A stretch of 64,000 bases of DNA. Origin: Elusimicrobiaceae bacterium. Lineage in GTDB: Bacteria; Elusimicrobiota; Elusimicrobia; Elusimicrobiales; Elusimicrobiaceae. The stretch is taken from the NCBI GenBank assembly GCA_028700325.1, contig JAQVSV010000001.1, forward strand, positions 28,085 to 92,084. The letters run 5' to 3'. Positions 1 to 64,000 of the stretch are shown here, piece by piece. Positions within the stretch are counted from its first letter, which is position 1. Each line of letters begins with the position of its first letter. The notes below the pieces were generated by a model. The model worked only from the letters and a program-made list of their open reading frames with translations. It searched no databases and had not been told where the DNA came from. Position numbers and translations under genes: made by a program.

Positions 1-383
1 TCGGCAGCGCGGGCGCCACGCAGGACATGGATATCGTCAGCAGCGAAATAACTTTTTCAGCCGACTGGATGAATGTGAAGGATGAAGATTCCTATCTGCA
101 GTGCGGGCTGGAAATCAGCCTGCTGACTTTAAGCGATATGCGCGCGGCGCTTCGCGGCGGTTATATGTTCAACCGCGATGTGGACGGTTTGACTCTGGGG
201 CTCGGCGCGGATCAGGGCGATATCGAGCTTGATTACGCGTTTGGCAGTTCCTCGGCGATGGACAACCGGCATCAGATCACGCTGTCTTATAAATTCGGGC
301 GCGGCCGCATCCGTCAGCCTGACGCGCAAGGCGGCTCCGCCGCCGATGACTCCGATGACCCCGGCATAATCATCGTCGAATAA
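1..383 (+). CDS. C-terminal fragment of an outer-membrane beta-barrel protein, PorV/PorQ-like (5' end lies outside the window)
   Basis: The frame is open from the window edge. The tail GLTLGLGADQGDIELDYAFGSS..HQITLSYKF parallels the C-terminus of the 44933-45907 product (GATFGAGLKYSKTAFDFAWVPFG..FRYTLSVQF). A short acidic/Gly-rich extension follows. Confidence 0.4.
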   Translation, partial: GSAGATQDMDIVSSEITFSADWMNVKDEDSYLQCGLEISLLTLSDMRAALRGGYMFNRDVDGLTLGLGADQGDIELDYAFGSSSAMDNRHQITLSYKFGRGRIRQPDAQGGSAADDSDDPGIIIVE

Positions 384-462
384 GCCGCCGCAGGGGCTGT
401 CTTTTCTGGTAATGGAAAGCCTCCGCGGATACGGAGGCTTTTTTAGGTTATCCGGCAAGCTG

Positions 463-1488
463 TCAGTCCCAGACTTTAACCAGCCTTATCGTGATTTTTT
501 CCCGGTTGGAGGCTGTTTCCACCACGGGGCAGAGCGTTGTTCCGTCCGACGTTATAACAGGGTAATCGGTGTTTCTGTGCACATGTCCGCAGTTCCACAG
601 GCCTATATGAGGCGTTCTGCCAAGGTAATCTGCCACAAATGCGTATTCCTGCGGTGAAAACAGAAAGTAGCCCTGCCAGGTTTCTCTGGTAAGCGGGAAA
701 TGCGACAGGACGATCAGGTGTTTGGGCCCGGCTTCGGAGTTTGCGTAATGATTTTTGAACCAGTGCCAGGTGCCGCCGGGAAAATCAAAAAAATCAATTT
801 TGTAACCGGTTTTGGGGCCGCCGTCCGGTTTATAGGTGCGTCCGATAAAGTCCAGCGCGGCAAACGCATACCCGCCATAACGGAACGCGTAGTTCTGGAA
901 ATATGAGGCGGTGTTGGTGACGGGGTCGGTGGTTCTGGAAAGGCGGGTGCCGTCGTCCCAGCCGGGCATCACGCCGCGCAGTCTGGAAAACACCGGCGCG
1001 AAAATATCTTTAAAATATTCGTCCCCGGCCGGCGCGGGCGCGACCGCTCCGCCCACCGAGTATGGCCATACGTCATGATTGCCGATGACCGGCACATAAG
1101 GCACGTCCAGCGAGTCCAGAATTTCCCTGGCTTTCAGATACTCCGATTTCTGGGCGTGCTGGGTTAAATCGCCGGTGACGGCTACGAATTTGATTTTCAG
1201 GCTGTCTTTGCTGGAGTTGATCCGGTTTACCGCGGCCCGCAGGTTTTTTGCGGGGGTTCCCTCGTCGCCATCCGGCGGCAGGTCGTCGTAACCCGGGGTG
1301 CCGTAATCGGTGGTGTTATAGCCTATATGCAGATCGGTCAGCTGGGCGTACGAGAAATCCCATTTGCTGCCGGAACCGCCGGAGTTTATGTTGTAGGTCA
1401 GGATATCGCGGCTGGTGTCGCCGTCCTGCGCGGATGCGGGAGCGCCGGAAAACAGCGCGAAACAGAAAAGCCAGAGCAATTTTCTCAT
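463..1488 (-). CDS. secreted calcineurin-like metallophosphoesterase
   Basis: Signal peptide MRKLLWLFCFALFSGAPASA. Ordered metallophosphoesterase motifs are present: DLHIG, GDLT, GNHD, SHFP, GHVH. Confidence 0.8.
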   Translation of the reverse strand: MRKLLWLFCFALFSGAPASAQDGDTSRDILTYNINSGGSGSKWDFSYAQLTDLHIGYNTTDYGTPGYDDLPPDGDEGTPAKNLRAAVNRINSSKDSLKIKFVAVTGDLTQHAQKSEYLKAREILDSLDVPYVPVIGNHDVWPYSVGGAVAPAPAGDEYFKDIFAPVFSRLRGVMPGWDDGTRLSRTTDPVTNTASYFQNYAFRYGGYAFAALDFIGRTYKPDGGPKTGYKIDFFDFPGGTWHWFKNHYANSEAGPKHLIVLSHFPLTRETWQGYFLFSPQEYAFVADYLGRTPHIGLWNCGHVHRNTDYPVITSDGTTLCPVVETASNREKITIRLVKVWD

Positions 1489-1574
1489 ATTAATTCATTA
1501 TAACAAAGACCTGCTGTTTCGAGCGCTGGCCGTGCGGCCCGGCGTATTTGCGCGGCCCGCGGCTTCTAAAAAAG

Positions 1575-2705
1575 CTAGGCGGAATACGCGGTTCGCAGCG
1601 TGCGCAGATAATCCGCGTCTTCGGCGACTGTTTTTGCGGCGGTGTTTGTTATCTTGGCGACCGGCCGGCCGTTGCAGCGCACCATCTTTATCACGCTGTT
1701 AAGGCGCGGCAGGCCGATATTGTTGTCAAGCCAGGAGCCGATCCCGAACAGCACATTCGCCTGCGCCCCGAACGCCGCCGCTATTGCCGCCGCTTTTTCC
1801 GGTGTCACCATATCGCTGAACACGAGCGTTTTGGTTTTCGGGTCAATGCCGAACGCGCGGTAATGCTCCAGTATGCGGCGGCCCCATTCAAGCGGATCGC
1901 CGCTGTCATGGCGTACGCCGGAGTAGGCGGCCGCGAGTTCGGGGCCGAAATCAGCCAGAAAGCCGTCCGTATCAATCACATCGGTCAGCGCGACGGCGAA
2001 TTGGCCGCCGTGTTCTTTCAGCCACAGCTTGAGCATCTCGCGCTGGCCGGCGCGCGGTCCGTAAAACGCCTGGCCCGCCTGAAGATACTCGTGCGCCATC
2101 GTGCCGACCGCGGGCATATTGCCGAGCATGGCGAACAGCACGTTGCTGGTGCCGCCGAACCCGGGGAATTCCCTGACCGCGTCAAGCACCCGGCGCTGAT
2201 GCTCGAACGACACCCGCCGGCGCGTTCCGAAATCGCTGAATTTCACGCCGGCGGCCCGGAGTTTCTCAACCGGAGGCAGCGCGTCGCGCGCAACGGTTTT
2301 GAACCGGCCCGCGTAAAACAGTTCGTTGACGAGCGCGAGCAGCGGCACTTCAAAAAGAATGGTCTGAAGCCACGGCCCCTCTATGCGGACGGACAGGTTT
2401 CCTTCGCGGATTTCTATCCGCACCTGTTCGGGTTTGAGCGAAAACGCGGTTAGAAATTCCAGAAAATCCGCGCGGAAACACTTTAGCCCCGCCAGATAAT
2501 CCTTTTCCGCCCTGTCCAGCCGCAGCGCGCCCAGTTCCCTGACCGCCGCCTCAAGCGCCGGCGCGATTTCCGGCAAGTACCGGGCGTGCTCGTGATTGCG
2601 GCACACCAGCGCGTATTCCGCGTTTGCCGCGGGGAAATTATGAAACACCGCCTGCATCATCGTGAATTTGTACAAATCGTTATCAAGCAGACTGGATATA
2701 AGCAT
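1575..2705 (-). CDS. pncB: nicotinate phosphoribosyltransferase
   Basis: N-terminus MLISSLLDNDLYKFTMMQAVFH is characteristic of PncB. Length is 376 aa. Internal FSDFGTRRR and GTMAHE blocks are present. Confidence 0.88.
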   Translation of the reverse strand: MLISSLLDNDLYKFTMMQAVFHNFPAANAEYALVCRNHEHARYLPEIAPALEAAVRELGALRLDRAEKDYLAGLKCFRADFLEFLTAFSLKPEQVRIEIREGNLSVRIEGPWLQTILFEVPLLALVNELFYAGRFKTVARDALPPVEKLRAAGVKFSDFGTRRRVSFEHQRRVLDAVREFPGFGGTSNVLFAMLGNMPAVGTMAHEYLQAGQAFYGPRAGQREMLKLWLKEHGGQFAVALTDVIDTDGFLADFGPELAAAYSGVRHDSGDPLEWGRRILEHYRAFGIDPKTKTLVFSDMVTPEKAAAIAAAFGAQANVLFGIGSWLDNNIGLPRLNSVIKMVRCNGRPVAKITNTAAKTVAEDADYLRTLRTAYSA

Positions 2706-2708
2706 AAC

Positions 2709-3077
2709 TCACCGTGCAGGCACGATTTCCAGCCAGTAGCCGTCAGGGTCTTTTATGAAGCAGATCCCCATTGTTTCGTTTTCGTGGCAGATGCAGTTCA
2801 TTTTGCGGTGCAGTTTTTTCGCCGCCTCGAAATCGTCCACCCGAACCGCCAGATGGAATTCGCCTTCTCCAGGATTGTATTTTTCGGTCCGGTTTTTTAG
2901 CCGCGTCAGCTCCAGCCGAAACTGAGGCTGCCCGTCGCCCAGATCGCCGAGCGTGAAACTGCCGTCCGCCGCTTCGCGGCGTTTCATCTCTTTAAGGCCC
3001 AGCGTTTTTGCATAAAACGCCATGCTGCGCTCAAAATCAAGCACATTGAAATTGTAATGATCGAATTTGAACTGCAT
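2709..3077 (-). CDS. VOC (glyoxalase I/bleomycin-resistance) family protein
   Basis: 122 aa. HYNFNV..ERSMAFY start and GEGEFHLAV ... DPDGYWLEIV end are typical of single-domain VOC proteins. Only 3 nt separate its stop from the pncB start. Confidence 0.72.
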   Translation of the reverse strand: MQFKFDHYNFNVLDFERSMAFYAKTLGLKEMKRREAADGSFTLGDLGDGQPQFRLELTRLKNRTEKYNPGEGEFHLAVRVDDFEAAKKLHRKMNCICHENETMGICFIKDPDGYWLEIVPAR

Positions 3078-3101
3078 GGGCTTTTCCCCGCCGCACCCGG
3101 C

Positions 3102-3983
3102 TTAGTTATAGCCGAGGTCAATATCGCCGGACGTGGTGGTCACGGTGACTTTCAGCCGCGAGCTCATGTCCAGCATGGTTTTCTGGCCGGTCACCGTGCC
3201 GGTTACGGTTTCCCGGTAAAAAGCCAGTTTGGCGCCGACCGGGAAATCCAGCCCGATATGCCCGCTTACGGAAGCGGCGGTGATTTCTCCCGCCGGAGGC
3301 GTGGCAGCCCAGTCCAGATCCACCGGCCCGCTTACCGTTTCAATCCGCGCCGGGCCGGAAAGCAGACCGGTTATGCCGCCGCTTTTCGTGCCCAGATCCG
3401 CCCGGCCTTTGGTGTAAGCCACATGGATATCGCCGGAAATATTCCGGGCGACCACGGCGGACCCGGAATAAATTTTTATCGCGCCGCTGACCGAGCCGGC
3501 GTCAATGTTTCCGGCGGCGCCGGTTACCATTATGTCGCCCGACACGGTTCTGACCGCAATGTCGCTTCCTGCCCGCACCGTAATGTCGCCGCTGGTGGAG
3601 GCAAGATCGGCGCGCGAGCCGATTCCGGAAACGTCTATGAACCCGGAAACGGTTTTAAGCGCGGGCTCGACCGCCGGGTCGGGAACGGTTATATGAACCT
3701 GCGCGCGGCAGGCGCCGCCTGAATCGGGAACCGGCGCTATTCGCGCCGCCAGTTCGCCGCGCTCGAGCGTTATGCTGAGCGTGCACAGTTTGTCGTCGTA
3801 CCGCGATACTTCCAGACGAGCAGGGCCGGTTTCCACGTCAAGGTCAATTCCGCCCGATACGGTCGCTATATTCAGGGTTTTAATTTCGCCAGGCTTGTAT
3901 TGCCTGGTCACAGTCGTTTCGGCCGCCATGGCCGGCGCGAGCGCGCAGCACGCAAAAAACAGCACGGCATGTTTACAGTTCAT
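3102..3983 (-). CDS. DUF4097-like beta-strand-repeat protein with signal peptide
   Basis: N-terminal MNCKHAVLFFACCALAPAMA. Repeated short units end in SG(D/A/G)I (VSGDIMV, ISGDIHV, TSGDITV, TSGDIDL), as in DUF4097 putative adhesins. Confidence 0.55.
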   Translation of the reverse strand: MNCKHAVLFFACCALAPAMAAETTVTRQYKPGEIKTLNIATVSGGIDLDVETGPARLEVSRYDDKLCTLSITLERGELAARIAPVPDSGGACRAQVHITVPDPAVEPALKTVSGFIDVSGIGSRADLASTSGDITVRAGSDIAVRTVSGDIMVTGAAGNIDAGSVSGAIKIYSGSAVVARNISGDIHVAYTKGRADLGTKSGGITGLLSGPARIETVSGPVDLDWAATPPAGEITAASVSGHIGLDFPVGAKLAFYRETVTGTVTGQKTMLDMSSRLKVTVTTTSGDIDLGYN

Positions 3984-4015
3984 ATCTCTCCTTGTTCCGG
4001 AATATTGAAAATAAC

Positions 4016-6025
4016 TTATGAAAAATCCGGTTTCTTGTGCGCCAGCAGCCGCGCGGCCGCCTTGCGCTGTTCTTCCGGCCCGAACACGATGGCGATGTCA
4101 TGCGCGGTAAATACGGTCTGCGGCGCGGGCGCGGCGATGGTCTTGCCGTTGCGGTAAATCGCCACGACGGTCGCGCCGGTTTTGGTTTTTACCTCCAGCA
4201 CCGAAATGCGTTTTTTCGCCGCGGCGAAACCCACCGTGCACAGCAGCACCTGCTCTCTGGGCCGGGCGAAAACCGACTGATGCTGCGGTTCGCTGGTGGC
4301 CAGCCCGATAACCTGATCCAGCATCAGTTCCATGCTGTTGCGTGCTGAAGCGATCTGGTTTTTAAGCATGAACGAGATGACCAGCGCCGGCGCCGCCACA
4401 AACATCAGCCCGGCCGGCAGATCTATTTTGGGGGAAGCGTAGAACAGAAACAGCAGGCCGAACATGGTCAGCAGGAAATAATTGATCACCTTGTAGGTAT
4501 ATGAAATATTCATTTTCTGCATCAGCCGCACCGGAGAGAACCGCGCCAGCACTATGGTAAGCGAGATAAGCAGCATGTGGTCGCAATAGCGCGCTATGGA
4601 CAGGAAAAGCGGCACGCACAGCACTCCGAACGCCACCCACGCGGGGATCAGCACGCGCGGAAAATCCGCGTCGTCCAGCACCGAAGCGGCGAACCCGCCG
4701 GCGTAGAACAAGCCCGCGAGCAGGGTCACATACATGCCCAGCCGCAGCATGTATTTTGAAAACACCGATTGCTGGCCCTCGTTATAAACCGGCGCGGCGG
4801 TGCGTTCCAGAAAGTCGCGGTAGCGGGCCAGCATATCGTTTGCGCCGGCCGGAGCGAGCAGGAACAGTTTTTCCTCTATTTTGCGCGAGTGGCGGATCAG
4901 AAGCGGCGCGATGAACGCCGTCAGAGTGGAAATGGCGACCGCCAGAGAATACAGCGTGTCGGAAATCAGGCCGAGCCCCGCGCCGGCCGCCACGATGATG
5001 AAGGAGAATTCGCCTAGCTGGGCGATGCTGGCGCCGATTTTAACGGAGTCGGAATTGCTGCGCCCGACCGCCAGCGAGGCAAGCGTGCCCCAGCTCATCC
5101 GGCCGATAACCGCGACAGTCGTGATAATCGTGACCGGCAGCCAGTTGGCGATCAGTATTCTCGGGTTGACCAGCATGCCCGCCGACACGAAAAACAGCGC
5201 GCTGAACATGTCGCGCAGCGGGCGCACCCAGTCCTCTATCGAATCAATATGATCCGTCGCGGCTATTATCGCGCCGATAAGGAAGGTGCCCAACGCCAGC
5301 GAAAACCCGAAATGCGATGCCAGCAGCGCGCTGGCGAAACATAAAGCCAGTACGCAGATCCCGGTCATTTCAGTGTTGCGGAAACGGGTGACCGAAGCCA
5401 GCACTTTCGGCACGATCAGCAACCCCAGAATAAGGAACAGCATGATGAAAAACATTATCCGCACGAATGAAGTTGTCGCGTCCAGCGCGATCAGCCCGCT
5501 GTGCGCGCCCAGCCCGGAGATTACCGACAGCATGATCATCGCCGCTATATCGTCGCAGATCATTATGCCGAATACCGACCGGGCGAACGGTTCACTGGTC
5601 AGGCGCATGTCAAAAAACACCTTTGCGATCAGGGAACTGCCGCTTATCGAAAGCATCGCGCCCAGAAACGCGCAGGCGGGTGTTGACCAGCCCATCACCC
5701 GGCCCAGCATAAAACCCGTCAGCAGCATTCCTGTTACCACGATGCTCGCCGCGACCGCCACAGCCACTCCCGCTTTGCGCAGGCGCGGCAGATTAAAATC
5801 CAGCCCTAATGAAAACATTATGAAAATAAGGCCCAACTGGGAGATTGAGCGGATTGAGGCGATATCGCTCACCAGCGCGAACGGCGGAGTGAACGGCCCG
5901 ACAATGAAGCCCGCCAGCAGATATCCGATTACCGACGGCTGTTTCAGCCTGTGGCAGATAAACATTACCACGGCGGCGACCGTCATGATGACGGCCAGAT
6001 CCTGAAGCAGCAAACCGGAATTCAT
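4016..6025 (-). CDS. monovalent cation:proton antiporter (CPA2/Kef-type) with C-terminal TrkA-C (RCK_C) domain
   Basis: About 12 hydrophobic helices. N-terminus LLQDLAVIM..HRLKQPSVIGYLLAGFIVGP is typical of Na/H-exchanger family proteins. The C-terminal GATVVAIYRNGKTIAAPAPQTVFTAHDIAIVFG is TrkA-C-like. Confidence 0.85.
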   Translation of the reverse strand: MNSGLLLQDLAVIMTVAAVVMFICHRLKQPSVIGYLLAGFIVGPFTPPFALVSDIASIRSISQLGLIFIMFSLGLDFNLPRLRKAGVAVAVAASIVVTGMLLTGFMLGRVMGWSTPACAFLGAMLSISGSSLIAKVFFDMRLTSEPFARSVFGIMICDDIAAMIMLSVISGLGAHSGLIALDATTSFVRIMFFIMLFLILGLLIVPKVLASVTRFRNTEMTGICVLALCFASALLASHFGFSLALGTFLIGAIIAATDHIDSIEDWVRPLRDMFSALFFVSAGMLVNPRILIANWLPVTIITTVAVIGRMSWGTLASLAVGRSNSDSVKIGASIAQLGEFSFIIVAAGAGLGLISDTLYSLAVAISTLTAFIAPLLIRHSRKIEEKLFLLAPAGANDMLARYRDFLERTAAPVYNEGQQSVFSKYMLRLGMYVTLLAGLFYAGGFAASVLDDADFPRVLIPAWVAFGVLCVPLFLSIARYCDHMLLISLTIVLARFSPVRLMQKMNISYTYKVINYFLLTMFGLLFLFYASPKIDLPAGLMFVAAPALVISFMLKNQIASARNSMELMLDQVIGLATSEPQHQSVFARPREQVLLCTVGFAAAKKRISVLEVKTKTGATVVAIYRNGKTIAAPAPQTVFTAHDIAIVFGPEEQRKAAARLLAHKKPDFS

Positions 6026-6100
6026 CAGTTAATTCTAGCAAACCTTATGGCTTTTTTCTTCCTGAAAATCAAAAAACTCCGGTATAAAACCGGGGTTTTT

Positions 6101-6177
6101 TGGTTGCGGAGACTGGATTTGAACCAGTGATCTCAAGGTTATGGGCCTTGCGGGATACCGGGCTTCCCTACTCCGCA
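6101..6177 (-). tRNA. tRNA with CAU anticodon (elongator Met or lysidine-modified Ile2), CCA encoded
   Basis: Reverse complement: TGCGGAG-TA-GGGA-AGCCCGGTA-TCCC-G-CAAGG-CCCATAA-CCTTG-AGATC-ACTGG-TTCAAAT-CCAGT-CTCCGCA-A-CCA. This is a full cloverleaf with a perfect 7-bp acceptor stem. It lacks the three G:C pairs in the anticodon stem expected of an initiator. Confidence 0.85.
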
Positions 6178-6485
6178 ATATTATTGTATCACAATCCGGC
6201 GGGCTTTACAATATTTTTTATGCGGGCCGGCGCTGCGGAGGGCATGCTTTGCCGTTATTTGTCCACCCGGATCCTGCGGCGTTTTCCGCGCGAAAGGATT
6301 TGACTGAACGTCGCGGAAACGCTGTCGCGCTGCATTTTTCAGGTGAAACAATATATGTATAATGAAGAGTCCGAAAGGCCGTTGCGCGCATCGCAGCCCG
6401 TTACTGGTTTTACCGGCCTGACGGATGACTCGGCAGCATCATTTCAAGGGCGCGCTTCCGCGCCCGGGTTGAGAGGCCGTTTATT

Positions 6486-8585
6486 ATGAACAGAATCACC
6501 AGACATCCGGTTCTGCCGATCGCCGGCAGCCGGTCCGTCGAATTCACCTTTGACGGTGAAACGCTTTCCGCGCCGGAAGGCGAAATGCTTTCCTCCGCGC
6601 TTATCGCCAACGGCGTTCACGTTTTTTCGCATCATCATAAGGACCACAGCCCGCAGGGCATTTTCTGCGCCAACGGGCAGTGCGCGCAATGCACCGTGCT
6701 GGTGGACGGCGTGCCGCTCAAAGCCTGCGTCACGCCGCTGAAAAAGGGCATGAAACTGGCTACGGTCAAAGGGTTGCCGGTTCTGCCGGAACCCGACCGC
6801 GGGTGCGCGGCGGGCGAAGTGCAGGTGAAAAGCTATGACGCCGTTATCGTGGGCGGCGGCCCCGCCGGACTGGCGGCGGCGGTCGAACTGGGCAGGGCCG
6901 GCGCGTCCGTGCTGCTTATAGACGACAAGCACCGGCTTGGCGGGAAACTGGTTCTGCAGACTCATAAATTTTTCGGGTCCGTGGCGGACTGCCACGCCGG
7001 AACCCGCGGCATTGACATAGCCCGACAGCTTGAGGCGGAACTGGCGCAATATCCCAATATCGAAATCTGGCTCAACAGTTTTGCGGCGGCGGTTTTTTCC
7101 GACAACAAGATCGGAGTGGACCGCGGCGGCGTCTATTGCCTCGTGGAACCGCGCGCCCTGCTCATAGCCGCCGGCGCGCGGGAAAAATTTCTGGCGTTTC
7201 CCGGCAACACGCTGCCCGGCGTTTACGGCGCGGGCGCGTTCCAGACCCTTATCAACCGCGATCTAGTGCGGCCGTGCCGGAAACTTTTTATCGTGGGCGG
7301 CGGCAATGTGGGACTTATAGCGGGTTACCACGCGCTGCAGGCCGGCATTGAAGTGGCTGGCCTTATCGAGGCGCTGCCTCAGGTGGGCGGCTACAAGGTT
7401 CACGCCGACAAGCTGCGGCGGCTGGGCGTGCCGGTTTACACCTCGCACACGATAGTGCGGGCGAGCGGAGGCGGGCATGTCGAGTCCGTCACCATAGCGG
7501 AAGTGGACGCGAATTTCAAGCCCGTGCCGGGCACCTTCAAAACCCTGAAGGTGGACACGCTGCTCGTTGCGGTCGGACTGGACCGCTGCGCCGAACTGCT
7601 GACTCAGGCGCGCAGGTTCCGCATGAACGTGTACGCCGCCGGAGACTCCGAGGAGATTGCCGAGGCTTCAGCCGCCATGTTCAGCGGAAAAATTACCGGG
7701 CGCGACATGGCCCGCAATCTGGGGCTGGTGAAGGAAAACGCGCCGCGCGAATGGAAATACATGCTTGAGGTGCTGAAAAGCCGGCCGGGCAAAACCTATC
7801 CCAAACGCACGCCACTGGCGAATACCGGCGTGTTCCCGGTGTTTCACTGCCGGCAGGAAATTCCGTGCAATCCCTGCGTTTCCGCATGTCCTAAAAACAG
7901 CATAAAACTCGGCACCGAAGCGATCACGTCGCTGCCGTTTCTGGACGGCGAATGCATAGGTTGCGGGCGGTGCGTGTCGCTCTGTCCCGGGCTGGCGATC
8001 ACGCTGGTGGATTACCGTGCCGACGCGGCCAGGCCGCTGGTCACCATGGCTTATGAAATTGACCGGAACGTGTTAAAAGCCGGCCAGACGGTTACTGTAA
8101 CCGACGAGGAGGGTAAGGAGCTCGGGCAGGCCGAAATCACCAAAGTGCTGGATCTTAAAACGCCGGGCAGCACGGTGCTGGTCACCGTCGCGCCGCAGGC
8201 GCAGGCGGCGAAACTGGTTGCCGGGATAAAACTGCGTGAGGCGGACCGGCCGGTTCCGTCGGCCGACCAGATCACAGCGGAAACGCCGGATGAAACCGTC
8301 ATCTGCCGGTGCGAGCGCGTCACGCTGGGCGAAATACGCGCCGCCATCCGCTCCGGAATACGCGACCTCAACCAGCTTAAAGCCGCCACCCGCGTCAGCA
8401 TGGGCGCGTGCGGAGGAAAAACCTGCCTGACGCAGATCATGGCGATCTATCGCGCGGAGGGCGTGCCGTTTTCCGACGTTACTCCCAATACCCAGCGGCC
8501 GCTGCTTATGGAAATGCCGCTCGGGCGGTTCTGCAACTGTCAGGCCGGCGGAGCCGAACCCGGCGTTACTCACGGAGATTTTTAA
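6486..8585 (+). CDS. multi-cofactor FAD-dependent oxidoreductase, alpha-type subunit (sarcosine/opine/proline-dehydrogenase-like)
   Basis: N-terminal 2Fe-2S-like CANGQCAQCTV. Rossmann motifs VIVGGGPAGLAAA and FIVGGGNVGL. Two 4Fe-4S motifs, CNPCVSACP and CIGCGRCVSLCP. BFD-like CRCERVTLGEI...CGGKTC. Confidence 0.7.
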   Translation: MNRITRHPVLPIAGSRSVEFTFDGETLSAPEGEMLSSALIANGVHVFSHHHKDHSPQGIFCANGQCAQCTVLVDGVPLKACVTPLKKGMKLATVKGLPVLPEPDRGCAAGEVQVKSYDAVIVGGGPAGLAAAVELGRAGASVLLIDDKHRLGGKLVLQTHKFFGSVADCHAGTRGIDIARQLEAELAQYPNIEIWLNSFAAAVFSDNKIGVDRGGVYCLVEPRALLIAAGAREKFLAFPGNTLPGVYGAGAFQTLINRDLVRPCRKLFIVGGGNVGLIAGYHALQAGIEVAGLIEALPQVGGYKVHADKLRRLGVPVYTSHTIVRASGGGHVESVTIAEVDANFKPVPGTFKTLKVDTLLVAVGLDRCAELLTQARRFRMNVYAAGDSEEIAEASAAMFSGKITGRDMARNLGLVKENAPREWKYMLEVLKSRPGKTYPKRTPLANTGVFPVFHCRQEIPCNPCVSACPKNSIKLGTEAITSLPFLDGECIGCGRCVSLCPGLAITLVDYRADAARPLVTMAYEIDRNVLKAGQTVTVTDEEGKELGQAEITKVLDLKTPGSTVLVTVAPQAQAAKLVAGIKLREADRPVPSADQITAETPDETVICRCERVTLGEIRAAIRSGIRDLNQLKAATRVSMGACGGKTCLTQIMAIYRAEGVPFSDVTPNTQRPLLMEMPLGRFCNCQAGGAEPGVTHGDF

Positions 8586-8587
8586 TT

Positions 8588-9751
8588 ATGCCAGACAAAA
8601 ACAATACCTTTGACGCAATCATCGTGGGCGCCGGCAGCGTAGGCGTGCCGGCGGCGGTCGCGCTGGCGCAGGAAAAACTGCGCGTGCTGGTGGTGGATGA
8701 GCTGAGCGCGAACGCGCAGGGGCAGGGCAAAGCGGCGATCGGCGGGATCCGCGCGACGCATTCGGACGGCGCGAAAATCACCGCCTGCCTGCGCAGCCTC
8801 GAGATTTTCTCCGGCTGGAAAGACGCTCACGGCGACGATATCGGCTGGATAAAAGGCGGCTACACTTTCCCCGCCTATAACGAGTCCGACGAGAATATGA
8901 TGCGCGAACTGCTTAAAGTGCAGAAGAAATTCGGCCTCAATATTGACTGGCTCAACGCGGAGGAAATGCTCCGGCTGGTGCCCGGCCTCAACCCGGCCGG
9001 GCTGCGCGGCGGCACGCTTTCTCCCGACGACGGAAGCGCCTCGACCCTGCTCTCCAACACCGCGTTTTACCGCCGGGCCGGAGCGCTCGGCGCGGAGTTC
9101 CGGTTCAAGGAAAAAATACTGTCGGCGGTAATTGAAAAAGGCGTCGTGAAAGGGATCACCACCGCCGGCGGCACTGTTTATGCGCCCGCCGTGCTCAACT
9201 GCGCGGGAGCCAGCGCCAGGGAGGTGGCGGCGCTGTTCGGGGTGGATTCGCCCGTCTCGCCCGACATGCACGAAGCGGGCATTACCGAGCCGGTAGCCAT
9301 GCTGTTCAAGCCGATGGTGGTTGATATCCGCCCGGCCGAAACCTCCAAGAACTTTTATTTCTACCAGAACCACGAGGGCCAGATACTGTTCTGCATGACT
9401 CCCAGACCCACTCTCTGGGGCAAAAACACCGACTCGACCTCGTCGTTTCTGCCGGCAATCGCCAAACGGATGGTGGAGATCATGCCCCGGTTCGCCAACG
9501 TCAAGGTGCGCCGCACCTGGCGCGGACTGTACCCGATGACGCCGGACGGGTTCCCCATAGTTCATCGGTACGATTCGCCCAAAGGCTATATCGCGGCGAT
9601 TGGCATGTGCGGACAGGGCTTCATGCTCGGGCCGGGGCTTGGCGAATTGCTGGCGCGGCTTGTGACCGGCAAATCCACCGCAACGGACGGCATGATTCTG
9701 GCCGGTTTTTCCGCAGATCGCAGTTTCAGCGGCACCGAAAAATTCGCTTGA
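8588..9751 (+). CDS. FAD-dependent oxidoreductase, beta-type subunit (DAO family)
   Basis: I place the start at ATG 8588 (MPDKNNTFDAIIVGAGSVGVPAAVALA, a dinucleotide-binding motif), 2 nt after the upstream stop. The longer ORF from 8408 overlaps the alpha gene and is rejected. Confidence 0.75.
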   Translation: MPDKNNTFDAIIVGAGSVGVPAAVALAQEKLRVLVVDELSANAQGQGKAAIGGIRATHSDGAKITACLRSLEIFSGWKDAHGDDIGWIKGGYTFPAYNESDENMMRELLKVQKKFGLNIDWLNAEEMLRLVPGLNPAGLRGGTLSPDDGSASTLLSNTAFYRRAGALGAEFRFKEKILSAVIEKGVVKGITTAGGTVYAPAVLNCAGASAREVAALFGVDSPVSPDMHEAGITEPVAMLFKPMVVDIRPAETSKNFYFYQNHEGQILFCMTPRPTLWGKNTDSTSSFLPAIAKRMVEIMPRFANVKVRRTWRGLYPMTPDGFPIVHRYDSPKGYIAAIGMCGQGFMLGPGLGELLARLVTGKSTATDGMILAGFSADRSFSGTEKFA

Positions 9752-9926
9752 AAAGAACGGCGGGAAAAGCGGACAGCCTGCGGCCCGCGGTTTGATACGA
9801 TTGCCGTGGTCTTATGAACCTGCTGCCCCGGCTTGCGCCGAACAAGCTATCGGTTGCTCCGCCAGCGGGTCTGCACGCTTGATTTCTCCCGTTCGCGCGC
9901 CGGGTTTTTGCGAGCGGAATGTATAA

Positions 9927-9958
9927 AACCGCCCGGCTGCGACAGCAGCCGGGCGGTT
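9927..9958 (-). terminator. rho-independent terminator downstream of the DUF2892 gene
   Basis: 14-bp stem AACCGCCCGGCTGC/GCAGCCGGGCGGTT with a 4-nt loop. On the minus strand it is followed by TTTATACATT. Confidence 0.5.
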
Positions 9959-9983
9959 CCGAAAACAAGGATCGGACGCTTTG

Positions 9984-10262
9984 CTACTTGATATTGCGCA
10001 TTTCCTCCGGGAACCGCCGCGCCTTGATCTTTTTGTCCGCCGGGCAGGTGTTTACGCCAAGCAGTGTATAAACCGGACACCAGCCGACAAACGCCACCAC
10101 TATCGGCAGCAGGCCCAGCAGGCCCAGCCAGTTTTTGTAATAAAGGCCGATCGCCAGTATCACAACGCCGCCGGCGACGCGGATCCATTTGTCCACATGC
10201 CCTACGTTTCTGCACATTTTTCCGTCCGCCATAACGCCCCCTTTTTTATCTTCAGCTGACAC
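9984..10262 (-). CDS. DUF2892 (YgaP-like) small membrane protein
   Basis: 92 aa with two hydrophobic helices. The GWCPVYTLLGVNTCP motif is characteristic of DUF2892. Confidence 0.65.
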   Translation of the reverse strand: MSAEDKKGGVMADGKMCRNVGHVDKWIRVAGGVVILAIGLYYKNWLGLLGLLPIVVAFVGWCPVYTLLGVNTCPADKKIKARRFPEEMRNIK

Positions 10263-10923
10263 CGACTTCGCCGGCGTTTTCTCTCATATAGGCGAAAGTT
10301 TTTGAGCCGGTGAACGCGGAATCGAAATTCCTGCGGTATAAATCTCTAAGTGCCTGCGCGGTTTCCACTCCGGGCCACTGCGCCAGCTCGGTGCAGGATT
10401 CAAAGCGCCGCTCAAACGGTTTTCCGCACACGCGGAACGCGCCGGATCCGGTCATGGAAATCCCGTCGAATGCGCCCGGTTCGTAAGCCGTTTTTGACAG
10501 GCCGAGCAGATAATAATTCCCGGTTTTTACCCGCCCGCAGCAGGCGGCGGAAGCGCCCAGCGCGGCGAAAGCCGAGCCGTAAGTTTCAGTCGGCAGGTCG
10601 GGGCACGCTATCCCCACGGCGACAACCCGGTCGTACGCCTGCTCGAACGCGAACCGGACCGCGTGAGCGAGTTTTTCGGAATCGGACGCGCCCGTCTGCG
10701 CGATATAACGGCAGTCCTCGCCCAGCCGCGCGCGGTACTGCTCCACGCCTGCGCGCGGATCATAGCAGACAATGATGTCCGCCGAACCGTGCAAACGTTC
10801 CGCGCAATCCTCATGAAACAGGCCGACCAGTTTTTCCGCGCGGTGAGGCTTCAGTTCGGCGTTAAGCGGATGCCGGGTTCCGCCGCCTGGCAGCGCGGCG
10901 AAAAAAACAATAGCGTTTCTCAT
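10252..10923 (-). CDS. DUF2064/TIGR04282-like putative glycosyltransferase
   Basis: MRNAIVFFAALP start. GIACPDLP and GNYYLLGLSK blocks match the DUF2064 pattern (G.DCPDL, GGYYLIGL). This is recalled from memory. Confidence 0.5.
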   Translation of the reverse strand: MRNAIVFFAALPGGGTRHPLNAELKPHRAEKLVGLFHEDCAERLHGSADIIVCYDPRAGVEQYRARLGEDCRYIAQTGASDSEKLAHAVRFAFEQAYDRVVAVGIACPDLPTETYGSAFAALGASAACCGRVKTGNYYLLGLSKTAYEPGAFDGISMTGSGAFRVCGKPFERRFESCTELAQWPGVETAQALRDLYRRNFDSAFTGSKTFAYMRENAGEVGVS

Positions 10924-11231
10924 AATAAATTCCCGATATAAAATGCGCGCGGGTTCCCGCGCGCCGAAGCCATGTTATATTTATACATAATCCTTCGCGT
11001 TATTGCCACACTCCGTGCGGGCCGGAGCGAATTAGCTTGCCAGACCCGCGCGGGTTTGCAGCCGGCATGATTGGAGGATATGAGATCCCGCAGGCGGGAA
11101 CGGATATAACGTCTGCCGGGTTCACCAGCCTGCTCGCTGTTTGCTGGCGGTTTGGCGGGCGCGGTTTTTAAACGCGTCTGCACCTGCCATAAACTGCGCG
11201 GCCCGGCTGGAATTGCGGCCGGATATGTTTA

Positions 11232-11259
11232 TTGCTCCGGCCGGGCAAAGTGTTATAAT
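11232..11259 (+). promoter_or_regulatory. sigma70-like promoter candidate with extended -10
   Basis: TTGCTC (11232-11237), 16-nt spacer, TGtTATAAT (11251-11259). The -10 ends 6 nt before the ATG at 11266, so the transcript could be leaderless. Confidence 0.35.
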
Positions 11260-11265
11260 GGCGGT

Positions 11266-11520
11266 ATGGCGGATAAAAAAGTTTTTTTATATGCGTTGAG
11301 CACCTGTATCTGGTGCCGCAGAACCAAGGAATTGCTTACAGCGCTGGGCGTGGATTATGACTTTGTTTTTGTGGACACTCTGCAGGGCGCGGAAAAAGAG
11401 AAGGCGGTTGCCGAGATGGCGCGGCACAATCCGTCCCGCTCGTTTCCCACCGTGCTGATTAACGGAACGGTGATCGTGGGGTTTCAGGAAGCCCGGATCA
11501 GGGAGCTGCTGCAGAAATGA
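11266..11520 (+). CDS. glutaredoxin-like protein (CxxC = CIWC)
   Basis: MADKKVFLYALSTCIWCRRTKELL...FPTVLINGTVIVGF is a glutaredoxin fold pattern. The upstream in-frame extension from 11152 has no homology-like features. Confidence 0.72.
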   Translation: MADKKVFLYALSTCIWCRRTKELLTALGVDYDFVFVDTLQGAEKEKAVAEMARHNPSRSFPTVLINGTVIVGFQEARIRELLQK

Positions 11521-12047
11521 CCGATATTGACAAAAGCAGGCTCGCCGGTTTTTACCGGCAGCTTCAGCGGCAGGCGCAGGACGGGGGCTATTTTCTGAAC
11601 CCGGATTCTGGTTTTGCCATGGAACTGGCTGAAAGCCTGCTGATCAACCAGAACCGCTACGGCTATCAGGCCTGCCCCTGCCGGCTGGCCGACGGCGAAC
11701 GCGAACTTGACCAAGACATCATCTGTCCCTGTGATTACCGCGACGAGGATCTCGGTGAATACGGCGCCTGCTACTGCGCGCTTTATGTATCCAAAGAAGT
11801 GGCGGAGCGGAAAAAGCAGGCCGGTTCCATTCCGGAGCGCCGCCCGCCCGATCCGGCGGACCGTGCAAAACGGAAACCCGTGCCGTCCGCGCCGGGAACA
11901 GGTTTGTCGGGGCTGGCTTATCCTGTATGGCGGTGCCGGGTGTGCGGATATCTGGCCGCGCGGGACACGCCGCCCGGCGTCTGTCCGGTCTGCCATGCGG
12001 AAAAGGACCGGTTCGAGCTCTTTATGCCAGGCGGAAACACACGGTAA
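11517..12047 (+). CDS. ferredoxin:thioredoxin reductase catalytic-subunit-like domain fused to a C-terminal rubredoxin-type zinc/iron ribbon
   Basis: The FTR-B cysteine pattern is CPCR..(17)..CPCD..(13)..CYCALY. The C-terminal WRCRVCGY...CPVCHAEKDRF has two CxxC pairs. The start overlaps the glutaredoxin stop (ATGA). Confidence 0.72.
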   Translation: MTDIDKSRLAGFYRQLQRQAQDGGYFLNPDSGFAMELAESLLINQNRYGYQACPCRLADGERELDQDIICPCDYRDEDLGEYGACYCALYVSKEVAERKKQAGSIPERRPPDPADRAKRKPVPSAPGTGLSGLAYPVWRCRVCGYLAARDTPPGVCPVCHAEKDRFELFMPGGNTR

Positions 12048-12064
12048 CGGGCATGAATATTATT

Positions 12065-12096
12065 AAAAAGGCCCCGCCGGCAGGCGGGGCCTTTTT
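12065..12096 (+). terminator. bidirectional rho-independent terminator
   Basis: AAAAAG-GCCCCGCC-GGCA-GGCGGGGC-CTTTTT has A-tract and T-tract flanks. It closes the grx-FTR operon on the plus strand and could also terminate a minus-strand RNA from the repeat element. Confidence 0.7.
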
Positions 12097-12097
12097 C

Positions 12098-12278
12098 TTA
12101 TAAATTCCGCACACAAAAATCCGGCGCTGGCCGGCATGGCATGGCTCAGGCGGGGCGATGGAGTGTGTAACCCTGCGCAAGCAGTGCAAACGAAGTCTGG
12201 ACCAAAAGGAAACCCCGGCTTGCCGGTAAAGCGTAATAACAACCGGCAGGCCAATGGCACAAGCCGGGGGAGTTTCAT
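12098..12278. repeat. copy 1 of a duplicated ~180-200 nt structured intergenic element (candidate sRNA; strand unresolved)
   Basis: Aligns end to end with 59575-59774 in the same orientation. It shares 49-nt and 27-nt identical blocks. Nested helices are predicted. See findings. Confidence 0.55.
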
Positions 12279-12434
12279 CGCGAAGATAAGGTAATGACGG
12301 CGCGATATACGGAGGTTGCTGCCCGGTAGGCGGGTGCGTGGCGCGCGGGCGGGGTTATAGGCGCCGGGCAATGCAAGCTTGACGGCGGGGGCCCTGCATT
12401 GGTGTGTGTGCGCCGGCAGTCCGTGCAAGCTGGC

Positions 12435-12473
12435 GTGGCGCGGGCCGCGGATTTTGTCCGCGGCCCGCGCCAC
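12435..12473. other. long GC-rich stem-loop
   Basis: GTGGCGCGGGCCGCGGA-TTTTG-TCCGCGGCCCGCGCCAC forms a 17-bp perfect stem, 22 nt downstream of the TM1266-like gene stop. It has no clear U-tract on the minus strand and TTTCAGT on the plus strand. Confidence 0.4.
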
Positions 12474-12495
12474 TTTCAGTCAAACCGGCCGGTTT

Positions 12496-12750
12496 TTAAA
12501 GATTGCATTTGGCGGTGCTGGTTTTGATGATTACATCCTTAATGGCTTCCAGTTCGCCCGTCATCCTGCAGATATCGGAGTCTTTCCCGTCCACAATCAG
12601 CGTAATCACATGCATTTTTTTGCCATGGTACGGCATCCCCATGCGTCCTGCGATCAGATTGCCGTGCCGGGTAAGCACTTCGTTGACCTGCGGCGCGGCG
12701 GTTTCCCGGTTGTGAATGATAATTCCAACTATTCCGACATAATTTTCCAT
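12496..12750 (-). CDS. TM1266-family putative iron-only hydrogenase system regulator (ACT/NikR-C-like)
   Basis: 84 aa. VGIVGIIIHNRETAAPQVNEVLTRHGNLIAGRMGMPY matches my recollection of the TIGR03959 family. Confidence 0.5.
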   Translation of the reverse strand: MENYVGIVGIIIHNRETAAPQVNEVLTRHGNLIAGRMGMPYHGKKMHVITLIVDGKDSDICRMTGELEAIKDVIIKTSTAKCNL

Positions 12751-12852
12751 TTCAGCCCCCTTTGTCCTAAAATCTTCGCTGTTGTCGCATCAACAGTGTA
12801 ATATACTTGCCGGGCCGGATTCAACGGTTTCAATCCGGTTTGGCCGGCCGCG

Positions 12853-13287
12853 TTATCGGCCGCAGCATTTTTTATATTTTTTGCCGGACCCGCAGGGGCA
12901 ATCGTCATTTCTGCCGATTTTCGGTTCCTCGCGCCGGAAAGTTTCCACCTTGACCGGCTCCGCGCCGTCCTTTTGCTGTCTGGCCACTTCGGGGTGTTTT
13001 CCCATCCACGATTTGACCTGTTTCATGCTCTTGAGATCAACGCCGTCCTGCGCCATGCGTTTGGCCAGCGCGACTATTTTTTTCTTTATGTCGGGATTGT
13101 CCAGCTGCGCGCGCAGTGGCTTGGGCAGTTTCGCCAGTTCCGCTTCCAGCTGTTCCTCGGTAAATTCGCTCTTTTTTTTCCTGTCGTTTTTTTCCTTCGC
13201 TATGACGGCGGTTTCCGCGGCGGCTGGCGCGGCCGGTTTCGGCTCCGCTTTCTTTTTTCCGAACGATTTGAAGATGTCCCAAGCCAT
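12853..13287 (-). CDS. SEC-C motif (zinc-binding) domain protein, Lys/Glu-rich
   Basis: The C-terminal [20 protein letters not shown] is a canonical SEC-C metal-binding motif. Confidence 0.6.
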
Positions 13288-13299
13288 AAAACACTCCTC

Positions 13300-13881
13300 C
13301 TATAATCTGGGTATTTCCGTTTCCAGGATCTGGATGACGCGGTTCACTTTCACAAGAAAATCTTTTTCCTCTTCCACAATAAAGCGGTTCGGGTGGCCTT
13401 CCCATACCCGGTCCATCTTCCTGTCGAGCAGCAGCGATTCCCTGTGCGATTCTATCCGGGTTTTCGACAGCTGGTATGCGAGCTCCTGTTTGGGCGAGCG
13501 CAGATGCAGCACGATCGAATAGCGGCTGAATTCCTCGGCCAGCCCGGAGTGCAGCGAATCCAGAAACGATTCCCCGTCTTTCGGCCAGTAGGCCAGACCG
13601 TCGAGCGTGCCGCGGTCGCACAGAATCACCGAGGCCTGCGGGTTGTTGAGCGCGACTATTTCCTCCAGCTCCCGCACGGTGTAATAGATGGCGCGCTGGA
13701 TGTGGCGCATGTTCTCGTCGCCCGGCTGGCGCGGGAACCCGCCGCCGTACAGTATCGTGGCCGCCTCCGGCACAACCGCCACTTTCTTGCCGAAATGCCG
13801 CTGCACCACTTCGATAATGGAGGTCTTGCCGCCCGACGGCCCGCCTGTGAACACCACCTTTCCGGGAAGTTTTTTTGTCAT
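13300..13881 (-). CDS. P-loop ATPase (AAA_28/NadR-like kinase fold)
   Basis: Walker A VVFTGGPSGGKTS. ~190 aa. EAATILYGGGFPR block. Confidence 0.5.
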   Translation of the reverse strand: MTKKLPGKVVFTGGPSGGKTSIIEVVQRHFGKKVAVVPEAATILYGGGFPRQPGDENMRHIQRAIYYTVRELEEIVALNNPQASVILCDRGTLDGLAYWPKDGESFLDSLHSGLAEEFSRYSIVLHLRSPKQELAYQLSKTRIESHRESLLLDRKMDRVWEGHPNRFIVEEEKDFLVKVNRVIQILETEIPRL

Positions 13882-13897
13882 AGTTTGCGGTACCCTG

Positions 13898-15202
13898 TCA
13901 ATTGCCGGGCGCTGGTTTGCCGGACTTTCGGTCGGACAGCAGTTTGTTGATCGTGTCGAGCGTTTCGGCCATATATGCCTTGAACGCCGGTATTTTGTTT
14001 CTGGCCATCATGCCCGCCGACCGGTTTTTCATCGTCAGGAAATTCATGAATTTGCCGTTCTGCCTGATGCGGAAATCAAGATGCGGACCGGATGCCAGGC
14101 CCGTCATCCCCACATAACCTATAACCTGGCCCTGCATAACGCGCGTTCCTCGCTTCGTTTTGGCCGAATAACGGCTCAGATGCCCGTAAGCCGATATAAA
14201 ACCGTCGTTGTGTTTTATCTCTACATAATTGCCGAACCCGCCTTTGCGGCCGGCGAAAATCACCACGCCGTTTGCGACGGCCGACACCGGCGTGCCGGTC
14301 GGCGCGGCATAATCTATTCCAAGATGAGGGCGGAAGATTTTAAGGATCGGGTGAAACCGCCGCGCGCTGAAAAACGACGAGATCCTGCGGTAGCTCAGCG
14401 GCGCGCGCAGAAACATTTTTTTCAGTTCCTCGGCGTTCTCGCCGTAAAAAACCCCGTTGAACGAAAAAGCTTTTTTCAGGCCGGTTTCCTTGCCGCTGTA
14501 GGCCGCGCCGAGAATTTTCTGGGCCAGCAGTTCGCCTTGCGGCGCGCGGGTTTCCTCCCAGACTACGGCGAACCGGTCGCCGTCGCGCGTTTCCGTGAAA
14601 AAATCAATGTTCCAGGCGAACGCGTCGGCAAATTCCATGATGCCTTGCGGCGAAATTCCCTGCGCAGCCAGCGAGTTCCACAGCGACCCGCGTATCAGCC
14701 CGCACGCGTTTCTGCGCTCCACCGTGGTGGCGATCTCGAACGTGCCGGCCACATATCTGCCCGTGCCGGTTCGTGCGGCGAAGTATTTGCTGGTGCCGCG
14801 GGTGATTTCCAGCCGCTGGAATAAGCCGGAGGTCGAAATGGTGAGGTCGTATCTGTCGCGCGGCGTGAGCGCCGACACTTTCAGCGTTTTCGAAACCGCT
14901 TTTATGGCGTCGGCTGCTTCCTGTTGAGGCAGGCCGTGCCGTTTCAATACGAAATACAGCAGATCGCCTTTCTGAAAATGTCCGCCGTAGCGGTTAAGCG
15001 TTTGTGTCTGGGGGTCCGGGAGCGCGGCCCGCTCTTTCAGTTTCTTCCAGTAAATCGCCGTGCAGCACAGCAGCAGCGTCAGCCCGCCCCACACGAGTAT
15101 CCGCGCGGCGGAACCCGCTAATGGCTTCTGAAAAGGGGAAACCGCAGAGTGAGCTTTTATCCGCCACAGCGCGCGTCTGGAATTTTTCTGTTTTAAAACC
15201 AT
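13898..15202 (-). CDS. M23 family peptidoglycan DD-metalloendopeptidase with N-terminal membrane anchor
   Basis: HLGIDYAAPTGTPV ... GFGNYVEIKH ... GMTGLASGPHLDFRI are the M23 zinc motifs HxxxD and HxH-type. There is one N-terminal TM helix. Confidence 0.85.
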   Translation of the reverse strand: MVLKQKNSRRALWRIKAHSAVSPFQKPLAGSAARILVWGGLTLLLCCTAIYWKKLKERAALPDPQTQTLNRYGGHFQKGDLLYFVLKRHGLPQQEAADAIKAVSKTLKVSALTPRDRYDLTISTSGLFQRLEITRGTSKYFAARTGTGRYVAGTFEIATTVERRNACGLIRGSLWNSLAAQGISPQGIMEFADAFAWNIDFFTETRDGDRFAVVWEETRAPQGELLAQKILGAAYSGKETGLKKAFSFNGVFYGENAEELKKMFLRAPLSYRRISSFFSARRFHPILKIFRPHLGIDYAAPTGTPVSAVANGVVIFAGRKGGFGNYVEIKHNDGFISAYGHLSRYSAKTKRGTRVMQGQVIGYVGMTGLASGPHLDFRIRQNGKFMNFLTMKNRSAGMMARNKIPAFKAYMAETLDTINKLLSDRKSGKPAPGN

Positions 15203-15426
15203 CCTCTATAATTTATCAAATCAGCCGGAAAGTTTAAACTGGATTCTTGTCCGCGCGCGCATGGCGCGCGCCAAGCCAGCATATGAAAGGCGGGGCGGTG
15301 ACAGTCTTTTTCGCGCGCATGCGCTGGTTCGGGCGGAACATGCCAAGGCTGCCGCCGAGCAGGTCTTGTCCGCGCGCGCTGGTTTGCGGTATGCGCCGGC
15401 GTACTGCCCGGCCGGCGGAAAAAAAG

Positions 15427-16341
15427 TCAGTTCCTTTTAAGGTAAGCCGCAAGAGCAATGGAATTGAGTTTGGTGGCAGGCGTGTCGGCTCGCGACGGCA
15501 GAATCGCGGGTATTTTCGCGCCGACCAGTATTGCCGCCGCGCCGATCCCCGCGCCCAGCTGGATAATGCTTTTGTAAACCAGATTGCCGGCGTCAAGGTT
15601 GGGCATTAAAAGCAGATCCGCGTCGCCCGGCACCACACCGCCGGTTATGCCTTTTTCGTCCGCCGCGGCCCGCGAAAAGGAAATGTAGACGTCGTAAGGC
15701 CCTTCCACAACCGCGCCGGCAATGCCGCCGCTGCGGTTGAGTTCCGCCAGTTCGCGCGCCGCCACGGTGCTTGGCATGGCCTCGTTGACTTTTTCCACCG
15801 GACAGACTACCGATATTTTCGGCTCCGCCACGCCCAGCCTGTGCAGAATTTCTATGGAATTGTTCAGGATTTTGACTTTCTGGCTCAGGTCGGGGCTGAT
15901 AAGAATCGCGGAGTCGGTTATCACAAAAGGTTTTTTATAGTTCGCAGCCGTCAGCAGCGCGAAATGGTTGAGCAGCGCGCCCGGCGGCACGAGCCCGGCC
16001 TCCTTGTTGAGGATGGCTTTCATGTACAGCCTGGTGTCCACCAGACCTTTCACCAGAAAGTCCGCTTTGCCCTGTGTCACCAGCCGCACGGCTTCGGCGC
16101 ACATGTCCGCCATGCCGGCGCAGTCAATGACAGTGAACTTGGCGGTATTGAGCCCGCAGCGCGCGGCGGTGCCGGAAACAGCTTCGCGCTCGCCTATCAG
16201 ATAGCCGCCGGAAATCAGGCCGGCTTCGTCCGCCAGTTTAATCGCCTCAAGCGCCTCCGGGTTGTTGGCGCCGGGCACGGCCACGTGATTCGCCCGTCCG
16301 CGCACAAGACCGAGCAGTTCGTCAAAGTTTGAAAAGTTCAT
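15427..16341 (-). CDS. ptb: phosphate butyryltransferase / phosphate acyltransferase (PTA_PTB family)
   Basis: 304 aa PTA_PTB-like protein (DFLVKGLVDT, PNLDAGN-like MPNLDAGNLVYK). It lies immediately downstream of butyrate kinase. Confidence 0.78.
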   Translation of the reverse strand: MNFSNFDELLGLVRGRANHVAVPGANNPEALEAIKLADEAGLISGGYLIGEREAVSGTAARCGLNTAKFTVIDCAGMADMCAEAVRLVTQGKADFLVKGLVDTRLYMKAILNKEAGLVPPGALLNHFALLTAANYKKPFVITDSAILISPDLSQKVKILNNSIEILHRLGVAEPKISVVCPVEKVNEAMPSTVAARELAELNRSGGIAGAVVEGPYDVYISFSRAAADEKGITGGVVPGDADLLLMPNLDAGNLVYKSIIQLGAGIGAAAILVGAKIPAILPSRADTPATKLNSIALAAYLKRN

Positions 16342-16353
16342 TGGTTCGCTCCG

Positions 16354-17457
16354 TTATTTATATTCCTGCACCGAGGAAGGATCTTCAAGCGCGCGGGTCG
16401 CCGCATCCATGAGCGCGCGGTTCTCGTCGCCGCCGGGAAACTCTATCACCGGCGCGAGCCAGTCTATCCGCGCGCGCAGTTCCGGCATGAGATGTTTGTC
16501 ATACACTATGCCGCCGGTAAGCACGATCGCGTCCACGCGGCCGGCCAGCACAACGGCCATCGCGCCGATTTCCTTGGCGATCTGGTACGCCATTGCCGAA
16601 ACGCATTCATGCGCTTTTTCGCGGCTGACGGTGATCTGCGGATCCTTCTCGCCGGTGGCGATGAATTTCTCAAGCGCGATCAGGTCCGACGTGCCGGTAT
16701 ACGCCACCAGCCCGCCGCGCCCCTTGATTTTCAGTTTAATGTCCGCATGGCCATCCCGGCCGGAAAAACACAGCCGCGCCAGCCCGCCGGAGGGCACGCC
16801 GCCGCTGCGCTGGGGGGTGAACGGGCCGTCGCCGTCGAGCGCGTTGTTTACGTCAATCACCCGTCCGCCCACATGCGCGCCCACCGAAATGCCGCCGCCG
16901 CCGTGCATCACGATGAGGCGGCAGTTCTCGTATTTTTTGCCCAGCTTGCCGGCCGCCAGCCGCGCGACACGTTTATGGTTGAGCGCGTGAAAAATTGAAA
17001 TGCGCGGATTCTCCGGCATTCCGGAATAGCGGGCCAGCGCGTGCAGCTCGTCAACGACCACGGGATCGGCGATGAAAGCGGGACAGCCGGCGTCCTGCGC
17101 GATTTCGCGCGCTATCAGGCCGCCCAGATTGGACGAATGGTCGCCGGAAACGCCGTCGCGCAGATCTTTCGTCAGCGCGTCGTTGACCGCGTAAGTGCCG
17201 CCCGGTATCGGTTTTACCAGCCCGCCGCGCCCTATGACGGCGGACAGCGAGTTCACTTCTATCCCGTTTTCGCGCAGCAGATCCAGCACGTTTTTTTTGC
17301 GGAACTCATGCTGCGCGGTTATTTTCTGATGGTCAAAATCCTTCAGATCCGCCGGGCTGTAGCGCAGGGTTTTTTTGACCAGCTGGCGTCCGTCTTCATA
17401 TATGCCCAGCTCATCCGAAGTGGAGCCTGGATTGATGACAAGAATTCTCATGACCAT
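16354..17457 (-). CDS. buk: butyrate kinase
   Basis: MRILVINPGSTSDELGIYEDG N-terminus. ASKHA-fold motifs are present. ~365 aa. Met3 at 17451 is an alternative start. Confidence 0.88.
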   Translation of the reverse strand: MVMRILVINPGSTSDELGIYEDGRQLVKKTLRYSPADLKDFDHQKITAQHEFRKKNVLDLLRENGIEVNSLSAVIGRGGLVKPIPGGTYAVNDALTKDLRDGVSGDHSSNLGGLIAREIAQDAGCPAFIADPVVVDELHALARYSGMPENPRISIFHALNHKRVARLAAGKLGKKYENCRLIVMHGGGGISVGAHVGGRVIDVNNALDGDGPFTPQRSGGVPSGGLARLCFSGRDGHADIKLKIKGRGGLVAYTGTSDLIALEKFIATGEKDPQITVSREKAHECVSAMAYQIAKEIGAMAVVLAGRVDAIVLTGGIVYDKHLMPELRARIDWLAPVIEFPGGDENRALMDAATRALEDPSSVQEYK

Positions 17458-17579
17458 TGCATTCTCCGGGCCTGCGCCGGGTTCCGGCCGGAGCGGGCTT
17501 GCGATTTAAAATTTGCGCGACATCACTATGATATAAATTATTTTCGAAATTGCAACTTGCCGCGCTCAACTCCGGCTGT

Positions 17580-17616
17580 AAAAAATGCGCCGTCCGGCCC
17601 GGCGGGCGGCGCATTT
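17580..17616 (-). terminator. rho-independent terminator after the PLD-like gene
   Basis: The minus strand reads AAATGCGCCG-(13 nt)-CGGCGCATTTTTT. It is preceded by a second GC hairpin at 17634-17660. Confidence 0.55.
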
Positions 17617-17682
17617 CCTTTGCGGAAACCGCAAGGGCCCCCGCTCAGGCGGGGGCCCTTGTGTATAATTCTGAAACAGCCT

Positions 17683-18903
17683 TTATTTTACGGCGGAGGG
17701 AACGACCGGCGCCTCTGTCACGACAGGCTTGGCGAAGCGGCTGTTCCAGCTGACTCTGAAGATGTCTTCAGCCGTGGCCGCGGCCGCCGCGCCTTTGAGA
17801 ATGATCGCCGCGTTCCGCGACTGGTAGAAATAGGCGCGTTCCCAGTTCGACGTGCTGACGAATGCCATTTCCCCGTCAACGGTGAAATATTTGCAGTGTT
17901 CCACCCGCGCGAATTCAATCTGTTCCTGCGAATAAGGGGCGATGGACGAAACCTTTATGCTGATGTTGGGCACTTTGGCGAGTTCCTTGATATCCCTGGC
18001 CGCGGTGGAATCGCGCATGGTCCAGTCAGCCACGATGAGTTGCACTTTAACGCCGCGGCCGGCTACCCGGGTCAGCAGATCGAACAGCACGCGCCAGCCG
18101 CCTTTGGCCTTGAACTGCATCACCTGTATTTTGACCGATTTCCGGGCGTTTTCAATATAGCTGGTGAGCTCGGCAATTTCCGAGTCCAGTCCGCCCGGCG
18201 TGAAAGATGCGGGGCTGAAAGCCGGATAAACCGCAACCGAACCGCCGTTGTAGGACACCGTGACGGCATTCGCGCTGGTTATCGGATGCTTGGCTACCGG
18301 CAGCGGAGCGGGGATGGCCCCGGTCTGGGAGATTGCCCAGTCAGAATTGAACACGTCGGTGAAATTGGCCGCTATTTCGGGGATGCTCAGCCGCACTCCC
18401 AGCTCGTGGATCTGCTCCAGCGAGCGCCAGTCGAAATTCTGGCTGCCGACATACAGATCTTTCCCGTCCACTATGAAGTATTTGGCGTGCATCACCCCGC
18501 CGCTGAGTTTGCTTATGTTGATTATGCGCAGTTCCACGCCGGGAACTTTTTTCAGTTCGTTGGGGGTTTCGGGCATTTTGTAATAAAAAACGCTGTCAAT
18601 GAGGATCCGTACCCTGACGCCGCGTGCGGCGGCCGCTTTTATGGCGTCCACCACATTGGCCATGGCCGAACCCGGCCGGCTTACTATATAAAATTCCCCT
18701 ATATCAAGCGTCTTGGAGGCGGAATTTATCATGTTTACCCATACCTGCGGCGCCCGGGCGGTAAGTGAGGAGCCGTAATCGGTTTCCAGTGGAATGCTTT
18801 CGGCAAAAACGACGGGTGAAGCTTCCGCGAACCGGGCCTGGCACATAGTCAGGACGAGCAGCAGAGCTAGTGTTAGTTTTTTCATAACGTTTTCAATCTC
18901 CAT
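17683..18903 (-). CDS. secreted phospholipase D-family (two HKD motifs) protein
   Basis: Signal peptide MKKLTLALLLVLTMCQARFAEA. HKD motifs HAKYFIVDGKDLYVGSQNFD and HCKYFTVDGEMAFVSTSNWE. ATG 18885 is an alternative start. Confidence 0.8.
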   Translation of the reverse strand: MEIENVMKKLTLALLLVLTMCQARFAEASPVVFAESIPLETDYGSSLTARAPQVWVNMINSASKTLDIGEFYIVSRPGSAMANVVDAIKAAAARGVRVRILIDSVFYYKMPETPNELKKVPGVELRIINISKLSGGVMHAKYFIVDGKDLYVGSQNFDWRSLEQIHELGVRLSIPEIAANFTDVFNSDWAISQTGAIPAPLPVAKHPITSANAVTVSYNGGSVAVYPAFSPASFTPGGLDSEIAELTSYIENARKSVKIQVMQFKAKGGWRVLFDLLTRVAGRGVKVQLIVADWTMRDSTAARDIKELAKVPNISIKVSSIAPYSQEQIEFARVEHCKYFTVDGEMAFVSTSNWERAYFYQSRNAAIILKGAAAAATAEDIFRVSWNSRFAKPVVTEAPVVPSAVK

Positions 18904-19099
18904 TTAATTGCGGCAAACCCGCGTGGTGCCGGGATCGGGAACCTTCGCATCGCACGGCTGTTTATGGCCACAACTGCCAGCCATTACCGAACCGCGTGAA
19001 CCAGCTCGTAAACGGGCACAATCGCTGTTTCCGGTGCGACGGCGTTTTCGACGTTTTCTGAAACTAGTATAGCATACTGGCTGCCCTTTGTAAGGGGTA

Positions 19100-19125
19100 A
19101 AGGGCCTATTTGAAAATAGGCCCTT
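19100..19125. promoter_or_regulatory. perfect 12+12 inverted repeat in a divergent promoter region (candidate operator)
   Basis: AAGGGCCTATTT-GA-AAATAGGCCCTT lies 57 nt upstream of the metF ATG. Both flanking genes point away from it, so a terminator role is unlikely. Confidence 0.35.
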
Positions 19126-19181
19126 GCGGTTGTTCCCGCTCAACTCGGCCCGGCCTGCAATTATGATAAACTCTTGTTCAA

Positions 19182-20060
19182 ATGAAAATAGCCGAACTGC
19201 TGAAAACGCGAAAAACGTTCTCGTTCGAGTTTTTTCCGCCCAGGACGCCGGAAACCACCCGTCATCTGTTCGACGCGCTGGAGCTGTTGCGGGAACTCCG
19301 GCCGGACTTTGTGTCCGTAACGCATTCGCCGTCCGGGTTCGGCACTCTGAAGACGGCGGCGCTGGCCAAGCTGATACGGGACCGGTTTGATCTTAACCCG
19401 ATGGCGCATCTGGCCTGTATTACCCATACCCGTGCCGAGATAGAAGGCATTGTGCGCGAGCTTGACCGCATCGGCATAGATAACATTCTGGCGCTGCGCG
19501 GTGATTATCCGCCCGGCTACGCCGGCTCATCGGCCGATCCCCGCGGCTATAAGCACGCACACGAGCTGGTGGCGCAGTTGCGGCAAATCTCGTCAGCGTG
19601 TATCGGAGTGGCGGGGTATCCCCAGAAGCATCCCCAGGCGGCTACGCTTGAGCAGGATATAAAACATCTCGGGCGGAAAGTCGCCTGCGGCGCGGATTTC
19701 ATAATAACACAGCTGTTTTTTATCAACGCCGATTACTTCAGTTTCGTGGAGCAATGCCGGTCGGCGGGTATTACTGTGCCCATAATACCCGGCATTATGC
19801 CCGTAACCGGCTACAGCCAGCTGGAAAAGTTTTCGGAAATGTGCGGCGCTGCCATTCCGGCTGTTTTGCGCACACGGCTTGAGCCTGTTAAAAACGACGA
19901 CGCGGCTGTTGCCGCCCGCGGAGTGGATTTTGCCTCGGAGCAGTGCCGTCAATTGCTGGAAAACGGCGCGCCGGGCATACATTTCTATACGCTTAACAAA
20001 TCACGCGCCGCGCTCGCCATTCTGAAAAAACTTAAAGACACCGGCCTTATTTCCAATTGA
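19182..20060 (+). CDS. metF: methylenetetrahydrofolate reductase
   Basis: FSFEFFPPRTPE start block. ALRGD, AGYPQKHP and ITQLFF motifs are typical of MetF. 292 aa. Confidence 0.9.
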   Translation: MKIAELLKTRKTFSFEFFPPRTPETTRHLFDALELLRELRPDFVSVTHSPSGFGTLKTAALAKLIRDRFDLNPMAHLACITHTRAEIEGIVRELDRIGIDNILALRGDYPPGYAGSSADPRGYKHAHELVAQLRQISSACIGVAGYPQKHPQAATLEQDIKHLGRKVACGADFIITQLFFINADYFSFVEQCRSAGITVPIIPGIMPVTGYSQLEKFSEMCGAAIPAVLRTRLEPVKNDDAAVAARGVDFASEQCRQLLENGAPGIHFYTLNKSRAALAILKKLKDTGLISN

Positions 20061-20302
20061 TATCCGGTTAGTGCGGGGTTAAATGATATTAGCTTGGTTG
20101 CCGATGCTATTCGATTCTGGTTATCATTTGGTAATCGCTTATTCGGACGTATAGTGTAAAACTCGAATTGCTCGGTTGCGGATGTTTGGAAAAAGGTTAT
20201 TATGAGGGTTGTTGTAAAATGGTTATCTTTGTATTTTTTGCTTAATATTTAATATGCAAAATGCATTAAACTTATAATTGTTTTTAATTGCGAAAAAAGG
20301 GA

Positions 20303-20331
20303 TTGACAAAACGGAGTAATACTGGTAAGAT
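20303..20331 (+). promoter_or_regulatory. strong sigma70-like promoter candidate with A/T-rich upstream (UP-like) region
   Basis: TTGACA (20303-20308), 17-nt spacer, TAAGAT (20326-20331). The ~240 nt upstream is about one third G+C by my count, against a G+C-rich genome. Confidence 0.5.
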
Positions 20332-20337
20332 AATTAT

Positions 20338-20650
20338 ACCGTTATAGTATTAACGAATTGCCGTGAAATGAGAAATACAGTTGTGGCCTGCGTTAACGGC
20401 GGAAATCAGCGTGCATGACAGCGAATGCGCCGGCCTGACAGTACTGATCATATCCAAAAAGCAAAGACATCTCGCACCGCAGCGGTTAACGGTTTTTATC
20501 GAGATACTATAACGGTTCGTTTTGCAACAGTAGCCGCGCAAGCGGCTATCTGTCGCCCGAGCCCCCGGTCCTCTCCTCCCCCTCACACTACCGGGGGTTC
20601 ACTTTATAAGAACGCTCCCCCGTAAACAGGGGAGCGTTCTTATTTGCGCT
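20338..20650 (+). ncRNA. candidate structured ncRNA (~310 nt; 6S-like rod plus C-rich-loop hairpin; class unknown)
   Basis: It is bounded by the promoter above and the terminator at 20609-20641. No credible ORF is present. A 12-bp closing helix pairs CCGTTATAGTAT (20339-20350) with ATACTATAACGG (20504-20515). Nested helices and a GNRA hairpin AGCCGC-GCAA-GCGGCT are also present. Confidence 0.45.
20609..20641 (+). terminator. rho-independent terminator
   Basis: AAGAACGCTCCCC-CGTAAACA-GGGGAGCGTTCTT is followed by ATTTGCGCTTT. Confidence 0.65.
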
Positions 20651-20956
20651 TTACGGATGAAGCGGCAGGCACTGCCATCCGTTTCACGGTGTGCGGCGGT
20701 TTTAATGTTTTGACGGCGGCTTTTCAGGCGGAGATATCAGGTATGGCGGGTGGATGGCCTTCGGGCCGAAAGGCTGTCCGCGCGTAATATTTCAGAGGCT
20801 GGTTTTGGCTGCTTCTAGGTGAGGGCTGCGCCGCTATGCCGGCCCCCCGTCCGTCATGCGGAAAAAACGGCGGATTTGCGGCGGGTGAAGGCGATTGTAT
20901 GCTCCGGAAAATTCCCGCTCTCAAGACGGGGGGAGGCGGCGCGGATGCCGGGCGGT

Positions 20957-22198
20957 TCAGTGTTTCAGCTTAAGCGCCGCGACGGTTTCAACGTGTTCCG
21001 TATGGGGAAACAGGTCGAACGCTTCCAGTCGCGTTGTTTCATATGCCGCCGCCAGTTCCGCCAGATCGCGTGCCAACGCCTTGGCGTTGCACGATATATA
21101 AATCATGTTTTCCGGACGTATGGCGAGCAGTTGTTTAAGGGCTTTGGGGTGCAGGCCTGCGCGCGGGGGATCAATCAGAAACACGCTGTCATGCGCGAAC
21201 GCCGTGCCGGATTTCACCTGTTCCGTCAGCCAGTCTTCGGTTCTGGCGCAGACAAACCTGACATTGGCGATCGAGTTGAGGGCGGCGTTTTCACGGCCGT
21301 CGCGCACCGCGTCGGGCACGAATTCAACGGAAACTATCTCGCGAACCCTGTCGTGGCAGGCGAACCCCAGCCCGCCGGCGCCGCCGTACAGATCGTAGAG
21401 CGTGCCGCAGTTCAGTTCCGCCACCAGTTCCCGGATCCGGCTGTACAGCCGCTCCGCCGCGCGGGTGTTGGTCTGCAAAAACGAGCGCGGCGTGATTTTA
21501 AACGAAAGCGTCAGTTCGGGCGCGCCCTCCGGGCCGATAAAAAATTTTTCCGCTATATATTCCGGCCCGCAGAGGTGCGTTATGGAGTCCGCCTGTGCGG
21601 TATCGGCCGCGGCGTCGGTTTCGCCGTATAAAACCGCCGCGTCAGCCCAGACCGACCGCACCGCGTTCACAAAGCCCTCTTTGTCAAACCCGCCGCTTTT
21701 CAAAAACAGCACCGCCATTTTTCCACCGGTGTTTTTTGCCTGGCGCACCAGCAGGTGCCGCAGCATGCCGGTGTGAGTCTTCGCGTCGAGATAGGGGGTC
21801 TGCGTGGCCTGCGCCCACCGGCGCACGGCGGAGAGCAGCGCGCCGGAATCGGGCGAGGAGATGAGGCATTCGGTCAGGTCGAAAGCGCGGTCCCAGCGGC
21901 CTTTTTCTTTCATGCCGAACCGGTCTTCGAAATATTTTGGGCTGTCGGGCGTGGTTTTGAGGCGGTCTATCTGGCGGCTGAACGAAAACTCCATCTTGTT
22001 GCGGTAATACAGGATATCGGGCGACGGGGTTATCGGAATCTCGTGCGGCCAGAACCGGCCCAGCAAGCCGGCCAGCGCCCGGATTTTCAGCGTCAGCTGG
22101 CGCTGATACGGCACGTCCTGGCAGGCGCAGCCGCCGCAGACCTTGTAATGAGCGCAGAGCCTGGCCATTTCGCATGGCGGAATCGCCGCGTCACACAT
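20957..22198 (-). CDS. RumA/RlmD-type RNA (uracil-5-)-methyltransferase
   Basis: I place the start at ATG 22198 (MCDAAIPP..). Cys cluster C..CGGCACQ. SAM motif LYDLYGGAGGLG. C-terminal DLFPHTEHVE. The start overlaps the ychF stop (ATGTGTGA). The longer ORF to 22303 is rejected. Confidence 0.78.
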   Translation of the reverse strand: MCDAAIPPCEMARLCAHYKVCGGCACQDVPYQRQLTLKIRALAGLLGRFWPHEIPITPSPDILYYRNKMEFSFSRQIDRLKTTPDSPKYFEDRFGMKEKGRWDRAFDLTECLISSPDSGALLSAVRRWAQATQTPYLDAKTHTGMLRHLLVRQAKNTGGKMAVLFLKSGGFDKEGFVNAVRSVWADAAVLYGETDAAADTAQADSITHLCGPEYIAEKFFIGPEGAPELTLSFKITPRSFLQTNTRAAERLYSRIRELVAELNCGTLYDLYGGAGGLGFACHDRVREIVSVEFVPDAVRDGRENAALNSIANVRFVCARTEDWLTEQVKSGTAFAHDSVFLIDPPRAGLHPKALKQLLAIRPENMIYISCNAKALARDLAELAAAYETTRLEAFDLFPHTEHVETVAALKLKH

Positions 22199-23264
22199 TG
22201 AAGCGGAAGAAGCAGATATCGCCGTCGCGGATGATGTAGTCTTTGCCTTCGGATCGGACAAGCCCTTTTTCCTTGAGGATTTTTTCGTCCCTGTATTTTT
22301 CAATATCCTCGAACGAATAGACTTCCGCGCGGATGAACCCGCGTTCTATATCGGTATGGATTTTGCCCGCCGCTTTCGGAGCCGGGGTGCTGACCGGGAT
22401 GATCCACGCGCGCACTTCGTCTTCCGAGCCGGCGGTGAAAAACTCCATCAGCCCCATCAGCCGTTTGGCTTCGATGACAATGCGTTCAAGCCCCGTGTAT
22501 TCGCTTCCTATTTCGGACAGAAACACCGCTTTTTCTTCCGGCGTGAAATCCGAAATTTCCGCTTCCAGCCTGATGCACAGGTCAAGGAACCCCGCATTGC
22601 GGGATTTGGCGAACGCGGACATTTTTTCAAGCAGCGCGGCGTCTTTCTTCTCCGCGGTGTTGCCGACGTAAAGCACCGGCTTGGCGGTCAGCAGGAAAAG
22701 ATCCTTGAGTTCGCCTTCGCCGAACGACAGCGCCGATGCGGGGTTTCCGGCGGCCAGGCAGTCGCGTATCCTGGTGTAAACCGCCTGCCGGGCCAGCGCC
22801 TGCTTGTTGCCGCTTTTAACCGGGCCGGTATTGCGTTCGATGAGGCGTTCAATCATTTCCAGATCGGCCAGCATCAGCTCGGTTTCGATGATCTCCACGT
22901 CGCGCATGGGGTCTATCCCGCCCATGACGTGCACCACGTCCCCGTCTTCGAATAGACGAACCACATGGATGACCGCGTCCACCTCGCGGATGTTGGCGAG
23001 GAATTTGTTGCCAAGGCCTTCGCCTTTGCTCGCGCCTTTGACCAGGCCCGCTATGTCCACAAATTCGATTGCGGCGTTGACTTTTTTGGGCGGCCTGAAG
23101 ATATCGAACAGGCGGTCGAGCCGTTTGTCCGGCACGGGCACGATGCCCACATTGGGGTCAATGGTCGTAAAAGGGTAGTTGCAGGCCTGCGCGCCGGCGT
23201 TTGTAAGCGCGTTGAACAGCGAGGATTTGCCTACGTTGGGAAGTCCGATAATGCCTATTTTCAT
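22191..23264 (-). CDS. ychF: redox-regulated ATPase YchF
   Basis: [24 protein letters not shown]-like C-terminus ending [12 protein letters not shown]. 357 aa. Confidence 0.92.
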
Positions 23265-23320
23265 AAGAGTCTGTTCACCGTGTTTATGATTGGGGGCAAA
23301 AAAAACAGCCGCTCTTTGCC

Positions 23321-23394
23321 CGGCCCGTACGGGATTCGAACCCGTGGTCTCTGCCTTGAGAGGGCAGCGTCCTGGGCCGCTAGACGAACGGGCC
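23321..23394 (-). tRNA. tRNA-Glu (CUC), CCA not encoded
   Basis: Reverse complement: GGCCCGT-TC-GTCTAGCGGCCCAGGAC-G-CTGCC-CTCTCAA-GGCAG-AGAC-CACGGGTTCGAATCCCGT-ACGGGCC-G. It is very similar to canonical bacterial tRNA-Glu. Confidence 0.9.
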
Positions 23395-23492
23395 CGGCAA
23401 AAAGAAGCTGTTAGCAGATTATATCAAATTCCGCTTCTTTTGACCGCCTTTTTGCTTGTGGGCGCATTCAAGGCACTGGTGCAGCAAAACCG

Positions 23493-23990
23493 TTAAACAC
23501 TTCTGTTGGTGTATAAACCCCCGGACATTTCCGGGGCCGATTGTTTAGCCGCTGCTCGATTCTTCCGATTTTCCGCTTCCTGTATCTTGGCGGAATCCGT
23601 TTTCTTTGGCAAAAACCGCCGTATCAAACCGTTCGTATTTTCTACCGTTCCTTTCTCCCAGCTGTGGTACGCCTCACAAAAATATGACCGCGTTCCGAGT
23701 TCCCGGTTCAGCTTATTGTGTTCATGGTTTTCTGAACCGTTGTCGTATGTTATGCTTCGCCTGAAGTGCGCCGGGCGCTCCCCAGGCGTGGCGCTTGGTG
23801 CCGCGCGAAGATTAATTTCTGTTCATCTGCTCCTGCGTTTGATGGTAATGGCAAGGGTGTGTTTCGAGTGGCCGGGCGGCTCGGCTGCGGTCAGCCCGGA
23901 TCAGGCAAATGCTCCGTTGCGGTGATATTGGTCACATTACGGATACACTCCCTGACGGGACTGGCGGCCCGTATCCTCGCACTGTATTGC
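23493..23990 (-). pseudogene. decayed IS30-family transposase remnant (C-terminal DDE region; no start codon; internal stop)
   Basis: My minus-strand translation gives ..ERPAHFRRSITYDNGSENHEHNKLNRELGTRSYFCEAYHSWEKGTVENTNGLIRRFLPKKTDSAKI.., ending at a TAA at 23493-23495. This matches the IS30 signature (ITFDNG.EF...YF..PY.SWQRGT.ENTNGLLRQY.PKGTD). A TGA interrupts the frame upstream, near 23825. The upstream limit is approximate. Confidence 0.6.
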
Positions 23991-24071
23991 ATTTGCATCA
24001 GTTAAGGGTTACAATGTAGCGACATTCGGGTTATAGCAAGCAGAGTTAATTTCGGCGGCTCAGGGGAAGCT

Positions 24072-25616
24072 ATGCGCATGCGAGAAAAGAAATTTTTTCG
24101 TTTTCCTTTATTTATTTTCTTTTCATTTTTAGCAATATTTGCGGTTGAAACACGGGCGGCGGAAGTGCAGCCGCTGAGCGGGCGCGTAGAAATGCGGCTT
24201 GCCGGCGGAACCGGCTGGAGCCGGGTTTCCGGCCTCACCACCGTGGAAAGCGGTTCATATGTGCGCACCGGGTTCCGTTCCAAAGCGAAAATCTCCTGGA
24301 GTGACGGTTCCGTAGTGGAACTGGGTCCCAATTCCAATTATCAGCTTCATCTGGACGACAGTGCCACCGGCCTGAGCATGACACTGCTGGCCGGAAAACT
24401 CAAAGCCGCCGTGGGCAGACTCAGAGGGCGCAAGTTTGAGGTCGGCACCACCAACGCGGTTTGCGCCGTGCGCGGAACCGAGTTTGAAGTGCAGGTGCAC
24501 AATAACAATACCAGCGTGGTTCTTTACACGGGCAGTCTGGCCGTGTCGGACAATTTCGGCAACCAGCGGCTGCTGGAGCCGGGTTATTCCGTTGATGTCG
24601 GCCCCAACGGCATGGGCGACCTGAAAAACCCCGCGAAACGGAACCAGGAACGCAGGGAAAGCATTAAGCAGAACCTTAAACGGGAAGTGGGCCTGAATAT
24701 GAACAAGGAGCAGGTTCTGTCGGCCGCGGCGGACGAAATCCGGCTGGCCGAATACCAGCAGGGCAAGGTGATGGTTGATGTAAGCGGCCAGCGGGTGCGG
24801 CTGGAGCAGTATATAATGCGGCCCGCTCCGAACCAGTTCAAGCTGGTTTCTCTTAACGACCGGCCGGGCCGGTTTGATTATTTCTATTATCTGGGCACTT
24901 TCAATACCAATCTGCCGGCGGATTTGAGCGTGGCGCTTGGCCAGCTGGGCGGGTGCGTCGGTTCCGCCTGCCAGTACAACATGACGGGTTATGAGGTCGG
25001 CCGGTCCAATACGACTGACACGGTGCTGGAAACCGCTTCCGGCGGGCATATGGTGGATGTCAACGCCAACGCCGATTCATCCGACGACGTGACTTCCTAT
25101 TTCGACGGTACGCTCAACACTTATGTGCTGCTGAACGCCGGCGACGCGTTTTTCAAGACCTTTTACGACGCCTATTCCATAAAATATAACGATATCACCT
25201 TTCTGTCGTGGTCGCCGGTGTCGGGCGCGGGCACGGTGAGCTCGTACCTTACCGGGGTCGCCAACGGCGTGAACAAGTATTACATAACGGACGGCGGTTC
25301 GCTGGGCTCCGCCAACGGCGGCGCGCCCGTTTTGAATGCGGATCTGCATCCCGACGGCGATCTGATGCATGACAAGCTGAAACTCACCTACGGCACCGGC
25401 GAATACTGGGAGCAGTATGACAATTATCTGGTGGATGACCGCGGGAAAGTGGCCACGCTGTCGGATTTCGAGGGCCTGCGCGGCGGCAACGAATACACCC
25501 AGAACATGCTCAAATGGAATTTCGAGCAGGTGGTGACCTGCAATCTGTTCGAGGGCCGGAAAATTGATCTTGTGATCGAGCCGAAAACGCTCATTCAGTC
25601 CAATTTGCTGCAATAA
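24072..25616 (+). CDS. secreted FecR-domain protein
   Basis: Signal/anchor FFRFPLFIFFSFLAIFAVETRA. The FecR-like block is GRVEMRLAGGTGWSRV..VESGSYVRTGFRSKAKISWSDGSVVELGPNSNY...FEVGTTNAVCAVRGTEFEV. Confidence 0.68.
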   Translation: MRMREKKFFRFPLFIFFSFLAIFAVETRAAEVQPLSGRVEMRLAGGTGWSRVSGLTTVESGSYVRTGFRSKAKISWSDGSVVELGPNSNYQLHLDDSATGLSMTLLAGKLKAAVGRLRGRKFEVGTTNAVCAVRGTEFEVQVHNNNTSVVLYTGSLAVSDNFGNQRLLEPGYSVDVGPNGMGDLKNPAKRNQERRESIKQNLKREVGLNMNKEQVLSAAADEIRLAEYQQGKVMVDVSGQRVRLEQYIMRPAPNQFKLVSLNDRPGRFDYFYYLGTFNTNLPADLSVALGQLGGCVGSACQYNMTGYEVGRSNTTDTVLETASGGHMVDVNANADSSDDVTSYFDGTLNTYVLLNAGDAFFKTFYDAYSIKYNDITFLSWSPVSGAGTVSSYLTGVANGVNKYYITDGGSLGSANGGAPVLNADLHPDGDLMHDKLKLTYGTGEYWEQYDNYLVDDRGKVATLSDFEGLRGGNEYTQNMLKWNFEQVVTCNLFEGRKIDLVIEPKTLIQSNLLQ

Positions 25617-25649
25617 GCCCGCTCTGCGGGCGTAACAGGGAGAGTTTTG

Positions 25650-26873
25650 ATGATATTCAAAGCTGCGAAAAAGGCGTTGTTTGTATTGACAGGCTGTATG
25701 TGCGTTGCTTCGCCCGCTTTTGCGGAGGCGGTGCCTTATTTCAGCGCGGATGTGCTTGGCGGACAGTATTTTTACGACGGCAACAGCGGTTCTCTTTCGG
25801 CCAACGCCGACGTGACCGCTTCCGTAGGGCTGGACGCCGGGAGCTGGTTCCTTACGCCGATTTACGAGGGGCGCTATCAGAGCACCCAGCAGGTTTATGA
25901 TATCGTGGGCGGCGGCACGATGTTTAACCAGATGATGAGCCATCGGCTGTCGCTTTCCGCGATTTATGAGTTCGCTTATGGCTGGACGGTCAAGCCGGAA
26001 GCCGGCTACAAGATTTATTATCTGAACGAAACGCGCGACGAAAAATGGGGGACCGGGCTTTTTGATTACCGCCGCACGAACACCGCCGTAACGGTGGAGC
26101 ATATTTACGCGGATCCGTTTTCCGTGCGGTTCGAGGCTGATCTGTACTGGCTGAAATTCCCGAATTACACCTCGCTTGAATCGCAGGTCGGCGGCGATAT
26201 GGCGCGGGAGCTGGCCGGCAAGGATGTGATTAATTCCAGCAATCTGGCGTTTACCGCCAGCATCAACGGCCGCCTGAACATGTTTTTGTGGGATGCGGCG
26301 CTGGGCTACACCAGGCAGTCGTTCGGCAGCCAGCATGTGGTCAACGAGCTGGGCCTTTTTGACAGCGCGACACGCAACGACAATCTTGTTTCCGGGCGGG
26401 CCACGCTGAAATATCCGGTGAAACTTTCGCCTTCCTCGATTGTCATTCCGGGGCTCAGCCTGACCTGTGCGCATAACGGTTCCAACCAGAACAGCTATGA
26501 CGCCACCAGCGCGAAGTTTGTGCCGGAGTTTTATAATTACTCGAAAGCGCGCGTCGGCGCCGACGCGGAGTACCGGCGGCTGGTGCCGGAGTATAAAAAC
26601 AAGTATCTGGCGGTTGATTTCGGTTTGTCTTACGGACGGACCAGCTATCCTTCAAGGCCGGTGCAGAATTCCGCCGGGGCGTACGGTACGGACAATATTT
26701 ATCTCAACGAGTATGTGTGGCGACTGTCGGGCTCGTACCCCGTGTCACAGAAAGTTGATGTCGTGGCCAGCGTCATGTACGGCAACCAGACCTCCAACAT
26801 GAGCTATGAGAAACTATATGTTTACAATTTCAACATTTTCACCTATCTGGCCGGAGTGAAATATGAATTCTGA
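25650..26873 (+). CDS. outer-membrane beta-barrel protein (orphan family)
   Basis: Signal peptide MIFKAAKKALFVLTGCMCVASPAFA. Alternating-hydrophobicity strands rich in Y/G/S/N. The C-terminal YLAGVKYEF ends in Phe, an OMP sorting signature. A TTG at 25647 is an alternative start. Confidence 0.55.
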   Translation: MIFKAAKKALFVLTGCMCVASPAFAEAVPYFSADVLGGQYFYDGNSGSLSANADVTASVGLDAGSWFLTPIYEGRYQSTQQVYDIVGGGTMFNQMMSHRLSLSAIYEFAYGWTVKPEAGYKIYYLNETRDEKWGTGLFDYRRTNTAVTVEHIYADPFSVRFEADLYWLKFPNYTSLESQVGGDMARELAGKDVINSSNLAFTASINGRLNMFLWDAALGYTRQSFGSQHVVNELGLFDSATRNDNLVSGRATLKYPVKLSPSSIVIPGLSLTCAHNGSNQNSYDATSAKFVPEFYNYSKARVGADAEYRRLVPEYKNKYLAVDFGLSYGRTSYPSRPVQNSAGAYGTDNIYLNEYVWRLSGSYPVSQKVDVVASVMYGNQTSNMSYEKLYVYNFNIFTYLAGVKYEF

Positions 26874-29800
26874 AAACATGGCAGTCGTGCCGCCTGAAAA
26901 ACGGGAGAACATTATGGCGCGGTTCTTTAAGCATTTGACCAAATACCTGTGCGCGGCGGTTGCGGCGGCGGCCTTGTCCGCGGGCGCGGCGCAGGCTTAT
27001 ACCATAAGCGGCTATGTGCGGGATCAGAGCGGCAACAGCATTTCAGGCGTCAGCCTCAACGGCTTTTATCCCGGCGCCACCATTTACGCCACTACCGACG
27101 GCGCGGGTTTTTATTCGCTTTCATTTCCCACCGCCGGCGTTTCCTGCGCGGTGGTGCCGCAGGTAAGCGGGCCGGGCGTATATTTCACACCCGAACGGGC
27201 GGATTTCACGCTCACGCAGGATGTCACCAGCGATTTCGTGCAGAATGTGAGCGCCCAGGACGGCGGCCAGTGGGAGTTTGCGGAGGTGGCGGCCGGCGTT
27301 TCCGCGCGGCTGGCCGCAAATGAATCCGGCATACCGTTTATGGCGTATGCCGTAGAGCAGGGCAGCGCGGTTTACGCGAGTATAGCAGGCGGTTCTATTC
27401 AGGCTCTTTTTACGGCTCTCGCCGATACGGCTGCCGTGCCGGCTCCCGCAGTTTACGGTGGCCACTCTTTCATGGCGTATAAATCCCTCTCATCAAATAT
27501 CATGCTGGCAAGCGATGAAACAGGAGTGTGGACTTCCACAATAGCGGCTGGCGCGGGGCCGTCGCTTGACGTGTCTTTGCGGGTAAATTCGTTCGGCAGA
27601 TATCTGCTGTACCGCGGCACGTTTTTGACATTGATGCATGACGGTGCGGAGTCCGTCGTTTCGACTGATGCGGCCTGCGGCCTGAAATCGGCGCTGGCGG
27701 TGGATTCGTCAGGCACGGCGCATGTGCTGTACAGCTGTTCCGGCTCGCCGCAGCGGCTTTTTTACGCGAAGCTGTCGGGCGGGGAATGGGTTTCGGCGCT
27801 GGTGGCGAGCGCTTCGGAGGATACGTTCGATTCCGTTTCCCTGGCTGTTGATTCCGGCGCGCTGCCCTTCGCGTCCTATGTGCTGGCCTCGTCCGCTGAC
27901 GGAAAACGCACGCTTTTCGCGGCGCTGCCCTCCGAAAGTTTCACAGCAGAAGTAAGCACCGGTATCGTCAGTTACAATGCGGTCGCGTTTATAAACGAAA
28001 CGGGCAGGAGCGTGCTGTTTACCGCGACCGACGGGTCCGGCGTGCCGTACCTGCAGAACCGGACTTACCTGTCTTCAGCCGAATTTTCCGACAGCATGAT
28101 AAGCCAGGCTTACGCGCGGCAGATTTCGCTGGTGTCCGAAATCGGGCCCTATATATCTTACGCGACACCGGAAAACCGGATTTTTGCAGGGCGGATGGCC
28201 ACTTCTTCTGTCACCTGCGCTATTTATGGAGCCGTTACGCAGAACAGCGCCGGTCTGTCCGGCGTGACTGTTTCTGTTTATGGCGGCGCGTCCAGCCATA
28301 CTGCCACCACCGATGCGGGAGGCTATTATGCGGTGACGGGCCTTTCAACCGGATCTTATGTGATCACGCCGGCGCTGGCGGAAAAGGTGTTTGAGCCTGC
28401 GCAGGCGACTGTCAATCTGCAAAGCGATACCGAGATTGATTTCACGGCTGCTACAAAAACCTATTCGGTAAGCGGCTCGGTGGCGGCGGGCGGGGTCGGG
28501 CTGGCTTCGGTGAGCGTGACGGGTGTCAGCGGCGGCGAGTCCGCTTCGGCTGTCACCGACAGCAGCGGCGTTTATCTGCTGACCGGTCTGCCCGCAGGCG
28601 TCTGCACTGTCGCGCCCGGCCGGGCCGGTTATGAATTTGCGCCGGCCGCGAGCAGTTTTACCCTTTCAGCGAACACGACGGGGATTGATTTTGAGGCGGC
28701 CCTGTCGCAGCTTTACATAGCGGGCTACATCATTACGGAAGCGTCCGAGCCGGTGGCGGGCGCTACGGTTACCGCGTACAACGGCCAGATCTCATGGATG
28801 ACGGTCAGTGATGCCGCCGGTCTGTATTCGTTTGCCCTGGCGTCGGGTTCGTATCTGCTGGCCCCGGTGAAAGAAGGCTATGCGTTTACTCCTTCCTCCC
28901 GCACGGTTTCGCTTGCTTCGGCAAGTATTTCTGGCGTCAGCTTTGTCGCCGTTTCCACCGCCAGCATACCGCTTTATGCGCTTGCCGGACAGGTTACGAA
29001 AAACTCCGCCGGGTTAAGCGGCGTCTCGATAGGAATAACAGACGGCAGTCACAGCGAGGAAGCCGTTACCGACGGATCCGGCAACTACGGATTTTATGAT
29101 CTGATGGCGGCGCAGTACACGGTCACGCCGCAGCTGGAAGGGCTGGAGTTTTCGCCGGCTTACTCCGTGGTGACGGTTTCGGGCGACGTGTCGGGCGTGG
29201 ATTTCACGGCGGAGGATTCCGGGGTTCTTTCCGCAACGGTTACGGCGGTAAACACGCCGCAGGCTTACGCGTGGGAGAACTATCCGGCATTCACGCTGGC
29301 GCTGTCGGCCGACAGGAATGTTTTTGTCGGATCGGTGACGGTCAGTTTTGCCGACTCCGGCGTGTCGTATAACGATATCTTCGCGATGTTTCTGTATGAG
29401 AACGGAACTCCGGTCGCCAGTTCCTATAACAGCGATTCCACACTCGGGTCGGCAGTGAAACGGGAAGCGCTTATGCCGGTTTCGCTTTCCATAAGCACCG
29501 CGACCCGCACGTTCACTTTAATGATACAGCCCAAGTCTTCCGCTCTGGGCAAAACCGTTTATCCCGTGTTCGCCGGGTTCAGTTCGGCGGCGGGCCAATC
29601 CGTTACGCCGCTGCCGGTGGGCGGAAATGTCGCGCTGGTCGGCTACAAGGCATATGCCGCCAGCTCCGGCGGTCTGGCGACAAGCATTTCCCTGACCGCG
29701 GGCCAGAGTGCGCTGATTGTCGCGCAGGGCCAGTGGCAATATTCCTCCACCGGCACCGCCGGGCCGGACGGGGTGTCCGGTTCCGTGTGCGGAACCGGGT

Positions 29801-32800
29801 GCCAGCTGCCCGGCTCGCCGCGCGGCATGCTGCTGGCGCGCATCGGTTATTATTCCACGGTTTTTTATCCCGTCGGCTCAAGCGCGACGATAACTTCGCC
29901 GGCCGGAGCCGCGACCGACAGCGTCTATCTGTCCATCAACGACGATTATTTCACTGATAACAGCGGCGGGCTTTTCGTTCTGCCGCAGATAGTTTCACGC
30001 GTGATTGTGTGGACCGGAGCCGGCGGCACGGAATACGCCGCCGAACCGCTCAACTGGAACACCGGCGTCGTGCCCGCCAACGGCGACACGGTGCTGTTCA
30101 GTTCAATGGTTGCGAAAGCCTGCGCATGGAATATCTCTGCCCAGCCGAAACTGATTACGCTGTATTATTATCCCGGCGCGCTGAATGTCGTCGGCAGTTA
30201 TACCCTGCTGGCCGAAACGCTGACGATCAATAATTCCAGGCTGCGGATGAGCGGCACGGCGGCCGGTGCGCGGCCCTACATCAGCGTGGGCACGCTTAAC
30301 GCCATTGATTCCGAACTGGTCTTTTCCGATGCGATGGGCGTTTCTGCCGATAATTTTTCAGTGCTGCGCGGCACGGTAAGCATCACCGGGTCGGATTATG
30401 CCGGTTTCGGCGGGTGCAGCGGGCATTCCGTGGTGCTTGAAAACGCGGCGCTCGATATCAGCAGCGTGGCGTTCCAGAATGCCGGCACCATAAGCGTGCG
30501 CGGCGGTTCGGTTGCGAAATTCGACAACGTGTCGGTCAATTTGAGCGCGGAGGCCTCCTCGCCAATGGTGACTGTTTACGGGTTGTCCGGCTACAACACC
30601 TTTGACCGGTGGAATTTTTACAATTACGGCGGCTCGGCGGTTTACAACGTTATTTCCACGGGCAATGCGTCCGGCGCGCAGGTTGTGTTCGCCAATGCCG
30701 GCGGCAATTACATGGGCAGTGTCCACAGTCTTAATCTGGATGGCGCGCTGCGCTGGGAGCCGGACGGCGGCGGAACCGCCGCGCTGGCGCTCACCGCGGT
30801 TTATTCCGCTACAGACACATACACTTACCGGTTTGAAGTGACGACGGTTACCGGCACGCCGGTCGCGGCAGGCAGCGCGGCAGCCGGAGCCAAGAGTATT
30901 TTATTCAGCGGGCTTACCGCTCCGGCCACTTATTATATAAAGGCATACGCCGATGAAAATGGCAATGCTGTCGCTGACGGTTATGAGCCGAAAGGGAAGG
31001 CGGCTGTCGCGCTGGTCGCCAATTCCAGCGGCGCCGCCAGCGTTGCGCTGGCTGATTTCGGCAAAGCCGCGGGGTATCTCTACAGCGTTTCACAGAGCGG
31101 CAAGGTGCTCGGACAGGCGTACAGCTCCGGCGCGCTGGTTGATCAGGTGGAGCTGGGTTCTCTTGCTGACGGAACCACCGTGCACTGGGAGCTTTATCTG
31201 CCGACCGGAACTTATACGCTTAACGCGTTTGTTGATGTCAACGGCAGCGGTTCGCGTGACAGTTTCGAAGCCGGTTTCTCCGCGGAAAACGTTGAAATCT
31301 CAAAAGGCGCGGAGAATTATCTGGGCAACGCCGGGCTGGTCAGCGCGGCTGTCAGCACGGTTTCCGTGTCGGCCGCGGCGGGGCATGACGGCATCATTTA
31401 TGCGCGCGGCGGCTCCGCGACGCTGTTTAATCTTCTGGCGTCGGCTTCAGGCGACCCGGCGGTCATCTCCTCGTTCTCGTTTTTCTCCGCGGGCAGTTAT
31501 TACGCGGCGGGCGCGTACGCTGTCAATGTCACGCGCGATTCGAACTATAACGGCCTGTGCGATGCCGCGGACAGCGTGCTCGGTTCCGCGTATGCGAACG
31601 GCGGGGCGGCGGTTCCGCTGACGGTGAGTTTCAATCCGGTCGTTGTTTCCACCGGGCAGAGCGAGCGGTTTTGCGTCACGCTGGCCGGAGCGGTTGCGCT
31701 TGAGCGCAACAGTACGGTAGGCGTTTCGCTTGCCTCTTCCGGGATCGGCGCTGCGAACGGGCATGTGGAGTTTGCCGCCATAACCTCCACCGTGACGGTT
31801 AAATTCAACGTGGACGCGGCTGTCGCGGTCAGCTCCTTTTCTGGCGGAACGGGCACGGGCGTGTATCTGGAACCCGGCATGGTGGTCAGTCTGGTTTCCA
31901 CCGGCACCTGGTATATTTCCGGTTCCGCGGCCGGCGCTGGCGGAGCGAATTACAAAGGCGGTATTCTGCCGGATGTCAATTCCGGCGCGCTGATGGCGCG
32001 CGTCGGCATCGGTCCGTGGTTCGCGGTGGGTTCGGCTTCGTCGTTCACTTATACGATGATTTATAGCGGCGAATTGTATTTCGCCATGAACAAATACCAG
32101 ACTTCATCGGCGTCCGGCAACCTGCTTGTTGATTTCAGCGCGGTCAATCCCGGCAACGGCGCGGCGGGCAGCGTCAGTTACGCCGGCGCCAAAGCGCAGC
32201 AGCTTTTTATAAAAGCGCAGTCCGTTTCATCCGGCGATGTTCTGGCTTCCACCAGCATGGCGTTGAACGGAGCGGGTTCCTATCCCTACAGCCTGACTGG
32301 CATTTCCACCGGCACGGCGTTTTTCATTAAAGCCTATTGGTCTGACGTTTCCACTTCCGCGGTCGGCCAGTACCGCGAAGAACTCACCATGTACACAGGC
32401 AGCGTTCGCACCGGTCTGGATTTCGCGGTTTTTGACGGGTACGGGGCGCTGCCGCTCACGGTCACCTATTACGGCTCGTTCGCAGATAAACTGATTGCGC
32501 ATATGATAGTCGGGGCCAGCGAGTTCGAGCGGACTGTTGCAACCGGTACGCAGACCCTTGCCCTGCCCGCGCCGGGTATTTACCGCGTGGCCGTTTTCGA
32601 GGATCGCAACGGCGACGGAGAACCCGCCGGACTTGAGAACATGGGCATGTTCGGGTATGACGGGCCGGTGGCGCTGTTCGAGCAGAACGGCGGCACCGTC
32701 GCGGTTACCGTAGGCGGGACTTCCGCGCCTGTCGCGATTACCGTATTGCCGAAAGGCGGACTGGCGGGCGTCGGAAAAATCTGCGGTCTGTCGGGCCGGT

Positions 32801-35800
32801 TCATGTTTGTTGCCGGGCACGGAATTCCGGGCACGGCCGGCTATCAGGCCGAAAACTGGGAGAGCAGCTGGCTTGACGGCGCCGCTGCCAACGCAAGCTG
32901 CCTTTCCCTGAACTACGATATAGGAATGCTGCGCGCCGCGACTGACTATTCCCTGCTGCTGTTCAATGATTCAAACATGAATGACATCTATGACGACGGC
33001 GAGAAATTTTCATTGCTGGCGGGCCCGATTTCGATCGCGACGGGGATGGTCGTCAACCGCGATATCACGCTGGTAGCCGTTTCTACCGTGCCGGTCATGC
33101 CGTCGGCCATAAGTACATACGCCGTGACGGCAAGCTCGATTGTATGGACCTGGCCTTCGGTGTTCGGCGCTACCGGCTACATGCTTTTCTTTACCAGCGG
33201 CAGCACCGTCACTCTTTCAGCGACGTCTTATACGGAAACCGTGGGCGTTCCCAATACCAGATCGGGTCTGTACGGAGTGGCGGCTTACAATGCGATCGGG
33301 CTTGGCCCGGTAAAAACCGTGGAGAACGCTGTGTACACAAGGGCGGCAAAGGTTGCCCTGTCCGTCATGTCGGCGGATAATGTGTCCGTGCGGCTTGCTG
33401 TTGACCGGGCGGGCAATCCCGCCGCGACGGCTGTGAACATTTATCGCTCGGCCAATTCCACGGCGGCGTATGTGCTGGTAAGCTCGCTTACCGCCGGAGC
33501 TACCCAGTTTGCCGACATTTACGGTGTTGTGCCCGGCGTGCAGTACTGGTACGCCGCCACGGCGTTCAACGGCAATTATGTGGCGGGGGAGACGTCCGTG
33601 CCGGTTTCAACGGTCACGCCCTCGGCGGCTGGCGCCGATTATGTGCGCGGCACGGTATACTATTCCGGGCGGCAGCAGGGTAACCTGCGCGTGGAGCTGT
33701 TTGGGTCCGCCGTGCGCGATGGCTGGGCCGTGGCGAACGGCAGCGCGGCTTTTTCCGCGATCGCTTCTTTCAACGGGTTCATGCTGGCCGGAACCGAATC
33801 CGGCGGGGTGTATAAATCCACCGACGGGATCAATTGGGTTTCCGCCGCGACGGTGAGCGGAAGCGTAAAGAGTTTCGCGCAGAACGGTTCGGTGTACTAT
33901 CTGTCAGGCTCGAAAGGGATTTATTCCGGCTCCGGTTCGGGCAGCTGGTCGCTTGTGTACGCCGCGTCATCCGGCATGGGCAGGCTGCTGGTTTATAACG
34001 GGAAAGTCTATTGCGGGGACGGGAACCGGCTGGCGCAGTCCTCCGGGTCCGGGTTTGATGTTGCGGAAACGGGCATCCCAGCTGCGCGTGCCATTTCCAG
34101 CCTTGCTGTGTTCGGCGGTTATATGTACGCCGGCGTGCTGCCTTCCGTTTCGGCCTATACGGAAACGCAGGGCGATTATGTGTATCGCGCGGCGCTGGCC
34201 TCGCTCGGTTCATGGACTGCCAGTTTGAACGCCAAGATGCTTGGCGTGTATGATCTTGCGGTATGGAACGGCCGGTTATATGCGGCCAGCGGCAATTCGG
34301 GCCTGATATTTTCGCTGGAAACGGCGGACGGAGTCTGGTCGAATACGGCCGTAGCAGCTACCAAAGTGGTGAATTTCAGCAGTTTCAGGGGCCAGCTGGC
34401 GGTCGCGGCGCAGACCGGGCCGGGCGTGCTTGTTTCGCCCGAACACGGGCGGTGGGCGGCGGTTGCCCCGTCCGGGGTTGTTTATATGAACGGGCTGTGC
34501 CAGTTCAACGGCAAGCTGTACGCCGCGGCGGCGGCAAGGCTGTACGCGGGATTCGCCCAGCCGGCTTACAGTGTCGTGTCGCCCGTCCAGAGCCAGAATT
34601 CGTTTTATATTTCCGGCGTGCCTGCCGGCACGCCGTATTATCCGCGCGCATTTGTTGACGTTACCGGCGACGCGGTGCTGGAGCCCGGCGAAGACAGCGT
34701 TTTTTACTCTACTTCGGTCATGGCCGCGGGCACGGCGAACATGACGCTCGCGGTTTCGACCGGCGCGCCTGCGGCGCCCGGCGCGCCGTCAGCCTGCGCC
34801 GTAAACGGGGTCGTCAGCGTGTTGTGGACGGCGCCGTCCTCCGCGTCCAATCTGCTGGGCTATCGCGTGTACCGCAGCACGGCGCAGGCCGGCCCTTACG
34901 CGGAAATTTCCGGTTCTGAACCGGCCGGTTACGTGCCGTGGAACAGAACCTCGTTCAGCGACTCCAATCCGCCGAGCGGTTCTGTCTATTACCGGCTCAA
35001 GTCGCTGGACTGGGGTTATAACGAGAGTGCCGGCGTTACGGGGCTGCCGGTGAATGTTTTGCAGCCGGGCCGGATAGAGGGTTCGCTATACAGCCTTTCA
35101 GCGTCCACATCGGTTCAGTATTATGTGACCGTATCAAGCGTTTCCAGCCCGCTGGGCGCGGCGCTGTATTCCATCCCGCTTGCGGACGGCCAGTCTTATT
35201 CCGCGCCCAACCTCAGCGACGGTCTGTACTATGTGCGCGCTTTCGCCGACGCCAACGCCAACCGTGTGTTTGACTCCGGGGAAGCGCTGGGCGCTTACGG
35301 CGGCATAGCGTATCCGTACGGCGTGTATGTGAATTACGGATCCGTCAGCGGCAGCAAGAATGTTACGGTGTGCCCCGTAACCCGGATCAGGCCGGGCGAC
35401 AGTCTGAATGTTGTAATCAGCTCCGCCGACTGCGAAATCCGCGACTCGGGTGTTTCGCGGCACGGGAAAATCTTTTCGTTCGAGGTGGGGTACGGCGACG
35501 GCAAAGTGTCGCCCGGTTCCGGCATCCAGCTGACGGCTTCGGGCGGCGGGCTTGGTTCGGCCGAGCTGAGGCTGATTGACCCGGATTTCAACGCGATGTT
35601 CAACACGGGCACGATTTATTACGGCGCGGATACCGAAGGCTTTTATTATCTCGAAGCGGCCGCGCCGGCGGAGAACGCTGCCGGCGATGTCAACGTGTCG
35701 CTTTACATCAATTCCAATTCCGGAGGAAAGATTACCGGCGTCGCCAGCTATTACGGCGCAAGCACGGGCACCGCGGTTTTCATGCTCTACCGCAAGGCGG

Positions 35801-38800
35801 AGTATGACGCGGGCAACTACTGGCCTGTTAATATGGCGACCGCTCCTGTGGCTGACAATGCCGCCAGTTTTACCATGTACGGCATGGAGAACGGCCTGTT
35901 TTACATGACCGCGTATGTGGATGTTAACGCCGACGGCGTGCGCGAAACGTGGGAACCTTACGGTTTTTACGGGTCAGTGCAGCCGGAAGCGCTGGCCGTG
36001 TCTAGCGGAGCCGCCAGCCGGGTATCGCTGGCGCTGACCGACCCCGTGATGGGATCCATCAGCGGCTATGTGACTTATTCCGGCAGTTCGCGCGGCAGCG
36101 TGCGGGTTGAAGCGCGCCAGCCGCGGGAAGGCAATGATTCGAACGACTATGTGCTTTACGCTTCCACAATGTTCGCGCGCGCTTCGGAAAACGTAAGCGC
36201 GCCGTTTACGCTTGCGGGGCTGCCGCCTTCCGCGAGCTATTACATCACGGCGTATGTGGACGCGAATGACAACATGTCAGGCGACACGCTGGAACCGAAC
36301 GTTTTTGAAGGACCTTATACGGTAGCGGCCGGCTCGGTGACGGAGAACGTGTCCGTTTCGATCGCCGATATCGGCACCGGCGCGCCCGGTTACGCTTCCA
36401 TTACCGGCACCGTCACCTATGCGGGCGGTGCGGTGACGAGCCGGCTTATGCTCGGTTTTTTTACGGACACCGAGGGAAGGCATATGCCCTATACCGCTTT
36501 CGTCGAACCGGACGGAGCCACCGACACCTGGCATTTCAGCCGCAGCGGAATTATGGGCGGCACCACTTATTATATCGGCGCGGTGCTTGATTTCAATTCC
36601 AACGGGTTTGACGATGCCGGCGAGCCGAAAACCATGTTTATGGACGGCGACGGCAATCCAGTCCCCGTTTATCCCGCGGCGGATGGCAGCGCGGCGGTTT
36701 CCATGACGCTGTCTGCGCTGCCGGACGGCAGCATTTCGGGAACGGCGCGGTATTACGGGTCGCAGGCCGGCAAGTACATGAGCGTCAACATTTATTCCGA
36801 CAACTGCCGCAGCGATTATTGCAGCGCGCGCTACCGCGTTCTTCTGACAACCGCTACGCAATACCCGTTCACGGGCGAATTTCTGCAGGACAGCACGAGC
36901 TACAGCATTTACGCCTATGTGGACGTAAACGAGAACCAGACCCAGGATAACGGCGAGCCGGATTATTCCAGTTATCCCGATAAACTTGAACTGGGCGAGG
37001 CGGACCGCGCCCTGACGGGCGTGGATTTTACTGTCACCCGGTCCGAAGACCGCTGGAATAACGCCACGCTCCGCGCTTCTTTCGATTACGACGGCGCGCA
37101 GCGGGGCGATGTGTACATGCGGCTGTATCAGAACGGCGGGGCGGTCGCTTCGCGGACATCCTCGCCCGTAAGCTATACGGACGGAGCGGTTGTGGTGATG
37201 GCGGGCCTTTCCACCGGCGTGTATACCGCCGACGCGTTTATTGATACCAACGGAAACGGGCTCTATGATTCCGTATTCGAGCCTTACGCGCAGGTCAAAT
37301 ACGGCGGCTCGGCGCAACTGGCTCTGACTTACAAAGATCCCGTGCTTTACGATGCCAGCGCGACGTTTAAAGATCCCGGCTCGGCGAGCCTGTCGAGCGG
37401 CGCGCTTACCGTGGCGGGCCTGATCGCGGTTAAATCTTCTGCGGCGGGCGCTTTGCGCACGCTGCTGTTCAAGTATTCCGACAGCGCGGACGCGATGCAG
37501 ATTCCTTTGCTTAACGGCCTGATCGCCCGTACGGCGGGCGTGGGCTGCAGTTCCTATTCTTTCACCGCGCTTTCATCGGGCAATTATCTGGTGCAGGCGT
37601 TTATTGACGTCAACGGCAATTACCAGCCGGATGACGGCGAGCCGTGGGGCCAGAGTGCGGTTGCCCTTGTGTCGCCGGTTCCGTCCAGCGGCACGCTGGC
37701 GCTTGATTTCGCGGTGTCGGACAGGACCTCCCTTAATGTCGGCGGCGAATTCGCGTATCAGGCGAGTTCCGCCACCGGATATGTGCAGGAACGGCCCGGT
37801 TCTTACGCCAGGCTGTTTTCGATCAGCGGTTCCGCCGGCGACGTGATCAACGCCGGCATGACGCCCGCCAGCGGGTTTTCGTATGCCCGGCTCTATCTGT
37901 ACGGGCCGTACATGAACCAGACGGGTTCCGCGCTGCGGTATAATCTGCTTGCCTCCGCCGAGGCCGACGCGCAGACCGGAGCGGCGAGCATTCTTGCTTA
38001 CAAACTTGCGCAGTCCGGAGTTTACACGCTTGCGGCGGTGGCTTACGAAGAGGCCGCGGCCGGCGGTTTCAAACTTAAATATCTGCGGTCCGGGCAGGGC
38101 AGCGGCTCGATTTCCGGAACCGTTGACTATACCGGCAGCCGCGGCGGAAAATTCATCGTGGCAATATTCGGCGACGCGAACGTATACACCGGTTCCGCGC
38201 TGCTTTACACAACTCTGCCGGTGGCCGGCGCGTTCAGTTTCAGCGGTCTGCCGGGCGGATCGAACTATTATATCGGCGCGTTTATTGACACCAACGGCAA
38301 CGGCATCCGCGATGCCGGCGAGGATTACGGTTATTATTCCGTGGCCGGCTCGACCGTGCCGCAGGGCGTAAGCGTGCTCAACGGGCAGGATGTGTCCGGT
38401 TTGCGGGTTACCGTCAACAGCGTATCCGATCCTGCCTCCCAGGCCCAGGTCAGCGGCGTGCTGAACTACTCCGGTTCGCTTGCCGGCAACGCCCGAGTGG
38501 AAGCGTGGACCAGTTCCGCCTACACCGGCACGCCGGCGGGAGTGCGCAATATTGCGTCGCCCGTATATCCGCAGGCGTTCAGCATGCAGGTGCCCGGAGG
38601 CTCGGCGTATTACTTCCGCGCTTATGCGGATTCCGCGCCCTACGGCGAGTTTGACTTGAATGCGGAAGCCGCCGGCGCGTACAATTCGGGCCAGCCGGTC
38701 TATTTGAAACAGGGCGGGAACTCTTCGCTTGATTATGTCATACAGCTTAACGATCCCGGATATGATCCGACCGCTTCCGCGGTCGGCGGAGAGGGTTATG

Positions 38801-41800
38801 CGGCGCTGGTTTCCACATCCGCGGCCGCTGCCTCTTCTTATTCCGGGCAGATCAATTTTGTCGCGGGCGCGAGCGGTATCCAGCAGGGCGGCCGCATAAG
38901 CGTGGCGCTGCCGTCCGGCCTGTACGCTACGCTGACCACCGTTACGGCATACGGGTACGGAGTAGTGCAGGCCAGCGCGCCCGGTTACGATTCCGGGACG
39001 CTGAGTGTCAGCGCGGGCCAGTCTTACGCCGAGCTGACCGTGCTTTCGGAAGCAGGCCTTGCCGCGGGCGCGACGGTGCAGATTACGATCGGCCCGCTCT
39101 ATCTGCCATGTGCCAGCGGCGATTTCGCGTTCAGCGTAGGGTCCAGCCAGAACGGCTCGCTGGCGCCGAAAGCGCTGCGCAGCGGCCAGCCGGTTCTGAG
39201 AATTCTGTCCGGCTCGGCCACGCGTTTTACCGGCAGGCCGGCGGACGCGGCCGAGTCTGCGGCGTATAACTTTTCCATAGTGTCGGGCGAGGATGTGCCG
39301 TTCGTGGCGACCGCGCTTGACACCTGCGGCAATCCCGCAATCGCCGGGTCAACCGTAAATGTGAATATCCATGCCCAGAAGCAGTCTACGGTGACGTGGA
39401 TGTACAGCGACGATCCCAGCGTGCTGTTCAGCACCGGTTCGCAGTTTGTTTCCGTCGCGACGGTGGCGTTCGCGGCGGGCATGAGCAGCGCGCCTTTCAC
39501 CGTCAGGGCCACGCAGGCCGGGGCGCAGAAAACCATGGTGTTCCGGTCGTCGTCGGGCATGTACACCGATTCGGTGTATTTCACCGCGCTTGCCGGGGTT
39601 CCGATAACCGGGGCCGCCGTTTCCAGCGCGGTTTACGGGGTGGGCAGATCCTCCGTCACGATCGTGCCCAGCGTGAATGCGACCGGCGGAGCGGCCTACA
39701 TAAATTTCAATCTCTCGCTCGCGAACACTTACGACAACTGGCAGGTGGTTATAGCGTCCAAACCGTTTATTGCCGGCGCGGCGGTCAGCGAAATCTGGCA
39801 GTTCTGGGGCAGCGGCACGCCGGTGCCCGGTAAAGTGGTATGGAACGGCAGGTACAGCTATAATAACAGCATTGTGCCGTCCGGCTGGTATTATGTGAAG
39901 ATAGCATACAGCGGATTTACCGACACCAGCCTCAAGATATATGTGCAGTCGCCGGAGGTTTATGGCGTCGTGCGGGACGAGTCCGTTTCGCCCGCGGCGG
40001 CTGTCGCCGGCGCGGTGATCAACGTGTTCAGCGCCAGCGGCGGCGGATACGCCAAAACCGCCGAGGACGGCAGTTATTCCATTCCCGGCCTTTCGAGCGG
40101 CTCTTACCGGTTCGAAATCGCGGCCAGCGGGTATGTGAAACTGTCTACGCAGGTGACGCTGGGCGCCGCCCGCACCAATGTTGATTTCGGCATGGAGAAA
40201 GCGGCGCAACTGGTTATCGTGCCGTCGCTTTCGCAATCCAACCCCTATCCGAACGATAGCGGCGGCGGGGTCAGCGCGTATGACGGAACGCAGAACTATT
40301 TCACCAACATCAGGCTGAAGGGCGGCACCACCTCGTTTGTTGCGGCTGACGTGTGGGACAGCCTGACCAACAGTTATGTTTCCAGCGACAGGATCGCGCT
40401 GGATGTCACTCCGGGCGTGTACAGCGTAAACGGCTATCTGGACAATTACGGAAACGTGTATGTCGAGCGGGTGGAAGTGTCCGCTTCCGGCGCCACGGTC
40501 GAACTGCCGGCTTTTGAGAGCCGGCGCAACGTATCGGGCACGCTGACGGTAGCTTCGGCTGCGTACAGCCGGTATGCGTCGCTGAACGCGGAACCTGTAA
40601 ACGGCAACAGCTCAAGCCATTGGGGCTGGGCATCGGCTGAAATACCCGCCAGCGTTTCCGGCGCGGCTTATCATGTGTACGGGATTGACGCGGGTTCCTA
40701 TACCATCAGCGCCACGGGCGACGGACTGCCGCGCGTGTCCACGCTGGTCTATATAACAGCCAATGATCTCAGCGGCGTTGACTTCGACTTCACCAAAGTG
40801 CAGAACAACGTCATACGCGGCACCGTCACGGTGACGGTGCAGGACGCGGCGCAGTGGTCTGCCCTTAAAACCCAGATGGACGGGAGTTTTATGGAGGCCC
40901 GGCTTACCGCATGGGCGCCCAAAGGGTCTGGCTATGCGTCTGAAAACGTGAAATTCACTTCCGCGAGCGTGAGCGGGCTGGTTGCCAGAGCCGCATACAC
41001 GCTTACGGGCCTTGACGCAGGAGCGGAATACCAGGTTTACGCGGAGCTCAGTCCTTACAGCGAGGGCGATCCCGGCGAATATACATCGGTGGGCGCGCTG
41101 CCCAAACTGGTCACTATTTCGTCCGCGACAGGCTTGGCGAACCTTGATATCGGTTTCGCGCGGGCGTCCGGCACGATAACCGGCACGGTGTATCTGCCGG
41201 AGGGCAGCAGTGATTTCGGCAATGTCGCCATGACGGGCATGGTGACCCAGTCGGAAAACCCCTACGAGATCGGGCAGGTGATGAACGAAGGCGGTTCGGA
41301 TCCCGTCACTTCATTTCCGGGTTTCAGGTGTTTTAACGGCGCGGCCGCCGTTAACGGCGTCTGTGCGGACGGCGTTAACATAGCCAGTTTCACGGTAACC
41401 GGACAGAAGACCAAGACCATGGACATGGTTTTCACTTACGGAGCCACCGGGTTGAGCAGGAGTTACAAACTGACCGTTGTCAACGGCAGCACGGTTACGG
41501 CGGTTGTTGACATGCGGGCCGACACCTATTCCATTTCGGGCGCGGTCATAAACCGTATCAACGCCAATTCGCTGAATACCATGGCCAGGCTGATCGCCAA
41601 TTCCACGGTCACCGTGCCGGCGGGTTATCCGGTGCAGGAAGGCACGCTGCCGATCGAAATGGTGCGGCGCAGCGCGAATTCTTTCTCGACTACCGTGGAT
41701 TATGACCCCAGTCTGGTGCGCGTGGGTTATATCACGCAAAGCGGCACCTATACCATAACGGGCCTGCAGGAGGGCGTTTATACGCTGCGTACCCGCGGGC

Positions 41801-44800
41801 TCAAGGAATGCACGACCTGTTCCGTCGCCGTCGCGCCGGTCGAGAAACTGGTTACCATGCGCCACGCCATTTATAACACGGGGCTGGTTGTGGTGGATTC
41901 GGCGCAGACCTCCACTTCCGCGGTCAATGTGACGCTGATTGACGGCTGGGACGTTTCCGGTTCCATTTCGCTGCCCAACGGCGTCAGGGATTCCCGCGTT
42001 TTCGCGCTTACCCTGACAAACAAGCGCGGGGACGTTGTGCGTTCGACCCAGATCGCGCTAGGCAACGTTTACACGGGCGAAAAAGCCAATTCCGCCTCGT
42101 ATACGTTCAGCCGCCTGCCAAGCGACGATTTTTACACGCTCGCCGTGGCGGACACCGCCACTTCAACTGCCGCGGTGCGCTATACCGCCGCGCCGATAAC
42201 GTTCCCGTCGCGCAAGGTGTCGCCTTCGGGTCTGCAGTCGAGCCTGACCGGCCAGAATGTTGAAATGGTGGTCGGCGCGCTGCTTTCCGGCAAATTGCGC
42301 GACGCCAATTCCGGCGCGCTCATTACCGTGACGAACGCCACACTGCTCGCGCCCAGTTTCAGCTGTTTCGCGCAGGCCAACCCGTGGGTTACGGGCGGCT
42401 ATTACGCTACGGTTTCTTCCGTGGCGGTCACGATCAACAACGCCACGGAATACAAGCCTGTCGAAGCGGACGGCACATTCCGCATCGGCCCCGTGATGCC
42501 GGGCGTCACCTATGACGTGCAGTGCAGGCAAACCGAATGGAATTCCGGCTATATCCTGCGCGGCGCGCAGAATTATTCGCCCGCTATCGTGGCGGCGGTC
42601 AAGCCTTCTGCCGGCGAGAGCCGCGATCTTGGCGTGCTGGATCTGAAGCAGGGGCAGTCCATCACCGGCACCGTCAGGGATTCGGCCGGCGCGGCTGTTC
42701 CCAACATGCTGGTCAAAGCCAAACCTTCCTCGTCCGATATTGACATGGAAGTGAAGACCTATACCAGCCAGACCGGCGCGTTCAGCCTGTGGGTGTCCAC
42801 TTATGTGTCGCGGTATTATGACATTACCGCCAGCCCCCGCGAGTATTACGACGGGGTGTCCACTGGCACGTTAATGTATAAGGAGGTAACGCTCCGTAAT
42901 CAGGATCTGCAGGACCGGACTACCTTTGCGTTCACGCTCAGCCCCGTGCGGGGCGGAGTCGCTGGCCGTGTGATTACGGCGGACGGCGGCGCGCTTTATT
43001 ATCCTTACGGGGATCTGCGCGGCTATCCCGCCGCCGCGGTTTTTCTCCAGCCTTACGGGGTGGTGCCCGTGAATAATCCGCTGGGCGACATTGAAACATA
43101 TACCCAGTCGGACGGCAGTTTCGAGGTGCCCGGTGTTTCGACCGGAATATATACGCTCAAGGTTGTCAGCATCGGTTACGGGTTCGCGTCATCCACGGTC
43201 AATGTGGCCAGCACCGGCACGCTGGATGCGGGCACCATAACGCTGCGCCGCGGCGCGAGCGCCGAAGGCACGATACTGAAAACCGACGGCAGTTCGCCCA
43301 GCACCGATGAAATCGGTTCGGTGATAGCGGTTTCGCCGGACTTCTCGGAATACCTGTTCGGCACGCTCGACACGGATGCGCTGTCGCGGTCAGTGCAGAG
43401 CTACAGCCTGACGGGGTTCAGCACCGGAACTCTTTATTCCATCGCGCTGGTGTCGCCTGACGGAGAGGATATTACGTTCCCCGTCGAGGGCCAGGTTTCG
43501 TTCGACGAGGCCAGCTCGACCGATACCGTCACCGCCGACCTGACTTATGCGCCGGGCGGCGTTGACTGCGGCGCGGTGGCCAAGAAAACCGGAACCGCCA
43601 CGTTCAGCCTCCAGTTCACCTGCTCGCGCCAGTTAAGAAGCCTCACCGCGGCGGACAGCACGGTTTCCCAGCTGGTGTGGCTTAGCAGCATAACCGCAGG
43701 CGGCGCGCCTGTTTCCGGCGACGACGGAACCGGCACGCTCGGTTACGGCGCCATCACCGCCGACCGGCGCGGACTGGCCGCCTCCTACGTCATGTCGAGC
43801 ACTGAAGACAGCCGCTTCAGCATTTTGCTTACGGCATATTTCAACGCCATTGATCCGGCCACAGGCGACTATTTCCATATCGCCAAGCGGTTTGATTTCT
43901 ACACCGGCATCCAGAGCGCGACCAGCCGCCGCATCAGCAACCTCATCGGCGGCGCCTTGAACGTGGAATCGGCTGAAGGCGAAAGCGAAAGTTCGGGGCT
44001 GGATTTCAATCCCGGCTGTCTCAATAACTCGACCGGCACGTTCGTGGTGGATTTGTCCACCACGATCGGAATGCAGAAGTTTACCGCGCTCGAAGACGTG
44101 CCGGCAACCCAGTCGCTCGCTTCGGCGGGCGCGCGCGACCGGTTCGGCGCGGGCCGCCTGCCGCAGGAAATTGTGGACGCGAGAAAAGCGTTCGCGGAAA
44201 AACGGATAACGGCTTCATTCCGCGCGCAGTCGAGTTCCACGGCCACTTACCGGGCGATCAGCTCGTTCTACAATATCTTCCTGCCCGCCGGCATCAACCA
44301 TATCCTGCGCCAGAACGCGCGGCTGACGCTCAGTTATGACGCGGTGTCCGACCCCAATAACGTCAATGTCTGGTACTATAATCCCGACACCGGGCGGTAC
44401 CAGCTGGAAGCCAGCAACCGGACCATTGACACCATCAACAACACCATCGCGGTGGATGTGGACCACTTCTCCACCTTCGTGGTGATGGAAACGCAGCCGG
44501 TGTATACCTCCACCACCGCATACGGCGGGCTGAATCTGGCGGCGTACAACTTCCCCAACCCGTTCAATCTTGAAACCAAGACGAAGCAGGTCAACACCTC
44601 GCCGGGTTCCGGATCCTATACTGCCGGACAGAATATCACCACGGAGGGCACTGTTATAAGGGTGGCGGTGCCGGCGTCGGCTGTTTCGGGCACGGGCCAT
44701 ATAAAAATCTATAATATGGCCGGCGAACTGGTGCGCAAGATCGGCATCAGCGGCGTTGCGGGCGGCGCCTACGAGTATTTCGCGTGGGACGGGCGCAACA

Positions 44801-44907
44801 ACAGCGGCGAAAAAGTGGCCAGCGGAGTTTATATCGGAGAGGTTAAGGTCGATGATCAGCAAACTTTCTTTAAAATGGCCGTAGTCAAGGATTCAAAATA
44901 CCGTTAA
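26863..44907 (+). CDS. giant mosaic secreted surface protein (6,014 codons) with T9SS-type/FlgD-Ig-like C-terminal sorting domain
   Basis: The frame is uninterrupted for 18,045 nt. GGAG lies 6 nt before ATG 26863. An alternative ATG at 26914 is also SD-preceded. Signal peptide ..KYLCAAVAAAALSAGAAQA. It carries many recognisable beta-rich modules (see sub-features). No competing ORF on any frame approaches this length. Confidence 0.88.
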   Translation: MNSENMAVVPPEKRENIMARFFKHLTKYLCAAVAAAALSAGAAQAYTISGYVRDQSGNSISGVSLNGFYPGATIYATTDGAGFYSLSFPTAGVSCAVVPQVSGPGVYFTPERADFTLTQDVTSDFVQNVSAQDGGQWEFAEVAAGVSARLAANESGIPFMAYAVEQGSAVYASIAGGSIQALFTALADTAAVPAPAVYGGHSFMAYKSLSSNIMLASDETGVWTSTIAAGAGPSLDVSLRVNSFGRYLLYRGTFLTLMHDGAESVVSTDAACGLKSALAVDSSGTAHVLYSCSGSPQRLFYAKLSGGEWVSALVASASEDTFDSVSLAVDSGALPFASYVLASSADGKRTLFAALPSESFTAEVSTGIVSYNAVAFINETGRSVLFTATDGSGVPYLQNRTYLSSAEFSDSMISQAYARQISLVSEIGPYISYATPENRIFAGRMATSSVTCAIYGAVTQNSAGLSGVTVSVYGGASSHTATTDAGGYYAVTGLSTGSYVITPALAEKVFEPAQATVNLQSDTEIDFTAATKTYSVSGSVAAGGVGLASVSVTGVSGGESASAVTDSSGVYLLTGLPAGVCTVAPGRAGYEFAPAASSFTLSANTTGIDFEAALSQLYIAGYIITEASEPVAGATVTAYNGQISWMTVSDAAGLYSFALASGSYLLAPVKEGYAFTPSSRTVSLASASISGVSFVAVSTASIPLYALAGQVTKNSAGLSGVSIGITDGSHSEEAVTDGSGNYGFYDLMAAQYTVTPQLEGLEFSPAYSVVTVSGDVSGVDFTAEDSGVLSATVTAVNTPQAYAWENYPAFTLALSADRNVFVGSVTVSFADSGVSYNDIFAMFLYENGTPVASSYNSDSTLGSAVKREALMPVSLSISTATRTFTLMIQPKSSALGKTVYPVFAGFSSAAGQSVTPLPVGGNVALVGYKAYAASSGGLATSISLTAGQSALIVAQGQWQYSSTGTAGPDGVSGSVCGTGCQLPGSPRGMLLARIGYYSTVFYPVGSSATITSPAGAATDSVYLSINDDYFTDNSGGLFVLPQIVSRVIVWTGAGGTEYAAEPLNWNTGVVPANGDTVLFSSMVAKACAWNISAQPKLITLYYYPGALNVVGSYTLLAETLTINNSRLRMSGTAAGARPYISVGTLNAIDSELVFSDAMGVSADNFSVLRGTVSITGSDYAGFGGCSGHSVVLENAALDISSVAFQNAGTISVRGGSVAKFDNVSVNLSAEASSPMVTVYGLSGYNTFDRWNFYNYGGSAVYNVISTGNASGAQVVFANAGGNYMGSVHSLNLDGALRWEPDGGGTAALALTAVYSATDTYTYRFEVTTVTGTPVAAGSAAAGAKSILFSGLTAPATYYIKAYADENGNAVADGYEPKGKAAVALVANSSGAASVALADFGKAAGYLYSVSQSGKVLGQAYSSGALVDQVELGSLADGTTVHWELYLPTGTYTLNAFVDVNGSGSRDSFEAGFSAENVEISKGAENYLGNAGLVSAAVSTVSVSAAAGHDGIIYARGGSATLFNLLASASGDPAVISSFSFFSAGSYYAAGAYAVNVTRDSNYNGLCDAADSVLGSAYANGGAAVPLTVSFNPVVVSTGQSERFCVTLAGAVALERNSTVGVSLASSGIGAANGHVEFAAITSTVTVKFNVDAAVAVSSFSGGTGTGVYLEPGMVVSLVSTGTWYISGSAAGAGGANYKGGILPDVNSGALMARVGIGPWFAVGSASSFTYTMIYSGELYFAMNKYQTSSASGNLLVDFSAVNPGNGAAGSVSYAGAKAQQLFIKAQSVSSGDVLASTSMALNGAGSYPYSLTGISTGTAFFIKAYWSDVSTSAVGQYREELTMYTGSVRTGLDFAVFDGYGALPLTVTYYGSFADKLIAHMIVGASEFERTVATGTQTLALPAPGIYRVAVFEDRNGDGEPAGLENMGMFGYDGPVALFEQNGGTVAVTVGGTSAPVAITVLPKGGLAGVGKICGLSGRFMFVAGHGIPGTAGYQAENWESSWLDGAAANASCLSLNYDIGMLRAATDYSLLLFNDSNMNDIYDDGEKFSLLAGPISIATGMVVNRDITLVAVSTVPVMPSAISTYAVTASSIVWTWPSVFGATGYMLFFTSGSTVTLSATSYTETVGVPNTRSGLYGVAAYNAIGLGPVKTVENAVYTRAAKVALSVMSADNVSVRLAVDRAGNPAATAVNIYRSANSTAAYVLVSSLTAGATQFADIYGVVPGVQYWYAATAFNGNYVAGETSVPVSTVTPSAAGADYVRGTVYYSGRQQGNLRVELFGSAVRDGWAVANGSAAFSAIASFNGFMLAGTESGGVYKSTDGINWVSAATVSGSVKSFAQNGSVYYLSGSKGIYSGSGSGSWSLVYAASSGMGRLLVYNGKVYCGDGNRLAQSSGSGFDVAETGIPAARAISSLAVFGGYMYAGVLPSVSAYTETQGDYVYRAALASLGSWTASLNAKMLGVYDLAVWNGRLYAASGNSGLIFSLETADGVWSNTAVAATKVVNFSSFRGQLAVAAQTGPGVLVSPEHGRWAAVAPSGVVYMNGLCQFNGKLYAAAAARLYAGFAQPAYSVVSPVQSQNSFYISGVPAGTPYYPRAFVDVTGDAVLEPGEDSVFYSTSVMAAGTANMTLAVSTGAPAAPGAPSACAVNGVVSVLWTAPSSASNLLGYRVYRSTAQAGPYAEISGSEPAGYVPWNRTSFSDSNPPSGSVYYRLKSLDWGYNESAGVTGLPVNVLQPGRIEGSLYSLSASTSVQYYVTVSSVSSPLGAALYSIPLADGQSYSAPNLSDGLYYVRAFADANANRVFDSGEALGAYGGIAYPYGVYVNYGSVSGSKNVTVCPVTRIRPGDSLNVVISSADCEIRDSGVSRHGKIFSFEVGYGDGKVSPGSGIQLTASGGGLGSAELRLIDPDFNAMFNTGTIYYGADTEGFYYLEAAAPAENAAGDVNVSLYINSNSGGKITGVASYYGASTGTAVFMLYRKAEYDAGNYWPVNMATAPVADNAASFTMYGMENGLFYMTAYVDVNADGVRETWEPYGFYGSVQPEALAVSSGAASRVSLALTDPVMGSISGYVTYSGSSRGSVRVEARQPREGNDSNDYVLYASTMFARASENVSAPFTLAGLPPSASYYITAYVDANDNMSGDTLEPNVFEGPYTVAAGSVTENVSVSIADIGTGAPGYASITGTVTYAGGAVTSRLMLGFFTDTEGRHMPYTAFVEPDGATDTWHFSRSGIMGGTTYYIGAVLDFNSNGFDDAGEPKTMFMDGDGNPVPVYPAADGSAAVSMTLSALPDGSISGTARYYGSQAGKYMSVNIYSDNCRSDYCSARYRVLLTTATQYPFTGEFLQDSTSYSIYAYVDVNENQTQDNGEPDYSSYPDKLELGEADRALTGVDFTVTRSEDRWNNATLRASFDYDGAQRGDVYMRLYQNGGAVASRTSSPVSYTDGAVVVMAGLSTGVYTADAFIDTNGNGLYDSVFEPYAQVKYGGSAQLALTYKDPVLYDASATFKDPGSASLSSGALTVAGLIAVKSSAAGALRTLLFKYSDSADAMQIPLLNGLIARTAGVGCSSYSFTALSSGNYLVQAFIDVNGNYQPDDGEPWGQSAVALVSPVPSSGTLALDFAVSDRTSLNVGGEFAYQASSATGYVQERPGSYARLFSISGSAGDVINAGMTPASGFSYARLYLYGPYMNQTGSALRYNLLASAEADAQTGAASILAYKLAQSGVYTLAAVAYEEAAAGGFKLKYLRSGQGSGSISGTVDYTGSRGGKFIVAIFGDANVYTGSALLYTTLPVAGAFSFSGLPGGSNYYIGAFIDTNGNGIRDAGEDYGYYSVAGSTVPQGVSVLNGQDVSGLRVTVNSVSDPASQAQVSGVLNYSGSLAGNARVEAWTSSAYTGTPAGVRNIASPVYPQAFSMQVPGGSAYYFRAYADSAPYGEFDLNAEAAGAYNSGQPVYLKQGGNSSLDYVIQLNDPGYDPTASAVGGEGYAALVSTSAAAASSYSGQINFVAGASGIQQGGRISVALPSGLYATLTTVTAYGYGVVQASAPGYDSGTLSVSAGQSYAELTVLSEAGLAAGATVQITIGPLYLPCASGDFAFSVGSSQNGSLAPKALRSGQPVLRILSGSATRFTGRPADAAESAAYNFSIVSGEDVPFVATALDTCGNPAIAGSTVNVNIHAQKQSTVTWMYSDDPSVLFSTGSQFVSVATVAFAAGMSSAPFTVRATQAGAQKTMVFRSSSGMYTDSVYFTALAGVPITGAAVSSAVYGVGRSSVTIVPSVNATGGAAYINFNLSLANTYDNWQVVIASKPFIAGAAVSEIWQFWGSGTPVPGKVVWNGRYSYNNSIVPSGWYYVKIAYSGFTDTSLKIYVQSPEVYGVVRDESVSPAAAVAGAVINVFSASGGGYAKTAEDGSYSIPGLSSGSYRFEIAASGYVKLSTQVTLGAARTNVDFGMEKAAQLVIVPSLSQSNPYPNDSGGGVSAYDGTQNYFTNIRLKGGTTSFVAADVWDSLTNSYVSSDRIALDVTPGVYSVNGYLDNYGNVYVERVEVSASGATVELPAFESRRNVSGTLTVASAAYSRYASLNAEPVNGNSSSHWGWASAEIPASVSGAAYHVYGIDAGSYTISATGDGLPRVSTLVYITANDLSGVDFDFTKVQNNVIRGTVTVTVQDAAQWSALKTQMDGSFMEARLTAWAPKGSGYASENVKFTSASVSGLVARAAYTLTGLDAGAEYQVYAELSPYSEGDPGEYTSVGALPKLVTISSATGLANLDIGFARASGTITGTVYLPEGSSDFGNVAMTGMVTQSENPYEIGQVMNEGGSDPVTSFPGFRCFNGAAAVNGVCADGVNIASFTVTGQKTKTMDMVFTYGATGLSRSYKLTVVNGSTVTAVVDMRADTYSISGAVINRINANSLNTMARLIANSTVTVPAGYPVQEGTLPIEMVRRSANSFSTTVDYDPSLVRVGYITQSGTYTITGLQEGVYTLRTRGLKECTTCSVAVAPVEKLVTMRHAIYNTGLVVVDSAQTSTSAVNVTLIDGWDVSGSISLPNGVRDSRVFALTLTNKRGDVVRSTQIALGNVYTGEKANSASYTFSRLPSDDFYTLAVADTATSTAAVRYTAAPITFPSRKVSPSGLQSSLTGQNVEMVVGALLSGKLRDANSGALITVTNATLLAPSFSCFAQANPWVTGGYYATVSSVAVTINNATEYKPVEADGTFRIGPVMPGVTYDVQCRQTEWNSGYILRGAQNYSPAIVAAVKPSAGESRDLGVLDLKQGQSITGTVRDSAGAAVPNMLVKAKPSSSDIDMEVKTYTSQTGAFSLWVSTYVSRYYDITASPREYYDGVSTGTLMYKEVTLRNQDLQDRTTFAFTLSPVRGGVAGRVITADGGALYYPYGDLRGYPAAAVFLQPYGVVPVNNPLGDIETYTQSDGSFEVPGVSTGIYTLKVVSIGYGFASSTVNVASTGTLDAGTITLRRGASAEGTILKTDGSSPSTDEIGSVIAVSPDFSEYLFGTLDTDALSRSVQSYSLTGFSTGTLYSIALVSPDGEDITFPVEGQVSFDEASSTDTVTADLTYAPGGVDCGAVAKKTGTATFSLQFTCSRQLRSLTAADSTVSQLVWLSSITAGGAPVSGDDGTGTLGYGAITADRRGLAASYVMSSTEDSRFSILLTAYFNAIDPATGDYFHIAKRFDFYTGIQSATSRRISNLIGGALNVESAEGESESSGLDFNPGCLNNSTGTFVVDLSTTIGMQKFTALEDVPATQSLASAGARDRFGAGRLPQEIVDARKAFAEKRITASFRAQSSSTATYRAISSFYNIFLPAGINHILRQNARLTLSYDAVSDPNNVNVWYYNPDTGRYQLEASNRTIDTINNTIAVDVDHFSTFVVMETQPVYTSTTAYGGLNLAAYNFPNPFNLETKTKQVNTSPGSGSYTAGQNITTEGTVIRVAVPASAVSGTGHIKIYNMAGELVRKIGISGVAGGAYEYFAWDGRNNSGEKVASGVYIGEVKVDDQQTFFKMAVVKDSKYR
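28210..29215 (+). repeat. four tandem carboxypeptidase-regulatory-like (CarboxypepD_reg/Cna-B-like) domains inside the giant ORF
   Basis: The repeating pattern is Y.(I/V)(S/A)G.V......L.GV.V........(A/T)(T/V)TD..G.Y....L..G.Y.(V/I).P...G(Y/L).F.P......(L/V).......DF.A, about 80-85 aa each. A fifth copy is at 26998-27240 and further copies are at ~39960-40200, ~42650-42850 and ~42950-43250. Confidence 0.65.
29620..29990 (+). other. LecA/PA-IL-like lectin-fold module 1 (giant ORF)
   Basis: LIVAQGQWQYSSTGTAGPDGVSGSVCGTGCQLPGSPRGMLLARIGYYSTVFYPVGSSATITSPAGAATDSVYLSINDDYFTDNSGGLFV tracks, from memory, Pseudomonas LecA (ITIVAAGWASYGP..GPQG...C....CGALVMKIG.....PV......LIYNDVPGTYGNNSGSFSV). Confidence 0.45.
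30000..30760 (+). other. right-handed beta-helix-like segment (giant ORF)
   Basis: Begins VWTGAGGTEYAAEPLNWNTGVVPANGDTVLF, as in autotransporter-type beta-strand repeats. Short repeats of about 20-25 aa rich in G/S/N/V follow. Confidence 0.4.
31800..32150 (+). other. LecA/PA-IL-like lectin-fold module 2 (giant ORF)
   Basis: MVVSLVSTGTWYISGSAAGAGGANYKGGILPDVNSGALMARVGIGPWFAVGSASSFTYTMIYSGELYFAMNKYQTSSASGNLLVDF has the same strand order as module 1. Confidence 0.4.
33090..33620 (+). other. two tandem fibronectin type III-like domains (giant ORF)
   Basis: P.AIS.Y.VTASSIVWTWPSV.GATGY.LF...Y..AYN..G.GP. and ..SV.L.V....NPAAT.V.IYRS......Y..V.......F.D....PG..YWY...AFNG. A third FN3 is at ~34770-35060 (VSVLWTAP....LLGYRVYRS...GPY). 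Confidence 0.6.
33715..34545 (+). other. beta-propeller-like insert with a BNR/Asp-box-like motif and Kelch-like NGxxY blades, nested inside one DUF2141-like module
   Basis: YKSTDGINWVS (Asp-box-like). Blades marked by VYNGKVYCGDG, VFGGYMYAGV, VWNGRLYAASG, SFRGQLAVAA and QFNGKLYAAAA. The host module starts at GTVYYSGRQQGNLRVELFGSA and resumes at NSFYISGVPAGTPYYPRAFVDVTGDAVLEPGED. Confidence 0.5.
39685..39950 (+). other. internal FlgD-Ig/T9SS-CTD-like domain in the middle of the giant ORF
   Basis: AAYINFNLSLANTYDNWQVVIASK...GKVVWNGRYSYNNSIVPSGWYYVKIAYSGFTDTSLKIYV has the same pattern as the true C-terminal domain (..IKIYNMAGELV...WDGRNNSGEKVASGVYIGEVKV). An invasin/Big_1-like stretch ATALDTCGNPAIAGSTVNVNI precedes it. 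Confidence 0.45.
44530..44904 (+). other. C-terminal sorting domain, T9SS type A / FlgD-Ig-like
   Basis: AYNFPNPFNLETK...HIKIYNMAGELVRKI...YEYFAWDGRNNSGEKVASGVYIGEVKVDDQQTFFKMAVVK matches the Por_Secre_tail pattern (NYPNPFN...I.IYD..G..V......G.....WDG.N..G..V.SGVY). Confidence 0.7.
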
Positions 44908-44932
44908 CGGCGGTTGCACAAAGGAGAATGAT

Positions 44933-45907
44933 ATGAAATATAACCCTAATATTACCGCCGCCGGTCCGACACAGCGAATCCCGAAAACGCTCGGCGCGGT
45001 TTTGTGCGCGCTGGTTTTTTCATGCGGCGCGGCTTTTGCCGCAGGGGAAGGCACCAGCGCCGCCCAGTTTCTGAAAATAGGCGCGGGGTCGAAACCCGGC
45101 GCCATGGCCGACGCATACACCGCGCTCGCCGATGACGTGTACGCGCTGTATTATAATCCAGCGGGCATGGCGCGGATGGCGCGTCCGCAGTTCGCGGGCC
45201 AGCTGACGAACTATTTTCAGGACTCGGATTACGGGTTCCTGGGGTTCGCCTATCCGTTCAGGGACGGCAGCGGCGAAACGCGGCACAGCATCGGCGTTTC
45301 GATCTATAGCCTGAAAGTGAACAGCCTTGAGCGGCGCACCCAGGATACCGACAATTCGGCCGGCCTGTTTGACGCCAGCGACATGGCTTATTCGCTCAGC
45401 TATGCCTGCCGCGTGAGCAGGGGGCTGGGGCTGGGCGCGTCGGCCAAATACATCCGCGGGCAGATTGACGACGTGAAAGCCAGCGCGTTCGCCATGGATT
45501 TCGGCGCGCAGTATGTATTCGAGCGGCTGAGCCTGGGCGTTACGGTGCGCAACGCGGGCTCGAAAATGAAATACGGTTCGGAGGCTGATTTCCTGCCGCT
45601 GGGCGTGTTTTTCGGGCTTGGCTACCGCGCCGGCGACGCGCTCGCGCTGGCGCTGGAAACCTATAAATACCGCGACTATAAACTGTGCGGCGCGTTCGGC
45701 GCTGATTATACGCAGGAGCTGGTCAGATCGGCGTTGTGGGGTTCGCTGCGCGCGGGCTATACCACCCATAACACCGATTCGGACGGGTTTAATGGAGCCA
45801 CTTTCGGCGCGGGGCTTAAATACTCCAAAACCGCGTTTGATTTCGCGTGGGTTCCGTTCGGCGATCTGGGCAACACGTTCAGGTATACGCTCTCCGTGCA
45901 GTTTTAA
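44933..45907 (+). CDS. PorV/PorQ-family-like outer-membrane beta-barrel protein
   Basis: Signal peptide ..LCALVFSCGAAFA. The block GTSAAQFLKIGAGSKPGAMADAYTALADDVYALYYNPAGMA is typical of the PorV/PorQ (UPF0164) family. C-terminal ..FRYTLSVQF. It starts 25 nt after the giant ORF stop. Confidence 0.6.
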   Translation: MKYNPNITAAGPTQRIPKTLGAVLCALVFSCGAAFAAGEGTSAAQFLKIGAGSKPGAMADAYTALADDVYALYYNPAGMARMARPQFAGQLTNYFQDSDYGFLGFAYPFRDGSGETRHSIGVSIYSLKVNSLERRTQDTDNSAGLFDASDMAYSLSYACRVSRGLGLGASAKYIRGQIDDVKASAFAMDFGAQYVFERLSLGVTVRNAGSKMKYGSEADFLPLGVFFGLGYRAGDALALALETYKYRDYKLCGAFGADYTQELVRSALWGSLRAGYTTHNTDSDGFNGATFGAGLKYSKTAFDFAWVPFGDLGNTFRYTLSVQF

Positions 45908-45952
45908 GCGCGCGGATCGGCCGGGAGCGATATCCGCGGGTTTCGCGTCACT

Positions 45953-47845
45953 GTGCATATTTTACTTTACCAGCTTGTTCTGACTTTGTTTTTCGCCCTG
46001 TTTTTCACCGCCGGGCGGCTGGCGTTTCTTTTTACTTTTGCAACGGGCCTGCCGCTGAACGCCGACTATCTGAACGCGTTGGTTGCAGGGCTGCGGTTTG
46101 ATCTGGCCCTGTGCGCGCTGCCGTGCGGGCTGATCGCCGCGTTGCGGCTTTACGGCCGGGAAAGAACCGTTTCCGCCGTCGCGGCTGCGTTCGGCGCGGC
46201 GAGCGCGTTTTTTATTCTGGCCGAGTTTCCGTTTTACCGCGAATGCGGATCGCGCCTTAATCTCATGTTTTTCAAGTATATCGCCTGGCCGCATCAGCTG
46301 CTGACACAACTGGCCGGCACGATGTCGCTGCGGGTGGTGCTGCCGGTGGGCGCGCTGTTGTGGTTCGCGGGGAAATGGTCCGGCGAAGCGGCGCGCGCGC
46401 TTAAGCCGCGCGAAACTTCAAACCGCGCGCGTGCGCTGGCGTGGATCGCGGCGCTCGCTTTTGCGCTCGCCTGGGGCCGGCCCGCTTTTACGCCGCTTGA
46501 GCCGGCGGCGGCGTTTTTCTGTTCCGTCAATCTGCTTAATCAGGCGGCGCTGAACGGGCCGCACAATCTGGTTTTCAAGTCGGCGGAAAAGCTGCTGGGC
46601 GAGCAATACTCCAAAGCGCCGGACTCCGCAAGCGACGCCGCAACCGTTTCCTCCTATACCGGCCTGTGCGCCGGCGGGTTTGCGCCCGCCGTGGAACTGA
46701 CCCGCGGCGCACAGCCGAATGTGGCGGTGATATTTCTTGAAAGCGTCTATACGGGGCATCTTCAGGCGGGCCTGATGCCGAATTTAAGCCGGCGCATTAA
46801 ACAGGGTCTGTATTTCAGCGGCTATCATTCCAACGTTATCGGCACGATGCTGGGGCTTACGGCGGCGCTGTCGTCCTACGCGCCGCCTCCGCAGGATATT
46901 TATAACGCGACCGGGGTAACCGCGCCAACAGTGGCCCGGTATCTTGGCCGCGCCGGCTACGATTCGCTTTTTGTTTACGGAAAGGACGGCGTTTTTGAAA
47001 ATATGGAGGGGTTCCTGCGCCGCAACGGGTTCAGCCGGTTTTATGATTATAAGGCGTACAGGGAGAGCGATCCGGTCTGGCGCGAGATTGACGACTCGCT
47101 TCTTTTTGATAAACTGGACGGATTTCTGCGGCAGGCCCGCCAGCCGTTTTTCGCGGCGGCGCTTACCTCCGCCAACCATGTGCCCTACCATGTGGCGGCC
47201 GGTTTCAGGGGCCGGCCCGGCGAGAGCGCCGTTTCCCGCGCGGTGCGGTTCACCGATTACGCGCTGGAGCGGTTTCTGGCGCGCGCGGAAAACAGTCCGT
47301 ATTATAAAAACACCGTCTTTATCATAACAGCCGATCACGCTCCGCATTATCTGACGGGGTTTACCGAACGCGATTTCAATGTGCCGCTCCTGATTCTTTC
47401 CGCGCGGCTCAAGCGGACCGGGTCAGATGCGCGCATCTGTTCCGCTGTTGATCTGCCGCGCAGCATTCTTCGCATGTGCGGCGCGGACGAGCCCGCCGCG
47501 CCGTTTATCGGCGCCGGGCTGGAAGCCCGGGCACAGTATCCGGCGGCGTATGTGTCGAGCGTGTTCTATCACGGCGCGGTGACGCCGGAGGGGTTTTTCA
47601 TGCGCGGCAACGACGAGGCGCGCGGGCCGGCTCTGCCGCTGTACGCCAAAGGCACGGCTCCGCTTAATTACGCTTCCGCGATGTTTCGCACCAGCGCGCG
47701 GCTTGCCGCCGCGAAGGATTCGCGCCTGCTGAAAAATTTTCTGCCCGGCTGCATGGCCGGGTTCCCGCGTCCGGCGGATAAAAACATCCCTGAAAACAGG
47801 CATGCGGCTCCTGAGTTCAAACCGCCAGCGCGACAAAAACCATAA
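45953..47845 (+). CDS. LTA-synthase/phosphoglycerol-transferase-family sulfatase-fold membrane enzyme
   Basis: About 5 N-terminal TM helices are followed by an alkaline-phosphatase-superfamily domain: VAVIFLESVYTG, LTSANHVPY, FIITADHAPH. Confidence 0.72.
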   Translation: MHILLYQLVLTLFFALFFTAGRLAFLFTFATGLPLNADYLNALVAGLRFDLALCALPCGLIAALRLYGRERTVSAVAAAFGAASAFFILAEFPFYRECGSRLNLMFFKYIAWPHQLLTQLAGTMSLRVVLPVGALLWFAGKWSGEAARALKPRETSNRARALAWIAALAFALAWGRPAFTPLEPAAAFFCSVNLLNQAALNGPHNLVFKSAEKLLGEQYSKAPDSASDAATVSSYTGLCAGGFAPAVELTRGAQPNVAVIFLESVYTGHLQAGLMPNLSRRIKQGLYFSGYHSNVIGTMLGLTAALSSYAPPPQDIYNATGVTAPTVARYLGRAGYDSLFVYGKDGVFENMEGFLRRNGFSRFYDYKAYRESDPVWREIDDSLLFDKLDGFLRQARQPFFAAALTSANHVPYHVAAGFRGRPGESAVSRAVRFTDYALERFLARAENSPYYKNTVFIITADHAPHYLTGFTERDFNVPLLILSARLKRTGSDARICSAVDLPRSILRMCGADEPAAPFIGAGLEARAQYPAAYVSSVFYHGAVTPEGFFMRGNDEARGPALPLYAKGTAPLNYASAMFRTSARLAAAKDSRLLKNFLPGCMAGFPRPADKNIPENRHAAPEFKPPARQKP

Positions 47846-48012
47846 AGCCTTCTGCGCAATAATAAGGAGGGCCGGGCACGTTTAATGGAAGCAGAGCCGG
47901 CCCGGCCGGCGGTTTTGCGCGGCCGGATTTACTATAATGCTGTATGGCAGACAGGTTCTTTCTGTCCGGCGCAAACCGGACTATTTTTTGCGGCGCGGGA
48001 TAATCACCGGTT

Positions 48013-49266
48013 ATGCTGACTCAACGTACTCCGATCTTAAGTCTTATCATACCCACTCTTAACGAAGCTGACAATATCGCCGAGCTGGTCCGGCGGGTGC
48101 ATGCCGCGCTGCCGCTGATCGGACATGAAATTATTGTGGTGGACGACGCGTCACCCGACGGCACGGGCCGGATCGTGCGGAAGCTGTCCGAAACCGACCC
48201 GGCGGTCAGATTGCTGCTGCGTGAAACCGGGTTCGGGCTCAGTTCCGCCGTTATTGACGGTTTTAAAATCGCGCGCGGCAGATTTCTTGGCGTGATGGAC
48301 GCCGATCTTTCGCATGACGCCGCCATTCTGCCGGAGCTGGTGCGGGGTGTGGAACTGGGCGCGCAGCTGGCGGTCGGCTCGCGCCGGGTGCCCGGCGGCG
48401 GCGCCGACAAATGGCCCTGGCACCGGAAACTTTATTCCAACGCGGCGACCTGGGCCGCCAGGCTGTGGCTGGGCACCGCGATCAGCGATCCTATGAGCGG
48501 CTATTTCATCGTCCGGCGGGAAGTGTTTGAGGAAATAGCCGGCTCGCTTAATCCCAAAGGCTACAAAATCCTGCTGGAAATCGCCACCCGCGCAGGCGTG
48601 TCGGCCGTGCTTGAAGTGCCGTTTGTTTTCAGGGACCGCAGGCAGGGGTACAGCAAGCTAAGCGGCCGGGTGGCTTCGCAGTATCTTGAAATGCTCTGGG
48701 ATCTGCGGAAATACGCGGGTGTTTCATCCCGGCTGCGCCGCGCCTATTACAGCGGCCTGTATGCCCGGATCAAAGGCGCGCTCGCGCCCGGTTCGCTGCT
48801 GGACGTGGCGTGCGCCCGGCCGTTTGACGATTTCCCCGATCAGGCGTTTTTGATTCATGTAAACCGGCCGGACGCGCGCGGAACGGACACGGGGCAGGCG
48901 TCCGGTCCGTACCCGGCGGAGCGGGCGGAACTGGCGGAACTGCCGTTTGAGAGCGCGTCGTTTGACAATGTGATTGCGATAGACGCGTTTGCGCCTGTGA
49001 ATAATGTTGCCGGCGCGCTTGCGGAAATACGGCGCGTGCTCAAACCGGGCGGTGTTTTTATCCTGGCCGAGCCGGACCGCGGCCTTGGCTGGAGGTTTTT
49101 AAGGCCAGTATGGACCGTGTTTTCCGGCAAAACACGCAAAGACGCGGGCTCGCTCCGTCACACAGCCGCCCTGTGGAGAGAACTGCTCGGCGCGCAGTTT
49201 GCCGTGCGGGCGGAGCGGCGGCACTGGCTGGCCGAACTGGTGTTTGTGTGCGTGAAGCCGGTCTGA
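48013..49266 (+). CDS. GT2 polyprenyl-phosphate hexose synthase (Dpm1/Ppm1-like) fused to a class I SAM methyltransferase domain
   Basis: LSLIIPTLNEADNI...EIIVVDDASPDGTG...GVMDADLSHD is a DPM-synthase-like GT2 pattern. The C-terminal FDNVIAIDAF...LAEIRRVLKPGGVFILAEP is Methyltransf_11-like. Confidence 0.7.
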   Translation: MLTQRTPILSLIIPTLNEADNIAELVRRVHAALPLIGHEIIVVDDASPDGTGRIVRKLSETDPAVRLLLRETGFGLSSAVIDGFKIARGRFLGVMDADLSHDAAILPELVRGVELGAQLAVGSRRVPGGGADKWPWHRKLYSNAATWAARLWLGTAISDPMSGYFIVRREVFEEIAGSLNPKGYKILLEIATRAGVSAVLEVPFVFRDRRQGYSKLSGRVASQYLEMLWDLRKYAGVSSRLRRAYYSGLYARIKGALAPGSLLDVACARPFDDFPDQAFLIHVNRPDARGTDTGQASGPYPAERAELAELPFESASFDNVIAIDAFAPVNNVAGALAEIRRVLKPGGVFILAEPDRGLGWRFLRPVWTVFSGKTRKDAGSLRHTAALWRELLGAQFAVRAERRHWLAELVFVCVKPV

Positions 49267-49417
49267 CCGCGCCGTTGCGCGGAGTTTCATTTACTAGCGC
49301 AAGGCTTTTCGCTATCATATTGCATATGGTCTGCGCCGGCGCGTCCGCGCGCCGGCGCAGGCGGGATTTTTGCGGCCGGTGCAGGGATTTTGGTTGAATG
49401 AACGGAGCGGGTTTGCT

Positions 49418-50890
49418 ATGAATAAAAAAGCCTTGGATCTGAAGGTGGTTGTTTTGGCGGGCGGAGCCGCGCCGGGCCTGTGGCCTGAAAGCCGGGAGCT
49501 GCTGCCCTGGCAGTTTCAAAAGCCTGAATCCGGCGGCAGGATCACGGCGTATTCCCCGTTTGCGGCGGGTGATGATGCCGGCCCGCTTTCTCCGTTTGAA
49601 AAAACCGCCCGGTTCGCCGAGACGCTTGTGTCGCGCGATAGTATTCTTGTGCTCGCTGACAAGGAGCAGGTTTACGGCGCGGCTTTCCGGCAGCTGCGCG
49701 ATTACAAGGTAATCTGCGAGCCGGACTACCGCGACACGGCGGTTTCGCTTGAGCTGGCCTGCATGTGGTCGCTTAACGAAAGCTACCGGTCGGCGCTGCT
49801 GGTTCTGCCGGCCGGGTTCGTCCCTGAAAACGAAAGCGTGTTCGAATTCAGCCTGCAGACCGCGCTTGACCGCGCGGCCCGCGGCGAGATAGCGGTTATC
49901 GGGTTCAGGCCCGACGCCAGCCGCGCGCATAAAGGGTATGTCGTGCGCAGCGGCGACGCGGAGGGTTCCTTTTTCAGCGCGGTATTCTCGGCCGAGCGGC
50001 CGGCGGGAAAAACCGAATACCACGCTTACGAAAAAGTGATGGTGTTCAAGCCGGAAGTGGTGCTTGAGGAGCTGAAACGCGAAATACCGGAACTGTACGC
50101 CGAGCTTAACAATATCGCCGGGGCGGATTTCTCGAAACACGGCATAAAAACGGTTTCACTGGAAAAGCATTACGGGAAGCTGTCCGCCCGATCGTTCGGG
50201 GCGGAAGTGCTGGGCAGGTCGGGTTCGCTGGTTTGCGTGCCGTGTCCGATGCGGTTTACCGCGTGCCTGGACTGGCCGTCAAGCTACGCGGCTCTGCCCA
50301 AAGACGGCAGCGGCAACAGTTTCCGCGGCCCGGTGGTGGATTGCGGCTCGCGCAACAGCCTTGTGCGGGCGAGCTGCCGCACGGTGGGAGTTGTGGGACT
50401 TGAGGACATGGCGGTTATCGAAACGGCTGACGCGGTGTTTGTGGCGCCGCTTGCGAAAGCCGGCGAGGCGGCTGCCATGGCCAACCGGTTCCGCGCGGGC
50501 AAAGACAAACTTTACCGCGAGCATAACCGCATAGAGCGCCCGTGGGGCGCGTTTACAATACTGCATCAGGCGCAGGGGTTCAAGGTCAAGCTGATCGAGG
50601 TGTTCCCGGGCGAGCGGTTGAGCCTTCAGTCGCACAGCCGCCGCGAGGAATTCTGGACCATTATAGCGGGTGAATGCGAAGTGACCTCCGGCGATTCTGT
50701 GGTTTCCAAAAAGCGCGGCGGCACGATGCATGTTCCGCGTGGCATGCGCCACGCGCTGAAGAACACCGGCACGGTGCCGGTGCAGATGATTGAAATCATG
50801 TCCGGCGATTATCTCGAGGAGGACGATACCGTCCGCTTCGCCGATCTGTACGGCCGCGAAGACGATATGAAAGGCGGAATGTTCAGTTGA
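49418..50890 (+). CDS. mannose-1-phosphate guanylyltransferase / mannose-6-phosphate isomerase-like protein (divergent NTP-transferase domain, intact cupin)
   Basis: I place the start at ATG 49418 (GGAG-containing SD 8 nt upstream). The cupin block is RPWGAFTILHQAQGFKVKLIEVFPGERLSLQSHSRREEFWTIIAGE. The N-terminal VVLAGGAAPGLWPES..LPWQF deviates from the canonical GGSGTRLWPLSR..PKQF. Confidence 0.62.
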   Translation: MNKKALDLKVVVLAGGAAPGLWPESRELLPWQFQKPESGGRITAYSPFAAGDDAGPLSPFEKTARFAETLVSRDSILVLADKEQVYGAAFRQLRDYKVICEPDYRDTAVSLELACMWSLNESYRSALLVLPAGFVPENESVFEFSLQTALDRAARGEIAVIGFRPDASRAHKGYVVRSGDAEGSFFSAVFSAERPAGKTEYHAYEKVMVFKPEVVLEELKREIPELYAELNNIAGADFSKHGIKTVSLEKHYGKLSARSFGAEVLGRSGSLVCVPCPMRFTACLDWPSSYAALPKDGSGNSFRGPVVDCGSRNSLVRASCRTVGVVGLEDMAVIETADAVFVAPLAKAGEAAAMANRFRAGKDKLYREHNRIERPWGAFTILHQAQGFKVKLIEVFPGERLSLQSHSRREEFWTIIAGECEVTSGDSVVSKKRGGTMHVPRGMRHALKNTGTVPVQMIEIMSGDYLEEDDTVRFADLYGREDDMKGGMFS

Positions 50891-50939
50891 CGGCGCCGTT
50901 TTTTAAATCTCCTGCGCCCGCGGGCCGGATTTTTTCAAT

Positions 50940-52895
50940 ATGAATTCCGGGCCGGGCCGCGTTTTTTCTTCGTGCGTTCTGGCGGTTCTGTGTTCTGTTT
51001 TCTGTTTGTGCGTGGCGGCTTTTCTTGTCAATCTTGTTCCGTTTGATACCGACGTTTCGGTTCTGGCCGCGTCAAGCGCGGTCAAGCCGGAAGAATTCAG
51101 GCCGGAGCCGGCCGAACGGCTTGTTTATCTGATCGTTTTGTGCGCCGGGCCGGTTCTGCTTTATGCGTTCTACGCGCTGTGGCGCAGATATTTCGAGCGC
51201 GCGCCGCGTGATCCGCTTGCGGCGAAAATGCCGGGTCTGGCGGCCGGGCTTGGAATTTTCTGGACTGCCGCGGCGCTTTTAAGCAGTTACAGGCTGTCCC
51301 TGACCGGCGCGGCGAGCTGGGCCGCTGGCATCGCGCTGGCCTGCTGGGTGGCGTTGCCGCGCGCGCGGGCCGCGCGCGACGGGCTGGGCCGGATAGCCGT
51401 AGCGGCCGGGCGGATAATCGCGCCGCTGCTTGTGCTGGCGGTGTTCCTGCACGGGCTGTTCACGCCGGCCAATACGCGCGAAACGTTCTGCTGGACGATA
51501 CATTTTCCCGCGGTGTTCCATTCGGTCTGGGAAGTTTTTAACGGGCGAGTCCTGCTGCATGATTTCGCCAATCAGTACGGGCTGTATCCGCATTTTCTCG
51601 CGCCGCTGTTTAAACTGACCGGCCTGTCGGTGCTGAAATTCACCGCGGTTATGTCGGGCCTGGCGGCCGGTTCCTATCTGCTGCTGTTCGCCGTTGTGCG
51701 CCGAGAGATCGCCGACAGGACAAGGCTGTACTGGTCGTTTGCGCTGGCGGTGTTTCTTCACTATTTCTGGGGCAAGCTGTCTTTTGACGAAGTGTATTTC
51801 CAGTATGTGCCTTTGCGGCTGCTGTTTCCGGCGCTGGGCCTGTGGCTGGCCCAGCGGTGGTGTTATGCTCCGGCCGCGCGCAACCATGCGTTTGCCACTG
51901 CGGTCTGCTGTGCGGGGATGCTGTGGAATATTGATTCGGGGCTGGTTGTTTTCTGCGCGTGGCTGCTTACGCTGGGGTTCGTGCGGTTTTCCTCGGATCA
52001 GCCGGCCCGCGCTCTGAAGCTGTTTGGCGCGGATATCGGTTTCTGCGCGTGCTCGCTGGGTCTGGTTTTTGCCGGGTATGCCGGAGCGATCAGGCTGGGT
52101 TATGGCGCATGGCCAGATTTTTCGAGGCTGTTTTCCTATCATTCTTTTTATTACGGGTCGGGTTATTATATGCTTCCGATGCGGGTGCTGGATTTATGGA
52201 ATGTGCCCGCGCTGCTTTATGCCGGCGGGTTGATGCACTCGGTTGTCGTTCTGCGGCGCGATGCGCGCTACAGTCCGTCCGCGGCGGTTGTTTTCATGCT
52301 GTCGGTGCTGGGCGCGGGGCTGTTTTCGTATTATCAGGGCCGGTCGCATATCTACAATCTTTATTCGGTCTCCTGGCCCGCATGGCTGCTGGCGGGGATT
52401 TATCTGGACAGACTGCTGCGGCTCGCGCCGGAATTTCCCGGCGGCGCGGGCGCGCTTGAATGGGCGCGCGGCGCCGCGCTGGCCTGTTTTTTCAGCGTGG
52501 CGGGTTTATTGCTGGTTAACGCCGGCGTCATAGCGGCGGGCGCGGTTGAAAAACTGGCTTTTTCGGGTTATGACGGAACCGTGGTGTCGCAGGCCGGGTT
52601 TATCGGCGCGAATGCCGCGCCGGGCGAGAAAATACAGATTTTTTCCTACCGCCAGTCCGTGCTGGAACTGCTTTCGGGGCGGCGCAGCGCAAAGCGGTTT
52701 CCCGCGCTGGTGGAAACGGTGCGGCGGGCTGATTACGACGCGCTCGCCGACGCGCTCTGCTGTCCTGAAATCAGCGGCGTATTCATTGATCTGGAAACGG
52801 TAGGCTATGTGCCGGATAACGAGAAAATAGTCGCCCGGACGCGCCGGTGCCGCACGCTCAAAGCCTGCGACCGCGGATTATGCCTGTTTAAATAG
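50940..52895 (+). CDS. polytopic integral membrane protein (~14 TM), possible GT-C-fold glycosyltransferase
   Basis: 651 aa, almost entirely hydrophobic helices, with a ~130-aa soluble C-terminal tail. The first loop carries FDTD. Its position after a polyprenyl-P-sugar synthase suggests a lipid-linked-sugar-using transferase. No motif-level proof. Confidence 0.4.
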   Translation: MNSGPGRVFSSCVLAVLCSVFCLCVAAFLVNLVPFDTDVSVLAASSAVKPEEFRPEPAERLVYLIVLCAGPVLLYAFYALWRRYFERAPRDPLAAKMPGLAAGLGIFWTAAALLSSYRLSLTGAASWAAGIALACWVALPRARAARDGLGRIAVAAGRIIAPLLVLAVFLHGLFTPANTRETFCWTIHFPAVFHSVWEVFNGRVLLHDFANQYGLYPHFLAPLFKLTGLSVLKFTAVMSGLAAGSYLLLFAVVRREIADRTRLYWSFALAVFLHYFWGKLSFDEVYFQYVPLRLLFPALGLWLAQRWCYAPAARNHAFATAVCCAGMLWNIDSGLVVFCAWLLTLGFVRFSSDQPARALKLFGADIGFCACSLGLVFAGYAGAIRLGYGAWPDFSRLFSYHSFYYGSGYYMLPMRVLDLWNVPALLYAGGLMHSVVVLRRDARYSPSAAVVFMLSVLGAGLFSYYQGRSHIYNLYSVSWPAWLLAGIYLDRLLRLAPEFPGGAGALEWARGAALACFFSVAGLLLVNAGVIAAGAVEKLAFSGYDGTVVSQAGFIGANAAPGEKIQIFSYRQSVLELLSGRRSAKRFPALVETVRRADYDALADALCCPEISGVFIDLETVGYVPDNEKIVARTRRCRTLKACDRGLCLFK

Positions 52896-53070
52896 ACTTG
52901 ACTGCTGCGCGCGGGTTGCCGCGATGTTTTTTCGCTGGGTAAAACTTCTGATTTTTAACTTTAATACCGCGCGGGCTTGCCGCGCGCAGGTTGATTTTGC
53001 CGCCGGCAAGAGTTGGCCGGATAGCCGGGGAAGAGCCTGAAAATGGTTAATGACCGCCGCTCAAAAGGCG

Positions 53071-54174
53071 TTATAAAGGACACTGATAGATACGGAACCG
53101 CTTGTAAAGCCTGCCGCCCACTTCTTCGATAATATTGATCATTTTGACATTGTCTTCCAGCACCCAGCCCAGATCGCCGCCGTCCCAGCCGAGTTTCGCG
53201 GCGGTGCGGATAGCTTCGCGCACCAGCAGCAGGTCCAGCCCCAGCATCCGGTATTCTTTTTTCACGCCGAGCGTTATGAGCCGGGAAAACGTAATGTGTT
53301 TTAACTGCCAAAGAAACGGAAGGAGGTTCAGGGGTGTGAGCGAGCCGCGGGTTTTGGCCAGCGCCTGATTGATGTCCGGGATAACCAGCCCCACGCCTGC
53401 GGGCACTCCGTTTACTTCCACTATGGTGCCGTGTTCGCCTTTTAAAATCGGTTTGAGGCTTTTGGCGTCGGCTTCCACGTCGCGCCGCGAAAGCGGAATA
53501 AAACCCCAGTTTTCGCTCCACGCGTCGTTGTAAATCTCACGCATGAGGCTCATTTCCTTGTCCAGCCGGCTTATGTCGAACGGGCGTATTTTAATATTCG
53601 GCTTGCGGTCTATCCGGGCCAGTATTTTTTCCAGTCGCGGCGACATGTCCTGCTTTGTGTAGCGGATAAATGAAACGACGTCTTTCACTTTTTCCAGCCC
53701 GCAGGATGCCATCAGCTCATGATAATAGGACGGGTTCCACGGCATCATGATGACCGGCGGCAGATCGTAACCTTCGCACAGCATTCCGCAGGTGTGGTTG
53801 GTGGACGGGTTCATCGGCCCGCGCATGGCACCCAATCCCCGCGTTCCAAGAAATTCTTTCACCGCGCCGATGAGCATGCCGGCCGTTTCCGGGTTGTTTT
53901 CGCATTCGAAGAACCCGAAGAAACCGCATCTGTCGTTGTGAAAAGTGTTGTGCAGGCGGTTGACCACCGCCGCGATCCTGCCCGCGCACACACCGTCGCG
54001 CAGCGCGATAAAAAGCTTCAGTTCGCCGTTTTCCGCAAACGGGTGGCCTGGCGAGAGCAGCGCGCGCGTTTCAGCCTTGAGTTCCGGCACCCACGGGGTG
54101 TTTTTATGCAGCCGGTAGGGAAGCTCTATGAATTCCGGCAGATGGTCTTCGCCGTCCGCCAGTTCAAGCGGCAT
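53071..54174 (-). CDS. GNAT-fold-like acyltransferase candidate (possible ceramide-synthase-type N-acyltransferase)
   Basis: 367 aa soluble protein. Its stop is 3 nt from the start region of... correction: its start at 54174 lies 3 nt after the stop of the upstream Spt-like gene (54178). The C-terminal half (ITLGVKKEYRMLGLDLLLV) resembles the GNAT acyl-CoA binding core. The assignment is weak. Confidence 0.35.
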   Translation of the reverse strand: MPLELADGEDHLPEFIELPYRLHKNTPWVPELKAETRALLSPGHPFAENGELKLFIALRDGVCAGRIAAVVNRLHNTFHNDRCGFFGFFECENNPETAGMLIGAVKEFLGTRGLGAMRGPMNPSTNHTCGMLCEGYDLPPVIMMPWNPSYYHELMASCGLEKVKDVVSFIRYTKQDMSPRLEKILARIDRKPNIKIRPFDISRLDKEMSLMREIYNDAWSENWGFIPLSRRDVEADAKSLKPILKGEHGTIVEVNGVPAGVGLVIPDINQALAKTRGSLTPLNLLPFLWQLKHITFSRLITLGVKKEYRMLGLDLLLVREAIRTAAKLGWDGGDLGWVLEDNVKMINIIEEVGGRLYKRFRIYQCPL

Positions 54175-54177
54175 AAC

Positions 54178-55383
54178 CTACTTTACTTTGGCCGGCCGCG
54201 CGATGCCTATGACGGCGGCGCACTTGTCGAAAGCCGTCAGTATCCGGTCTATGTGCTCTTTGGTATGGGTCGCCATAAGCGAAACCCGGACCAGCGTGTC
54301 GGACGGCGGAACCGCCGGCGACACTACGGGGTTGGTGAAAATTCCCTCTTCCAGCAGCGCTTTCCAGAGCATGAAAACTTTCGTGTTGTCGCGCACCATG
54401 ATCGGGATAATGGGGGTTTCGGAGTGGCCGGTGTCAAAACCCAGGTCGTCGAACCCGGTTTTCAGCCGCCGGGTCATGTCCCAGAGGTTTTTGCGGCGCT
54501 GCGGTTCCTGCTCGATTATGTCAAGCGCGGTGGAAATGGAGGCTACGCACGGGGCGGGCAGAGCCGCCGAAAACATCATGGAGCGGGCGTTGTGGCGGAT
54601 ATAGTCCATAATATCGCTTTTCCCCACGCAGAACCCGCCCACGGTGGCTAACGATTTGGAGCAGGTGCCCACCACGATATCCACTTCGTCCGGGTCAATG
54701 CCGAAATGCTCGGTGGTGCCGCGCCCGTTTTTGCCGAGCACGCCGGTGGCGTGCGCGTCGTCAATCATGATGCGCGCTTTGTGCTTTTTCGTCACTTCGA
54801 GGAGAGCGGGCAGGTCGCAGATGTCGCCTTCCATGCTGAACACGCCGTCCACTATGACCAATTTGCCCGCGCTGTCGGGTATGGCGGAAAGCACGCGGTC
54901 AAGGTCGGCGGCATCGTTGTGTTTAAAGCGTTTCATTTCCGCGCCGGACAGATTCACCCCGTCCAGAATGCTGGCATGGTCCAGCTTGTCAACAATGGCG
55001 AAATCGCCCTTGCCTACAAGCGCGCCGACCGTGCCGGTGTTCATCTGGTAGCCCGTGGCGTATATCAACCCGGCTTCTTTCTGCTTGAATTTGGCGATTT
55101 TTATTTCAAGATCTTCATGAAAATGAGTGTTGCCGTTTAAAAACCGGGAACCGGCGCAGCCGGTTCCGAATTCGTCAACCGCCGTTTTCACGGCCTGTTT
55201 CATGCGGGGATCGTTGGCCAGCCCCAGGTAATTGTTCGAGCCGGCCATCACCATCATCCTGCCAAGATACATTACTTCCGGCGCCTGCTCCGACTCAAGC
55301 GGAGCGAAATAAGGGTATACCCCTTTGCTGCGCATGAGCTCCACCGTCTTGAAATCTCTGCACTTCTGAAAAATATCTGACAT
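54178..55383 (-). CDS. alpha-oxoamine synthase, serine palmitoyltransferase-like
   Basis: The PLP-lysine block GTCSKSLATVGGF is closest, from memory, to bacterial Spt GTFSKSVGTVGGF rather than BioF or Kbl. DDAHATG is present. 401 aa. Confidence 0.7.
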   Translation of the reverse strand: MSDIFQKCRDFKTVELMRSKGVYPYFAPLESEQAPEVMYLGRMMVMAGSNNYLGLANDPRMKQAVKTAVDEFGTGCAGSRFLNGNTHFHEDLEIKIAKFKQKEAGLIYATGYQMNTGTVGALVGKGDFAIVDKLDHASILDGVNLSGAEMKRFKHNDAADLDRVLSAIPDSAGKLVIVDGVFSMEGDICDLPALLEVTKKHKARIMIDDAHATGVLGKNGRGTTEHFGIDPDEVDIVVGTCSKSLATVGGFCVGKSDIMDYIRHNARSMMFSAALPAPCVASISTALDIIEQEPQRRKNLWDMTRRLKTGFDDLGFDTGHSETPIIPIMVRDNTKVFMLWKALLEEGIFTNPVVSPAVPPSDTLVRVSLMATHTKEHIDRILTAFDKCAAVIGIARPAKVK

Positions 55384-55498
55384 GTCGTGTTCCTTCCATA
55401 GGAAAACTGCCGTTATTACATTCTATAAATAAAAGACCGGGTTTGACAATTGATATGCATTGCGCGCGCGTGCCGGCAGGCCGTCGCTCCCGCGCTTG

Positions 55499-55972
55499 TC
55501 AGGCGCGGCCGGCCAGCCGGTTTATTATGCGGCTGGTGGATTTCCCTTTAACGAGCCGGATCCGCGCCGTTTTGCCGGCGTATTCCCGGCCCGCGATCTG
55601 GTTATGCGCGTAATCGGCCCCTTTGGCCAGCACGTCCGGCCGGAGCGCGCGCAGGGGTTCGGCGGGAGTGTCCTCCCCGAAAATCACCACGCGGTCCACC
55701 GCTTCGAGCGCGGCCAGCACCAGCGCGCGGTCCCGCTCGCTGTTAACGGGGCGTGCCGGGCCTTTGAGCCGCCGGACAGAAGCGTCCGAATTGAGTCCGA
55801 CTATCAATGAGTCCGCCGTTTTCCGGGCGCCTTCCAATATTCTTACATGACCCGGGTGCAGTATGTCGAAGCAGCCGTTGGTAAAAGCCACCGTTTTGCC
55901 TTTGCGCGCCTGCGCCCTGCGCCACGATACCGCCTGGCGCAGGGTGATTATTTTGGTTTTCGCGGGTGTCAT
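55499..55972 (-). CDS. D-glycero-beta-D-manno-heptose-1-phosphate adenylyltransferase (stand-alone RfaE domain II / HldC-like cytidylyltransferase)
   Basis: VAFTNGCFDILHPGHVRILEGA ... VGLNSDASV ... VLAKGADY. 157 aa. The start overlaps the accC stop (ATGA). Confidence 0.78.
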   Translation of the reverse strand: MTPAKTKIITLRQAVSWRRAQARKGKTVAFTNGCFDILHPGHVRILEGARKTADSLIVGLNSDASVRRLKGPARPVNSERDRALVLAALEAVDRVVIFGEDTPAEPLRALRPDVLAKGADYAHNQIAGREYAGKTARIRLVKGKSTSRIINRLAGRA

Positions 55973-57357
55973 GCAGGCACTTTAACCTTTGTTCCGGGTG
56001 TTTGCGCGGGCGCGGCGGAAAACATTTTTTCCACCAGTCCCGTATCGGCGCTGCCTTCTTTAAATTCAGGCCGGTCCAGCAGCTGAAGATGGAACGGAAT
56101 GGTGGATTTCACGCCGCTGATATGGAATTCCGAAAGCGCGCGTCTGCCGCGGCTTATCGCGCCGGCGCGGTCCGGCGCGCTCACTATCAGCTTGGCGATC
56201 ATGCTGTCGTAATAACTGGGGATTTCGTAGCCGGGGTAGATGCCGGTGTCAACCCTTACGCCCGGCCCGCCCGGCGCGATCCATTCGGAGATGGCCCCGG
56301 GCGCGGCGGCGAAATCTCTGCCGGGATCCTCGGCGTTGATGCGGAATTCGATCGCATGACACCGTATTTCCGCCGCGCGCTCCTGGGTAATGTGCAGTTT
56401 CTTGTTCTGGGCTATATCCAGCTGCAGCTGCACCAGGTCAACCCCGGAAACCGTTTCCGTAACCGGATGTTCCACCTGAAGCCGGGTGTTCACTTCCATG
56501 AAATAGAATTCGCCACGGCTGTCCATGAGGAACTCGACCGTGCCGACCCCGGTGTAGCCCGACGCCCTGATCAGCCGCTTTGCCGCCTGCATAAGGCCGG
56601 CCCGGATCGCCGGCGTGACCGCCGGCGCGGGCGATTCTTCCACCAGTTTCTGGTGCCGCCGCTGCACGCTGCAGTCGCGTTCCGGGAAAGCTATTATGCT
56701 GCCGTGGCTGTCCGCCGCGATCTGGATTTCGATGTGGCGCGGTTTTTCCACATACCGTTCAACGTAAACACCGTCGTCGCCGAACGCCGCTTTCGCTTCC
56801 GTGCGCGCCGTCTGAAGTGCTTTTTCGAATTCCGCCTCCGTGCGCGCTATTCTCATGCCTTTGCCGCCGCCGCCGGCCGAGGCTTTGATCATGACCGGAA
56901 ACCCTACTTTTTTCGCTTCCTCCAGCGCGTTTTCATGCACATGCTCTTTTGTGCCCGGCACGATCGGCACCTTGTGTTCCACAGCCAGTTTCCGTGCCGC
57001 GGCTTTGTAGCCAAGCAGCGCGATCGTTTCAGGCGTGGGGCCTATGAACACCATGCCCGCGTCGGTCACGGCTTTTGAAAAGGCAGGGTTTTCGGAAAGG
57101 AACCCGTAACCGGGATGCACCGCGTCGGCGCCGGCCAGTTTGGCGGCGGCGACTACTGAGGGAATGTCCAGATAGCTTGACCGCGCCGGCGCGGCCCCTA
57201 TGCAGACTGCTTCGTCCGCCTGGCGGACGTGCAATGCGCCCCGGTCGGCTTCCGAATAAACCGCCACGGACAGGATGTCGTTTTCCTTGAGCGCGCGGAT
57301 TATCCGCAGGGCTATTTCTCCGCGATTTGCGACCAGCACTTTTTTAAACGGTATCAT
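55969..57357 (-). CDS. accC: acetyl-CoA carboxylase biotin carboxylase subunit
   Basis: I place the start at ATG 57357 (MIPFKKVLVANRGEIALRIIRA). The ATP-grasp block GGGGKGMRIA and EMNTRLQVEH-like FMEVNTRLQVEHPVTE are present. Confidence 0.92.
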   Translation of the reverse strand: MIPFKKVLVANRGEIALRIIRALKENDILSVAVYSEADRGALHVRQADEAVCIGAAPARSSYLDIPSVVAAAKLAGADAVHPGYGFLSENPAFSKAVTDAGMVFIGPTPETIALLGYKAAARKLAVEHKVPIVPGTKEHVHENALEEAKKVGFPVMIKASAGGGGKGMRIARTEAEFEKALQTARTEAKAAFGDDGVYVERYVEKPRHIEIQIAADSHGSIIAFPERDCSVQRRHQKLVEESPAPAVTPAIRAGLMQAAKRLIRASGYTGVGTVEFLMDSRGEFYFMEVNTRLQVEHPVTETVSGVDLVQLQLDIAQNKKLHITQERAAEIRCHAIEFRINAEDPGRDFAAAPGAISEWIAPGGPGVRVDTGIYPGYEIPSYYDSMIAKLIVSAPDRAGAISRGRRALSEFHISGVKSTIPFHLQLLDRPEFKEGSADTGLVEKMFSAAPAQTPGTKVKVPA

Positions 57358-57374
57358 GCTCCAGCTCCTTGGGA

Positions 57375-58658
57375 TTATTGTTCCATTCTGATTGCGCCCG
57401 CCCAAAGGTCCACGGAAAGCGTCCAGATGTTTTTTGGGGGGATAACTTTACCTTTCGAACCTTTGCCGGCGCCCAGTGCCAGCGTTACTTTATATACTCC
57501 GGGCGTTTCCGGCGCGGCGCGCCACTGCTCGGCCGGAGCGGTCAGATGCCCCGCCGAGCGGGCGATGTTATTCTTCTGTTCTTTCCAGATTTCCTCAAGA
57601 GTGAACGAGGAAGGGGTTTCCTTGTAATTCCGGCCGAAAGCGATGGCTTCTTTGGTCGCACGGCCGGCCAGTATGTCAAGAGTTCTCTGCGCCGGGCCGC
57701 GCTCCTGCGGTCCGGTGCATTGTTCCGCGGTTTCCCGGGCCATGGCAAGCAGTCCGGTTCGGTCAGCCGAACTGTCAAACGTCTGCGGGATCGCCAGCCT
57801 GGCAAGGCAGGCGATCGGAGTGGATATGTCGGGTATGGACAGGATTTTTTCAAAACGGTTTCTTGCGTCGTCACTGCGGCCCAGCTTGAGCTCGCTTGTG
57901 CCCAGATAATACAGGCAGGTGGCTGATTCCGAGGAGGAAAATCCGGCCGGGTATTCCTGCTTGAGCAATGCGTCGGTGCAGGTTTCTATTGCGTCCTTAT
58001 GCAGGCCGGCCGAGAACTGCGCGCGGCATAACAGCGCGTTGGTGGCCGGATTGAACGGATCAAGCTTTCTCGCCGTTTTTGCCAGATGCAGCGCCTGCTC
58101 GGGCTGGTCGGCGGCGATAGCGGCTTCGGTGTTCGCCATCAGGTCGGGTATGTACGGTTTTACCCATTTGCCGTTTTCGCTTAAAAATGAAGTGTAGGCG
58201 TCTTCGCCGGTTTCCGTGCGGTATTTAACCACCGCGCCGGCATCTGTTCTTTTAAATACGGTTATGTCGCGCGCGGCGGCAGGGGTTGCCGATTGCAATG
58301 CGGCGAAGCGGGGCGCGGTGCAGTATTTTTTCGAGCCGCCCGACAGGCGCGCGTACGCTTTGAGGTAATTGCCGGAGCGCAGTGCCTCGAAATAGCCGTT
58401 TACCGCAGAATCCAGCTGGCGCTGCCGCAATGCCGGGCGCAGCAGCACGAAAGCCGCCAGACCCGTCAGCAGCGCGAAAAACAGCACGATGAACAGAAAT
58501 TTAAGAGCCGCCGATTCCGGCTGGCCCGCCTGCGTGGAGCGCTGCTCCGCAGTCGCGGCTGCCGGCAGAGGCGCGCCGCAATATACGCAAAAACCGAGCG
58601 CAGCGGAATTCGTTTTGCCGCAACTGTCGCAGATGGCCGCTTCCGGGGGTTCTGGCAT
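57375..58658 (-). CDS. zinc-ribbon / single-TM / TPR-like extracytoplasmic protein of unknown function
   Basis: N-terminal ICDSCGKTN..CVYCGAPL (double CxxC). TM helix LKFLFIVLFFALLTGLAAFVLL. Helical-repeat C-terminal region. It sits between the BCCP-like gene and accC. Confidence 0.5.
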   Translation of the reverse strand: MPEPPEAAICDSCGKTNSAALGFCVYCGAPLPAAATAEQRSTQAGQPESAALKFLFIVLFFALLTGLAAFVLLRPALRQRQLDSAVNGYFEALRSGNYLKAYARLSGGSKKYCTAPRFAALQSATPAAARDITVFKRTDAGAVVKYRTETGEDAYTSFLSENGKWVKPYIPDLMANTEAAIAADQPEQALHLAKTARKLDPFNPATNALLCRAQFSAGLHKDAIETCTDALLKQEYPAGFSSSESATCLYYLGTSELKLGRSDDARNRFEKILSIPDISTPIACLARLAIPQTFDSSADRTGLLAMARETAEQCTGPQERGPAQRTLDILAGRATKEAIAFGRNYKETPSSFTLEEIWKEQKNNIARSAGHLTAPAEQWRAAPETPGVYKVTLALGAGKGSKGKVIPPKNIWTLSVDLWAGAIRMEQ

Positions 58659-58666
58659 TTGGCTGG

Positions 58667-59044
58667 TCAGCTGGGTTCGATGAAATACAGCGGCTGCCCG
58701 TAATGGGCCGGCGCGCCGTCCTCCACGCAGACAATGCGGATTATCCCGTCAGTGTCGGCGAGAACGGGCTTTTCGGTGTTGAGCACTTCTATATAACCCA
58801 GGCTGTCGCCCCGGGAAATGCGCGCGCCTTCGCTGAAAACTGCGGTTTTGCCTTTTACGCTGCGCCGGTAGATGCCTACGCCCGGCGAGGAAATCGTGGT
58901 GTACGCGCAGGCCGGCAGTTCGGTGCGGGGAAGCGCTTCTTCTGTTCGCAGTTCAAAACCCGCCCGGCCTTTTTTGTAGATTAACTCCGCCAGATCGGTG
59001 GTTTTAAGCCAGCCGCTTATGTCGCTGAGGGTTTTTGTGTTCAT
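58667..59044 (-). CDS. BCCP-like biotinyl/lipoyl-domain protein lacking the canonical (A/V)MKM biotinylation motif
   Basis: I place the start at ATG 59044 (MNTKTLSDISGWLKTTDLAELIY). The domain is SPGVGIYRR...GDSLGYIEVLNTEKPVLADTDGII, versus E. coli [24 protein letters not shown]. The position of the biotinyl Lys is occupied by Asn. Confidence 0.55.
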   Translation of the reverse strand: MNTKTLSDISGWLKTTDLAELIYKKGRAGFELRTEEALPRTELPACAYTTISSPGVGIYRRSVKGKTAVFSEGARISRGDSLGYIEVLNTEKPVLADTDGIIRIVCVEDGAPAHYGQPLYFIEPS

Positions 59045-59063
59045 GGGGTTGCTCCTGTAGTGG

Positions 59064-59480
59064 TTAAAGCCCCGCTTTTTTGGGGTCGAATGCGCGGGGC
59101 AGCAGATCGGCCAGCGTGAACCGCTGGAGCCGGTATTTGCCGGTTTCGTCATCCACGTTTGCCGTGGTGACGGGGGATGAGCCGGCCATAAATTCCATCA
59201 TAACCTGGCGGCACGCGCCGCACGGGTTTGACACTTTTGCCGCTACGCAAAGGGCTTTGATCTTCGTTTCGCCCGCCGCTATCGCCGTGAATATCGCGGT
59301 CCGTTCGGCGCAGTTGCTCAGCCCGTAGGACGCGTTTTCCACATTGCAGCCGCTGTAGATTTTACCCGAACCGCCCAGCGCTGCCGCGCCCACCTTGTAC
59401 TCCGAATACGGTGAATAGGAGTGCGCGCGCGCCGCTATGGCGGTTTCTATGAGCTGCTGTTCAATTTCGGGTGTAAACAA
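59064..59480 (-). CDS. cdd: cytidine deaminase (TTG start)
   Basis: Zinc ligand motifs CAERTAI and PCGACRQVMMEF. 138 aa. GGAG lies 7 nt before the TTG. Confidence 0.86.
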   Translation of the reverse strand: MFTPEIEQQLIETAIAARAHSYSPYSEYKVGAAALGGSGKIYSGCNVENASYGLSNCAERTAIFTAIAAGETKIKALCVAAKVSNPCGACRQVMMEFMAGSSPVTTANVDDETGKYRLQRFTLADLLPRAFDPKKAGL

Positions 59481-59539
59481 TTGTTGTTCTCCATTTCCTG
59501 CCGGATATCCATATTCTAGTATATATCAATAGCAAAAAC

Positions 59540-59570
59540 AAAAAGCGGCCGGAAATTCCGGCCGCTTTTT
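59540..59570 (-). terminator. rho-independent (bidirectional) terminator between repeat copy 2 and cdd
   Basis: AAAAAGCGGCCGGAAATTCCGGCCGCTTTTT. On the minus strand it is followed by TTTTTGTTTTTG. Confidence 0.6.
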
Positions 59571-59574
59571 CGTT

Positions 59575-59774
59575 TTATAAATTCAGCTCACAAAAACCCG
59601 GCGCCGGCCGGCACGACATAATGATTGCCGGCATGGCACAGCTCAAGCAGGGGTATGGAGTGTGTAACCCTGCGCAAGCAGGGCAAACAAAATCTGGACC
59701 GAAAGACCCCCCCGGCTTGCCGGTAAAGCGTAATAACAACCGGCAGGCCAATGGCACAGCCGGGGGAGTTTCAT
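59575..59774. repeat. copy 2 of the duplicated structured intergenic element
   Basis: It has the same ends (TTATAAATTC ... GGGGGAGTTTCAT) and the same identical blocks as 12098-12278. It carries a 20-nt insertion and starts 5 nt from the mtnP stop codon. Confidence 0.55.
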
Positions 59775-59779
59775 TTGAT

Positions 59780-60676
59780 TCAGGCCTGTAATTCGCCGAG
59801 AAACAGGGCCAGCCGTTTTTTTGCCGCCGCGGGTATCAGTTTCCGGTCGGTCGGGCTGGCGCCTTTAAGCGCCGCGCGGCAGGCGCAGCCGGTGTGCGTT
59901 TTCGCTATTTCCGGTATGGCGCGCGCCAGCAGTTTTCCGGCCTGTTCGGAGTTGCGCGACATGATCTCCAGCACTTTGCCGGCGGTCACCTGCTCGTTCT
60001 CTTTCCACACGTCGTAGTCGGTTACCATCGAAATCGGCGCGTAGCATAGCCCCGCCTCGCGCGCCAGTTTCGCTTCCGGGCAGGCTGTCATGCCGATAAG
60101 CGAATAACCCATCCGGCGGTGAAATTCGCTTTCCGCTTTCGTAGAAAAAGCCGGGCCTTCCATGCAGACCAGCGTGCCGCCCCGGCGGCACGCTATGCCG
60201 AGCGTTTCGGCCAGCGAATAGAGCCGGTCCGACAGGCTGTCGCAGAACGGGCGCGAGAAGTCAACGTGCGCCACAACGCCCCTGTCGAAAAAAGTGCCCG
60301 GCCGGCCGGCCGTGCGGTCAACCAGCTGGTCGGGAAACACGAAGCAGCCCGGCGCCAGTTCTTCTTTCAGCGAGCCGACGGCGCTTACGCTCAGCAGGGT
60401 TTTTACGCCCAGCGCTTTAAACGCCCAGATGTTTGCCCGCTGCGGCAGTTCCGACGGGTTGAGCAGGTGCCCCTGCCCGTGCCGGGGCAGAAAAGCCACC
60501 CGCGTTCCGTCCAGTTCGCCCAGCGTAAACGCGCCGGAAGGCGCGCCGAACGGGGTTTTAACGGTCACTTCGCGGCGCGCGCGCAGGCCGTCGAGCCGGT
60601 ATATTCCGCTGCCCCCTATCACGCCTATTTCCGCGCGCGGCAGACCGCCTTTCGCGGGTTTCTTTTTTTCTGGCAT
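59780..60676 (-). CDS. mtnP: S-methyl-5'-thioadenosine phosphorylase
   Basis: IGVIGGSGIY..., FLPRHGQGH, GMTACPEAKLAREAGLCY and MVTDYD are typical of MTAP/PNP family 2. Confidence 0.85.
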   Translation of the reverse strand: MPEKKKPAKGGLPRAEIGVIGGSGIYRLDGLRARREVTVKTPFGAPSGAFTLGELDGTRVAFLPRHGQGHLLNPSELPQRANIWAFKALGVKTLLSVSAVGSLKEELAPGCFVFPDQLVDRTAGRPGTFFDRGVVAHVDFSRPFCDSLSDRLYSLAETLGIACRRGGTLVCMEGPAFSTKAESEFHRRMGYSLIGMTACPEAKLAREAGLCYAPISMVTDYDVWKENEQVTAGKVLEIMSRNSEQAGKLLARAIPEIAKTHTGCACRAALKGASPTDRKLIPAAAKKRLALFLGELQA

Positions 60677-60700
60677 GGTCGTTTTCGCTCCGGGCCGGGA

Positions 60701-62377
60701 TTACAGCTCGTGGCCCTGGTAAAGGGGAAAGCGGGCGCACAGCTCTTCCACTTTCCGGGCCACTTTGGCCAGATAGGCGTCGTTATCGTGGTGTCCGAGC
60801 GCGTCGTCTATCAGCTCCGCCACTTCGCCCATCTCCGCCTCTTTCATGCCGCGGGTGGTGATGGCGGGCGTGCCGATGCGCACTCCGCTGGTCACCATGG
60901 GCGGCTGAGGATCGTAGGGGATGGTGTTTTTGTTGACGGTGATGCCGGCCTTGTCGAGCGCGATTTCCGCGTCTTTTCCGGTAAGATTCTTCGAGCGCAG
61001 ATCCACGGAGCAGAGATGGCAGTCGGTTCCGCCGGACACGATCCTGTAGCCCCGGTCCACCAGCTCTTTCACCAGTGTTTTGGCGTTGGCCATGACCTGT
61101 TTCTGGTAGGTTTTGAATTCAGGCTTGAGCGCTTCGCCGAAACACACGGCCTTGCCCGCAATGACGTGCATCAGCGGCCCGCCCTGATTGCCGGGGAAGT
61201 TGGTGCGCGCCACGGCCTTTTTATGCTCTTCCCTGCACAGCACCAGCCCGCCGCGCGGCCCGCGCAGGGTTTTGTGGGTGGTGGTGGTCACGCAGTCGGC
61301 GTAGGGAACCGGCGAGGGATAAACGCCCGCCGCCACCAGCCCCGCGTAATGCGCTATGTCGCAGACCAGATACGCGCCCACGCTGTCGGCCATCTTTTTA
61401 AAGCGCGCCCAGTCGAAGATCCGCGAATAGTTCGACGCGCCCGCCATGATCAGTTTCGGGCGGTGCTGCTCTACCAGCTTCTCCGCTTCCTCGTAATCAA
61501 TCGTTTCGGTGTCGCGGCTGACGTTCATCGCCACGATGTTGAAGTATTTGCCGGAAAAATTGAGCGGATGTCCGTGCGACAGGTGTCCGCCGTGCGACAG
61601 GTTGAGCCCCAGCACCGTGTCCCCCGGTTTGATGAGCGAAAGGTAGGCGCAGATATTAGCCTGCGTGCCGGAATGGGGCTGCACGTTGGCGTAGTCCGCC
61701 CCGAACAGTTTCTGCGCGCGCTCGATGGCCAGCGTTTCCACGATATCCACATATTCGCAGCCGCCGTAATAGCGTTTGCCGGGATAGCCTTCGGCGTATT
61801 TGTTGGTAAGCAGCGAGCCCTGCGCCTCGATAATCGCTTGGGAGGTGTAGTTCTCCGATGCGATGAGCTCCAGCTTGGTCTGCTGCCGGATAACTTCCTT
61901 GCGGATAGCGGAATATACTTCCGGATCCTGGGTTTTTACATGTTCGTACATTTTTTGATCTCCTTGCGGTAATTCTGTCAAAATCCTGTCAGCCGCGGTT
62001 TTTATCAGGCCCAGCGCGGCTTCATAGGCCGCCGGGCCCCGGCCGAACGGATCGGTTATCTCCAGTGTCAGGCCGAACAGTTCCGTTTTCCGCGCCGCCT
62101 GCGGAAACATTCGCGCCAAGTCCGTTTTATGGCGGGTTTCCATTACAAAAACGCGATCGGCTTTTGCAATGTCGCGCGCGGTCACTTTACGCGGCGTGTG
62201 CGCAAACCCGGCCAGTCCTGACCTGGCCAGCGCGGCAAACACTTCCTCCGGCACCTGCCCGCCGGGCCTGAGTCCGCGCGTCGCTACCTGCGCTCTGGCG
62301 CCGGCCCGCCGCGCCAGATACCGCCCCGCCATGACGCTGCGGCAGGTGTTGCCAGCGCATATTATGAGTATATTCAT
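60701..62377 (-). CDS. glyA: low-molecular-weight protein (Tyr/Arg) phosphatase fused in frame to serine hydroxymethyltransferase
   Basis: Residues 1-140 are [17 protein letters not shown] (the CX5R(S) P-loop) plus the DP general-acid motif ITDPFG. From Met143 (ATG 61951, preceded by GGAGA) there is a full GlyA: [32 protein letters not shown]. There is no stop codon between the two parts. Confidence 0.8.
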
Positions 62378-62431
62378 TTTTGCCGTCTTTTCAAATAACC
62401 GGCGACAGTAACCGGCGGATCCGCGCCCGGT

Positions 62432-63049
62432 TCACAGCGCGGCCAGAAAATCTTCCGCCGTGACGGCGCCTTGCCGCAGAAGCACCGGGGCAAGGCCGGT
62501 CAGATCGGCTACGGTGGATTCGGTTCCGTTCAATTGCCCGCCGGTCAGTATGATGTCAACCGCGCCGTCAAACCGGGCCAGCACGCCCGCTTCATCGGTC
62601 AGGGCGGGTGAGCCGGAGCTGTTCGCGCTCGTCTGAGCCAGCGGTTCGCCGATTGTCGCCAGCCAGCCGCGCAGCCGGCTGTGGCCCGGCACTCTCACAC
62701 CTATGCCCGCCGCGCCGCGCGCAAAGGCGGCCCAGCCGGGTGCGGGCGGCAGTATCAGGGTCAGCCGGCCGGGCCAGAACCGCGCGGCCAGCTTTTCCGC
62801 CGGAGCCGTGAACTGTGCAATTTTGCGCGCCGTCACGACCGAGCCGGCAAACACCGGCAGCGGTTTGCCGGGCGGGCGGTTTTTGAGCGCGTAGATCCGG
62901 GCGACGCTTTCCGCGCGCAGCGCGTTTGCGCCGAGCCCGTACACCGTGTCGGTCGGGAAAACCGCGAGCGCGCCGTCCCGCACCAGCCTCGCCGCTTCGG
63001 CCAGCGCGTCCGGCCCGGCCGTGTCAATATTAAGGATCAGTGTTTTCAT
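62432..63049 (-). CDS. tsaC: L-threonylcarbamoyladenylate synthase (TsaC/YrdC family)
   Basis: VFPTDTVYGLGANA and SANSSG motifs. 205 aa. Confidence 0.85.
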   Translation of the reverse strand: MKTLILNIDTAGPDALAEAARLVRDGALAVFPTDTVYGLGANALRAESVARIYALKNRPPGKPLPVFAGSVVTARKIAQFTAPAEKLAARFWPGRLTLILPPAPGWAAFARGAAGIGVRVPGHSRLRGWLATIGEPLAQTSANSSGSPALTDEAGVLARFDGAVDIILTGGQLNGTESTVADLTGLAPVLLRQGAVTAEDFLAAL

Positions 63050-63734
63050 TGGTTTGCGTGTCCGCTTCCGCCGGCGCGCGCAGGATCAGGACTATTTCGC
63101 CTTTCACCCTGTCACGCCCGGTTATTTCCGCGGTTATCCGTGCCAGCGTGCCGCTCAGCCATTCTTCGTGTATTTTCGTGAGTTCGCGCGCCAGCACGGC
63201 TTGCGTGTCCGGCTCAATATTTTCGGACAGCAGGCGCAGCAGCCCGGCTATTTGGAAAGGCGATTCGTAGATAATTACCGGCTTTTCCAGCGCGAGCGCG
63301 TTTCTCACCGCCGTGACAGCCCGCGATTTGCGCTTGGGCAGGAACCCCAGAAACACAAACCCGCCGCCGCCCAGGCCCGCTCCCGCCAGCGCGGTCACCG
63401 CCGCGCAGGGACCGGGCATCGAAACTATCTTTATTCCTTCGCTGCGCGCCCGCGCCACCAGCTTCCAGCCGGGGTCGGAGATGCAGGGCGTGCCGGAGTC
63501 CGACACCAGTACCGCCACTTCGGTTTCGTGCAGCAGGCGCATGGCTTCGTCGAGCGATTTGCCGCTGTGTTCGTTATAGCGCAGCAGCCGCGCCTTGAGG
63601 CCGTAAGCGTCGGCCAGACGGCGCGTCATGCGGGTGTCTTCGCAGAAAATCAAACCCGCGGAACACAGAATATCAAGTGTTCTGCGGGTGATGTCGTCAA
63701 GATTGCCGATCGGGGTTGCCGCTATATACAGCAT
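63030..63734 (-). CDS. rsmI: 16S rRNA (cytidine1402-2'-O)-methyltransferase
   Basis: I place the start at ATG 63734 (MLYIAATPIGNLDDITRRTLDIL...IFCEDTR). GTPCISDPG motif. The longer ORF to 63977 overlaps the HD-GYP gene and is rejected. Confidence 0.86.
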   Translation of the reverse strand: MLYIAATPIGNLDDITRRTLDILCSAGLIFCEDTRMTRRLADAYGLKARLLRYNEHSGKSLDEAMRLLHETEVAVLVSDSGTPCISDPGWKLVARARSEGIKIVSMPGPCAAVTALAGAGLGGGGFVFLGFLPKRKSRAVTAVRNALALEKPVIIYESPFQIAGLLRLLSENIEPDTQAVLARELTKIHEEWLSGTLARITAEITGRDRVKGEIVLILRAPAEADTQTNENTDP

Positions 63735-64000
63735 TGGCCCTGGGTGTCGCGCCATTCCTTTTCTTCGAGCGCGAGAAACACGTCCACTATCGCCGGATCG
63801 AACTGGGTGCCAGCGCCGTTGCGCAGCTCGGCGATCGCGGTTTCGCGGGGCAGGGCGCGGCGGTAGGGCCGGTCCGAAACCATCGCGTCCCACGCGTCTA
63901 TGGCCGACACTATGCGCGAACCGAGCGGGATTTTTTCGCCCGCCAGCCCGGACGGATAGCCTTTGCCGTTGTACCATTCCTGATGGTGCAGGACCATGCG
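63722..64000 (-). CDS. HD-GYP domain protein, C-terminal part (5' end outside window)
   Basis: HHQEWYNGKGYPSGLAGEKIPLGSRIVSAIDAWDAMVSDRPYR is the HD-GYP signature. The frame stays open to the window edge. Confidence 0.7.
   Translation of the reverse strand, partial: RMVLHHQEWYNGKGYPSGLAGEKIPLGSRIVSAIDAWDAMVSDRPYRRALPRETAIAELRNGAGTQFDPAIVDVFLALEEKEWRDTQGQCCI

Follow-up and report, generated by a model that had tools for sequence, protein, structure and literature searches.

Gene-less elements of the PATE type are documented in the IS200/IS605 family, and short motifs mark the boundaries of their relatives: in ISGst2 the transposon-adjacent motif (TAM) is TTTAT and the transposon-encoded motif (TEM) is TTCAC, and in ISGst5 the TAM is TTCAT (PMC10055086). 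For IS608, the available part of its description pairs the left cleavage site (CL) TTAC with the left guide (GL) AAAG, and the right cleavage site (CR) TCAA with the right guide (GR) GAAT, both guides lying 5' of a hairpin foot; a contact T-4:A+17 is stated there, and the guide includes +17 (PMC5934647).

The window, the whole 64,000-nt stretch of DNA analysed here, holds two copies of a short repeat in the same orientation, at 12098-12278 and 59573-59774, which align over 140 nt at 88% identity (Table 1). An earlier note, made from the letters alone, had described them as a duplicated element with a 49-nt core and a 27-nt block in common and with 20-nt and 1-nt indels between the copies. All of this stands, with exactly two occurrences of each block in the window where chance would give 0; only 'duplicated' is too weak a word, as the two copies belong to a dispersed family of tens to more than 100, with a third, divergent copy in the window. 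The view of a non-coding, strongly structured intergenic element is likewise supported: a protein-less repeat of about 180-200 bp is real here, and it is of a known and ordinary kind. By analogy with the systems above we regard it, at a probability of roughly 0.6, as a non-autonomous element of the IS200/IS605 family, a PATE-like miniature composed of two ends and a short centre; the transposase class and a single-strand mode of transposition are suggested by the same analogy.

Table 1. Window coordinates of the repeat copies, their proposed motifs and hairpins, and the adjoining terminators.
Feature	Position	Strand	Remarks
Copy 1, element proper	12102..12278	+	177 nt; top strand is the window plus strand
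Copy 2, element proper	59579..59774	+	196 nt; top strand is the window plus strand
Copy 3, short divergent relative	9814..9922	-	109 nt; top strand is the window minus strand
27-nt block, identical in copies 1 and 2	12158..12184	+	In central segment; contains GCAA-loop hairpin
TTAT, left flank of copy 1 (proposed target/TAM, CL)	12098..12101	+	Metagenome similarity starts here
TTTAT, left flank of copy 2 (proposed target/TAM)	59574..59578	+	
TTTAT (read on minus strand), left flank of copy 3	9923..9927	-	
TCAT, last four bases of copy 1 (proposed right cleavage site/TEM)	12275..12278	+	TTCAT with the preceding T
TTCAT, right terminus of copy 2 (proposed TEM)	59770..59774	+	
A-run, copy 1 left end (proposed DNA guide GL, AAAA)	12115..12119	+	5' of left-end hairpin
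AAAA, copy 2 (proposed guide GL)	59593..59596	+	Directly 5' of foot CCC (59597-59599); +15..+18 from boundary
GAAA, copy 1 (proposed DNA guide GR)	12209..12212	+	Immediately 5' of right-end hairpin foot
Right-end guide position, copy 2	59705..59708	+	GACC
Left-end inner hairpin, copy 2	59607..59632	+	GCCGGCA-12 nt-TGCCGGC, then ATGGCACAGC at 59633-59642
Right-end composite hairpin, copy 1	12213..12269	+	CCCCGGCTTG/CAAGCCGGGG around TGCCGGT-loop-ACCGGCA and ATGGCAC; 49-nt invariant core inside
Right-end composite hairpin, copy 2	59709..59766	+	Holds 49-nt invariant core
Host bidirectional terminator hairpin beside copy 1	12065..12096	.	Outside repeat; single-copy depth up to ~12089
Host bidirectional terminator of MTAP gene (59780-60676, minus)	59540..59570	.	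Outside repeat; flank-level depth
Host terminator hairpin of YgaP-like gene (9984-10262, minus)	9929..9956	.	Followed on that strand by GGTTTTAT, then copy 3

The dispersal of the repeat is seen in contigs of three landfill metagenome runs that hold this genome, the DNA runs all coming from a single landfill study; full sequences are those of the three window copies, and statements on the family as a whole are drawn from summary tables of short Logan contigs. In these runs contigs pile up 20- to 190-fold exactly over both intervals, and the sequences that flank them are many and unrelated: the contig depths add up to 100-1300 over 59571-59778 and 12090-12287 and to 3-9 on either side. At copy 1 the depth is at flank level or zero outside this interval and highest over the right-end hairpin; at copy 2 the step coincides with the interval and the peak, which reaches 1311 where the flanks have about 7, again lies at the right-end hairpin. 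Loose contig ends cluster at 59573-59575 and 59774, and at 12098 and 12278, with a low-agreement consensus, and the flanks therefore differ; in most metagenome copies the alignment begins at 59573 and whatever precedes this point is unrelated, and similarity to all other copies ends after 12278. Copy 1 had been drawn on to 12480 in the earlier note, which does not hold, as 12279-12480 has single-copy metagenome depth and no partner in the window. The 68-nt left end is present in at least 45 contigs of one run (X2); of these the eight longest have depths of 6.5-9.9, against 5.9-8.6 for the single-copy flanks of the genome.

Within the family, the two hairpin ends are common to most members and the centre to fewer, where the depth has a trough and where 10-68 nt are deleted or replaced; ends more widely kept than the centre are what is expected if the ends matter. 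A 1-nt deletion at 12261 is found in about one third of the family depth, and other frameshifting indels occur too. No strain without a copy appears in the three runs, no such joint being seen at the three sites. Several Logan contigs end inside the element, and short-read contigs of this organism have their ends where it lies, which would be expected of a repeat that breaks assemblies. Searches elsewhere returned no member: an exact scan with a 20-mer of the core gave no match in the genome contig collection and one chance match, in an AT-rich metagenome contig; two degenerate or shorter patterns gave, in viral contigs, nothing and one chance match; blastn against the plasmid collection found nothing; nhmmer with the two-copy profile found no copy in 87 loci of Elusimicrobiota and other relatives; and none of the RNA sequencing runs searched holds the element. 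The lineage itself is absent from the genome, metagenome, viral and plasmid collections scanned.

The repeat has many copies, sharp ends and unrelated flanks, it lacks terminal inverted repeats and target-site duplications, and its hairpin ends are directly repeated. Aligned directly over about 60 nt, the left and right ends score 33 (shuffles 19.7 +/- 4.2, with 6 of 500 reaching this score); against the reverse complement of the right end, the left end scores 19, a value reached by 99 of 500 shuffles, and there is no terminal inverted repeat. The flanks of the three window copies (CTTAT...CGCG, TTTAT...TTGA and TTTAT...AAGA) show no target-site duplication. On the top strand each end folds into a hairpin that has a GCCGG stem and an AT-rich loop containing TAAT and is followed by ATGGCACAGC, and the inner hairpins of the two ends are homologous to each other in direct orientation. 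Folding is strong in the whole element and in the right end (z = -3.7 to -5.1; -3.8 for the right-end DNA fold); the left end alone folds no better than shuffles (z = -1.3), and its outer helix is weak (CCC/GGG). Of the structures predicted earlier, the nested helix CCCCGGCT/AGCCGGGG enclosing TGCCGGT/ACCGGCA is present, as is, on the minus strand, the hairpin CCGGC-N4-GCCGG with T5 after it; the hairpin CCCTGC-GCAA-GCAGGG is perfect in copy 2 and has one mismatch in copy 1, which reads GCAGTG; and the motif ATGGCAC(A)GC (ATGGCACAGC), described as occurring twice per copy, forms an exact pair in copy 2, not in copy 1.

The boundary motifs are conserved, TTAT preceding the left end in all three window copies (as TTTAT in two) and TTCAT terminating the right end in all three. 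From three copies and diverged relatives, TTAT as a target and TTAT as a part of the element are not separable. The guide complementarity holds as well: a pairing scheme of C1-G2, C2-G1, C3.G3 (A.A) and C4-G4 was derived here from the two motif pairs in the available part of the IS608 description, and TTAT/AAAA together with TCAT/GAAA fit all eight positions of it, in guide registers picked with the sequence in view, two or three hairpin feet being plausible. The two cleavage motifs differ at one position (T/C), and the guides differ at the matching one (A/G). At the right end the fit fails in copy 2 (GACC) and in copy 3; the family majority has GAAA before a run of five C (variants 12209 G>A and 12212 A>C; 59707/59708 C>A), and in run X2 about 78-90% of the family depth reads GAAA (59707 C>A in 230.8 of 255.4, 59708 C>A in 198 of 255.4). 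A-rich guides are of low complexity, and the complementarity of GAAAC to GTTTC may also be no more than a lengthening of the helix.

All three window copies appear to be degenerate, copy 1 in half of its left hairpin, copy 2 in the right guide and copy 3 in its interior. Copy 1 is without 20 nt of the canonical left-end hairpin, at a place where other family members have ...GGCCGGCACGGCATAATGATT (metagenome loose ends, 12130); its left hairpin foot is mutated to TCC from CCC, and it is probably immobile. Copy 2 has a canonical left end and the mutated right-end guide position given above. Copy 3, which with its flank motif spans 9814-9927 and is inverted relative to copies 1 and 2, was found by nhmmer with the two-copy profile (E = 2e-5), and a further scan gives 3 matches against 0.04 expected. 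It keeps 33 nt of the left end, 30 of them identical to copy 2, with the A-run beside CCC at the spacing of the other copies, and its right terminus is GGTTCAT; because of this left end, the equal spacing and the TTCAT terminus it is retained as a divergent relative. Its interior is unique and single-copy in the metagenomes, its right end has a marginal similarity to those of copies 1 and 2 (3 of 300 shuffles), and the predicted right guide is absent.

Each of copies 1 and 2 adjoins a GC hairpin, as had been observed before, and the hairpins beside copies 1, 2 and 3 are not homologous to one another. They had been taken as part of a two-copy RNA gene in which the terminator function is conserved and its sequence is not. 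This reading has to be given up: the hairpins are pre-existing host terminators. Relatives carry the terminator without the element at the MTAP-cdd and DAO/YgaP sites, and beside the hairpins the repeat stops sharply in many unrelated genomic contexts. The MTAP-cdd spacer measures 299 nt in the window against 115 and 127 nt in two relatives (loci L084 and L087, with 72-73% MTAP identity), in which the stop codon is followed by about 20 nt, an A-tract, a hairpin and a T-tract, with no element; the DAO/YgaP spacer measures 232 nt against 70 nt in a third (L088), which has a single terminator. At two of the three sites, then, the spacers of relatives with the same gene order are short, terminator kept and element lacking, although at 72-74% protein identity they are too diverged for joints to be placed at base level. 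In L088, which comes from another sample, the orthologous locus ends in GCCGGGGGAGGTTCAT, with the same right terminus and the same 8-nt spacing from the hairpin. In the window, the terminator at 12065-12096 stands downstream of a ferredoxin:thioredoxin-reductase-like gene (11517-12047, plus strand) and its T-tract runs into TTAT; the right terminus of copy 2 lies 5 nt from the MTAP stop codon. No transposase gene, be it tnpA (Y1) or a tnpB/iscB companion bounded by these ends, was found in the 64 kb of the genome that the window covers; the genes tested next to the three copies have housekeeping functions.

By analogy with IS608 and the ISGst elements, a Y1 (HUH) transposase TnpA, encoded elsewhere in the genome, would bind the subterminal hairpins of the top strand. 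The four bases 5' of the hairpin feet would act as DNA guides, the left one, AAAA, pairing with TTAT in the flank and the right one, GAAA, with TCAT at the terminus; the element would be excised as a single-stranded circle and be pasted 3' of another TT(T)AT, with no target duplication. The T-tract that follows a terminator hairpin could supply this TT(T)AT, and insertion there would be harmless; copies would therefore accumulate between stop codon and terminator. It is a rather doubtful extension of this scheme that the right half is an omega RNA scaffold serving TnpB or IscB in trans, or that copies have been co-opted as 3'-UTR modules. An omega RNA is hinted at, indirectly, by the conservation and structure of the right half and by the GNRA-type loop of the top strand. 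Such an RNA would imply a partner nuclease, a top-strand transcript that spans the right end (for TnpB) or the left end (for IscB) and continues into the flank, and about 100 dispersed gene-less guide-RNA loci.

The many copies with sharp ends and unrelated flanks, and the short spacers of relatives at the same sites, would also be produced by a non-autonomous element of another mobile class, be it a DDE-type MITE whose inverted repeats are very short and degenerate, an IS110/IS1111- or IS91-like derivative, or a small retro-mobilised element that targets terminators. The position right after a terminator hairpin and T-tract, like that of group IIC introns, suits the last of these, and ATAAATTCC and ATGAAACTCC can be aligned by eye as an imperfect inverted repeat (8/10); but the inverted alignment of the ends is no better than that of shuffles and none of the three copies has a target-site duplication. 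For a group II ribozyme 177-196 nt is too small, and neither a 5' GUGYG nor a domain V nor an Rfam match is found; targeting of the IS110 type is sequence-specific, but the hairpins that adjoin the copies are unrelated in sequence. We consider another mobile class unlikely on these grounds. The earlier note had named additional copies of MITE type beforehand as evidence against its RNA reading; many additional copies are found, which in spirit tells against that reading. They lack the inverted repeats and target duplications of a classical MITE, and the architecture of their ends is that of the IS200/IS605 family. Several narrower candidates were set aside: a classical DDE-derived MITE, which should have terminal inverted repeats and a target-site duplication; a TA-duplicating MITE of the IS630 type, the right-flank TA being absent in two of the three copies; SINE-like retroposition onto an A/T-tract, with no target-site duplication; and RAYT-mobilised REP/REPIN sequences, whose unit is a palindrome of 20-40 nt with a conserved 5' tetranucleotide, mostly in inverted pairs that fold into one long hairpin, whereas the unit here is 177-196 nt long, its ends are direct repeats and its centre is not palindromic.

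A quite improbable reading, in our judgement, is that the copies are structured RNA genes or 3'-UTR modules which are transcribed from the minus strand, with the upstream gene or from a promoter of their own, end at the internal CCGGC-N4-GCCGG-U5 or at the host terminator, and act as RNA, their spread being secondary. All three window copies do lie downstream of a gene that shares the strand of their minus-sense reading, and upstream of a terminator, a terminator-like hairpin with T5 is conserved on that strand, and the folding is as strong as given above; the opposite strand has a loop of GNRA type, which is preserved in the family variant that changes GCAA to GTAA (59675 C>T). Yet a search for promoter-like sites gave none, and homology starts abruptly, with no conservation of the flank on the promoter side; no RNA run holds the sequence; what is most widely shared is two terminal hairpin modules and not a core; the centre suffers the deletions and replacements described; and stem transitions (59602 C>T, 59608 C>T and 59680 A>G, against 59610 G>A) fit pairing on the plus strand better. 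The proposed check was run against Rfam 15, whose families include 6S RNA, sRNAs, riboswitches, IS605-associated and other transposon RNAs and group II introns; it gave no family match at gathering thresholds, at which the whole window yields two tRNAs only, and at E<=10 the only hits are weak ones that the flanking terminators cause. A 6S RNA or CsrB-like sRNA was rejected for lack of an Rfam match, a sigma-54 promoter (TGGCAC-N5-..GC) because it fits copy 2 only, and a 5' leader or riboswitch because a downstream gene, on either strand, is not present in both copies.

That the repeat encodes a small protein is hardly credible. The indels had been said to break every reading frame, which is not quite so: between copies 1 and 2 one plus and one minus frame stay open and co-linear over about 40 codons, namely a plus frame of 52-56 aa (MA.L..G.GVCNPAQA.QTKSGPK..PGLPVKRNNNRQANGT) and a minus frame from ATGAAA, the element beginning exactly with ATG AAA on the minus strand. 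A six-frame chimeric query, however, retrieved no related protein from a collection of 5.8 billion proteins, and the family has further frameshifting indels; a Shine-Dalgarno sequence is lacking, of the 11 codons with changes 7 are non-synonymous, and the peptide of the plus frame is polar and of low complexity.

A false lead is removed: the repeat is no novel regulatory RNA with two copies, and annotation of this lineage and screens for its sRNAs ought to mask it. It suggests that an IS200/IS605 transposase, possibly with TnpB or IscB, is active, or was so recently, in a poorly known, uncultured Elusimicrobiota-like lineage. As a miniature IS200/IS605 element it would further offer a natural example of covariation between guide and cleavage site at the two ends of one element, and its preference for the T-tracts of terminators would show how a T-rich target motif steers insertions to harmless sites in 3' UTRs.

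A terminator hairpin with its T-tract is a known target of group IIC introns, which likewise sit directly behind it, on the strand that has the T-tract 3' of the hairpin; the element differs from them in having no ribozyme domain, reverse transcriptase or Rfam intron match, and is three to ten times too short. With bacterial MITEs and dispersed repeats (Correia/NEMIS, ERIC, RUP, BIME/REP, REPIN) it has in common that it is short, structured, multicopy and intergenic, and that such repeats are often co-transcribed in 3' UTRs beside terminators; MITEs, however, have terminal inverted repeats and duplications of TA or longer, and REP/REPIN are palindromes of 20-100 nt with a GTAG-type head, none of which is seen here. 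IS608 from Helicobacter pylori, as far as the available part of its description goes, has the same pattern of pairing between guide and cleavage site at both ends, and its left guide is likewise placed some 15-19 nt inward of the boundary. In both elements the hairpin is followed, a few nucleotides on, by the right cleavage site (8 nt here, about 10 nt in IS608); in contrast to the present element, IS608 carries tnpA and tnpB and is 1.8 kb long, and the hairpins differ in sequence and size, as does the target tetranucleotide. The closest match is with the PATE-like elements, the ISGst relatives of Geobacillus stearothermophilus and the PATEs of Haloquadratum, which are likewise gene-less, present in many copies and free of terminal inverted repeats and target-site duplications, with conserved left and right ends, subterminal hairpins on one strand, a fixed left-flank motif with a related motif at the right end (TTTAT/TTCAT here, TTTAT/TTCAC in ISGst2), and four bases 5' of the hairpin feet that are complementary to these motifs. 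Compared with them, the repeat appears small for the family at 177-196 bp and has no sequence similarity to any retrievable IS; its right-end hairpin is composite, with two levels and a 14-nt AT-rich loop, and it is tightly linked to the T-tracts of terminators in an uncultured host lineage that resembles the Elusimicrobiota.

The element is real, but its description in the earlier note as a two-copy RNA is a misreading: it occurs in many dispersed copies with sharp ends and unrelated flanks. Copies 1 and 2 align end to end on the same strand, as claimed, around an ungapped 140-nt core with 88% identity. The identical 49-nt and 27-nt blocks each occur exactly twice in the window (none expected in shuffles), the 20-nt and 1-nt indels appear in the alignment, and the described helices are present, as is the minus-strand hairpin followed by T5. 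Other particulars hold only in part. The interval 12063-12480, given for copy 1, contains the repeat, but its portion 12279-12480 lacks a second copy in the window and has single-copy depth in the source metagenomes; the GCAA hairpin is free of mismatches in copy 2 but not in copy 1; and the 20-nt difference, read as an insertion in copy 2, is a deletion in copy 1, copy 2 having the common state (metagenome loose ends fall at 12130).

Coordinates of the copies and of other features in the window
Feature	Position	Strand	Remarks
Copy 1	12098-12278	+	beside ferredoxin:thioredoxin-reductase-like gene (FTR) and TM1266-like gene (housekeeping)
Copy 2	59573-59774	+	beside MTAP and cytidine deaminase (housekeeping)
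Copy 3	9814-9927	-	beside FAD oxidoreductase and YgaP-like gene (housekeeping)
Core of copy 1	12130-12269	+	140 nt
Core of copy 2	59627-59766	+	140 nt
Spacer before copy 3	9752-9813		about 61 nt between the oxidoreductase stop codon and copy 3; nothing corresponds to it in the relative's locus L088, whose spacer has 70 nt
Spacer after copy 1	12279-12495		single-copy, GC-rich, about 215 nt, up to the TM1266-like gene; outside the repeat
Hairpin in this spacer	12436-12476		strong, 41 nt, directly after the stop codon; without T-tract on the gene's strand
Long ORF	26863-44907	+	6014 aa, several internal direct-repeat families, e.g. ...FIDxNGNG...-like units at 36.5-38.3 kb; presumably encodes a giant protein of the surface or adhesin type
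Fused ORF	60701-62377	-	low-molecular-weight phosphotyrosine phosphatase domain fused to serine hydroxymethyltransferase; separate adjacent genes in L087, a relative's locus

A profile search of the window yields copy 3, in opposite orientation; its 33-nt left end matches copy 2 at 30 of 33 positions, it shares the spacing and the terminal TTCAT with the other copies, and its interior is unique. None of the three copies appears intact: half of the left hairpin is missing from copy 1, the right guide position of copy 2 reads GACC, and the interior of copy 3 is foreign.

Three landfill-metagenome runs contain the window stretch. With their contigs aligned to the loci at 80% likeness or more, summed depth is 3-9 in the flanks and 100-1300 within 59571-59778 and 12090-12287, with the steps exactly at these limits, and dozens of contigs leave the alignment at 59573-59575 and 59774 (in copy 1, at 12098 and 12278) into mutually disagreeing sequence. 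In one run (X2), the 68-nt left end lies on 45 contigs, and the eight longest left-end contigs have depths of 6.5-9.9, compared with 5.9-8.6 for the single-copy genome. Given these genome-like depths, the depth jumps and the disagreeing flanks, the genome therefore holds tens to more than 100 copies. Summed depth is highest at the two hairpin-bearing ends and lowest at the centre, where some copies have deletions or replacements of 10-68 nt; the flank consensus shows GC-rich inverted arms and then ...GTT ahead of TTTTAT. In all three runs a contig of genome-like depth joins 59700 back to 59569 (a step back of 132), which suggests a tandem or nested copy pair elsewhere in the genome. With copy 2 as plus-strand reference (59480-59860), A>G and C>T are commoner in the family than G>A and T>C (21 vs 7, 19 vs 9 and 21 vs 14 sites, one pair of counts per run); a mutational asymmetry between strands, acting on a single-strand intermediate, could account for this, as could simply the history of copy 2.

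The nearest MTAP relatives are Elusimicrobiota MAGs. Two relatives that keep this gene order, with MTAP proteins 72-73% identical, have an MTAP-cdd spacer of 115 or 127 nt, against 299 nt in the window, which consists in these relatives of the stop codon, about 20 nt, an A-tract, a hairpin and a T-tract; in a third (L088), the DAO/YgaP spacer is 70 nt with one terminator, against 232 nt. Since these short spacers have a terminator but no element, the GC hairpins by the copies, previously taken for a conserved terminator function, belong to the host as terminators, next to which the element has been added. Contig L088, which comes from another sample, breaks off (2949-2976) 24 nt past the stop codon of its FTR-like gene; its final bases, ATGAACCTCCCCCGGCTTACGCCGGGGG, are a right end, GCCGGGGGAGGTTCAT, in reverse complement. 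Of the 88 loci compared, L088 and the one in the window are alone in showing this right-end pattern, so related elements exist in a sister lineage. The TGA stop codon of the FTR-like gene in L088 lies inside the terminal TTCAT motif, so that the insertion seems to supply it. This lineage is not represented in the public collections scanned with the element sequences.

Compared in inverted orientation, the ends score no higher than shuffled sequences, and terminal inverted repeats are lacking; in direct orientation, however, left and right ends align over about 60 nt, with a score reached by 6 of 500 shuffles. In the plus-strand hairpin that forms at each end, a GCCGG stem carries an AT-rich loop with TAAT in it, and ATGGCACAGC follows the hairpin. 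The left end is flanked by TTAT in all three window copies (TTTAT in two), the right end terminates in TTCAT in all three, and none has a target-site duplication. The further copies by which the earlier note would have recognized a mobile repeat are thus found, but the inverted repeats and duplications it coupled with them are absent. Directly repeated hairpin ends, fixed motifs and the lack of inverted repeats and duplications are hallmarks of the IS200/IS605 family, and we assign a probability of about 0.6 to the element being a non-autonomous miniature transposon of that family, its transposase class read from the end features; it would then be a new family within a known type of miniature transposon. 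A mobile element of another class appears rather unlikely.

A family of RNA genes or 3'-UTR modules is improbable: its co-orientation with upstream genes and its minus-strand hairpin with U5 are real, but no sigma-70-like promoter is found at the two loci and no RNA sequencing run with the element sequence, a conserved core is absent, and stem transitions among family members agree better with plus-strand pairing. Rfam 15 gives no family for the element, as the earlier note had anticipated; gathering thresholds return only two tRNAs in the whole window, and E<=10 only weak matches, all on flanking terminators. A 5' leader is rejected, since neither orientation would put the element ahead of a gene at both loci. 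That it encodes a small protein is hardly credible; a six-frame chimeric peptide query finds no related protein among 5.8 billion, and although each strand keeps one open frame of about 40 codons, contrary to the claim that indels break every frame, other family members carry frameshifts.

For the miniature transposon, a Y1 transposase encoded elsewhere would, by analogy, cut out the top strand in circular form and insert it 3' of TT(T)AT, a motif that the T-tracts of terminators would offer in a harmless place; this would explain the constant hairpin neighbour. Interest would rise only if the structured right half turned out to act in trans as a functional guide RNA.

In IS608, four-base DNA guides 5' of the hairpin feet read the cleavage motifs, TTAC with AAAG and TCAA with GAAT (PMC5934647). 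From these two pairs we derive the rule C1-G2, C2-G1, A.A at position 3 and C4-G4, of which the source passages used here state only the T-4:A+17 contact. In the element, the left foot is preceded on its 5' side by AAAA (+15..+18) and the right foot by GAAA (copy 1 and the family majority). TTAT with AAAA and TCAT with GAAA follow the IS608 pattern at 8 of 8 positions, in registers picked after viewing the sequence and with A-rich guides of low complexity; the sole motif difference (T/C) is matched by the sole guide difference (A/G). Judged from sequence, this complementarity is good but not decisive support for the IS200/IS605 assignment. Comparable motifs occur in the ISGst elements (PMC10055086), which share their genome with gene-less PATE-like derivatives: ISGst5 has TTCAT as its target motif (TAM), and ISGst2 has TTTAT, the left motif of two window copies, as its TAM and TTCAC at its right end (TEM).

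Follow-up and report, generated by a model that had tools for sequence, protein, structure and literature searches.

Intergenic region between metF and a convergent methyltransferase gene

The window (the whole 64,000-nt stretch of Elusimicrobiaceae bacterium DNA that was analysed) contains an AT-rich island located between metF and a convergently oriented methyltransferase gene. The features identified or predicted in this region are as follows:

19182-20060, plus strand: metF (Pfam match)
20061-20302: AT-rich spacer (G+C ~30%) preceding the promoter; its A-tract GAAAAAAGGG abuts the -35 hexamer
20303-20331, plus strand: sigma-70-type promoter; -35 hexamer TTGACA (20303-20308), 17-nt spacer, extended -10 element TGgTAAGAT (20323-20331; TAAGAT at 20326-20331)
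20338-20646, plus strand: predicted primary transcript of ~310 nt (about 308), delimited from the positions of the promoter and terminator
20338-20350, plus strand: 5′ strand of helix P1, ACCGUUAUAGUAU, exact complement of 20504-20516
20351-20503, plus strand: hypervariable interior of the 5′ domain, whose length differs widely among homologs
20504-20516, plus strand: 3′ strand of helix P1, AUACUAUAACGGU (fold; covariation as for the 5′ strand)
20517-20526, plus strand: single-stranded linker ending in UUUGCA, kept in all three full-length homologs
20527-20553, plus strand: hairpin P2, AGCCGC-GCAA-GCGGCT, with GNRA tetraloop GCAA at 20538-20541 (fold and covariation)
20559-20600, plus strand: hairpin P3, 11-bp stem and 20-nt loop CCUCUCCUCCCCCUCACACU (20570-20589; putative seed)
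20606-20648, plus strand: intrinsic terminator, GC-rich stem CGCUCCCC/GGGGAGCG lengthened by AUAAGAA/UUCUUAU, then UU
20957-22303, minus strand: TrmA/RlmD-type methyltransferase gene (Pfam match)

The segment 20101-20340 contains 76 G+C in 240 nt, compared to a G+C fraction of 0.593 across the whole window, and the 200-nt G+C profile falls to 0.30-0.32 at 20100-20400. The AT-rich island between these two genes, which was the starting point of the original prediction, was thus confirmed, and all the features that the prediction named were found where it had placed them. No part of 20060-20660 recurs elsewhere in the genome. A repeat or mobile element was rejected on this ground, and the hypervariable interior is not one of the miniature IS-like repeats of this genome. 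A rearrangement breakpoint was observed directly 3′ of the terminator in the Elusimicrobiaceae bacterium genome.

Conservation and structure of the RNA unit

Analysis of related genomes revealed the RNA unit directly downstream of metF in three further Elusimicrobiaceae lineages, whose MetF proteins are 63-74% identical to that encoded in the window: G001, of the same genus (63%), L033 (GCA_964506195.1; 72%) and L032 (74%), in which the RNA is incomplete, ending with the contig before the 3′ domain. Among 41 relatives, the sole blastn match was G001. Covariance models run on 145 genomes of the family and 401 of the phylum detected the RNA in its own genus only; the weak matches, when inspected, proved to be GNRA hairpins, coding sequence or terminators. 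Only the contig of G001, plus chance matches, was recovered when genome and metagenome contigs were scanned for exact patterns, and no C/U-loop element was found in the metF-downstream regions of 16 other genera. Within the uncultured Elusimicrobiaceae, the RNA is limited to a genus-level clade, where its place is always just downstream of metF. Its conservation in three other lineages, complete with compensatory changes, makes the feature more than a chance arrangement, and the stretch very likely carries a real, previously undescribed gene for a ~310-nt regulatory RNA, present in a few uncultured members of the family.

An AT-rich spacer follows metF in all four lineages, but only its last ~45 nt (A-tract and promoter) can be aligned. 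A promoter scan gave four promoter-like sites, compared to 1.3 ± 1.1 in shuffled sequences, and recovered the near-consensus promoter that had been proposed (TTGACA-17 nt-TAAGAT). This promoter is also kept in the four lineages, in the form TTGACA/TTGGCA-17-TGnTA(A/G)nAT, with identical spacing to the conserved 5′ end of the RNA. The conserved block starts at AUACCGUUA in each of the four lineages (shared 5′ end: AUACCGUUA..UAACGA). Transcription would begin ~7 nt past this strong extended -10 promoter, itself preceded by AT-rich DNA, with A20338 as the putative start, and would stop at the intrinsic terminator, which would define the 3′ end.

The strong terminator predicted at the 3′ end is a 15-bp hairpin (20606-20643; core CGCUCCCC/GGGGAGCG) followed by UUCUUAUUU. 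It was missed by a simple terminator scan, because the scan counts the tail after the maximal stem. Terminators of unrelated sequence have the same placement in G001 (GGGAGCCUU-GAAAA-AGGCUCCC-UUUUUAUUU) and L033 (GCGCCCCUCUCG-CUAA-CGAGAGGGGCGC-UUGCUUUUC), and in both cases a U-tract follows the hairpin on the plus strand.

The RNA always follows metF immediately and shares its strand, which raises the question of whether it is mainly the 3′ tail of the metF mRNA (with a role in stability, termination or processing) and not a separate gene, particularly as the interval from the metF stop codon to the promoter gave no terminator in the scan, which makes read-through possible. This interpretation is improbable. 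In all four lineages the near-consensus extended -10 promoter keeps a fixed distance to the conserved 5′ end, whereas the 240-500 nt separating it from metF cannot be aligned. In addition, no tail of this kind follows metF in other genera.

The predicted folding energy of the whole RNA is -120.5 kcal/mol (z = -6.3 relative to shuffled sequences). As the minus strand folds just as well (z = -6.4), the strand cannot be read from folding energy alone. The RNA was assigned to the plus strand because two changes in the P3 stem are G-U/A-U switches that pair on this strand only, and because the U-tracts trail the terminators on the plus strand.

The 12-bp closing helix of the original prediction is an exact match: 20339-20350 (CCGTTATAGTAT) is the reverse complement of 20504-20515. 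The inner four pairs of P1 covary (GUAU/AUAC here, GCAU/AUGC in L033 and GCAG/CUGC in G001), with covariation seen at two positions, and the first ~28 nt of the RNA form its second most conserved block. In the predicted GNRA hairpin, P2, double substitutions that preserve pairing are seen at four of the six inner pairs, and all cells (100%) are paired, a level of covariation matched by 4 of 500 shuffles, although these statistics are thin, being based on only three complete RNA sequences. The tetraloops of the three are GCAA, GCAA and GAAA. The comparison with relatives thus showed that both helices, P1 and P2, are maintained by compensatory changes.

The interior enclosed by P1 is of a different character. 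Its length ranges from 12 nt in G001 to 218 nt in L033; the RNA of the window has ~150 nt and that of L032 at least 178 nt. The L033 interior contains a degenerate 23-nt CA-rich tandem repeat and is largely unstructured; ACAGCA motifs occur six times in L033 and five times in L032. The CA-rich repeats are missing from the RNA of the window, and the interior as a whole from G001.

The hairpin predicted to present a 20-nt C/U-rich, anti-Shine-Dalgarno-like loop is the most strongly conserved element. The P3 region is identical to that of L033 at 42 of 43 nt, whereas the metF DNA is 62-71% identical. The loop (CCTCTCCTCCCCCTCACACT) has a mean unpaired probability of 0.95, compared to 0.41 for the whole RNA, and reads CCUCUCCUCCCCC(C)UCACACU in the homologs, the sole difference being a run of five (C5) or, in G001, six (C6) cytosines. 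Besides this run, it includes the sequence CCUCC, which forms the core of the 16S rRNA 3′ end in the same genome (GGAUCACCUCCUUU) and bears out the anti-Shine-Dalgarno-like character of the loop. The C5/C6 indel shifts every reading frame through the conserved part, and frames differ between species. Neither of the short ORFs overlapping the RNA (20350-20586, minus strand; 20425-20625, plus strand) gave a Pfam match, in agreement with the lack of coding character noted originally.

The equally good folding of the minus strand and the breakpoint directly after the terminator might also be accounted for by an element acting at the DNA level only, i.e. a regulatory or recombination site with a bidirectional terminator between the convergent genes, giving rise to no functional RNA. 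Such an explanation is very unlikely to be correct, given (i) the compensatory changes in P1 and P2 and the G-U switches that pair on one strand only, (ii) the conserved promoter and (iii) the fact that the single-stranded loop is the most conserved part.

Comparison with 6S RNA and other known RNAs

In 6S RNA, the two ends of the molecule pair with each other to give a long rod with a central bubble; this RNA binds sigma-70 holoenzyme and templates product RNAs and, as a housekeeping RNA, is expected across a whole family. The 5′ domain described here, which the original prediction regarded as a 6S-like rod of ~177 nt, resembles 6S RNA (RF00013) in overall length, internal loops and the presence of a closing helix, and would, according to this reading, mimic open promoter DNA and sequester RNA polymerase holoenzyme. 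Moreover, no known 6S RNA was recognized in this clade, as RF00013 has no match in the whole genome at E ≤ 1, nor in 30 related genomes.

However, an Rfam scan of the window at gathering score identified no family, 6S/SsrS included, and a relaxed scan of the 1-kb region 20000-21000 (E ≤ 10) gave no 6S, only Atu_C7 at 22 bits and terminator noise. The rod is the least conserved part of the RNA, with only its closing helix kept, and its interior varies from 12 nt in G001 to 218 nt of CA-rich, largely unstructured sequence in L033. The best-conserved segment, the 135-nt 3′ domain, lies beyond the rod, so the 5′ and 3′ ends are not paired in the manner of 6S RNA. Finally, the RNA is confined to one genus, unlike a housekeeping RNA. 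The comparative evidence thus contradicts a 6S function, which we consider extremely improbable. What stands of the structured RNA candidate is a promoter-to-terminator, plus-strand, non-coding RNA of ~310 nt with an anti-Shine-Dalgarno-like loop, probably a translational regulator of an ordinary type rather than a 6S RNA.

No Rfam model scored higher in the region than Atu_C7 (RF02501; 20518-20645; 22.2 bits, E = 0.0076), and this match is mostly terminator-driven. Its score is far under the 45-bit gathering score, and nothing structural supports the 5′ part of the alignment.

Several known RNAs use C/U-rich loops to act on ribosome-binding sites or G-repeats: cuckoo/CcsR (PMC4615179), RsaE (PMC6158497), RoxS (PMC4409812) and RepG (PMC8295292). 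The cuckoo RNAs (CcsR1-4/RSs0680a-d of Rhodobacter and alpha-r14/SmelC397/NfeR1 of Rhizobiales) are defined by 2-4 adjacent hairpins of 24-50 nt, each with a 9-27-nt loop containing CCUCCUCCC (PMC4615179). The RNA described here shares with them a pyrimidine loop with an anti-Shine-Dalgarno-like motif (CUCCUCCC, 8 of the 9 nt of CCUCCUCCC), a hairpin (42 nt) and loop (20 nt) within the family ranges, and a fixed loop on a varying stem (two pairs). In contrast to the cuckoo RNAs, it has one such module (P3 only, the P2 loop being GNRA) instead of 2-4 adjacent ones, a large extra 5′ domain and a GNRA hairpin, and its own promoter in place of co-transcription with a DUF1127 gene. It occurs in Elusimicrobiota with no detectable Hfq and not in Alphaproteobacteria, and has no Rfam match to these RNAs at E ≤ 10.

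RsaE and RoxS of Firmicutes are trans-acting RNAs that direct unpaired C-rich regions against G-rich ribosome-binding sites, with Hfq being dispensable (PMC6158497, PMC4409812). The targets of RsaE include folate/C1 metabolism, and the RNA described here adjoins metF, which is an association only. Both RNAs are ~100 nt long with several short C-rich motifs, as opposed to a single 20-nt loop in a ~310-nt RNA, and no sequence or covariance-model similarity to them was found, Rfam models included. RepG of Helicobacter pylori has a C/U-rich hairpin loop capable of recognizing a homopolymeric G tract within the leader of an mRNA (PMC8295292), as the loop described here could do. The loop is placed in the terminator hairpin in RepG and in the penultimate hairpin in the present RNA, whose target is a candidate.

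Putative targets and mode of action

The RNA has its own promoter and intrinsic terminator within an intergenic region, contains no conserved ORF and exposes a conserved, accessible single-stranded stretch as a putative seed, a make-up that points to a trans-encoded base-pairing sRNA. With moderate confidence, we therefore interpret the locus as an independent gene for such an RNA, whose exposed anti-Shine-Dalgarno-like loop would bind G-rich ribosome-binding regions. The 5′ domain, shut by the conserved covarying helix, has a fast-evolving expansion segment as its interior, and the conserved 3′ domain (UUUGCA linker, GNRA hairpin and a stable hairpin) holds the invariant C/U-rich loop open. 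In the proposed mechanism, the loop would pair, through CCUCC and the C5-6 run, with a group of mRNAs at their G-rich ribosome-binding regions and would block 30S binding or alter mRNA decay. Such pairing would take place without detectable Hfq, comparable to that of C-rich-loop sRNAs of other phyla; when the genome was searched by tblastn with E. coli and B. subtilis queries (two for Hfq, one for CsrA), nothing significant emerged. The analysis thus establishes how the RNA is conserved and structured, its strand, and its promoter and terminator, whereas its expression, pairing and targets are inferred.

In seed-and-extend and translation-initiation-region scans, the best loop complements genome-wide were located inside coding sequence (the MnmA C-terminus and an FtsW motif). 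Among 1760 ortholog pairs of G000 and G001 (75% of G001), conserved strong 5′-region duplexes were no more frequent for the real loop than for its reversed or shuffled versions (at ≤ -18 kcal/mol, 14 pairs compared to 6-18). Extended loop matches in G001 were not enriched either (30, compared to 38 for a backwards-pattern control), and poly-G tracts in the 5′ regions of the genome were not clearly enriched (10 observed, 6.6 expected).

The absence of enrichment over shuffled loops is compatible with a different role, in which the pyrimidine loop, or the CA-rich repeats of some lineages, would be a platform for a protein (e.g. a KH-domain protein, ribosomal protein S1 or a cold-shock protein) that the RNA titrates or delivers instead of pairing with mRNA. 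All 20 loop nucleotides are fixed, and the conservation extends to CACACU, which is not part of the anti-Shine-Dalgarno motif; this exceeds the needs of a seed and could reflect a protein-binding site. The ACAGCA motifs and tandem repeat of L033 and L032 have the layout of a multi-site sponge, and any partner would be a protein other than Hfq or CsrA, in view of the tblastn result. The repeats cannot be the conserved function, however, as they are absent here and the interior is absent in G001; the locus has no linked candidate protein, and the loop has an exact anti-Shine-Dalgarno core, pairing being an established mechanism in several families (PMC4615179, PMC6158497). A protein-binding role is thus rather unlikely.

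As regards mRNA targets of the proposed sRNA, the gene of a CheY-like regulator (G000:C98) is the leading candidate. Its ribosome site, CCGGGGGG(G)UGG, is conserved in five lineages, and its G-run is 6 nt long where the loop has C5 (G000 and the assembly of L033) and 7 nt where it has C6 (G001), a correlation that amounts to a single evolutionary change. A G7 tract also occurs in the CheY-like gene of the ERR7015342/ERR7015393 lineage, in which a C6 loop would accordingly be expected; the contigs available for it stop short of the 3′ domain. This parallel recalls RepG, and a more speculative version of the pairing model can be envisaged, in which the RNA reads homopolymeric G tracts in the manner of RepG. 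The C5-6 run of the loop and the G6-7 tract at the ribosome-binding site of the single-domain response-regulator gene would evolve together, and slippage in either would retune a signalling pathway. The hypervariable 5′ domain, expanded in some lineages by CA-rich repeats, would act as an additional sponge module specific to the lineage. We regard this scenario as doubtful.

The Elusimicrobiota are almost wholly uncultured. To our knowledge, no riboregulators have been described in this phylum, and a limited literature search found no paper on a small regulatory RNA in it. The RNA represents a new family of a known kind, without conceptual surprise, restricted to a small clade and with putative function and expression. 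It adds to the evidence for a repeated origin of C/U-rich-loop riboregulators across bacteria, and the size range of its 5′ domain, from 12 to 218 nt within one conserved helix, is a neat case of expansion-segment evolution in a bacterial sRNA. Together, the loop and its candidate target offer a testable handle on post-transcriptional control in Elusimicrobiota.

Locus organization and predicted fold

The AT-rich island, promoter, helices, C/U-rich loop and terminator of the original prediction were confirmed downstream of metF, on contig C60 of the 2.2-Mb genome (G000), as follows:

19182–20060, plus strand: metF (Pfam MTHFR, E = 5e-91)
20303–20331, plus strand: promoter TTGACA-17-TAAGAT with TG extension (promoter scan)
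20338–20350 with 20504–20516, plus strand: P1, 13-bp closing helix of the 5′ domain, enclosing an interior of ~150 nt (fold)
20527–20553, plus strand: P2, GNRA hairpin (fold)
20559–20600, plus strand: P3, 11-bp hairpin with the 20-nt loop CCUCUCCUCCCCCUCACACU (fold)
20606–20643, plus strand: terminator hairpin, then a U-rich tail (fold)
20957–22303, minus strand: TrmA/RlmD-type methyltransferase gene, convergent to metF

The G+C content of the island (20101–20340) is 76/240, compared to 0.593 across the window. In the predicted fold of the transcript (termed here the sRNA), the P3 loop has an unpaired probability of 0.95. The plus-strand fold is much stronger than those of shuffled sequences (z = -6.3), and the minus-strand fold is equally strong (z = -6.4). 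Since fold energy is equal on both strands, strand and function had to be drawn from comparison.

Conserved and variable parts of the sRNA

Three other lineages carry the sRNA unit immediately 3′ of metF: G001 (a MAG labelled Elusimicrobiaceae, the sole congener among the species set compared; MetF 63% identical to that of the window), L033 (assembly GCA_964506195.1; 72%) and the Logan contig L032 (74%), which stops in adapter sequence before the sRNA 3′ domain. The complete sRNAs compared were those of the window, G001 and L033 (n = 3). The metF DNA of the sRNA-bearing lineages is just 62–71% identical. The Nextera transposase adapter CTGTCTCTTATACACATCT ends two Logan contigs (L032:4036–4054 and L224:2716–2734); adapter read-through therefore cut both assemblies short at the very point from which the sRNA is expected to run on.

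The promoter is retained as TTGACA (TTGGCA in one lineage)-17 nt-TGnTA(A/G)nAT. An A-tract in front of it is also kept, but otherwise the AT-rich spacer of 240–500 nt between metF and the promoter does not align among lineages. Also conserved are the sRNA 5′ end, AUACCGUUA(U/A)(A/G)G(U/C)A(U/G)UAACGA, and the linker UUUGCA. Covariation was found in both P1 (GUAU/AUAC, GCAU/AUGC, GCAG/CUGC) and P2 (AGCCGC-GCAA-GCGGCU, GGUCGU-GCAA-ACGACC, GACCGC-GAAA-GCGGUC); in P2, four of the six pairs are changed on both sides with all cells paired, a result equalled by 4 of 500 shuffles. P3 is identical at 42 of 43 nt between the window and L033, and its loop is invariant except for a run of C5 or C6 (C6 in G001). 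The terminator hairpin and U-tract are equally placed in the three sRNAs, with unrelated sequences. Both changes in the P3 stem are G-U/A-U switches that pair on the plus strand only; these switches, the promoter and the U-tracts jointly fix the strand of the sRNA as plus. The reading as a structured promoter-to-terminator RNA with an anti-Shine-Dalgarno loop is supported.

The short local ORFs, originally dismissed as non-coding, have no Pfam match, and none of the reading frames is kept across the conserved region, since the C5/C6 indel shifts them all; the sRNA is therefore non-coding.

Conservation is lowest inside P1, where the interior measures 12 nt in G001, ~150 nt in the window, 218 nt in L033 and at least 178 nt in L032. 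In both L033 and L032 it is A+C-rich (~67%) and holds ACAGCA motifs (six in L033, five in L032) along with a degenerate tandem repeat of 23 nt (3.4 copies, 76% matches; L033:4322–4399 and L032:3897–3982). The window's interior lacks repeats of this type and has no second copy elsewhere in G000. The behaviour of this region is that of an expansion segment.

Downstream of the sRNA terminator, G001 and L033 carry a convergent nitroreductase gene. The G000 ortholog (82% identical) is found elsewhere on contig C60 (8687–9178), at a distance of ~39 kb, and ~300 nt of G+C-rich DNA without a recognisable gene (20650–20956) separates the terminator from the methyltransferase gene; the sRNA is therefore immediately followed by a rearrangement breakpoint. 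Another G001 contig (L004; G001:C171:3397–4936) ends in a repeat of the sRNA 3′ half and nitroreductase gene, with a few substitutions and a ~60-nt insertion, which suggests that two strains were collapsed in that MAG.

Comparison with 6S RNA and other Rfam families

In the whole window no Rfam family reached its gathering score except two tRNAs. A permissive scan of 20000–21000 yielded Atu_C7 at 22 bits (gathering score 45), driven mainly by the terminator, and otherwise just microRNA noise on the terminator. The 6S model RF00013 had no match anywhere in G000 at E ≤ 1, nor at E ≤ 0.01 in 31 genomes (G000 and 30 related Elusimicrobiales), and does match in 5 control genomes. If this order has a 6S RNA, the current Rfam model does not recognise it; since RF00013 is silent in the 30 relatives, the missing recognised 6S is no argument for this locus. 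A 6S-type RNA polymerase mimic requires a conserved rod and paired termini. The sRNA has neither, its termini being unpaired and its supposed rod variable, and the proposed 6S-like reading is not supported.

Putative function and distribution

The 16S rRNA of G000 ends in GGAUCACCUCCUUU, and the invariant P3 loop includes the 16S core CCUCC, inside CUCCUCCCCC. C/U-rich-loop sRNAs block ribosome-binding sites or G-repeats, as described for cuckoo/CcsR (PMC4615179), RsaE (PMC6158497), RoxS (PMC4409812) and RepG (PMC8295292), and the P3 loop has the same architecture. Judging from this likeness and the CCUCC core, the sRNA is probably a translational regulator that would base-pair with mRNAs. The main rival explanation, that so fully invariant a loop binds a protein, appears unlikely. 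No homolog of Hfq or CsrA was detected by tblastn in G000.

A genome-wide target search for the putative base-pairing regulator returned coding motifs as the best complements to the loop. Of 1760 ortholog pairs (G000 vs 75% of G001), 14 had duplexes of ≤ -18 kcal/mol with the real loop in both species, compared to 6–18 for reversed or shuffled loops, i.e. without statistical support for targets. The most conspicuous candidate target is a gene for a 134-aa single-domain CheY-like receiver, the only ortholog pair with a tract of at least six G in both 5′ regions. Its unusual ribosome site, CCGGGGGG(G)UGG, is kept in five lineages, the tract being G6 or G7 (G000:C98 ~3140–3170, plus strand; G001:C53, minus strand; L220–L223 ~370–403). 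The tract is G6 in the two lineages with the C5 loop and G7 in G001 with the C6 loop; this match, one co-occurring change in sequence, is suggestive at most. In several lineages a local hairpin, CCACC-GGGG-GGUGG, can form over this site.

Covariance models of the sRNA 3′ domain found no match in the other nine genera (145 family genomes) and no other positive genus among 401 phylum genomes; weak matches were GNRA hairpins, coding sequence or plain terminators. The sole other weak match in G000 (C78:13540–13575, plus strand) is an ordinary terminator, GCCCCCGGU-UCACA-CCGGGGGC-UUUUU, which follows a DnaJ/CbpA-like gene and has the stem sequence of P3. Exact-pattern scans of genome and metagenome collections returned the G001 contig and chance matches only, and the DNA downstream of metF in 16 other genera contains no comparable element. 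The sRNA represents a new RNA family, young and clade-specific, whose functional kind is already known.

What the first reader, a model, noticed from the sequence alone, without database searches (positions are those of the whole stretch)
24072..45907. FecR-like / orphan barrel / 6,014-aa cargo / PorV-like: candidate self-contained export-and-anchoring operon for a giant surface protein
Four same-strand genes are packed with almost no spacing. The FecR stop at 25616 is followed by the barrel start at 25650. The barrel stop codon (26871-26873) overlaps the first SD-preceded ATG of the giant ORF (26863). The giant ORF stop at 44907 is followed by the PorV-like start at 44933.

The cargo ends in a T9SS-type sorting domain, and the next gene is the barrel family that in Bacteroidota shuttles such cargo. 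None of the large T9SS core genes (SprA/Sov translocon, PorK/L/M/N) is visible in 64 kb. Instead a FecR-fold periplasmic protein and a 408-aa barrel of no recognisable family precede the cargo. There are also no T1SS (ABC/MFP/TolC), T5SS (POTRA/TpsB, autotransporter barrel) or RTX GGxGxD signatures.

This arrangement is not one of the described giant-adhesin secretion architectures. It may be a minimal or novel outer-membrane delivery system dedicated to a single very large substrate.
Basis: partly seen in the sequence, partly recalled or inferred. Interest (0 to 1): 0.88.

Follow-up and report, generated by a model that had tools for sequence, protein, structure and literature searches.

The report
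Conserved Elusimicrobiota giant-surface-protein export/anchor cassette
Four tightly packed genes (a FecR-like periplasmic protein, an unclassified outer-membrane barrel, a 6,014-residue surface protein with a type-IX-like C-terminal domain, and a PorV-family barrel) form a cassette that recurs and co-evolves throughout the little-studied phylum Elusimicrobiota, and I found no description of it in the papers I could search.

Summary
All four ORFs, their coordinates and their tight junctions are real. The window comes from an Elusimicrobiaceae MAG.

The genes are not chance neighbours:
- Of 68 related loci with enough upstream DNA, 64 have the FecR-like gene directly before the barrel.
- Every C-terminal-domain (CTD) ORF that could be tested (22/22) is followed at once by a PorV-like gene, and the reverse also holds (22/22).
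- Partners co-diverge (r≈0.87). Paralogous cassettes in one genome share only 35-47% identity, while each has closer orthologues elsewhere.

The "cargo" is itself a family. Its last ~2,000 residues align colinearly with the whole 1,900-2,600-residue cargos of other cassettes. The first ~3,950 residues here are a lineage-specific extension.

The PorV-like protein is a true PorV/PorQ-family member. The CTD passes FlgD_ig and resembles the retained CTDs of PorU and PorZ, but fails the type A and type B T9SS models. The 16-strand barrel and the C-terminal domain of the FecR-like protein match no known family.

Best reading: a cargo-dedicated module for surface display. The CTD docks in its own PorV-like barrel, as SprB does with SprF. 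The FecR-like/barrel pair forms a second outer-membrane complex.

Whether the module is self-contained or needs a SprA-type translocon elsewhere could not be tested. Verdict: new variant of a known kind; interest 0.7.

The parts
23395..24071 (+). About 680 nt of non-coding leader between tRNA-Glu (23321-23394, minus strand) and the first cassette gene. It is the presumed promoter region.
   Evidence: tRNA. The only ORF here (23506-23925, 139 aa) has no family. No sigma-70-like site on the + strand was found, so the promoter is inferred, not shown.
24072..25616 (+). FecR-like periplasmic protein, 514 aa. It has a signal peptide (aa 1-29), a FecR/PupR-type domain (aa ~30-180), two helices (aa 187-223), and a conserved beta-rich C-terminal domain of unknown fold (aa ~225-514).
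   Evidence: Pfam FecR, 59 bits. AF2 model pLDDT 82.9. Foldseek matches aa ~30-180 to PupR 6OVK_R and BDI_1681 4M0N, rmsd about 2 A over 127 residues, E 2e-7; nothing matches the C-terminal domain. 170 full-length homologues; every one that carries a taxon name is Elusimicrobiota except two labelled only 'bacterium'.
25650..26873 (+). Outer-membrane beta-barrel of about 16 strands and no described family, 407 aa. It has a signal peptide and ends in the OMP-type motif ...VKYEF.
   Evidence: AF2 pLDDT 89.5, pTM 0.83, 16 long strands. Foldseek finds only generic barrels at TM about 0.45, such as PgaA, OccD3, AlgE and BcsC. No Pfam, NCBIfam or PDB sequence match. The family has 537 clusters at 50% identity among 1.84 billion representatives.
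26863..38769 (+). Cargo, N-terminal part (aa 1 to ~3969). It has a Sec signal peptide (probably starting from the ATG at 26914) and a lineage-specific extension built from CarboxypepD_reg/transthyretin-like, DUF2141-like, Fn3-like and propeller-like modules.
   Evidence: Pfam. Translation. This part is not shared with the complete cargos of nine other cassettes.
38770..44541 (+). Cargo, conserved core (aa ~3970-5893). It aligns colinearly with nearly the whole length of the 1,879-2,574-aa cargos of other cassettes.
   Evidence: BLASTP gives single HSPs running from query aa 3971-4293 to aa 6009 (so they include the CTD listed separately), 27-31% identity, E 1e-136 to 1e-170. phmmer with the last 900 aa gives E 1e-100 to 1e-215 in 22 cargos. 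No NCBIfam or PDB match except at the CTD.
44542..44907 (+). C-terminal domain (aa 5894-6014), of the FlgD_ig / T9SS-CTD-like beta-sandwich type. Motifs: NFPNPF ... IYN-AGELVR ... WDG-N--G--VASGVYIG ... FFKMAVVK. It is the most conserved part of the cargo.
   Evidence: FlgD_ig 42.7 bits; CHU_C 17.2 and Por_Secre_tail 13.5 bits, both below threshold. NCBIfam hits to the CTDs of PorZ (E 1e-6) and PorU (E 1e-4). The CTD profile hits FlgD and the PorZ 5M11 C-terminus at E 0.01. Mean identity 49% against 40% for the core.
44933..45907 (+). PorV/PorQ-family outer-membrane barrel, 324 aa. It is the cognate partner of the CTD.
   Evidence: NF033709 158 bits (cutoff 90); PorQ 91 bits and PorV 68 bits, both below their equivalog cutoffs. 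The family profile matches solved F. johnsoniae PorV 6H3I_F at E 1.9e-21 over nearly the full length. It always directly follows a CTD ORF (22/22). It co-diverges with the CTD, r = 0.87.

Best explanation
This is one copy of a four-gene envelope module that is conserved across the phylum Elusimicrobiota. The module places one very large beta-sandwich-rich protein on the cell surface and holds it there.

**Shown.**
- The four protein families are inherited and duplicated as a unit.
- Three of the four have N-terminal Sec-type signal peptides (read from the translations for the FecR-like protein, the cargo and the PorV-like protein; predicted as an N-terminal helix for the barrel).
- The cargo carries a T9SS-CTD-like domain at its extreme C-terminus.
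- The next gene is a true PorV/PorQ-family barrel, present 1:1 with the cargo.

**Inferred mechanism.**
1. After Sec export, the CTD docks non-covalently into its own PorV-like barrel. That barrel serves as the permanent surface anchor. The precedents are PorV holding PorU, PorQ holding PorZ, and the PorP-like barrel SprF holding the 669-kDa SprB.
2. The FecR-like protein is periplasmic. Its FecR domain is of the kind that contacts outer-membrane barrels in FecA/FecR-type systems. Together with its cognate 16-strand barrel it forms a second outer-membrane complex.
3. I take that complex to be the module's own conduit or assembly station, through which the unfolded cargo is threaded. Folding of the many extracellular beta-sandwich domains would drive export. 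A periplasmic-tether role, like PorE-PorP, is the close alternative.

**How likely each layer is.**
- A functional, cargo-dedicated surface-display module: about 0.85.
- CTD to PorV-like anchoring: about 0.6.
- The FecR-like/barrel pair acting as the translocon, so that no SprA-type pore is needed: about 0.3-0.35.
For: **Synteny.**
- 204 genomic relatives of the barrel were found. The best 80 are all in Elusimicrobiota-labelled records, except one labelled only 'bacterium' (L005).
- 64 of 68 loci with at least 1.7 kb of upstream sequence have FecR-like directly upstream.
- The downstream ORF is open-ended or at least 1,000 aa in about 61 of the 83 loci (over 3,000 aa and still open in 28); most of the rest run into a contig end within about 3 kb.
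- Complete quartets occur in relatives sharing 32-37% barrel identity (L015, L027, L047, L049, L053, L063, L072, L084, L085).
- Tandem cassettes are frequent.

**1:1 pairing.** 22/22 CTD ORFs are followed by a PorV-like gene, and 22/22 PorV-like genes are preceded by a CTD ORF.

**Co-divergence.**
- Barrel against FecR-like: r = 0.87, and nearest neighbours coincide in 43/67 cases against about 1 by permutation.
- CTD against PorV-like: r = 0.87, nearest neighbours coincide in 15/22.
- Paralogues on the same contig or in the same MAG share 35-47% identity (barrel), while orthologues in other genomes share 47-73%.

**Family membership.**
- PorV-like: NF033709 158 bits and solved PorV at E 1.9e-21.
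- CTD: resembles the retained CTDs of PorZ and PorU. A small cassette cargo (L089, an M6 peptidase) passes TIGR04183 with 26.7 bits against a cutoff of 23.
- Barrel: high-confidence model of about 16 strands.
- FecR domain: matches PupR.

**Precedent.** Cargo-specific FadL-type barrels encoded next to giant CTD cargo, together with an associated periplasmic protein, are described for PorE-PorP-PG1035 and SprB-SprF (PMC9143113).
Against: - No protein-protein contact, localisation or transcript was tested. Every functional step is inferred.
- The genome could not be searched for SprA/Sov, PorK/L/M/N or PorU. In all characterised systems, CTD cargo and PorV/PorP barrels depend on these.
- The FecR-like/barrel pair exists without a giant cargo or a PorV-like gene in distant variants (L087, L088, L091). 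Its basic function therefore cannot be cargo translocation alone.
- Two of those variants sit near ECF-sigma/anti-sigma-like genes, which hints at signalling.
- The CTD fails the curated T9SS type A and type B thresholds.
- The cassette has no energy source or inner-membrane component.
Confidence: 0.5

Rival explanations
1. The cassette is a cargo-specific accessory module of a canonical T9SS encoded elsewhere in the genome. The cargo would cross the outer membrane through a SprA/Sov-type translocon powered by PorLM. The PorV-like barrel would collect and anchor it, as SprF does for SprB. The FecR-like/barrel pair would act as a tether or helper, like PorE-PorP or SprC/SprD.
For: - The CTD and the PorV family are hallmarks of T9SS.
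- F. johnsoniae has 10 PorP-like barrels, each cognate to a type B CTD cargo. Six lie next to porE-like genes, and all depend on SprA (PMC9143113).
- In Bacteroidota the T9SS core genes are dispersed around the genome (my own knowledge; not checked in a paper here), so their absence from 64 kb is uninformative.
- A related cassette cargo passes TIGR04183.
Against: - T9SS is described as a system of the phylum Bacteroidetes (PMC9143113).
- No paper in the searchable library links Elusimicrobiota to T9SS.
- No T9SS-core Pfam family appears among the precomputed annotations of the neighbourhoods inspected.
- In about 1.4 Mb of held Elusimicrobiota DNA, every CTD ORF sits in a cassette and all but one (L089) is followed by a recognisable PorV-like gene. 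No scattered CTD secretome was seen. The sample is biased, however, and the CTD model used was cassette-specific.
- An extra dedicated 16-strand barrel per cargo has no counterpart in T9SS.
Confidence: 0.35
2. The FecR-like/barrel pair is a trans-envelope sensing device of the cell-surface-signalling kind, like FecA/FecR. It would report the state of the surface fibre or an external cue. It would not be an export component. Only the cargo and the PorV-like barrel would make up the display system.
For: - The FecR domain matches the periplasmic signalling domain of the anti-sigma regulators PupR and BDI_1681.
- Cargo-less variants lie next to sigma-factor genes. L088 has an ECF sigma, a weak anti-sigma hit, a protein consisting of the C-terminal domain only, and then the barrel. 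L091 has a sigma-70-family gene (weak region-4 Pfam hits only) and a protein with the anti-sigma zinc-finger motif H-x3-C-x2-C about 4 kb upstream.
- The pair occurs without cargo in L087.
Against: - The window protein has no cytoplasmic anti-sigma domain. The FecR domain begins right after the signal peptide.
- No sigma or anti-sigma family matched any window ORF that was scanned (small ORFs were not scanned). None appears among the genes of the four-gene cassettes whose annotated neighbourhoods were inspected.
- The barrel has no TonB-dependent plug or N-terminal signalling domain.
- The strict one-pair-per-cargo arrangement, often with overlapping stop and start codons, fits a stoichiometric structural partner better than a regulator.
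Confidence: 0.12
3. An ordinary secreted adhesin whose neighbours are there by chance.
For: None beyond the general fact that large adhesin genes often have unrelated neighbours.
Against: Gene order is conserved in 64/68 and 22/22 comparisons. Partners co-diverge. Cassettes are duplicated as whole units, and their stop and start codons overlap.
Confidence: 0.02

Closest known systems
T9SS type B cargo modules of Bacteroidota: SprB-SprF (sprCDBF) in Flavobacterium johnsoniae and PorE-PorP-PG1035 in Porphyromonas gingivalis (PMC9143113)
   Same: - A very large repetitive surface protein (SprB, 669 kDa) has a C-terminal sorting domain.
- A cargo-specific FadL-type barrel is encoded right next to it and anchors it.
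- There are several paralogous cargo/barrel pairs per genome.
- A periplasmic partner protein (PorE) is bound to an outer-membrane barrel.
   Different: - Here the adjacent barrel belongs to the PorV/PorQ family, not PorP/SprF. There is no PF11751 hit.
- The CTD is FlgD_ig / type-A-like, not CHU_C at threshold.
- A second, unrelated 16-strand barrel and a FecR-domain protein replace PorE/SprC/SprD.
- The host phylum is Elusimicrobiota.
- Dependence on SprA is unknown.
T9SS attachment complex PorU-PorV / PorZ-PorQ
   Same: - A PorV/PorQ-family barrel holds a surface protein through that protein's uncleaved CTD (my own knowledge of the attachment-complex literature; the paper read here states only that the complex comprises PorU-PorV-PorQ-PorZ).
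- The CTD here scores best against the CTDs of PorZ and PorU.
   Different: - The anchored protein here is a 2,000-6,000-residue fibre-like protein, not a sortase or an LPS-delivery protein.
- There is one barrel per cargo, encoded in an operon with it.
- No sortase is in evidence.
Two-partner secretion (T5bSS, TpsA/TpsB such as FHA/FhaC)
   Same: - A dedicated 16-strand barrel is encoded next to a multi-thousand-residue exoprotein.
- There is no inner-membrane energy component.
- Export would be driven by extracellular folding.
   Different: - The barrel has no POTRA domains and no Omp85 signature.
- The cargo has no N-terminal TPS domain.
- The conserved signal-like domain is at the C-terminus.
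FecA-FecR-FecI cell-surface signalling
   Same: A periplasmic FecR-type domain is paired genetically with an outer-membrane barrel. Some cargo-less variants lie next to ECF-sigma genes.
   Different: - There is no anti-sigma N-domain and no TonB-dependent transducer.
- The four-gene cassette has no sigma factor.
- The protein carries a conserved C-terminal domain of about 300 residues that has no known fold.

Membership tests
PorV/PorQ family (NCBIfam NF033709; Pfam PF19572) | Whole-protein score above the curated family cutoff | tested here: met
   NF033709 158.3 bits against a cutoff of 90. PF19572 scores 27 bits, equal to its cutoff of 27.
PorV/PorQ family (NCBIfam NF033709; Pfam PF19572) | Full-length sequence homology to an experimentally solved PorV | tested here: met
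   Profile A5 matches 6H3I_F (F. johnsoniae PorV) at E 1.9e-21. Two stretches cover profile positions 14-227 and 262-317.
PorV/PorQ family (NCBIfam NF033709; Pfam PF19572) | Orthology to PorV or PorQ proper (equivalog cutoffs) | tested here: not met
   PorQ NF033711 91 bits (cutoff 220). PorV NF033710 68 bits (cutoff 250). PorV2 65 bits (cutoff 325). It is a family member but not an orthologue of either.
PorV/PorQ family (NCBIfam NF033709; Pfam PF19572) | 14-strand FadL-type barrel fold; binding to a CTD and to SprA | not tested
No multimer tool was available.
T9SS type A C-terminal sorting domain (TIGR04183 / PF18962) | Domain model matched above threshold at the extreme C-terminus | tested here: not met
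   PF18962 13.5 bits (cutoff 27). There is no TIGR04183 hit at E<=0.1. FlgD_ig, which Pfam files as a separate family, passes at 42.7 bits. A homologous cassette cargo in L089 does pass TIGR04183, 26.7 bits against 23.
T9SS type A C-terminal sorting domain (TIGR04183 / PF18962) | Carried by a protein with an N-terminal Sec signal peptide; secretion depends on SprA/PorV; cleaved by PorU | tested here: inconclusive
   The signal peptide is present. Dependence on the T9SS core and cleavage cannot be tested in silico here.
T9SS type B CTD (CHU_C, PF13585) with a PorP/SprF partner | CHU_C match above threshold and an adjacent PorP/SprF-family barrel | tested here: not met
   CHU_C 17.2 bits (cutoff 27). 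Neither barrel matches PorP/SprF in Pfam or NCBIfam.
Canonical T9SS (system level) | SprA/Sov translocon, the PorK/L/M/N motor-ring genes and the PorU sortase present in the genome | not testable with these tools
   None is present among the window ORFs scanned or in the inspected neighbourhoods.
FecR-type anti-sigma regulator (cell-surface signalling) | Periplasmic FecR domain | tested here: met
   PF04773 59.4 bits (cutoff 24). Foldseek to PupR 6OVK_R, rmsd 1.7 A over 127 residues.
FecR-type anti-sigma regulator (cell-surface signalling) | N-terminal cytoplasmic anti-sigma domain plus a transmembrane helix; adjacent ECF sigma and TonB-dependent transducer | tested here: not met
   The FecR domain starts at about aa 30, right after the signal peptide. 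The FecR equivalog NF007296 scores 18 bits against a cutoff of 385. No sigma factor or TonB-dependent receptor family matched any window ORF scanned.
Two-partner secretion (T5bSS) | Omp85 barrel with POTRA domains, and a TPS domain at the cargo N-terminus | tested here: not met
   There are no Pfam or NCBIfam hits of this kind on the barrel or the cargo. The barrel model begins its strands at aa 28 with no periplasmic domain.

The most novel reading that the evidence does not exclude
The cassette is a self-sufficient outer-membrane export-and-anchoring system, either a minimal relative or a forerunner of type IX secretion. In this reading a T9SS-like CTD and a PorV-family barrel work without a SprA translocon or a PorLM motor. 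The unclassified 16-strand barrel and its FecR-like periplasmic partner would provide the conduit for proteins of 2,000 to more than 7,000 residues. That would amount to a new secretion pathway, found mainly in Elusimicrobiota and possibly in Omnitrophota.
Probability: 0.3. Interest if true: 0.9.

Novelty: new variant of a known kind. Interest (0 to 1): 0.7.

Why it matters
- CTD signals and PorV-type barrels are currently understood only as parts of the Bacteroidota type IX secretion system.
- Here they appear outside that superphylum. They form a compact, multi-copy module that co-evolves and is joined to two protein families with no known relatives.
- If the host genomes lack SprA and PorLM, this would be a new route for moving giant proteins across an outer membrane. 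It would also give a view of how T9SS was assembled from simpler parts.
- If the core is present, the cassette extends T9SS to a new phylum and adds a new class of cargo-specific accessory components.
- Either way, it defines what is probably the main surface structure of a widespread and barely cultivated phylum.
- It also assigns a context to four uncharacterised families: about 537 barrel clusters, at least 170 FecR-like proteins, at least 341 PorV-like proteins and the cargo core.

Tried and rejected
- **Finding a family for the barrel.** Pfam and NCBIfam gave nothing, even at E<=10. The PDB sequence profile gave nothing. Foldseek against the PDB gave only generic 14-18-strand barrels at TM about 0.45. 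hhalign against the PorV-like family gave a probability of 0.4%. I therefore rejected PorP/SprF, FadL, Omp85 and secretin-type membership.
- **The C-terminal domain of the FecR-like protein.** Foldseek found no PDB match.
- **The cargo core.** There is no NCBIfam or PDB match apart from the CTD.
- **Literature.** Searches on Elusimicrobi* with T9SS, type IX or PorV, and on PorV with FecR, returned nothing relevant. The giant-gene papers and the groundwater Elusimicrobia paper do not mention the cassette. The E. minutum genome paper is not held.
- **Extending the window.** I tried to reach the rest of the 99.8-kb contig to look for T9SS core genes. One look-up returned only another short contig that mostly overlaps the window, and the other found nothing.
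- **First genome scan.** It was repeated with 12 sequences.
- **Downstream sulfatase-like gene as a fifth cassette member.** It has no homologue near any other cassette, so I rejected it.
- **Terminator and promoter scans.** They gave nothing above the shuffled expectation.
- **Rfam.** It found only the two tRNAs.

Full report
**1.

I read the junctions directly:
- The FecR-like stop is at 25614-25616. A GGGAGAG motif and then ATG 25650 follow.
- The barrel stop is TGA at 26871-26873. It overlaps ATG 26863, which is preceded by GGAG.
- A second ATG at 26914, preceded by GGGAGAA, yields a canonical signal peptide and may be the real cargo start.
- The cargo stop is at 44905-44907. AAGGAGA and then ATG 44933 follow.

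No terminator-like site lies in a junction, and the counts do not exceed the shuffled expectation.

The first protein has a FecR domain at aa 64-155. The last is a PorV/PorQ-family protein, NF033709 at 158 bits against a cutoff of 90. The 408-aa protein has no match at all.

The giant protein is a string of CarboxypepD_reg/transthyretin-like and DUF2141-like modules, together with Fn3-like and propeller-like regions, that ends in a FlgD_ig domain. That C-terminal domain fails the curated T9SS models: Por_Secre_tail 13.5 bits and CHU_C 17.2 bits, both with a cutoff of 27. Its best NCBIfam matches are the C-terminal domains of PorZ and PorU.

The rest of the window holds housekeeping genes and two tRNAs. 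No secretion-system core genes appear among the ORFs scanned.

**2. Source organism and family range**

The barrel is 100% identical to a hypothetical protein of an Elusimicrobiaceae MAG on a 99.8-kb contig.

All three small proteins have many homologues. Those that carry a taxon name are Elusimicrobiota, apart from a few labelled only 'bacterium'.

An exhaustive HMMER search with the barrel profile found only 537 clusters at 50% identity among 1.84 billion representatives. A few are labelled Omnitrophota.

**3. The neighbours are not there by chance**

A scan of species-representative genomes found 204 relatives of the barrel. The best 80 loci are all in Elusimicrobiota-labelled records, except one labelled only 'bacterium'. 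I called ORFs in these loci and searched them with the window's proteins.

| Test | Result |
|---|---|
| FecR-like gene directly before the barrel (loci with at least 1.7 kb upstream) | 64 of 68 (four of them via a ~300-residue N-terminal extension of the barrel ORF) |
| Terminal CTD ORF followed at once by a PorV-like gene | 22 of 22 |
| PorV-like gene preceded by a CTD ORF | 22 of 22 |

The ORF downstream of the barrel is huge in most loci, often over 3,000 residues and still open at the edge of the 10-kb flank. Most of the shorter ones run into a contig end within about 3 kb.

Complete compact quartets occur in distant relatives. In L084 and L085 the order is FecR-like 547/574 aa, barrel 405/404 aa, cargo 2,061/2,060 aa, PorV-like 306/304 aa, with overlapping stop and start codons.

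Tandem cassettes are common, in the order cargo, PorV-like, FecR-like, barrel, cargo. At least eleven assemblies in the top 80 carry two copies.

**4. The components co-evolve as cognate sets**

| Pair compared | Pearson r of pairwise identities | Nearest neighbours coincide |
|---|---|---|
| Barrel and its FecR-like partner | 0.87 | 43 of 67 (about 1 by permutation) |
| CTD and PorV-like | 0.87 | 15 of 22 |

Paralogous cassettes on one contig share only 35-47% identity (barrel), while each has an orthologue of 47-73% in another genome. The cassette was therefore duplicated long ago and has been inherited as a unit since.

**5. The cargo is itself a conserved family**

Residues ~3970-6009 of the 6,014-residue protein align in a single colinear HSP with almost the whole of the complete 1,879-2,574-residue cargos of nine other cassettes (27-31% identity, E 1e-136 to 1e-170). 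The last 900 residues match 22 cargos at E 1e-100 to 1e-215.

The first ~3,950 residues here are a lineage-specific extension. The CTD is the best conserved part, at 49% mean identity against 40% for the core. Apart from the CTD, the core matches nothing in NCBIfam or the PDB.

**6. Structures**

- **Barrel.** It models with high confidence (pLDDT 89.5, pTM 0.83) as a barrel of about 16 strands with no periplasmic domain. Foldseek returns only generic porin and exopolysaccharide-channel barrels at TM about 0.45. It shows no detectable relationship to the PorV-like family (hhalign probability 0.4%).
- **FecR-like protein.** The model has pLDDT 82.9. Residues ~30-180 superpose on the periplasmic signalling domains of the anti-sigma regulators PupR and BDI_1681, at rmsd about 2 A. 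The protein has no cytoplasmic anti-sigma domain. Its well-conserved C-terminal ~300 residues have no PDB counterpart.
- **PorV-like family.** Its profile matches solved F. johnsoniae PorV (6H3I_F) at E 1.9e-21 over nearly the full length.

**7. Variants that bear on function**

- A cassette in an AT-rich relative (L089) carries a small cargo. It is a 537-residue M6 peptidase whose CTD passes TIGR04183, 26.7 bits against 23. The module is therefore not restricted to giants, and its CTD is homologous to type A CTDs.
- The FecR-like/barrel pair also occurs without a giant cargo or a PorV-like gene:
  - L087 is an Omnitrophota-labelled MAG in which the barrel lies convergent with a 1,156-residue FecR/TSP3 protein.
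  - L088 has the order ECF sigma, weak anti-sigma hit, a protein consisting of the C-terminal domain only, barrel.
  - L091 is from Endomicrobiia. It has a 162-residue FecR protein, two small genes and then the barrel. A sigma-70-family gene (weak region-4 Pfam hits only) and a protein with the zinc-finger anti-sigma motif lie about 4 kb upstream.
- The cassette therefore looks like two sub-modules joined together: FecR-like with the barrel, and the CTD protein with PorV-like.

**8. Mechanism**

The layer I hold with confidence is that this is a cargo-dedicated envelope module for displaying a very large protein on the surface.

The CTD to PorV-like step rests on three things: the 1:1 pairing, the co-divergence, and direct precedent. 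[quoted passage not shown] SprB (669 kDa) is anchored by SprF, which is encoded next to it. F. johnsoniae has ten such cognate barrels, six of them beside porE-like genes (PMC9143113).

For the FecR-like/barrel pair I favour a role as the module's own outer-membrane conduit or assembly station, with a PorE-PorP-like tether as the close alternative. A signalling role is a weaker rival. The ECF-sigma neighbours of the cargo-less variants support it. The missing anti-sigma domain and the strict one-pair-per-cargo stoichiometry argue against it.

**9. What could not be settled**

I could not determine whether these genomes encode SprA/Sov, PorK/L/M/N or PorU. The single genome-collection scan went to the synteny survey, and attempts to extend the contig failed.

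T9SS is described as a system of the phylum Bacteroidetes. No searchable paper links it, or this cassette, to Elusimicrobiota. I saw no T9SS-core Pfam family in any inspected neighbourhood. I also saw no CTD proteins outside cassettes in about 1.4 Mb of held sequence, although that sample is biased towards cassettes.

I therefore put the self-contained reading at about 0.3 and the T9SS-dependent reading at about 0.35.

**10. Verdict**

It is best filed as a new variant of the known CTD-cargo/cognate-barrel theme. It occurs in a new phylum and involves two or three protein families with no known relatives. Interest 0.7.

Noticed in passing
window 38770-44541: The C-terminal ~2,000 residues of the giant protein form a conserved family that makes up almost the whole of shorter cargos elsewhere. 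The N-terminal ~3,950 residues are a lineage-specific extension. The core has no Pfam-level family of its own.
   Followed up: yes
L087 1991-6850; L088 7575-12203; L091 2587-11191: The FecR-like and barrel genes occur without a giant cargo or a PorV-like gene. One case is in an Omnitrophota-labelled MAG. Two cases lie near sigma-factor and anti-sigma-like genes (an ECF sigma directly upstream in L088; a weak sigma-70-family hit about 4 kb upstream in L091). This hints at an older function for the pair, possibly signalling.
   Followed up: partly
L089 7233-13732: This cassette has a small cargo, a 537-aa M6 metallopeptidase whose CTD passes TIGR04183. The following 295-aa OMP-like protein is only weakly PorV-like (E 0.02). 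An extra OMP-like gene of about 250 aa sits between FecR and the barrel; it is also present in L091.
   Followed up: partly
L001 11261-11713; L086 13870-14322: A 150-aa cyclic-nucleotide-binding-domain gene is inserted between the barrel and the cargo in some cassettes.
   Followed up: no
P0013, P0019, P0021, P0031, P0325-P0327; loci L011, L013, L017, L020: Some barrel homologues carry an N-terminal extension of about 150-550 residues, giving total lengths of 554-946 aa. One has an Fn3 domain.
   Followed up: no
window 45953-52895: A run of envelope or glycan genes lies directly downstream on the same strand: a sulfatase-domain protein of 630 aa, a GT2-methyltransferase fusion, a ManC-type mannose-1-phosphate guanylyltransferase/isomerase, and a 651-aa protein of no family. 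No terminator lies between the PorV-like gene and the first of these. However, the first of them (the sulfatase-domain gene, the only one tested) has no homologue next to any cassette in relatives.
   Followed up: partly
window 23321-23394 (-) and 23395-24071: tRNA-Glu (CTC) lies just upstream, followed by about 680 nt without a credible gene before the cassette. No promoter-like site on the + strand was found there.
   Followed up: partly
window 24072-24164: The public annotation starts the FecR-like protein 31 codons later (483 aa, P0079). That start would remove the predicted signal peptide, so the longer ORF looks more plausible.
   Followed up: no
window 60701-62377 (-): Serine hydroxymethyltransferase is fused to an N-terminal domain resembling a low-molecular-weight phosphotyrosine phosphatase (558 aa).
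   Followed up: no
L084 11044-20921: A second giant ORF (over 3,400 aa, with Big_ and OmpL47-type domains and a FlgD_ig hit) starts right after the PorV-like gene, with no FecR-like or barrel gene of its own in between.
   Followed up: no
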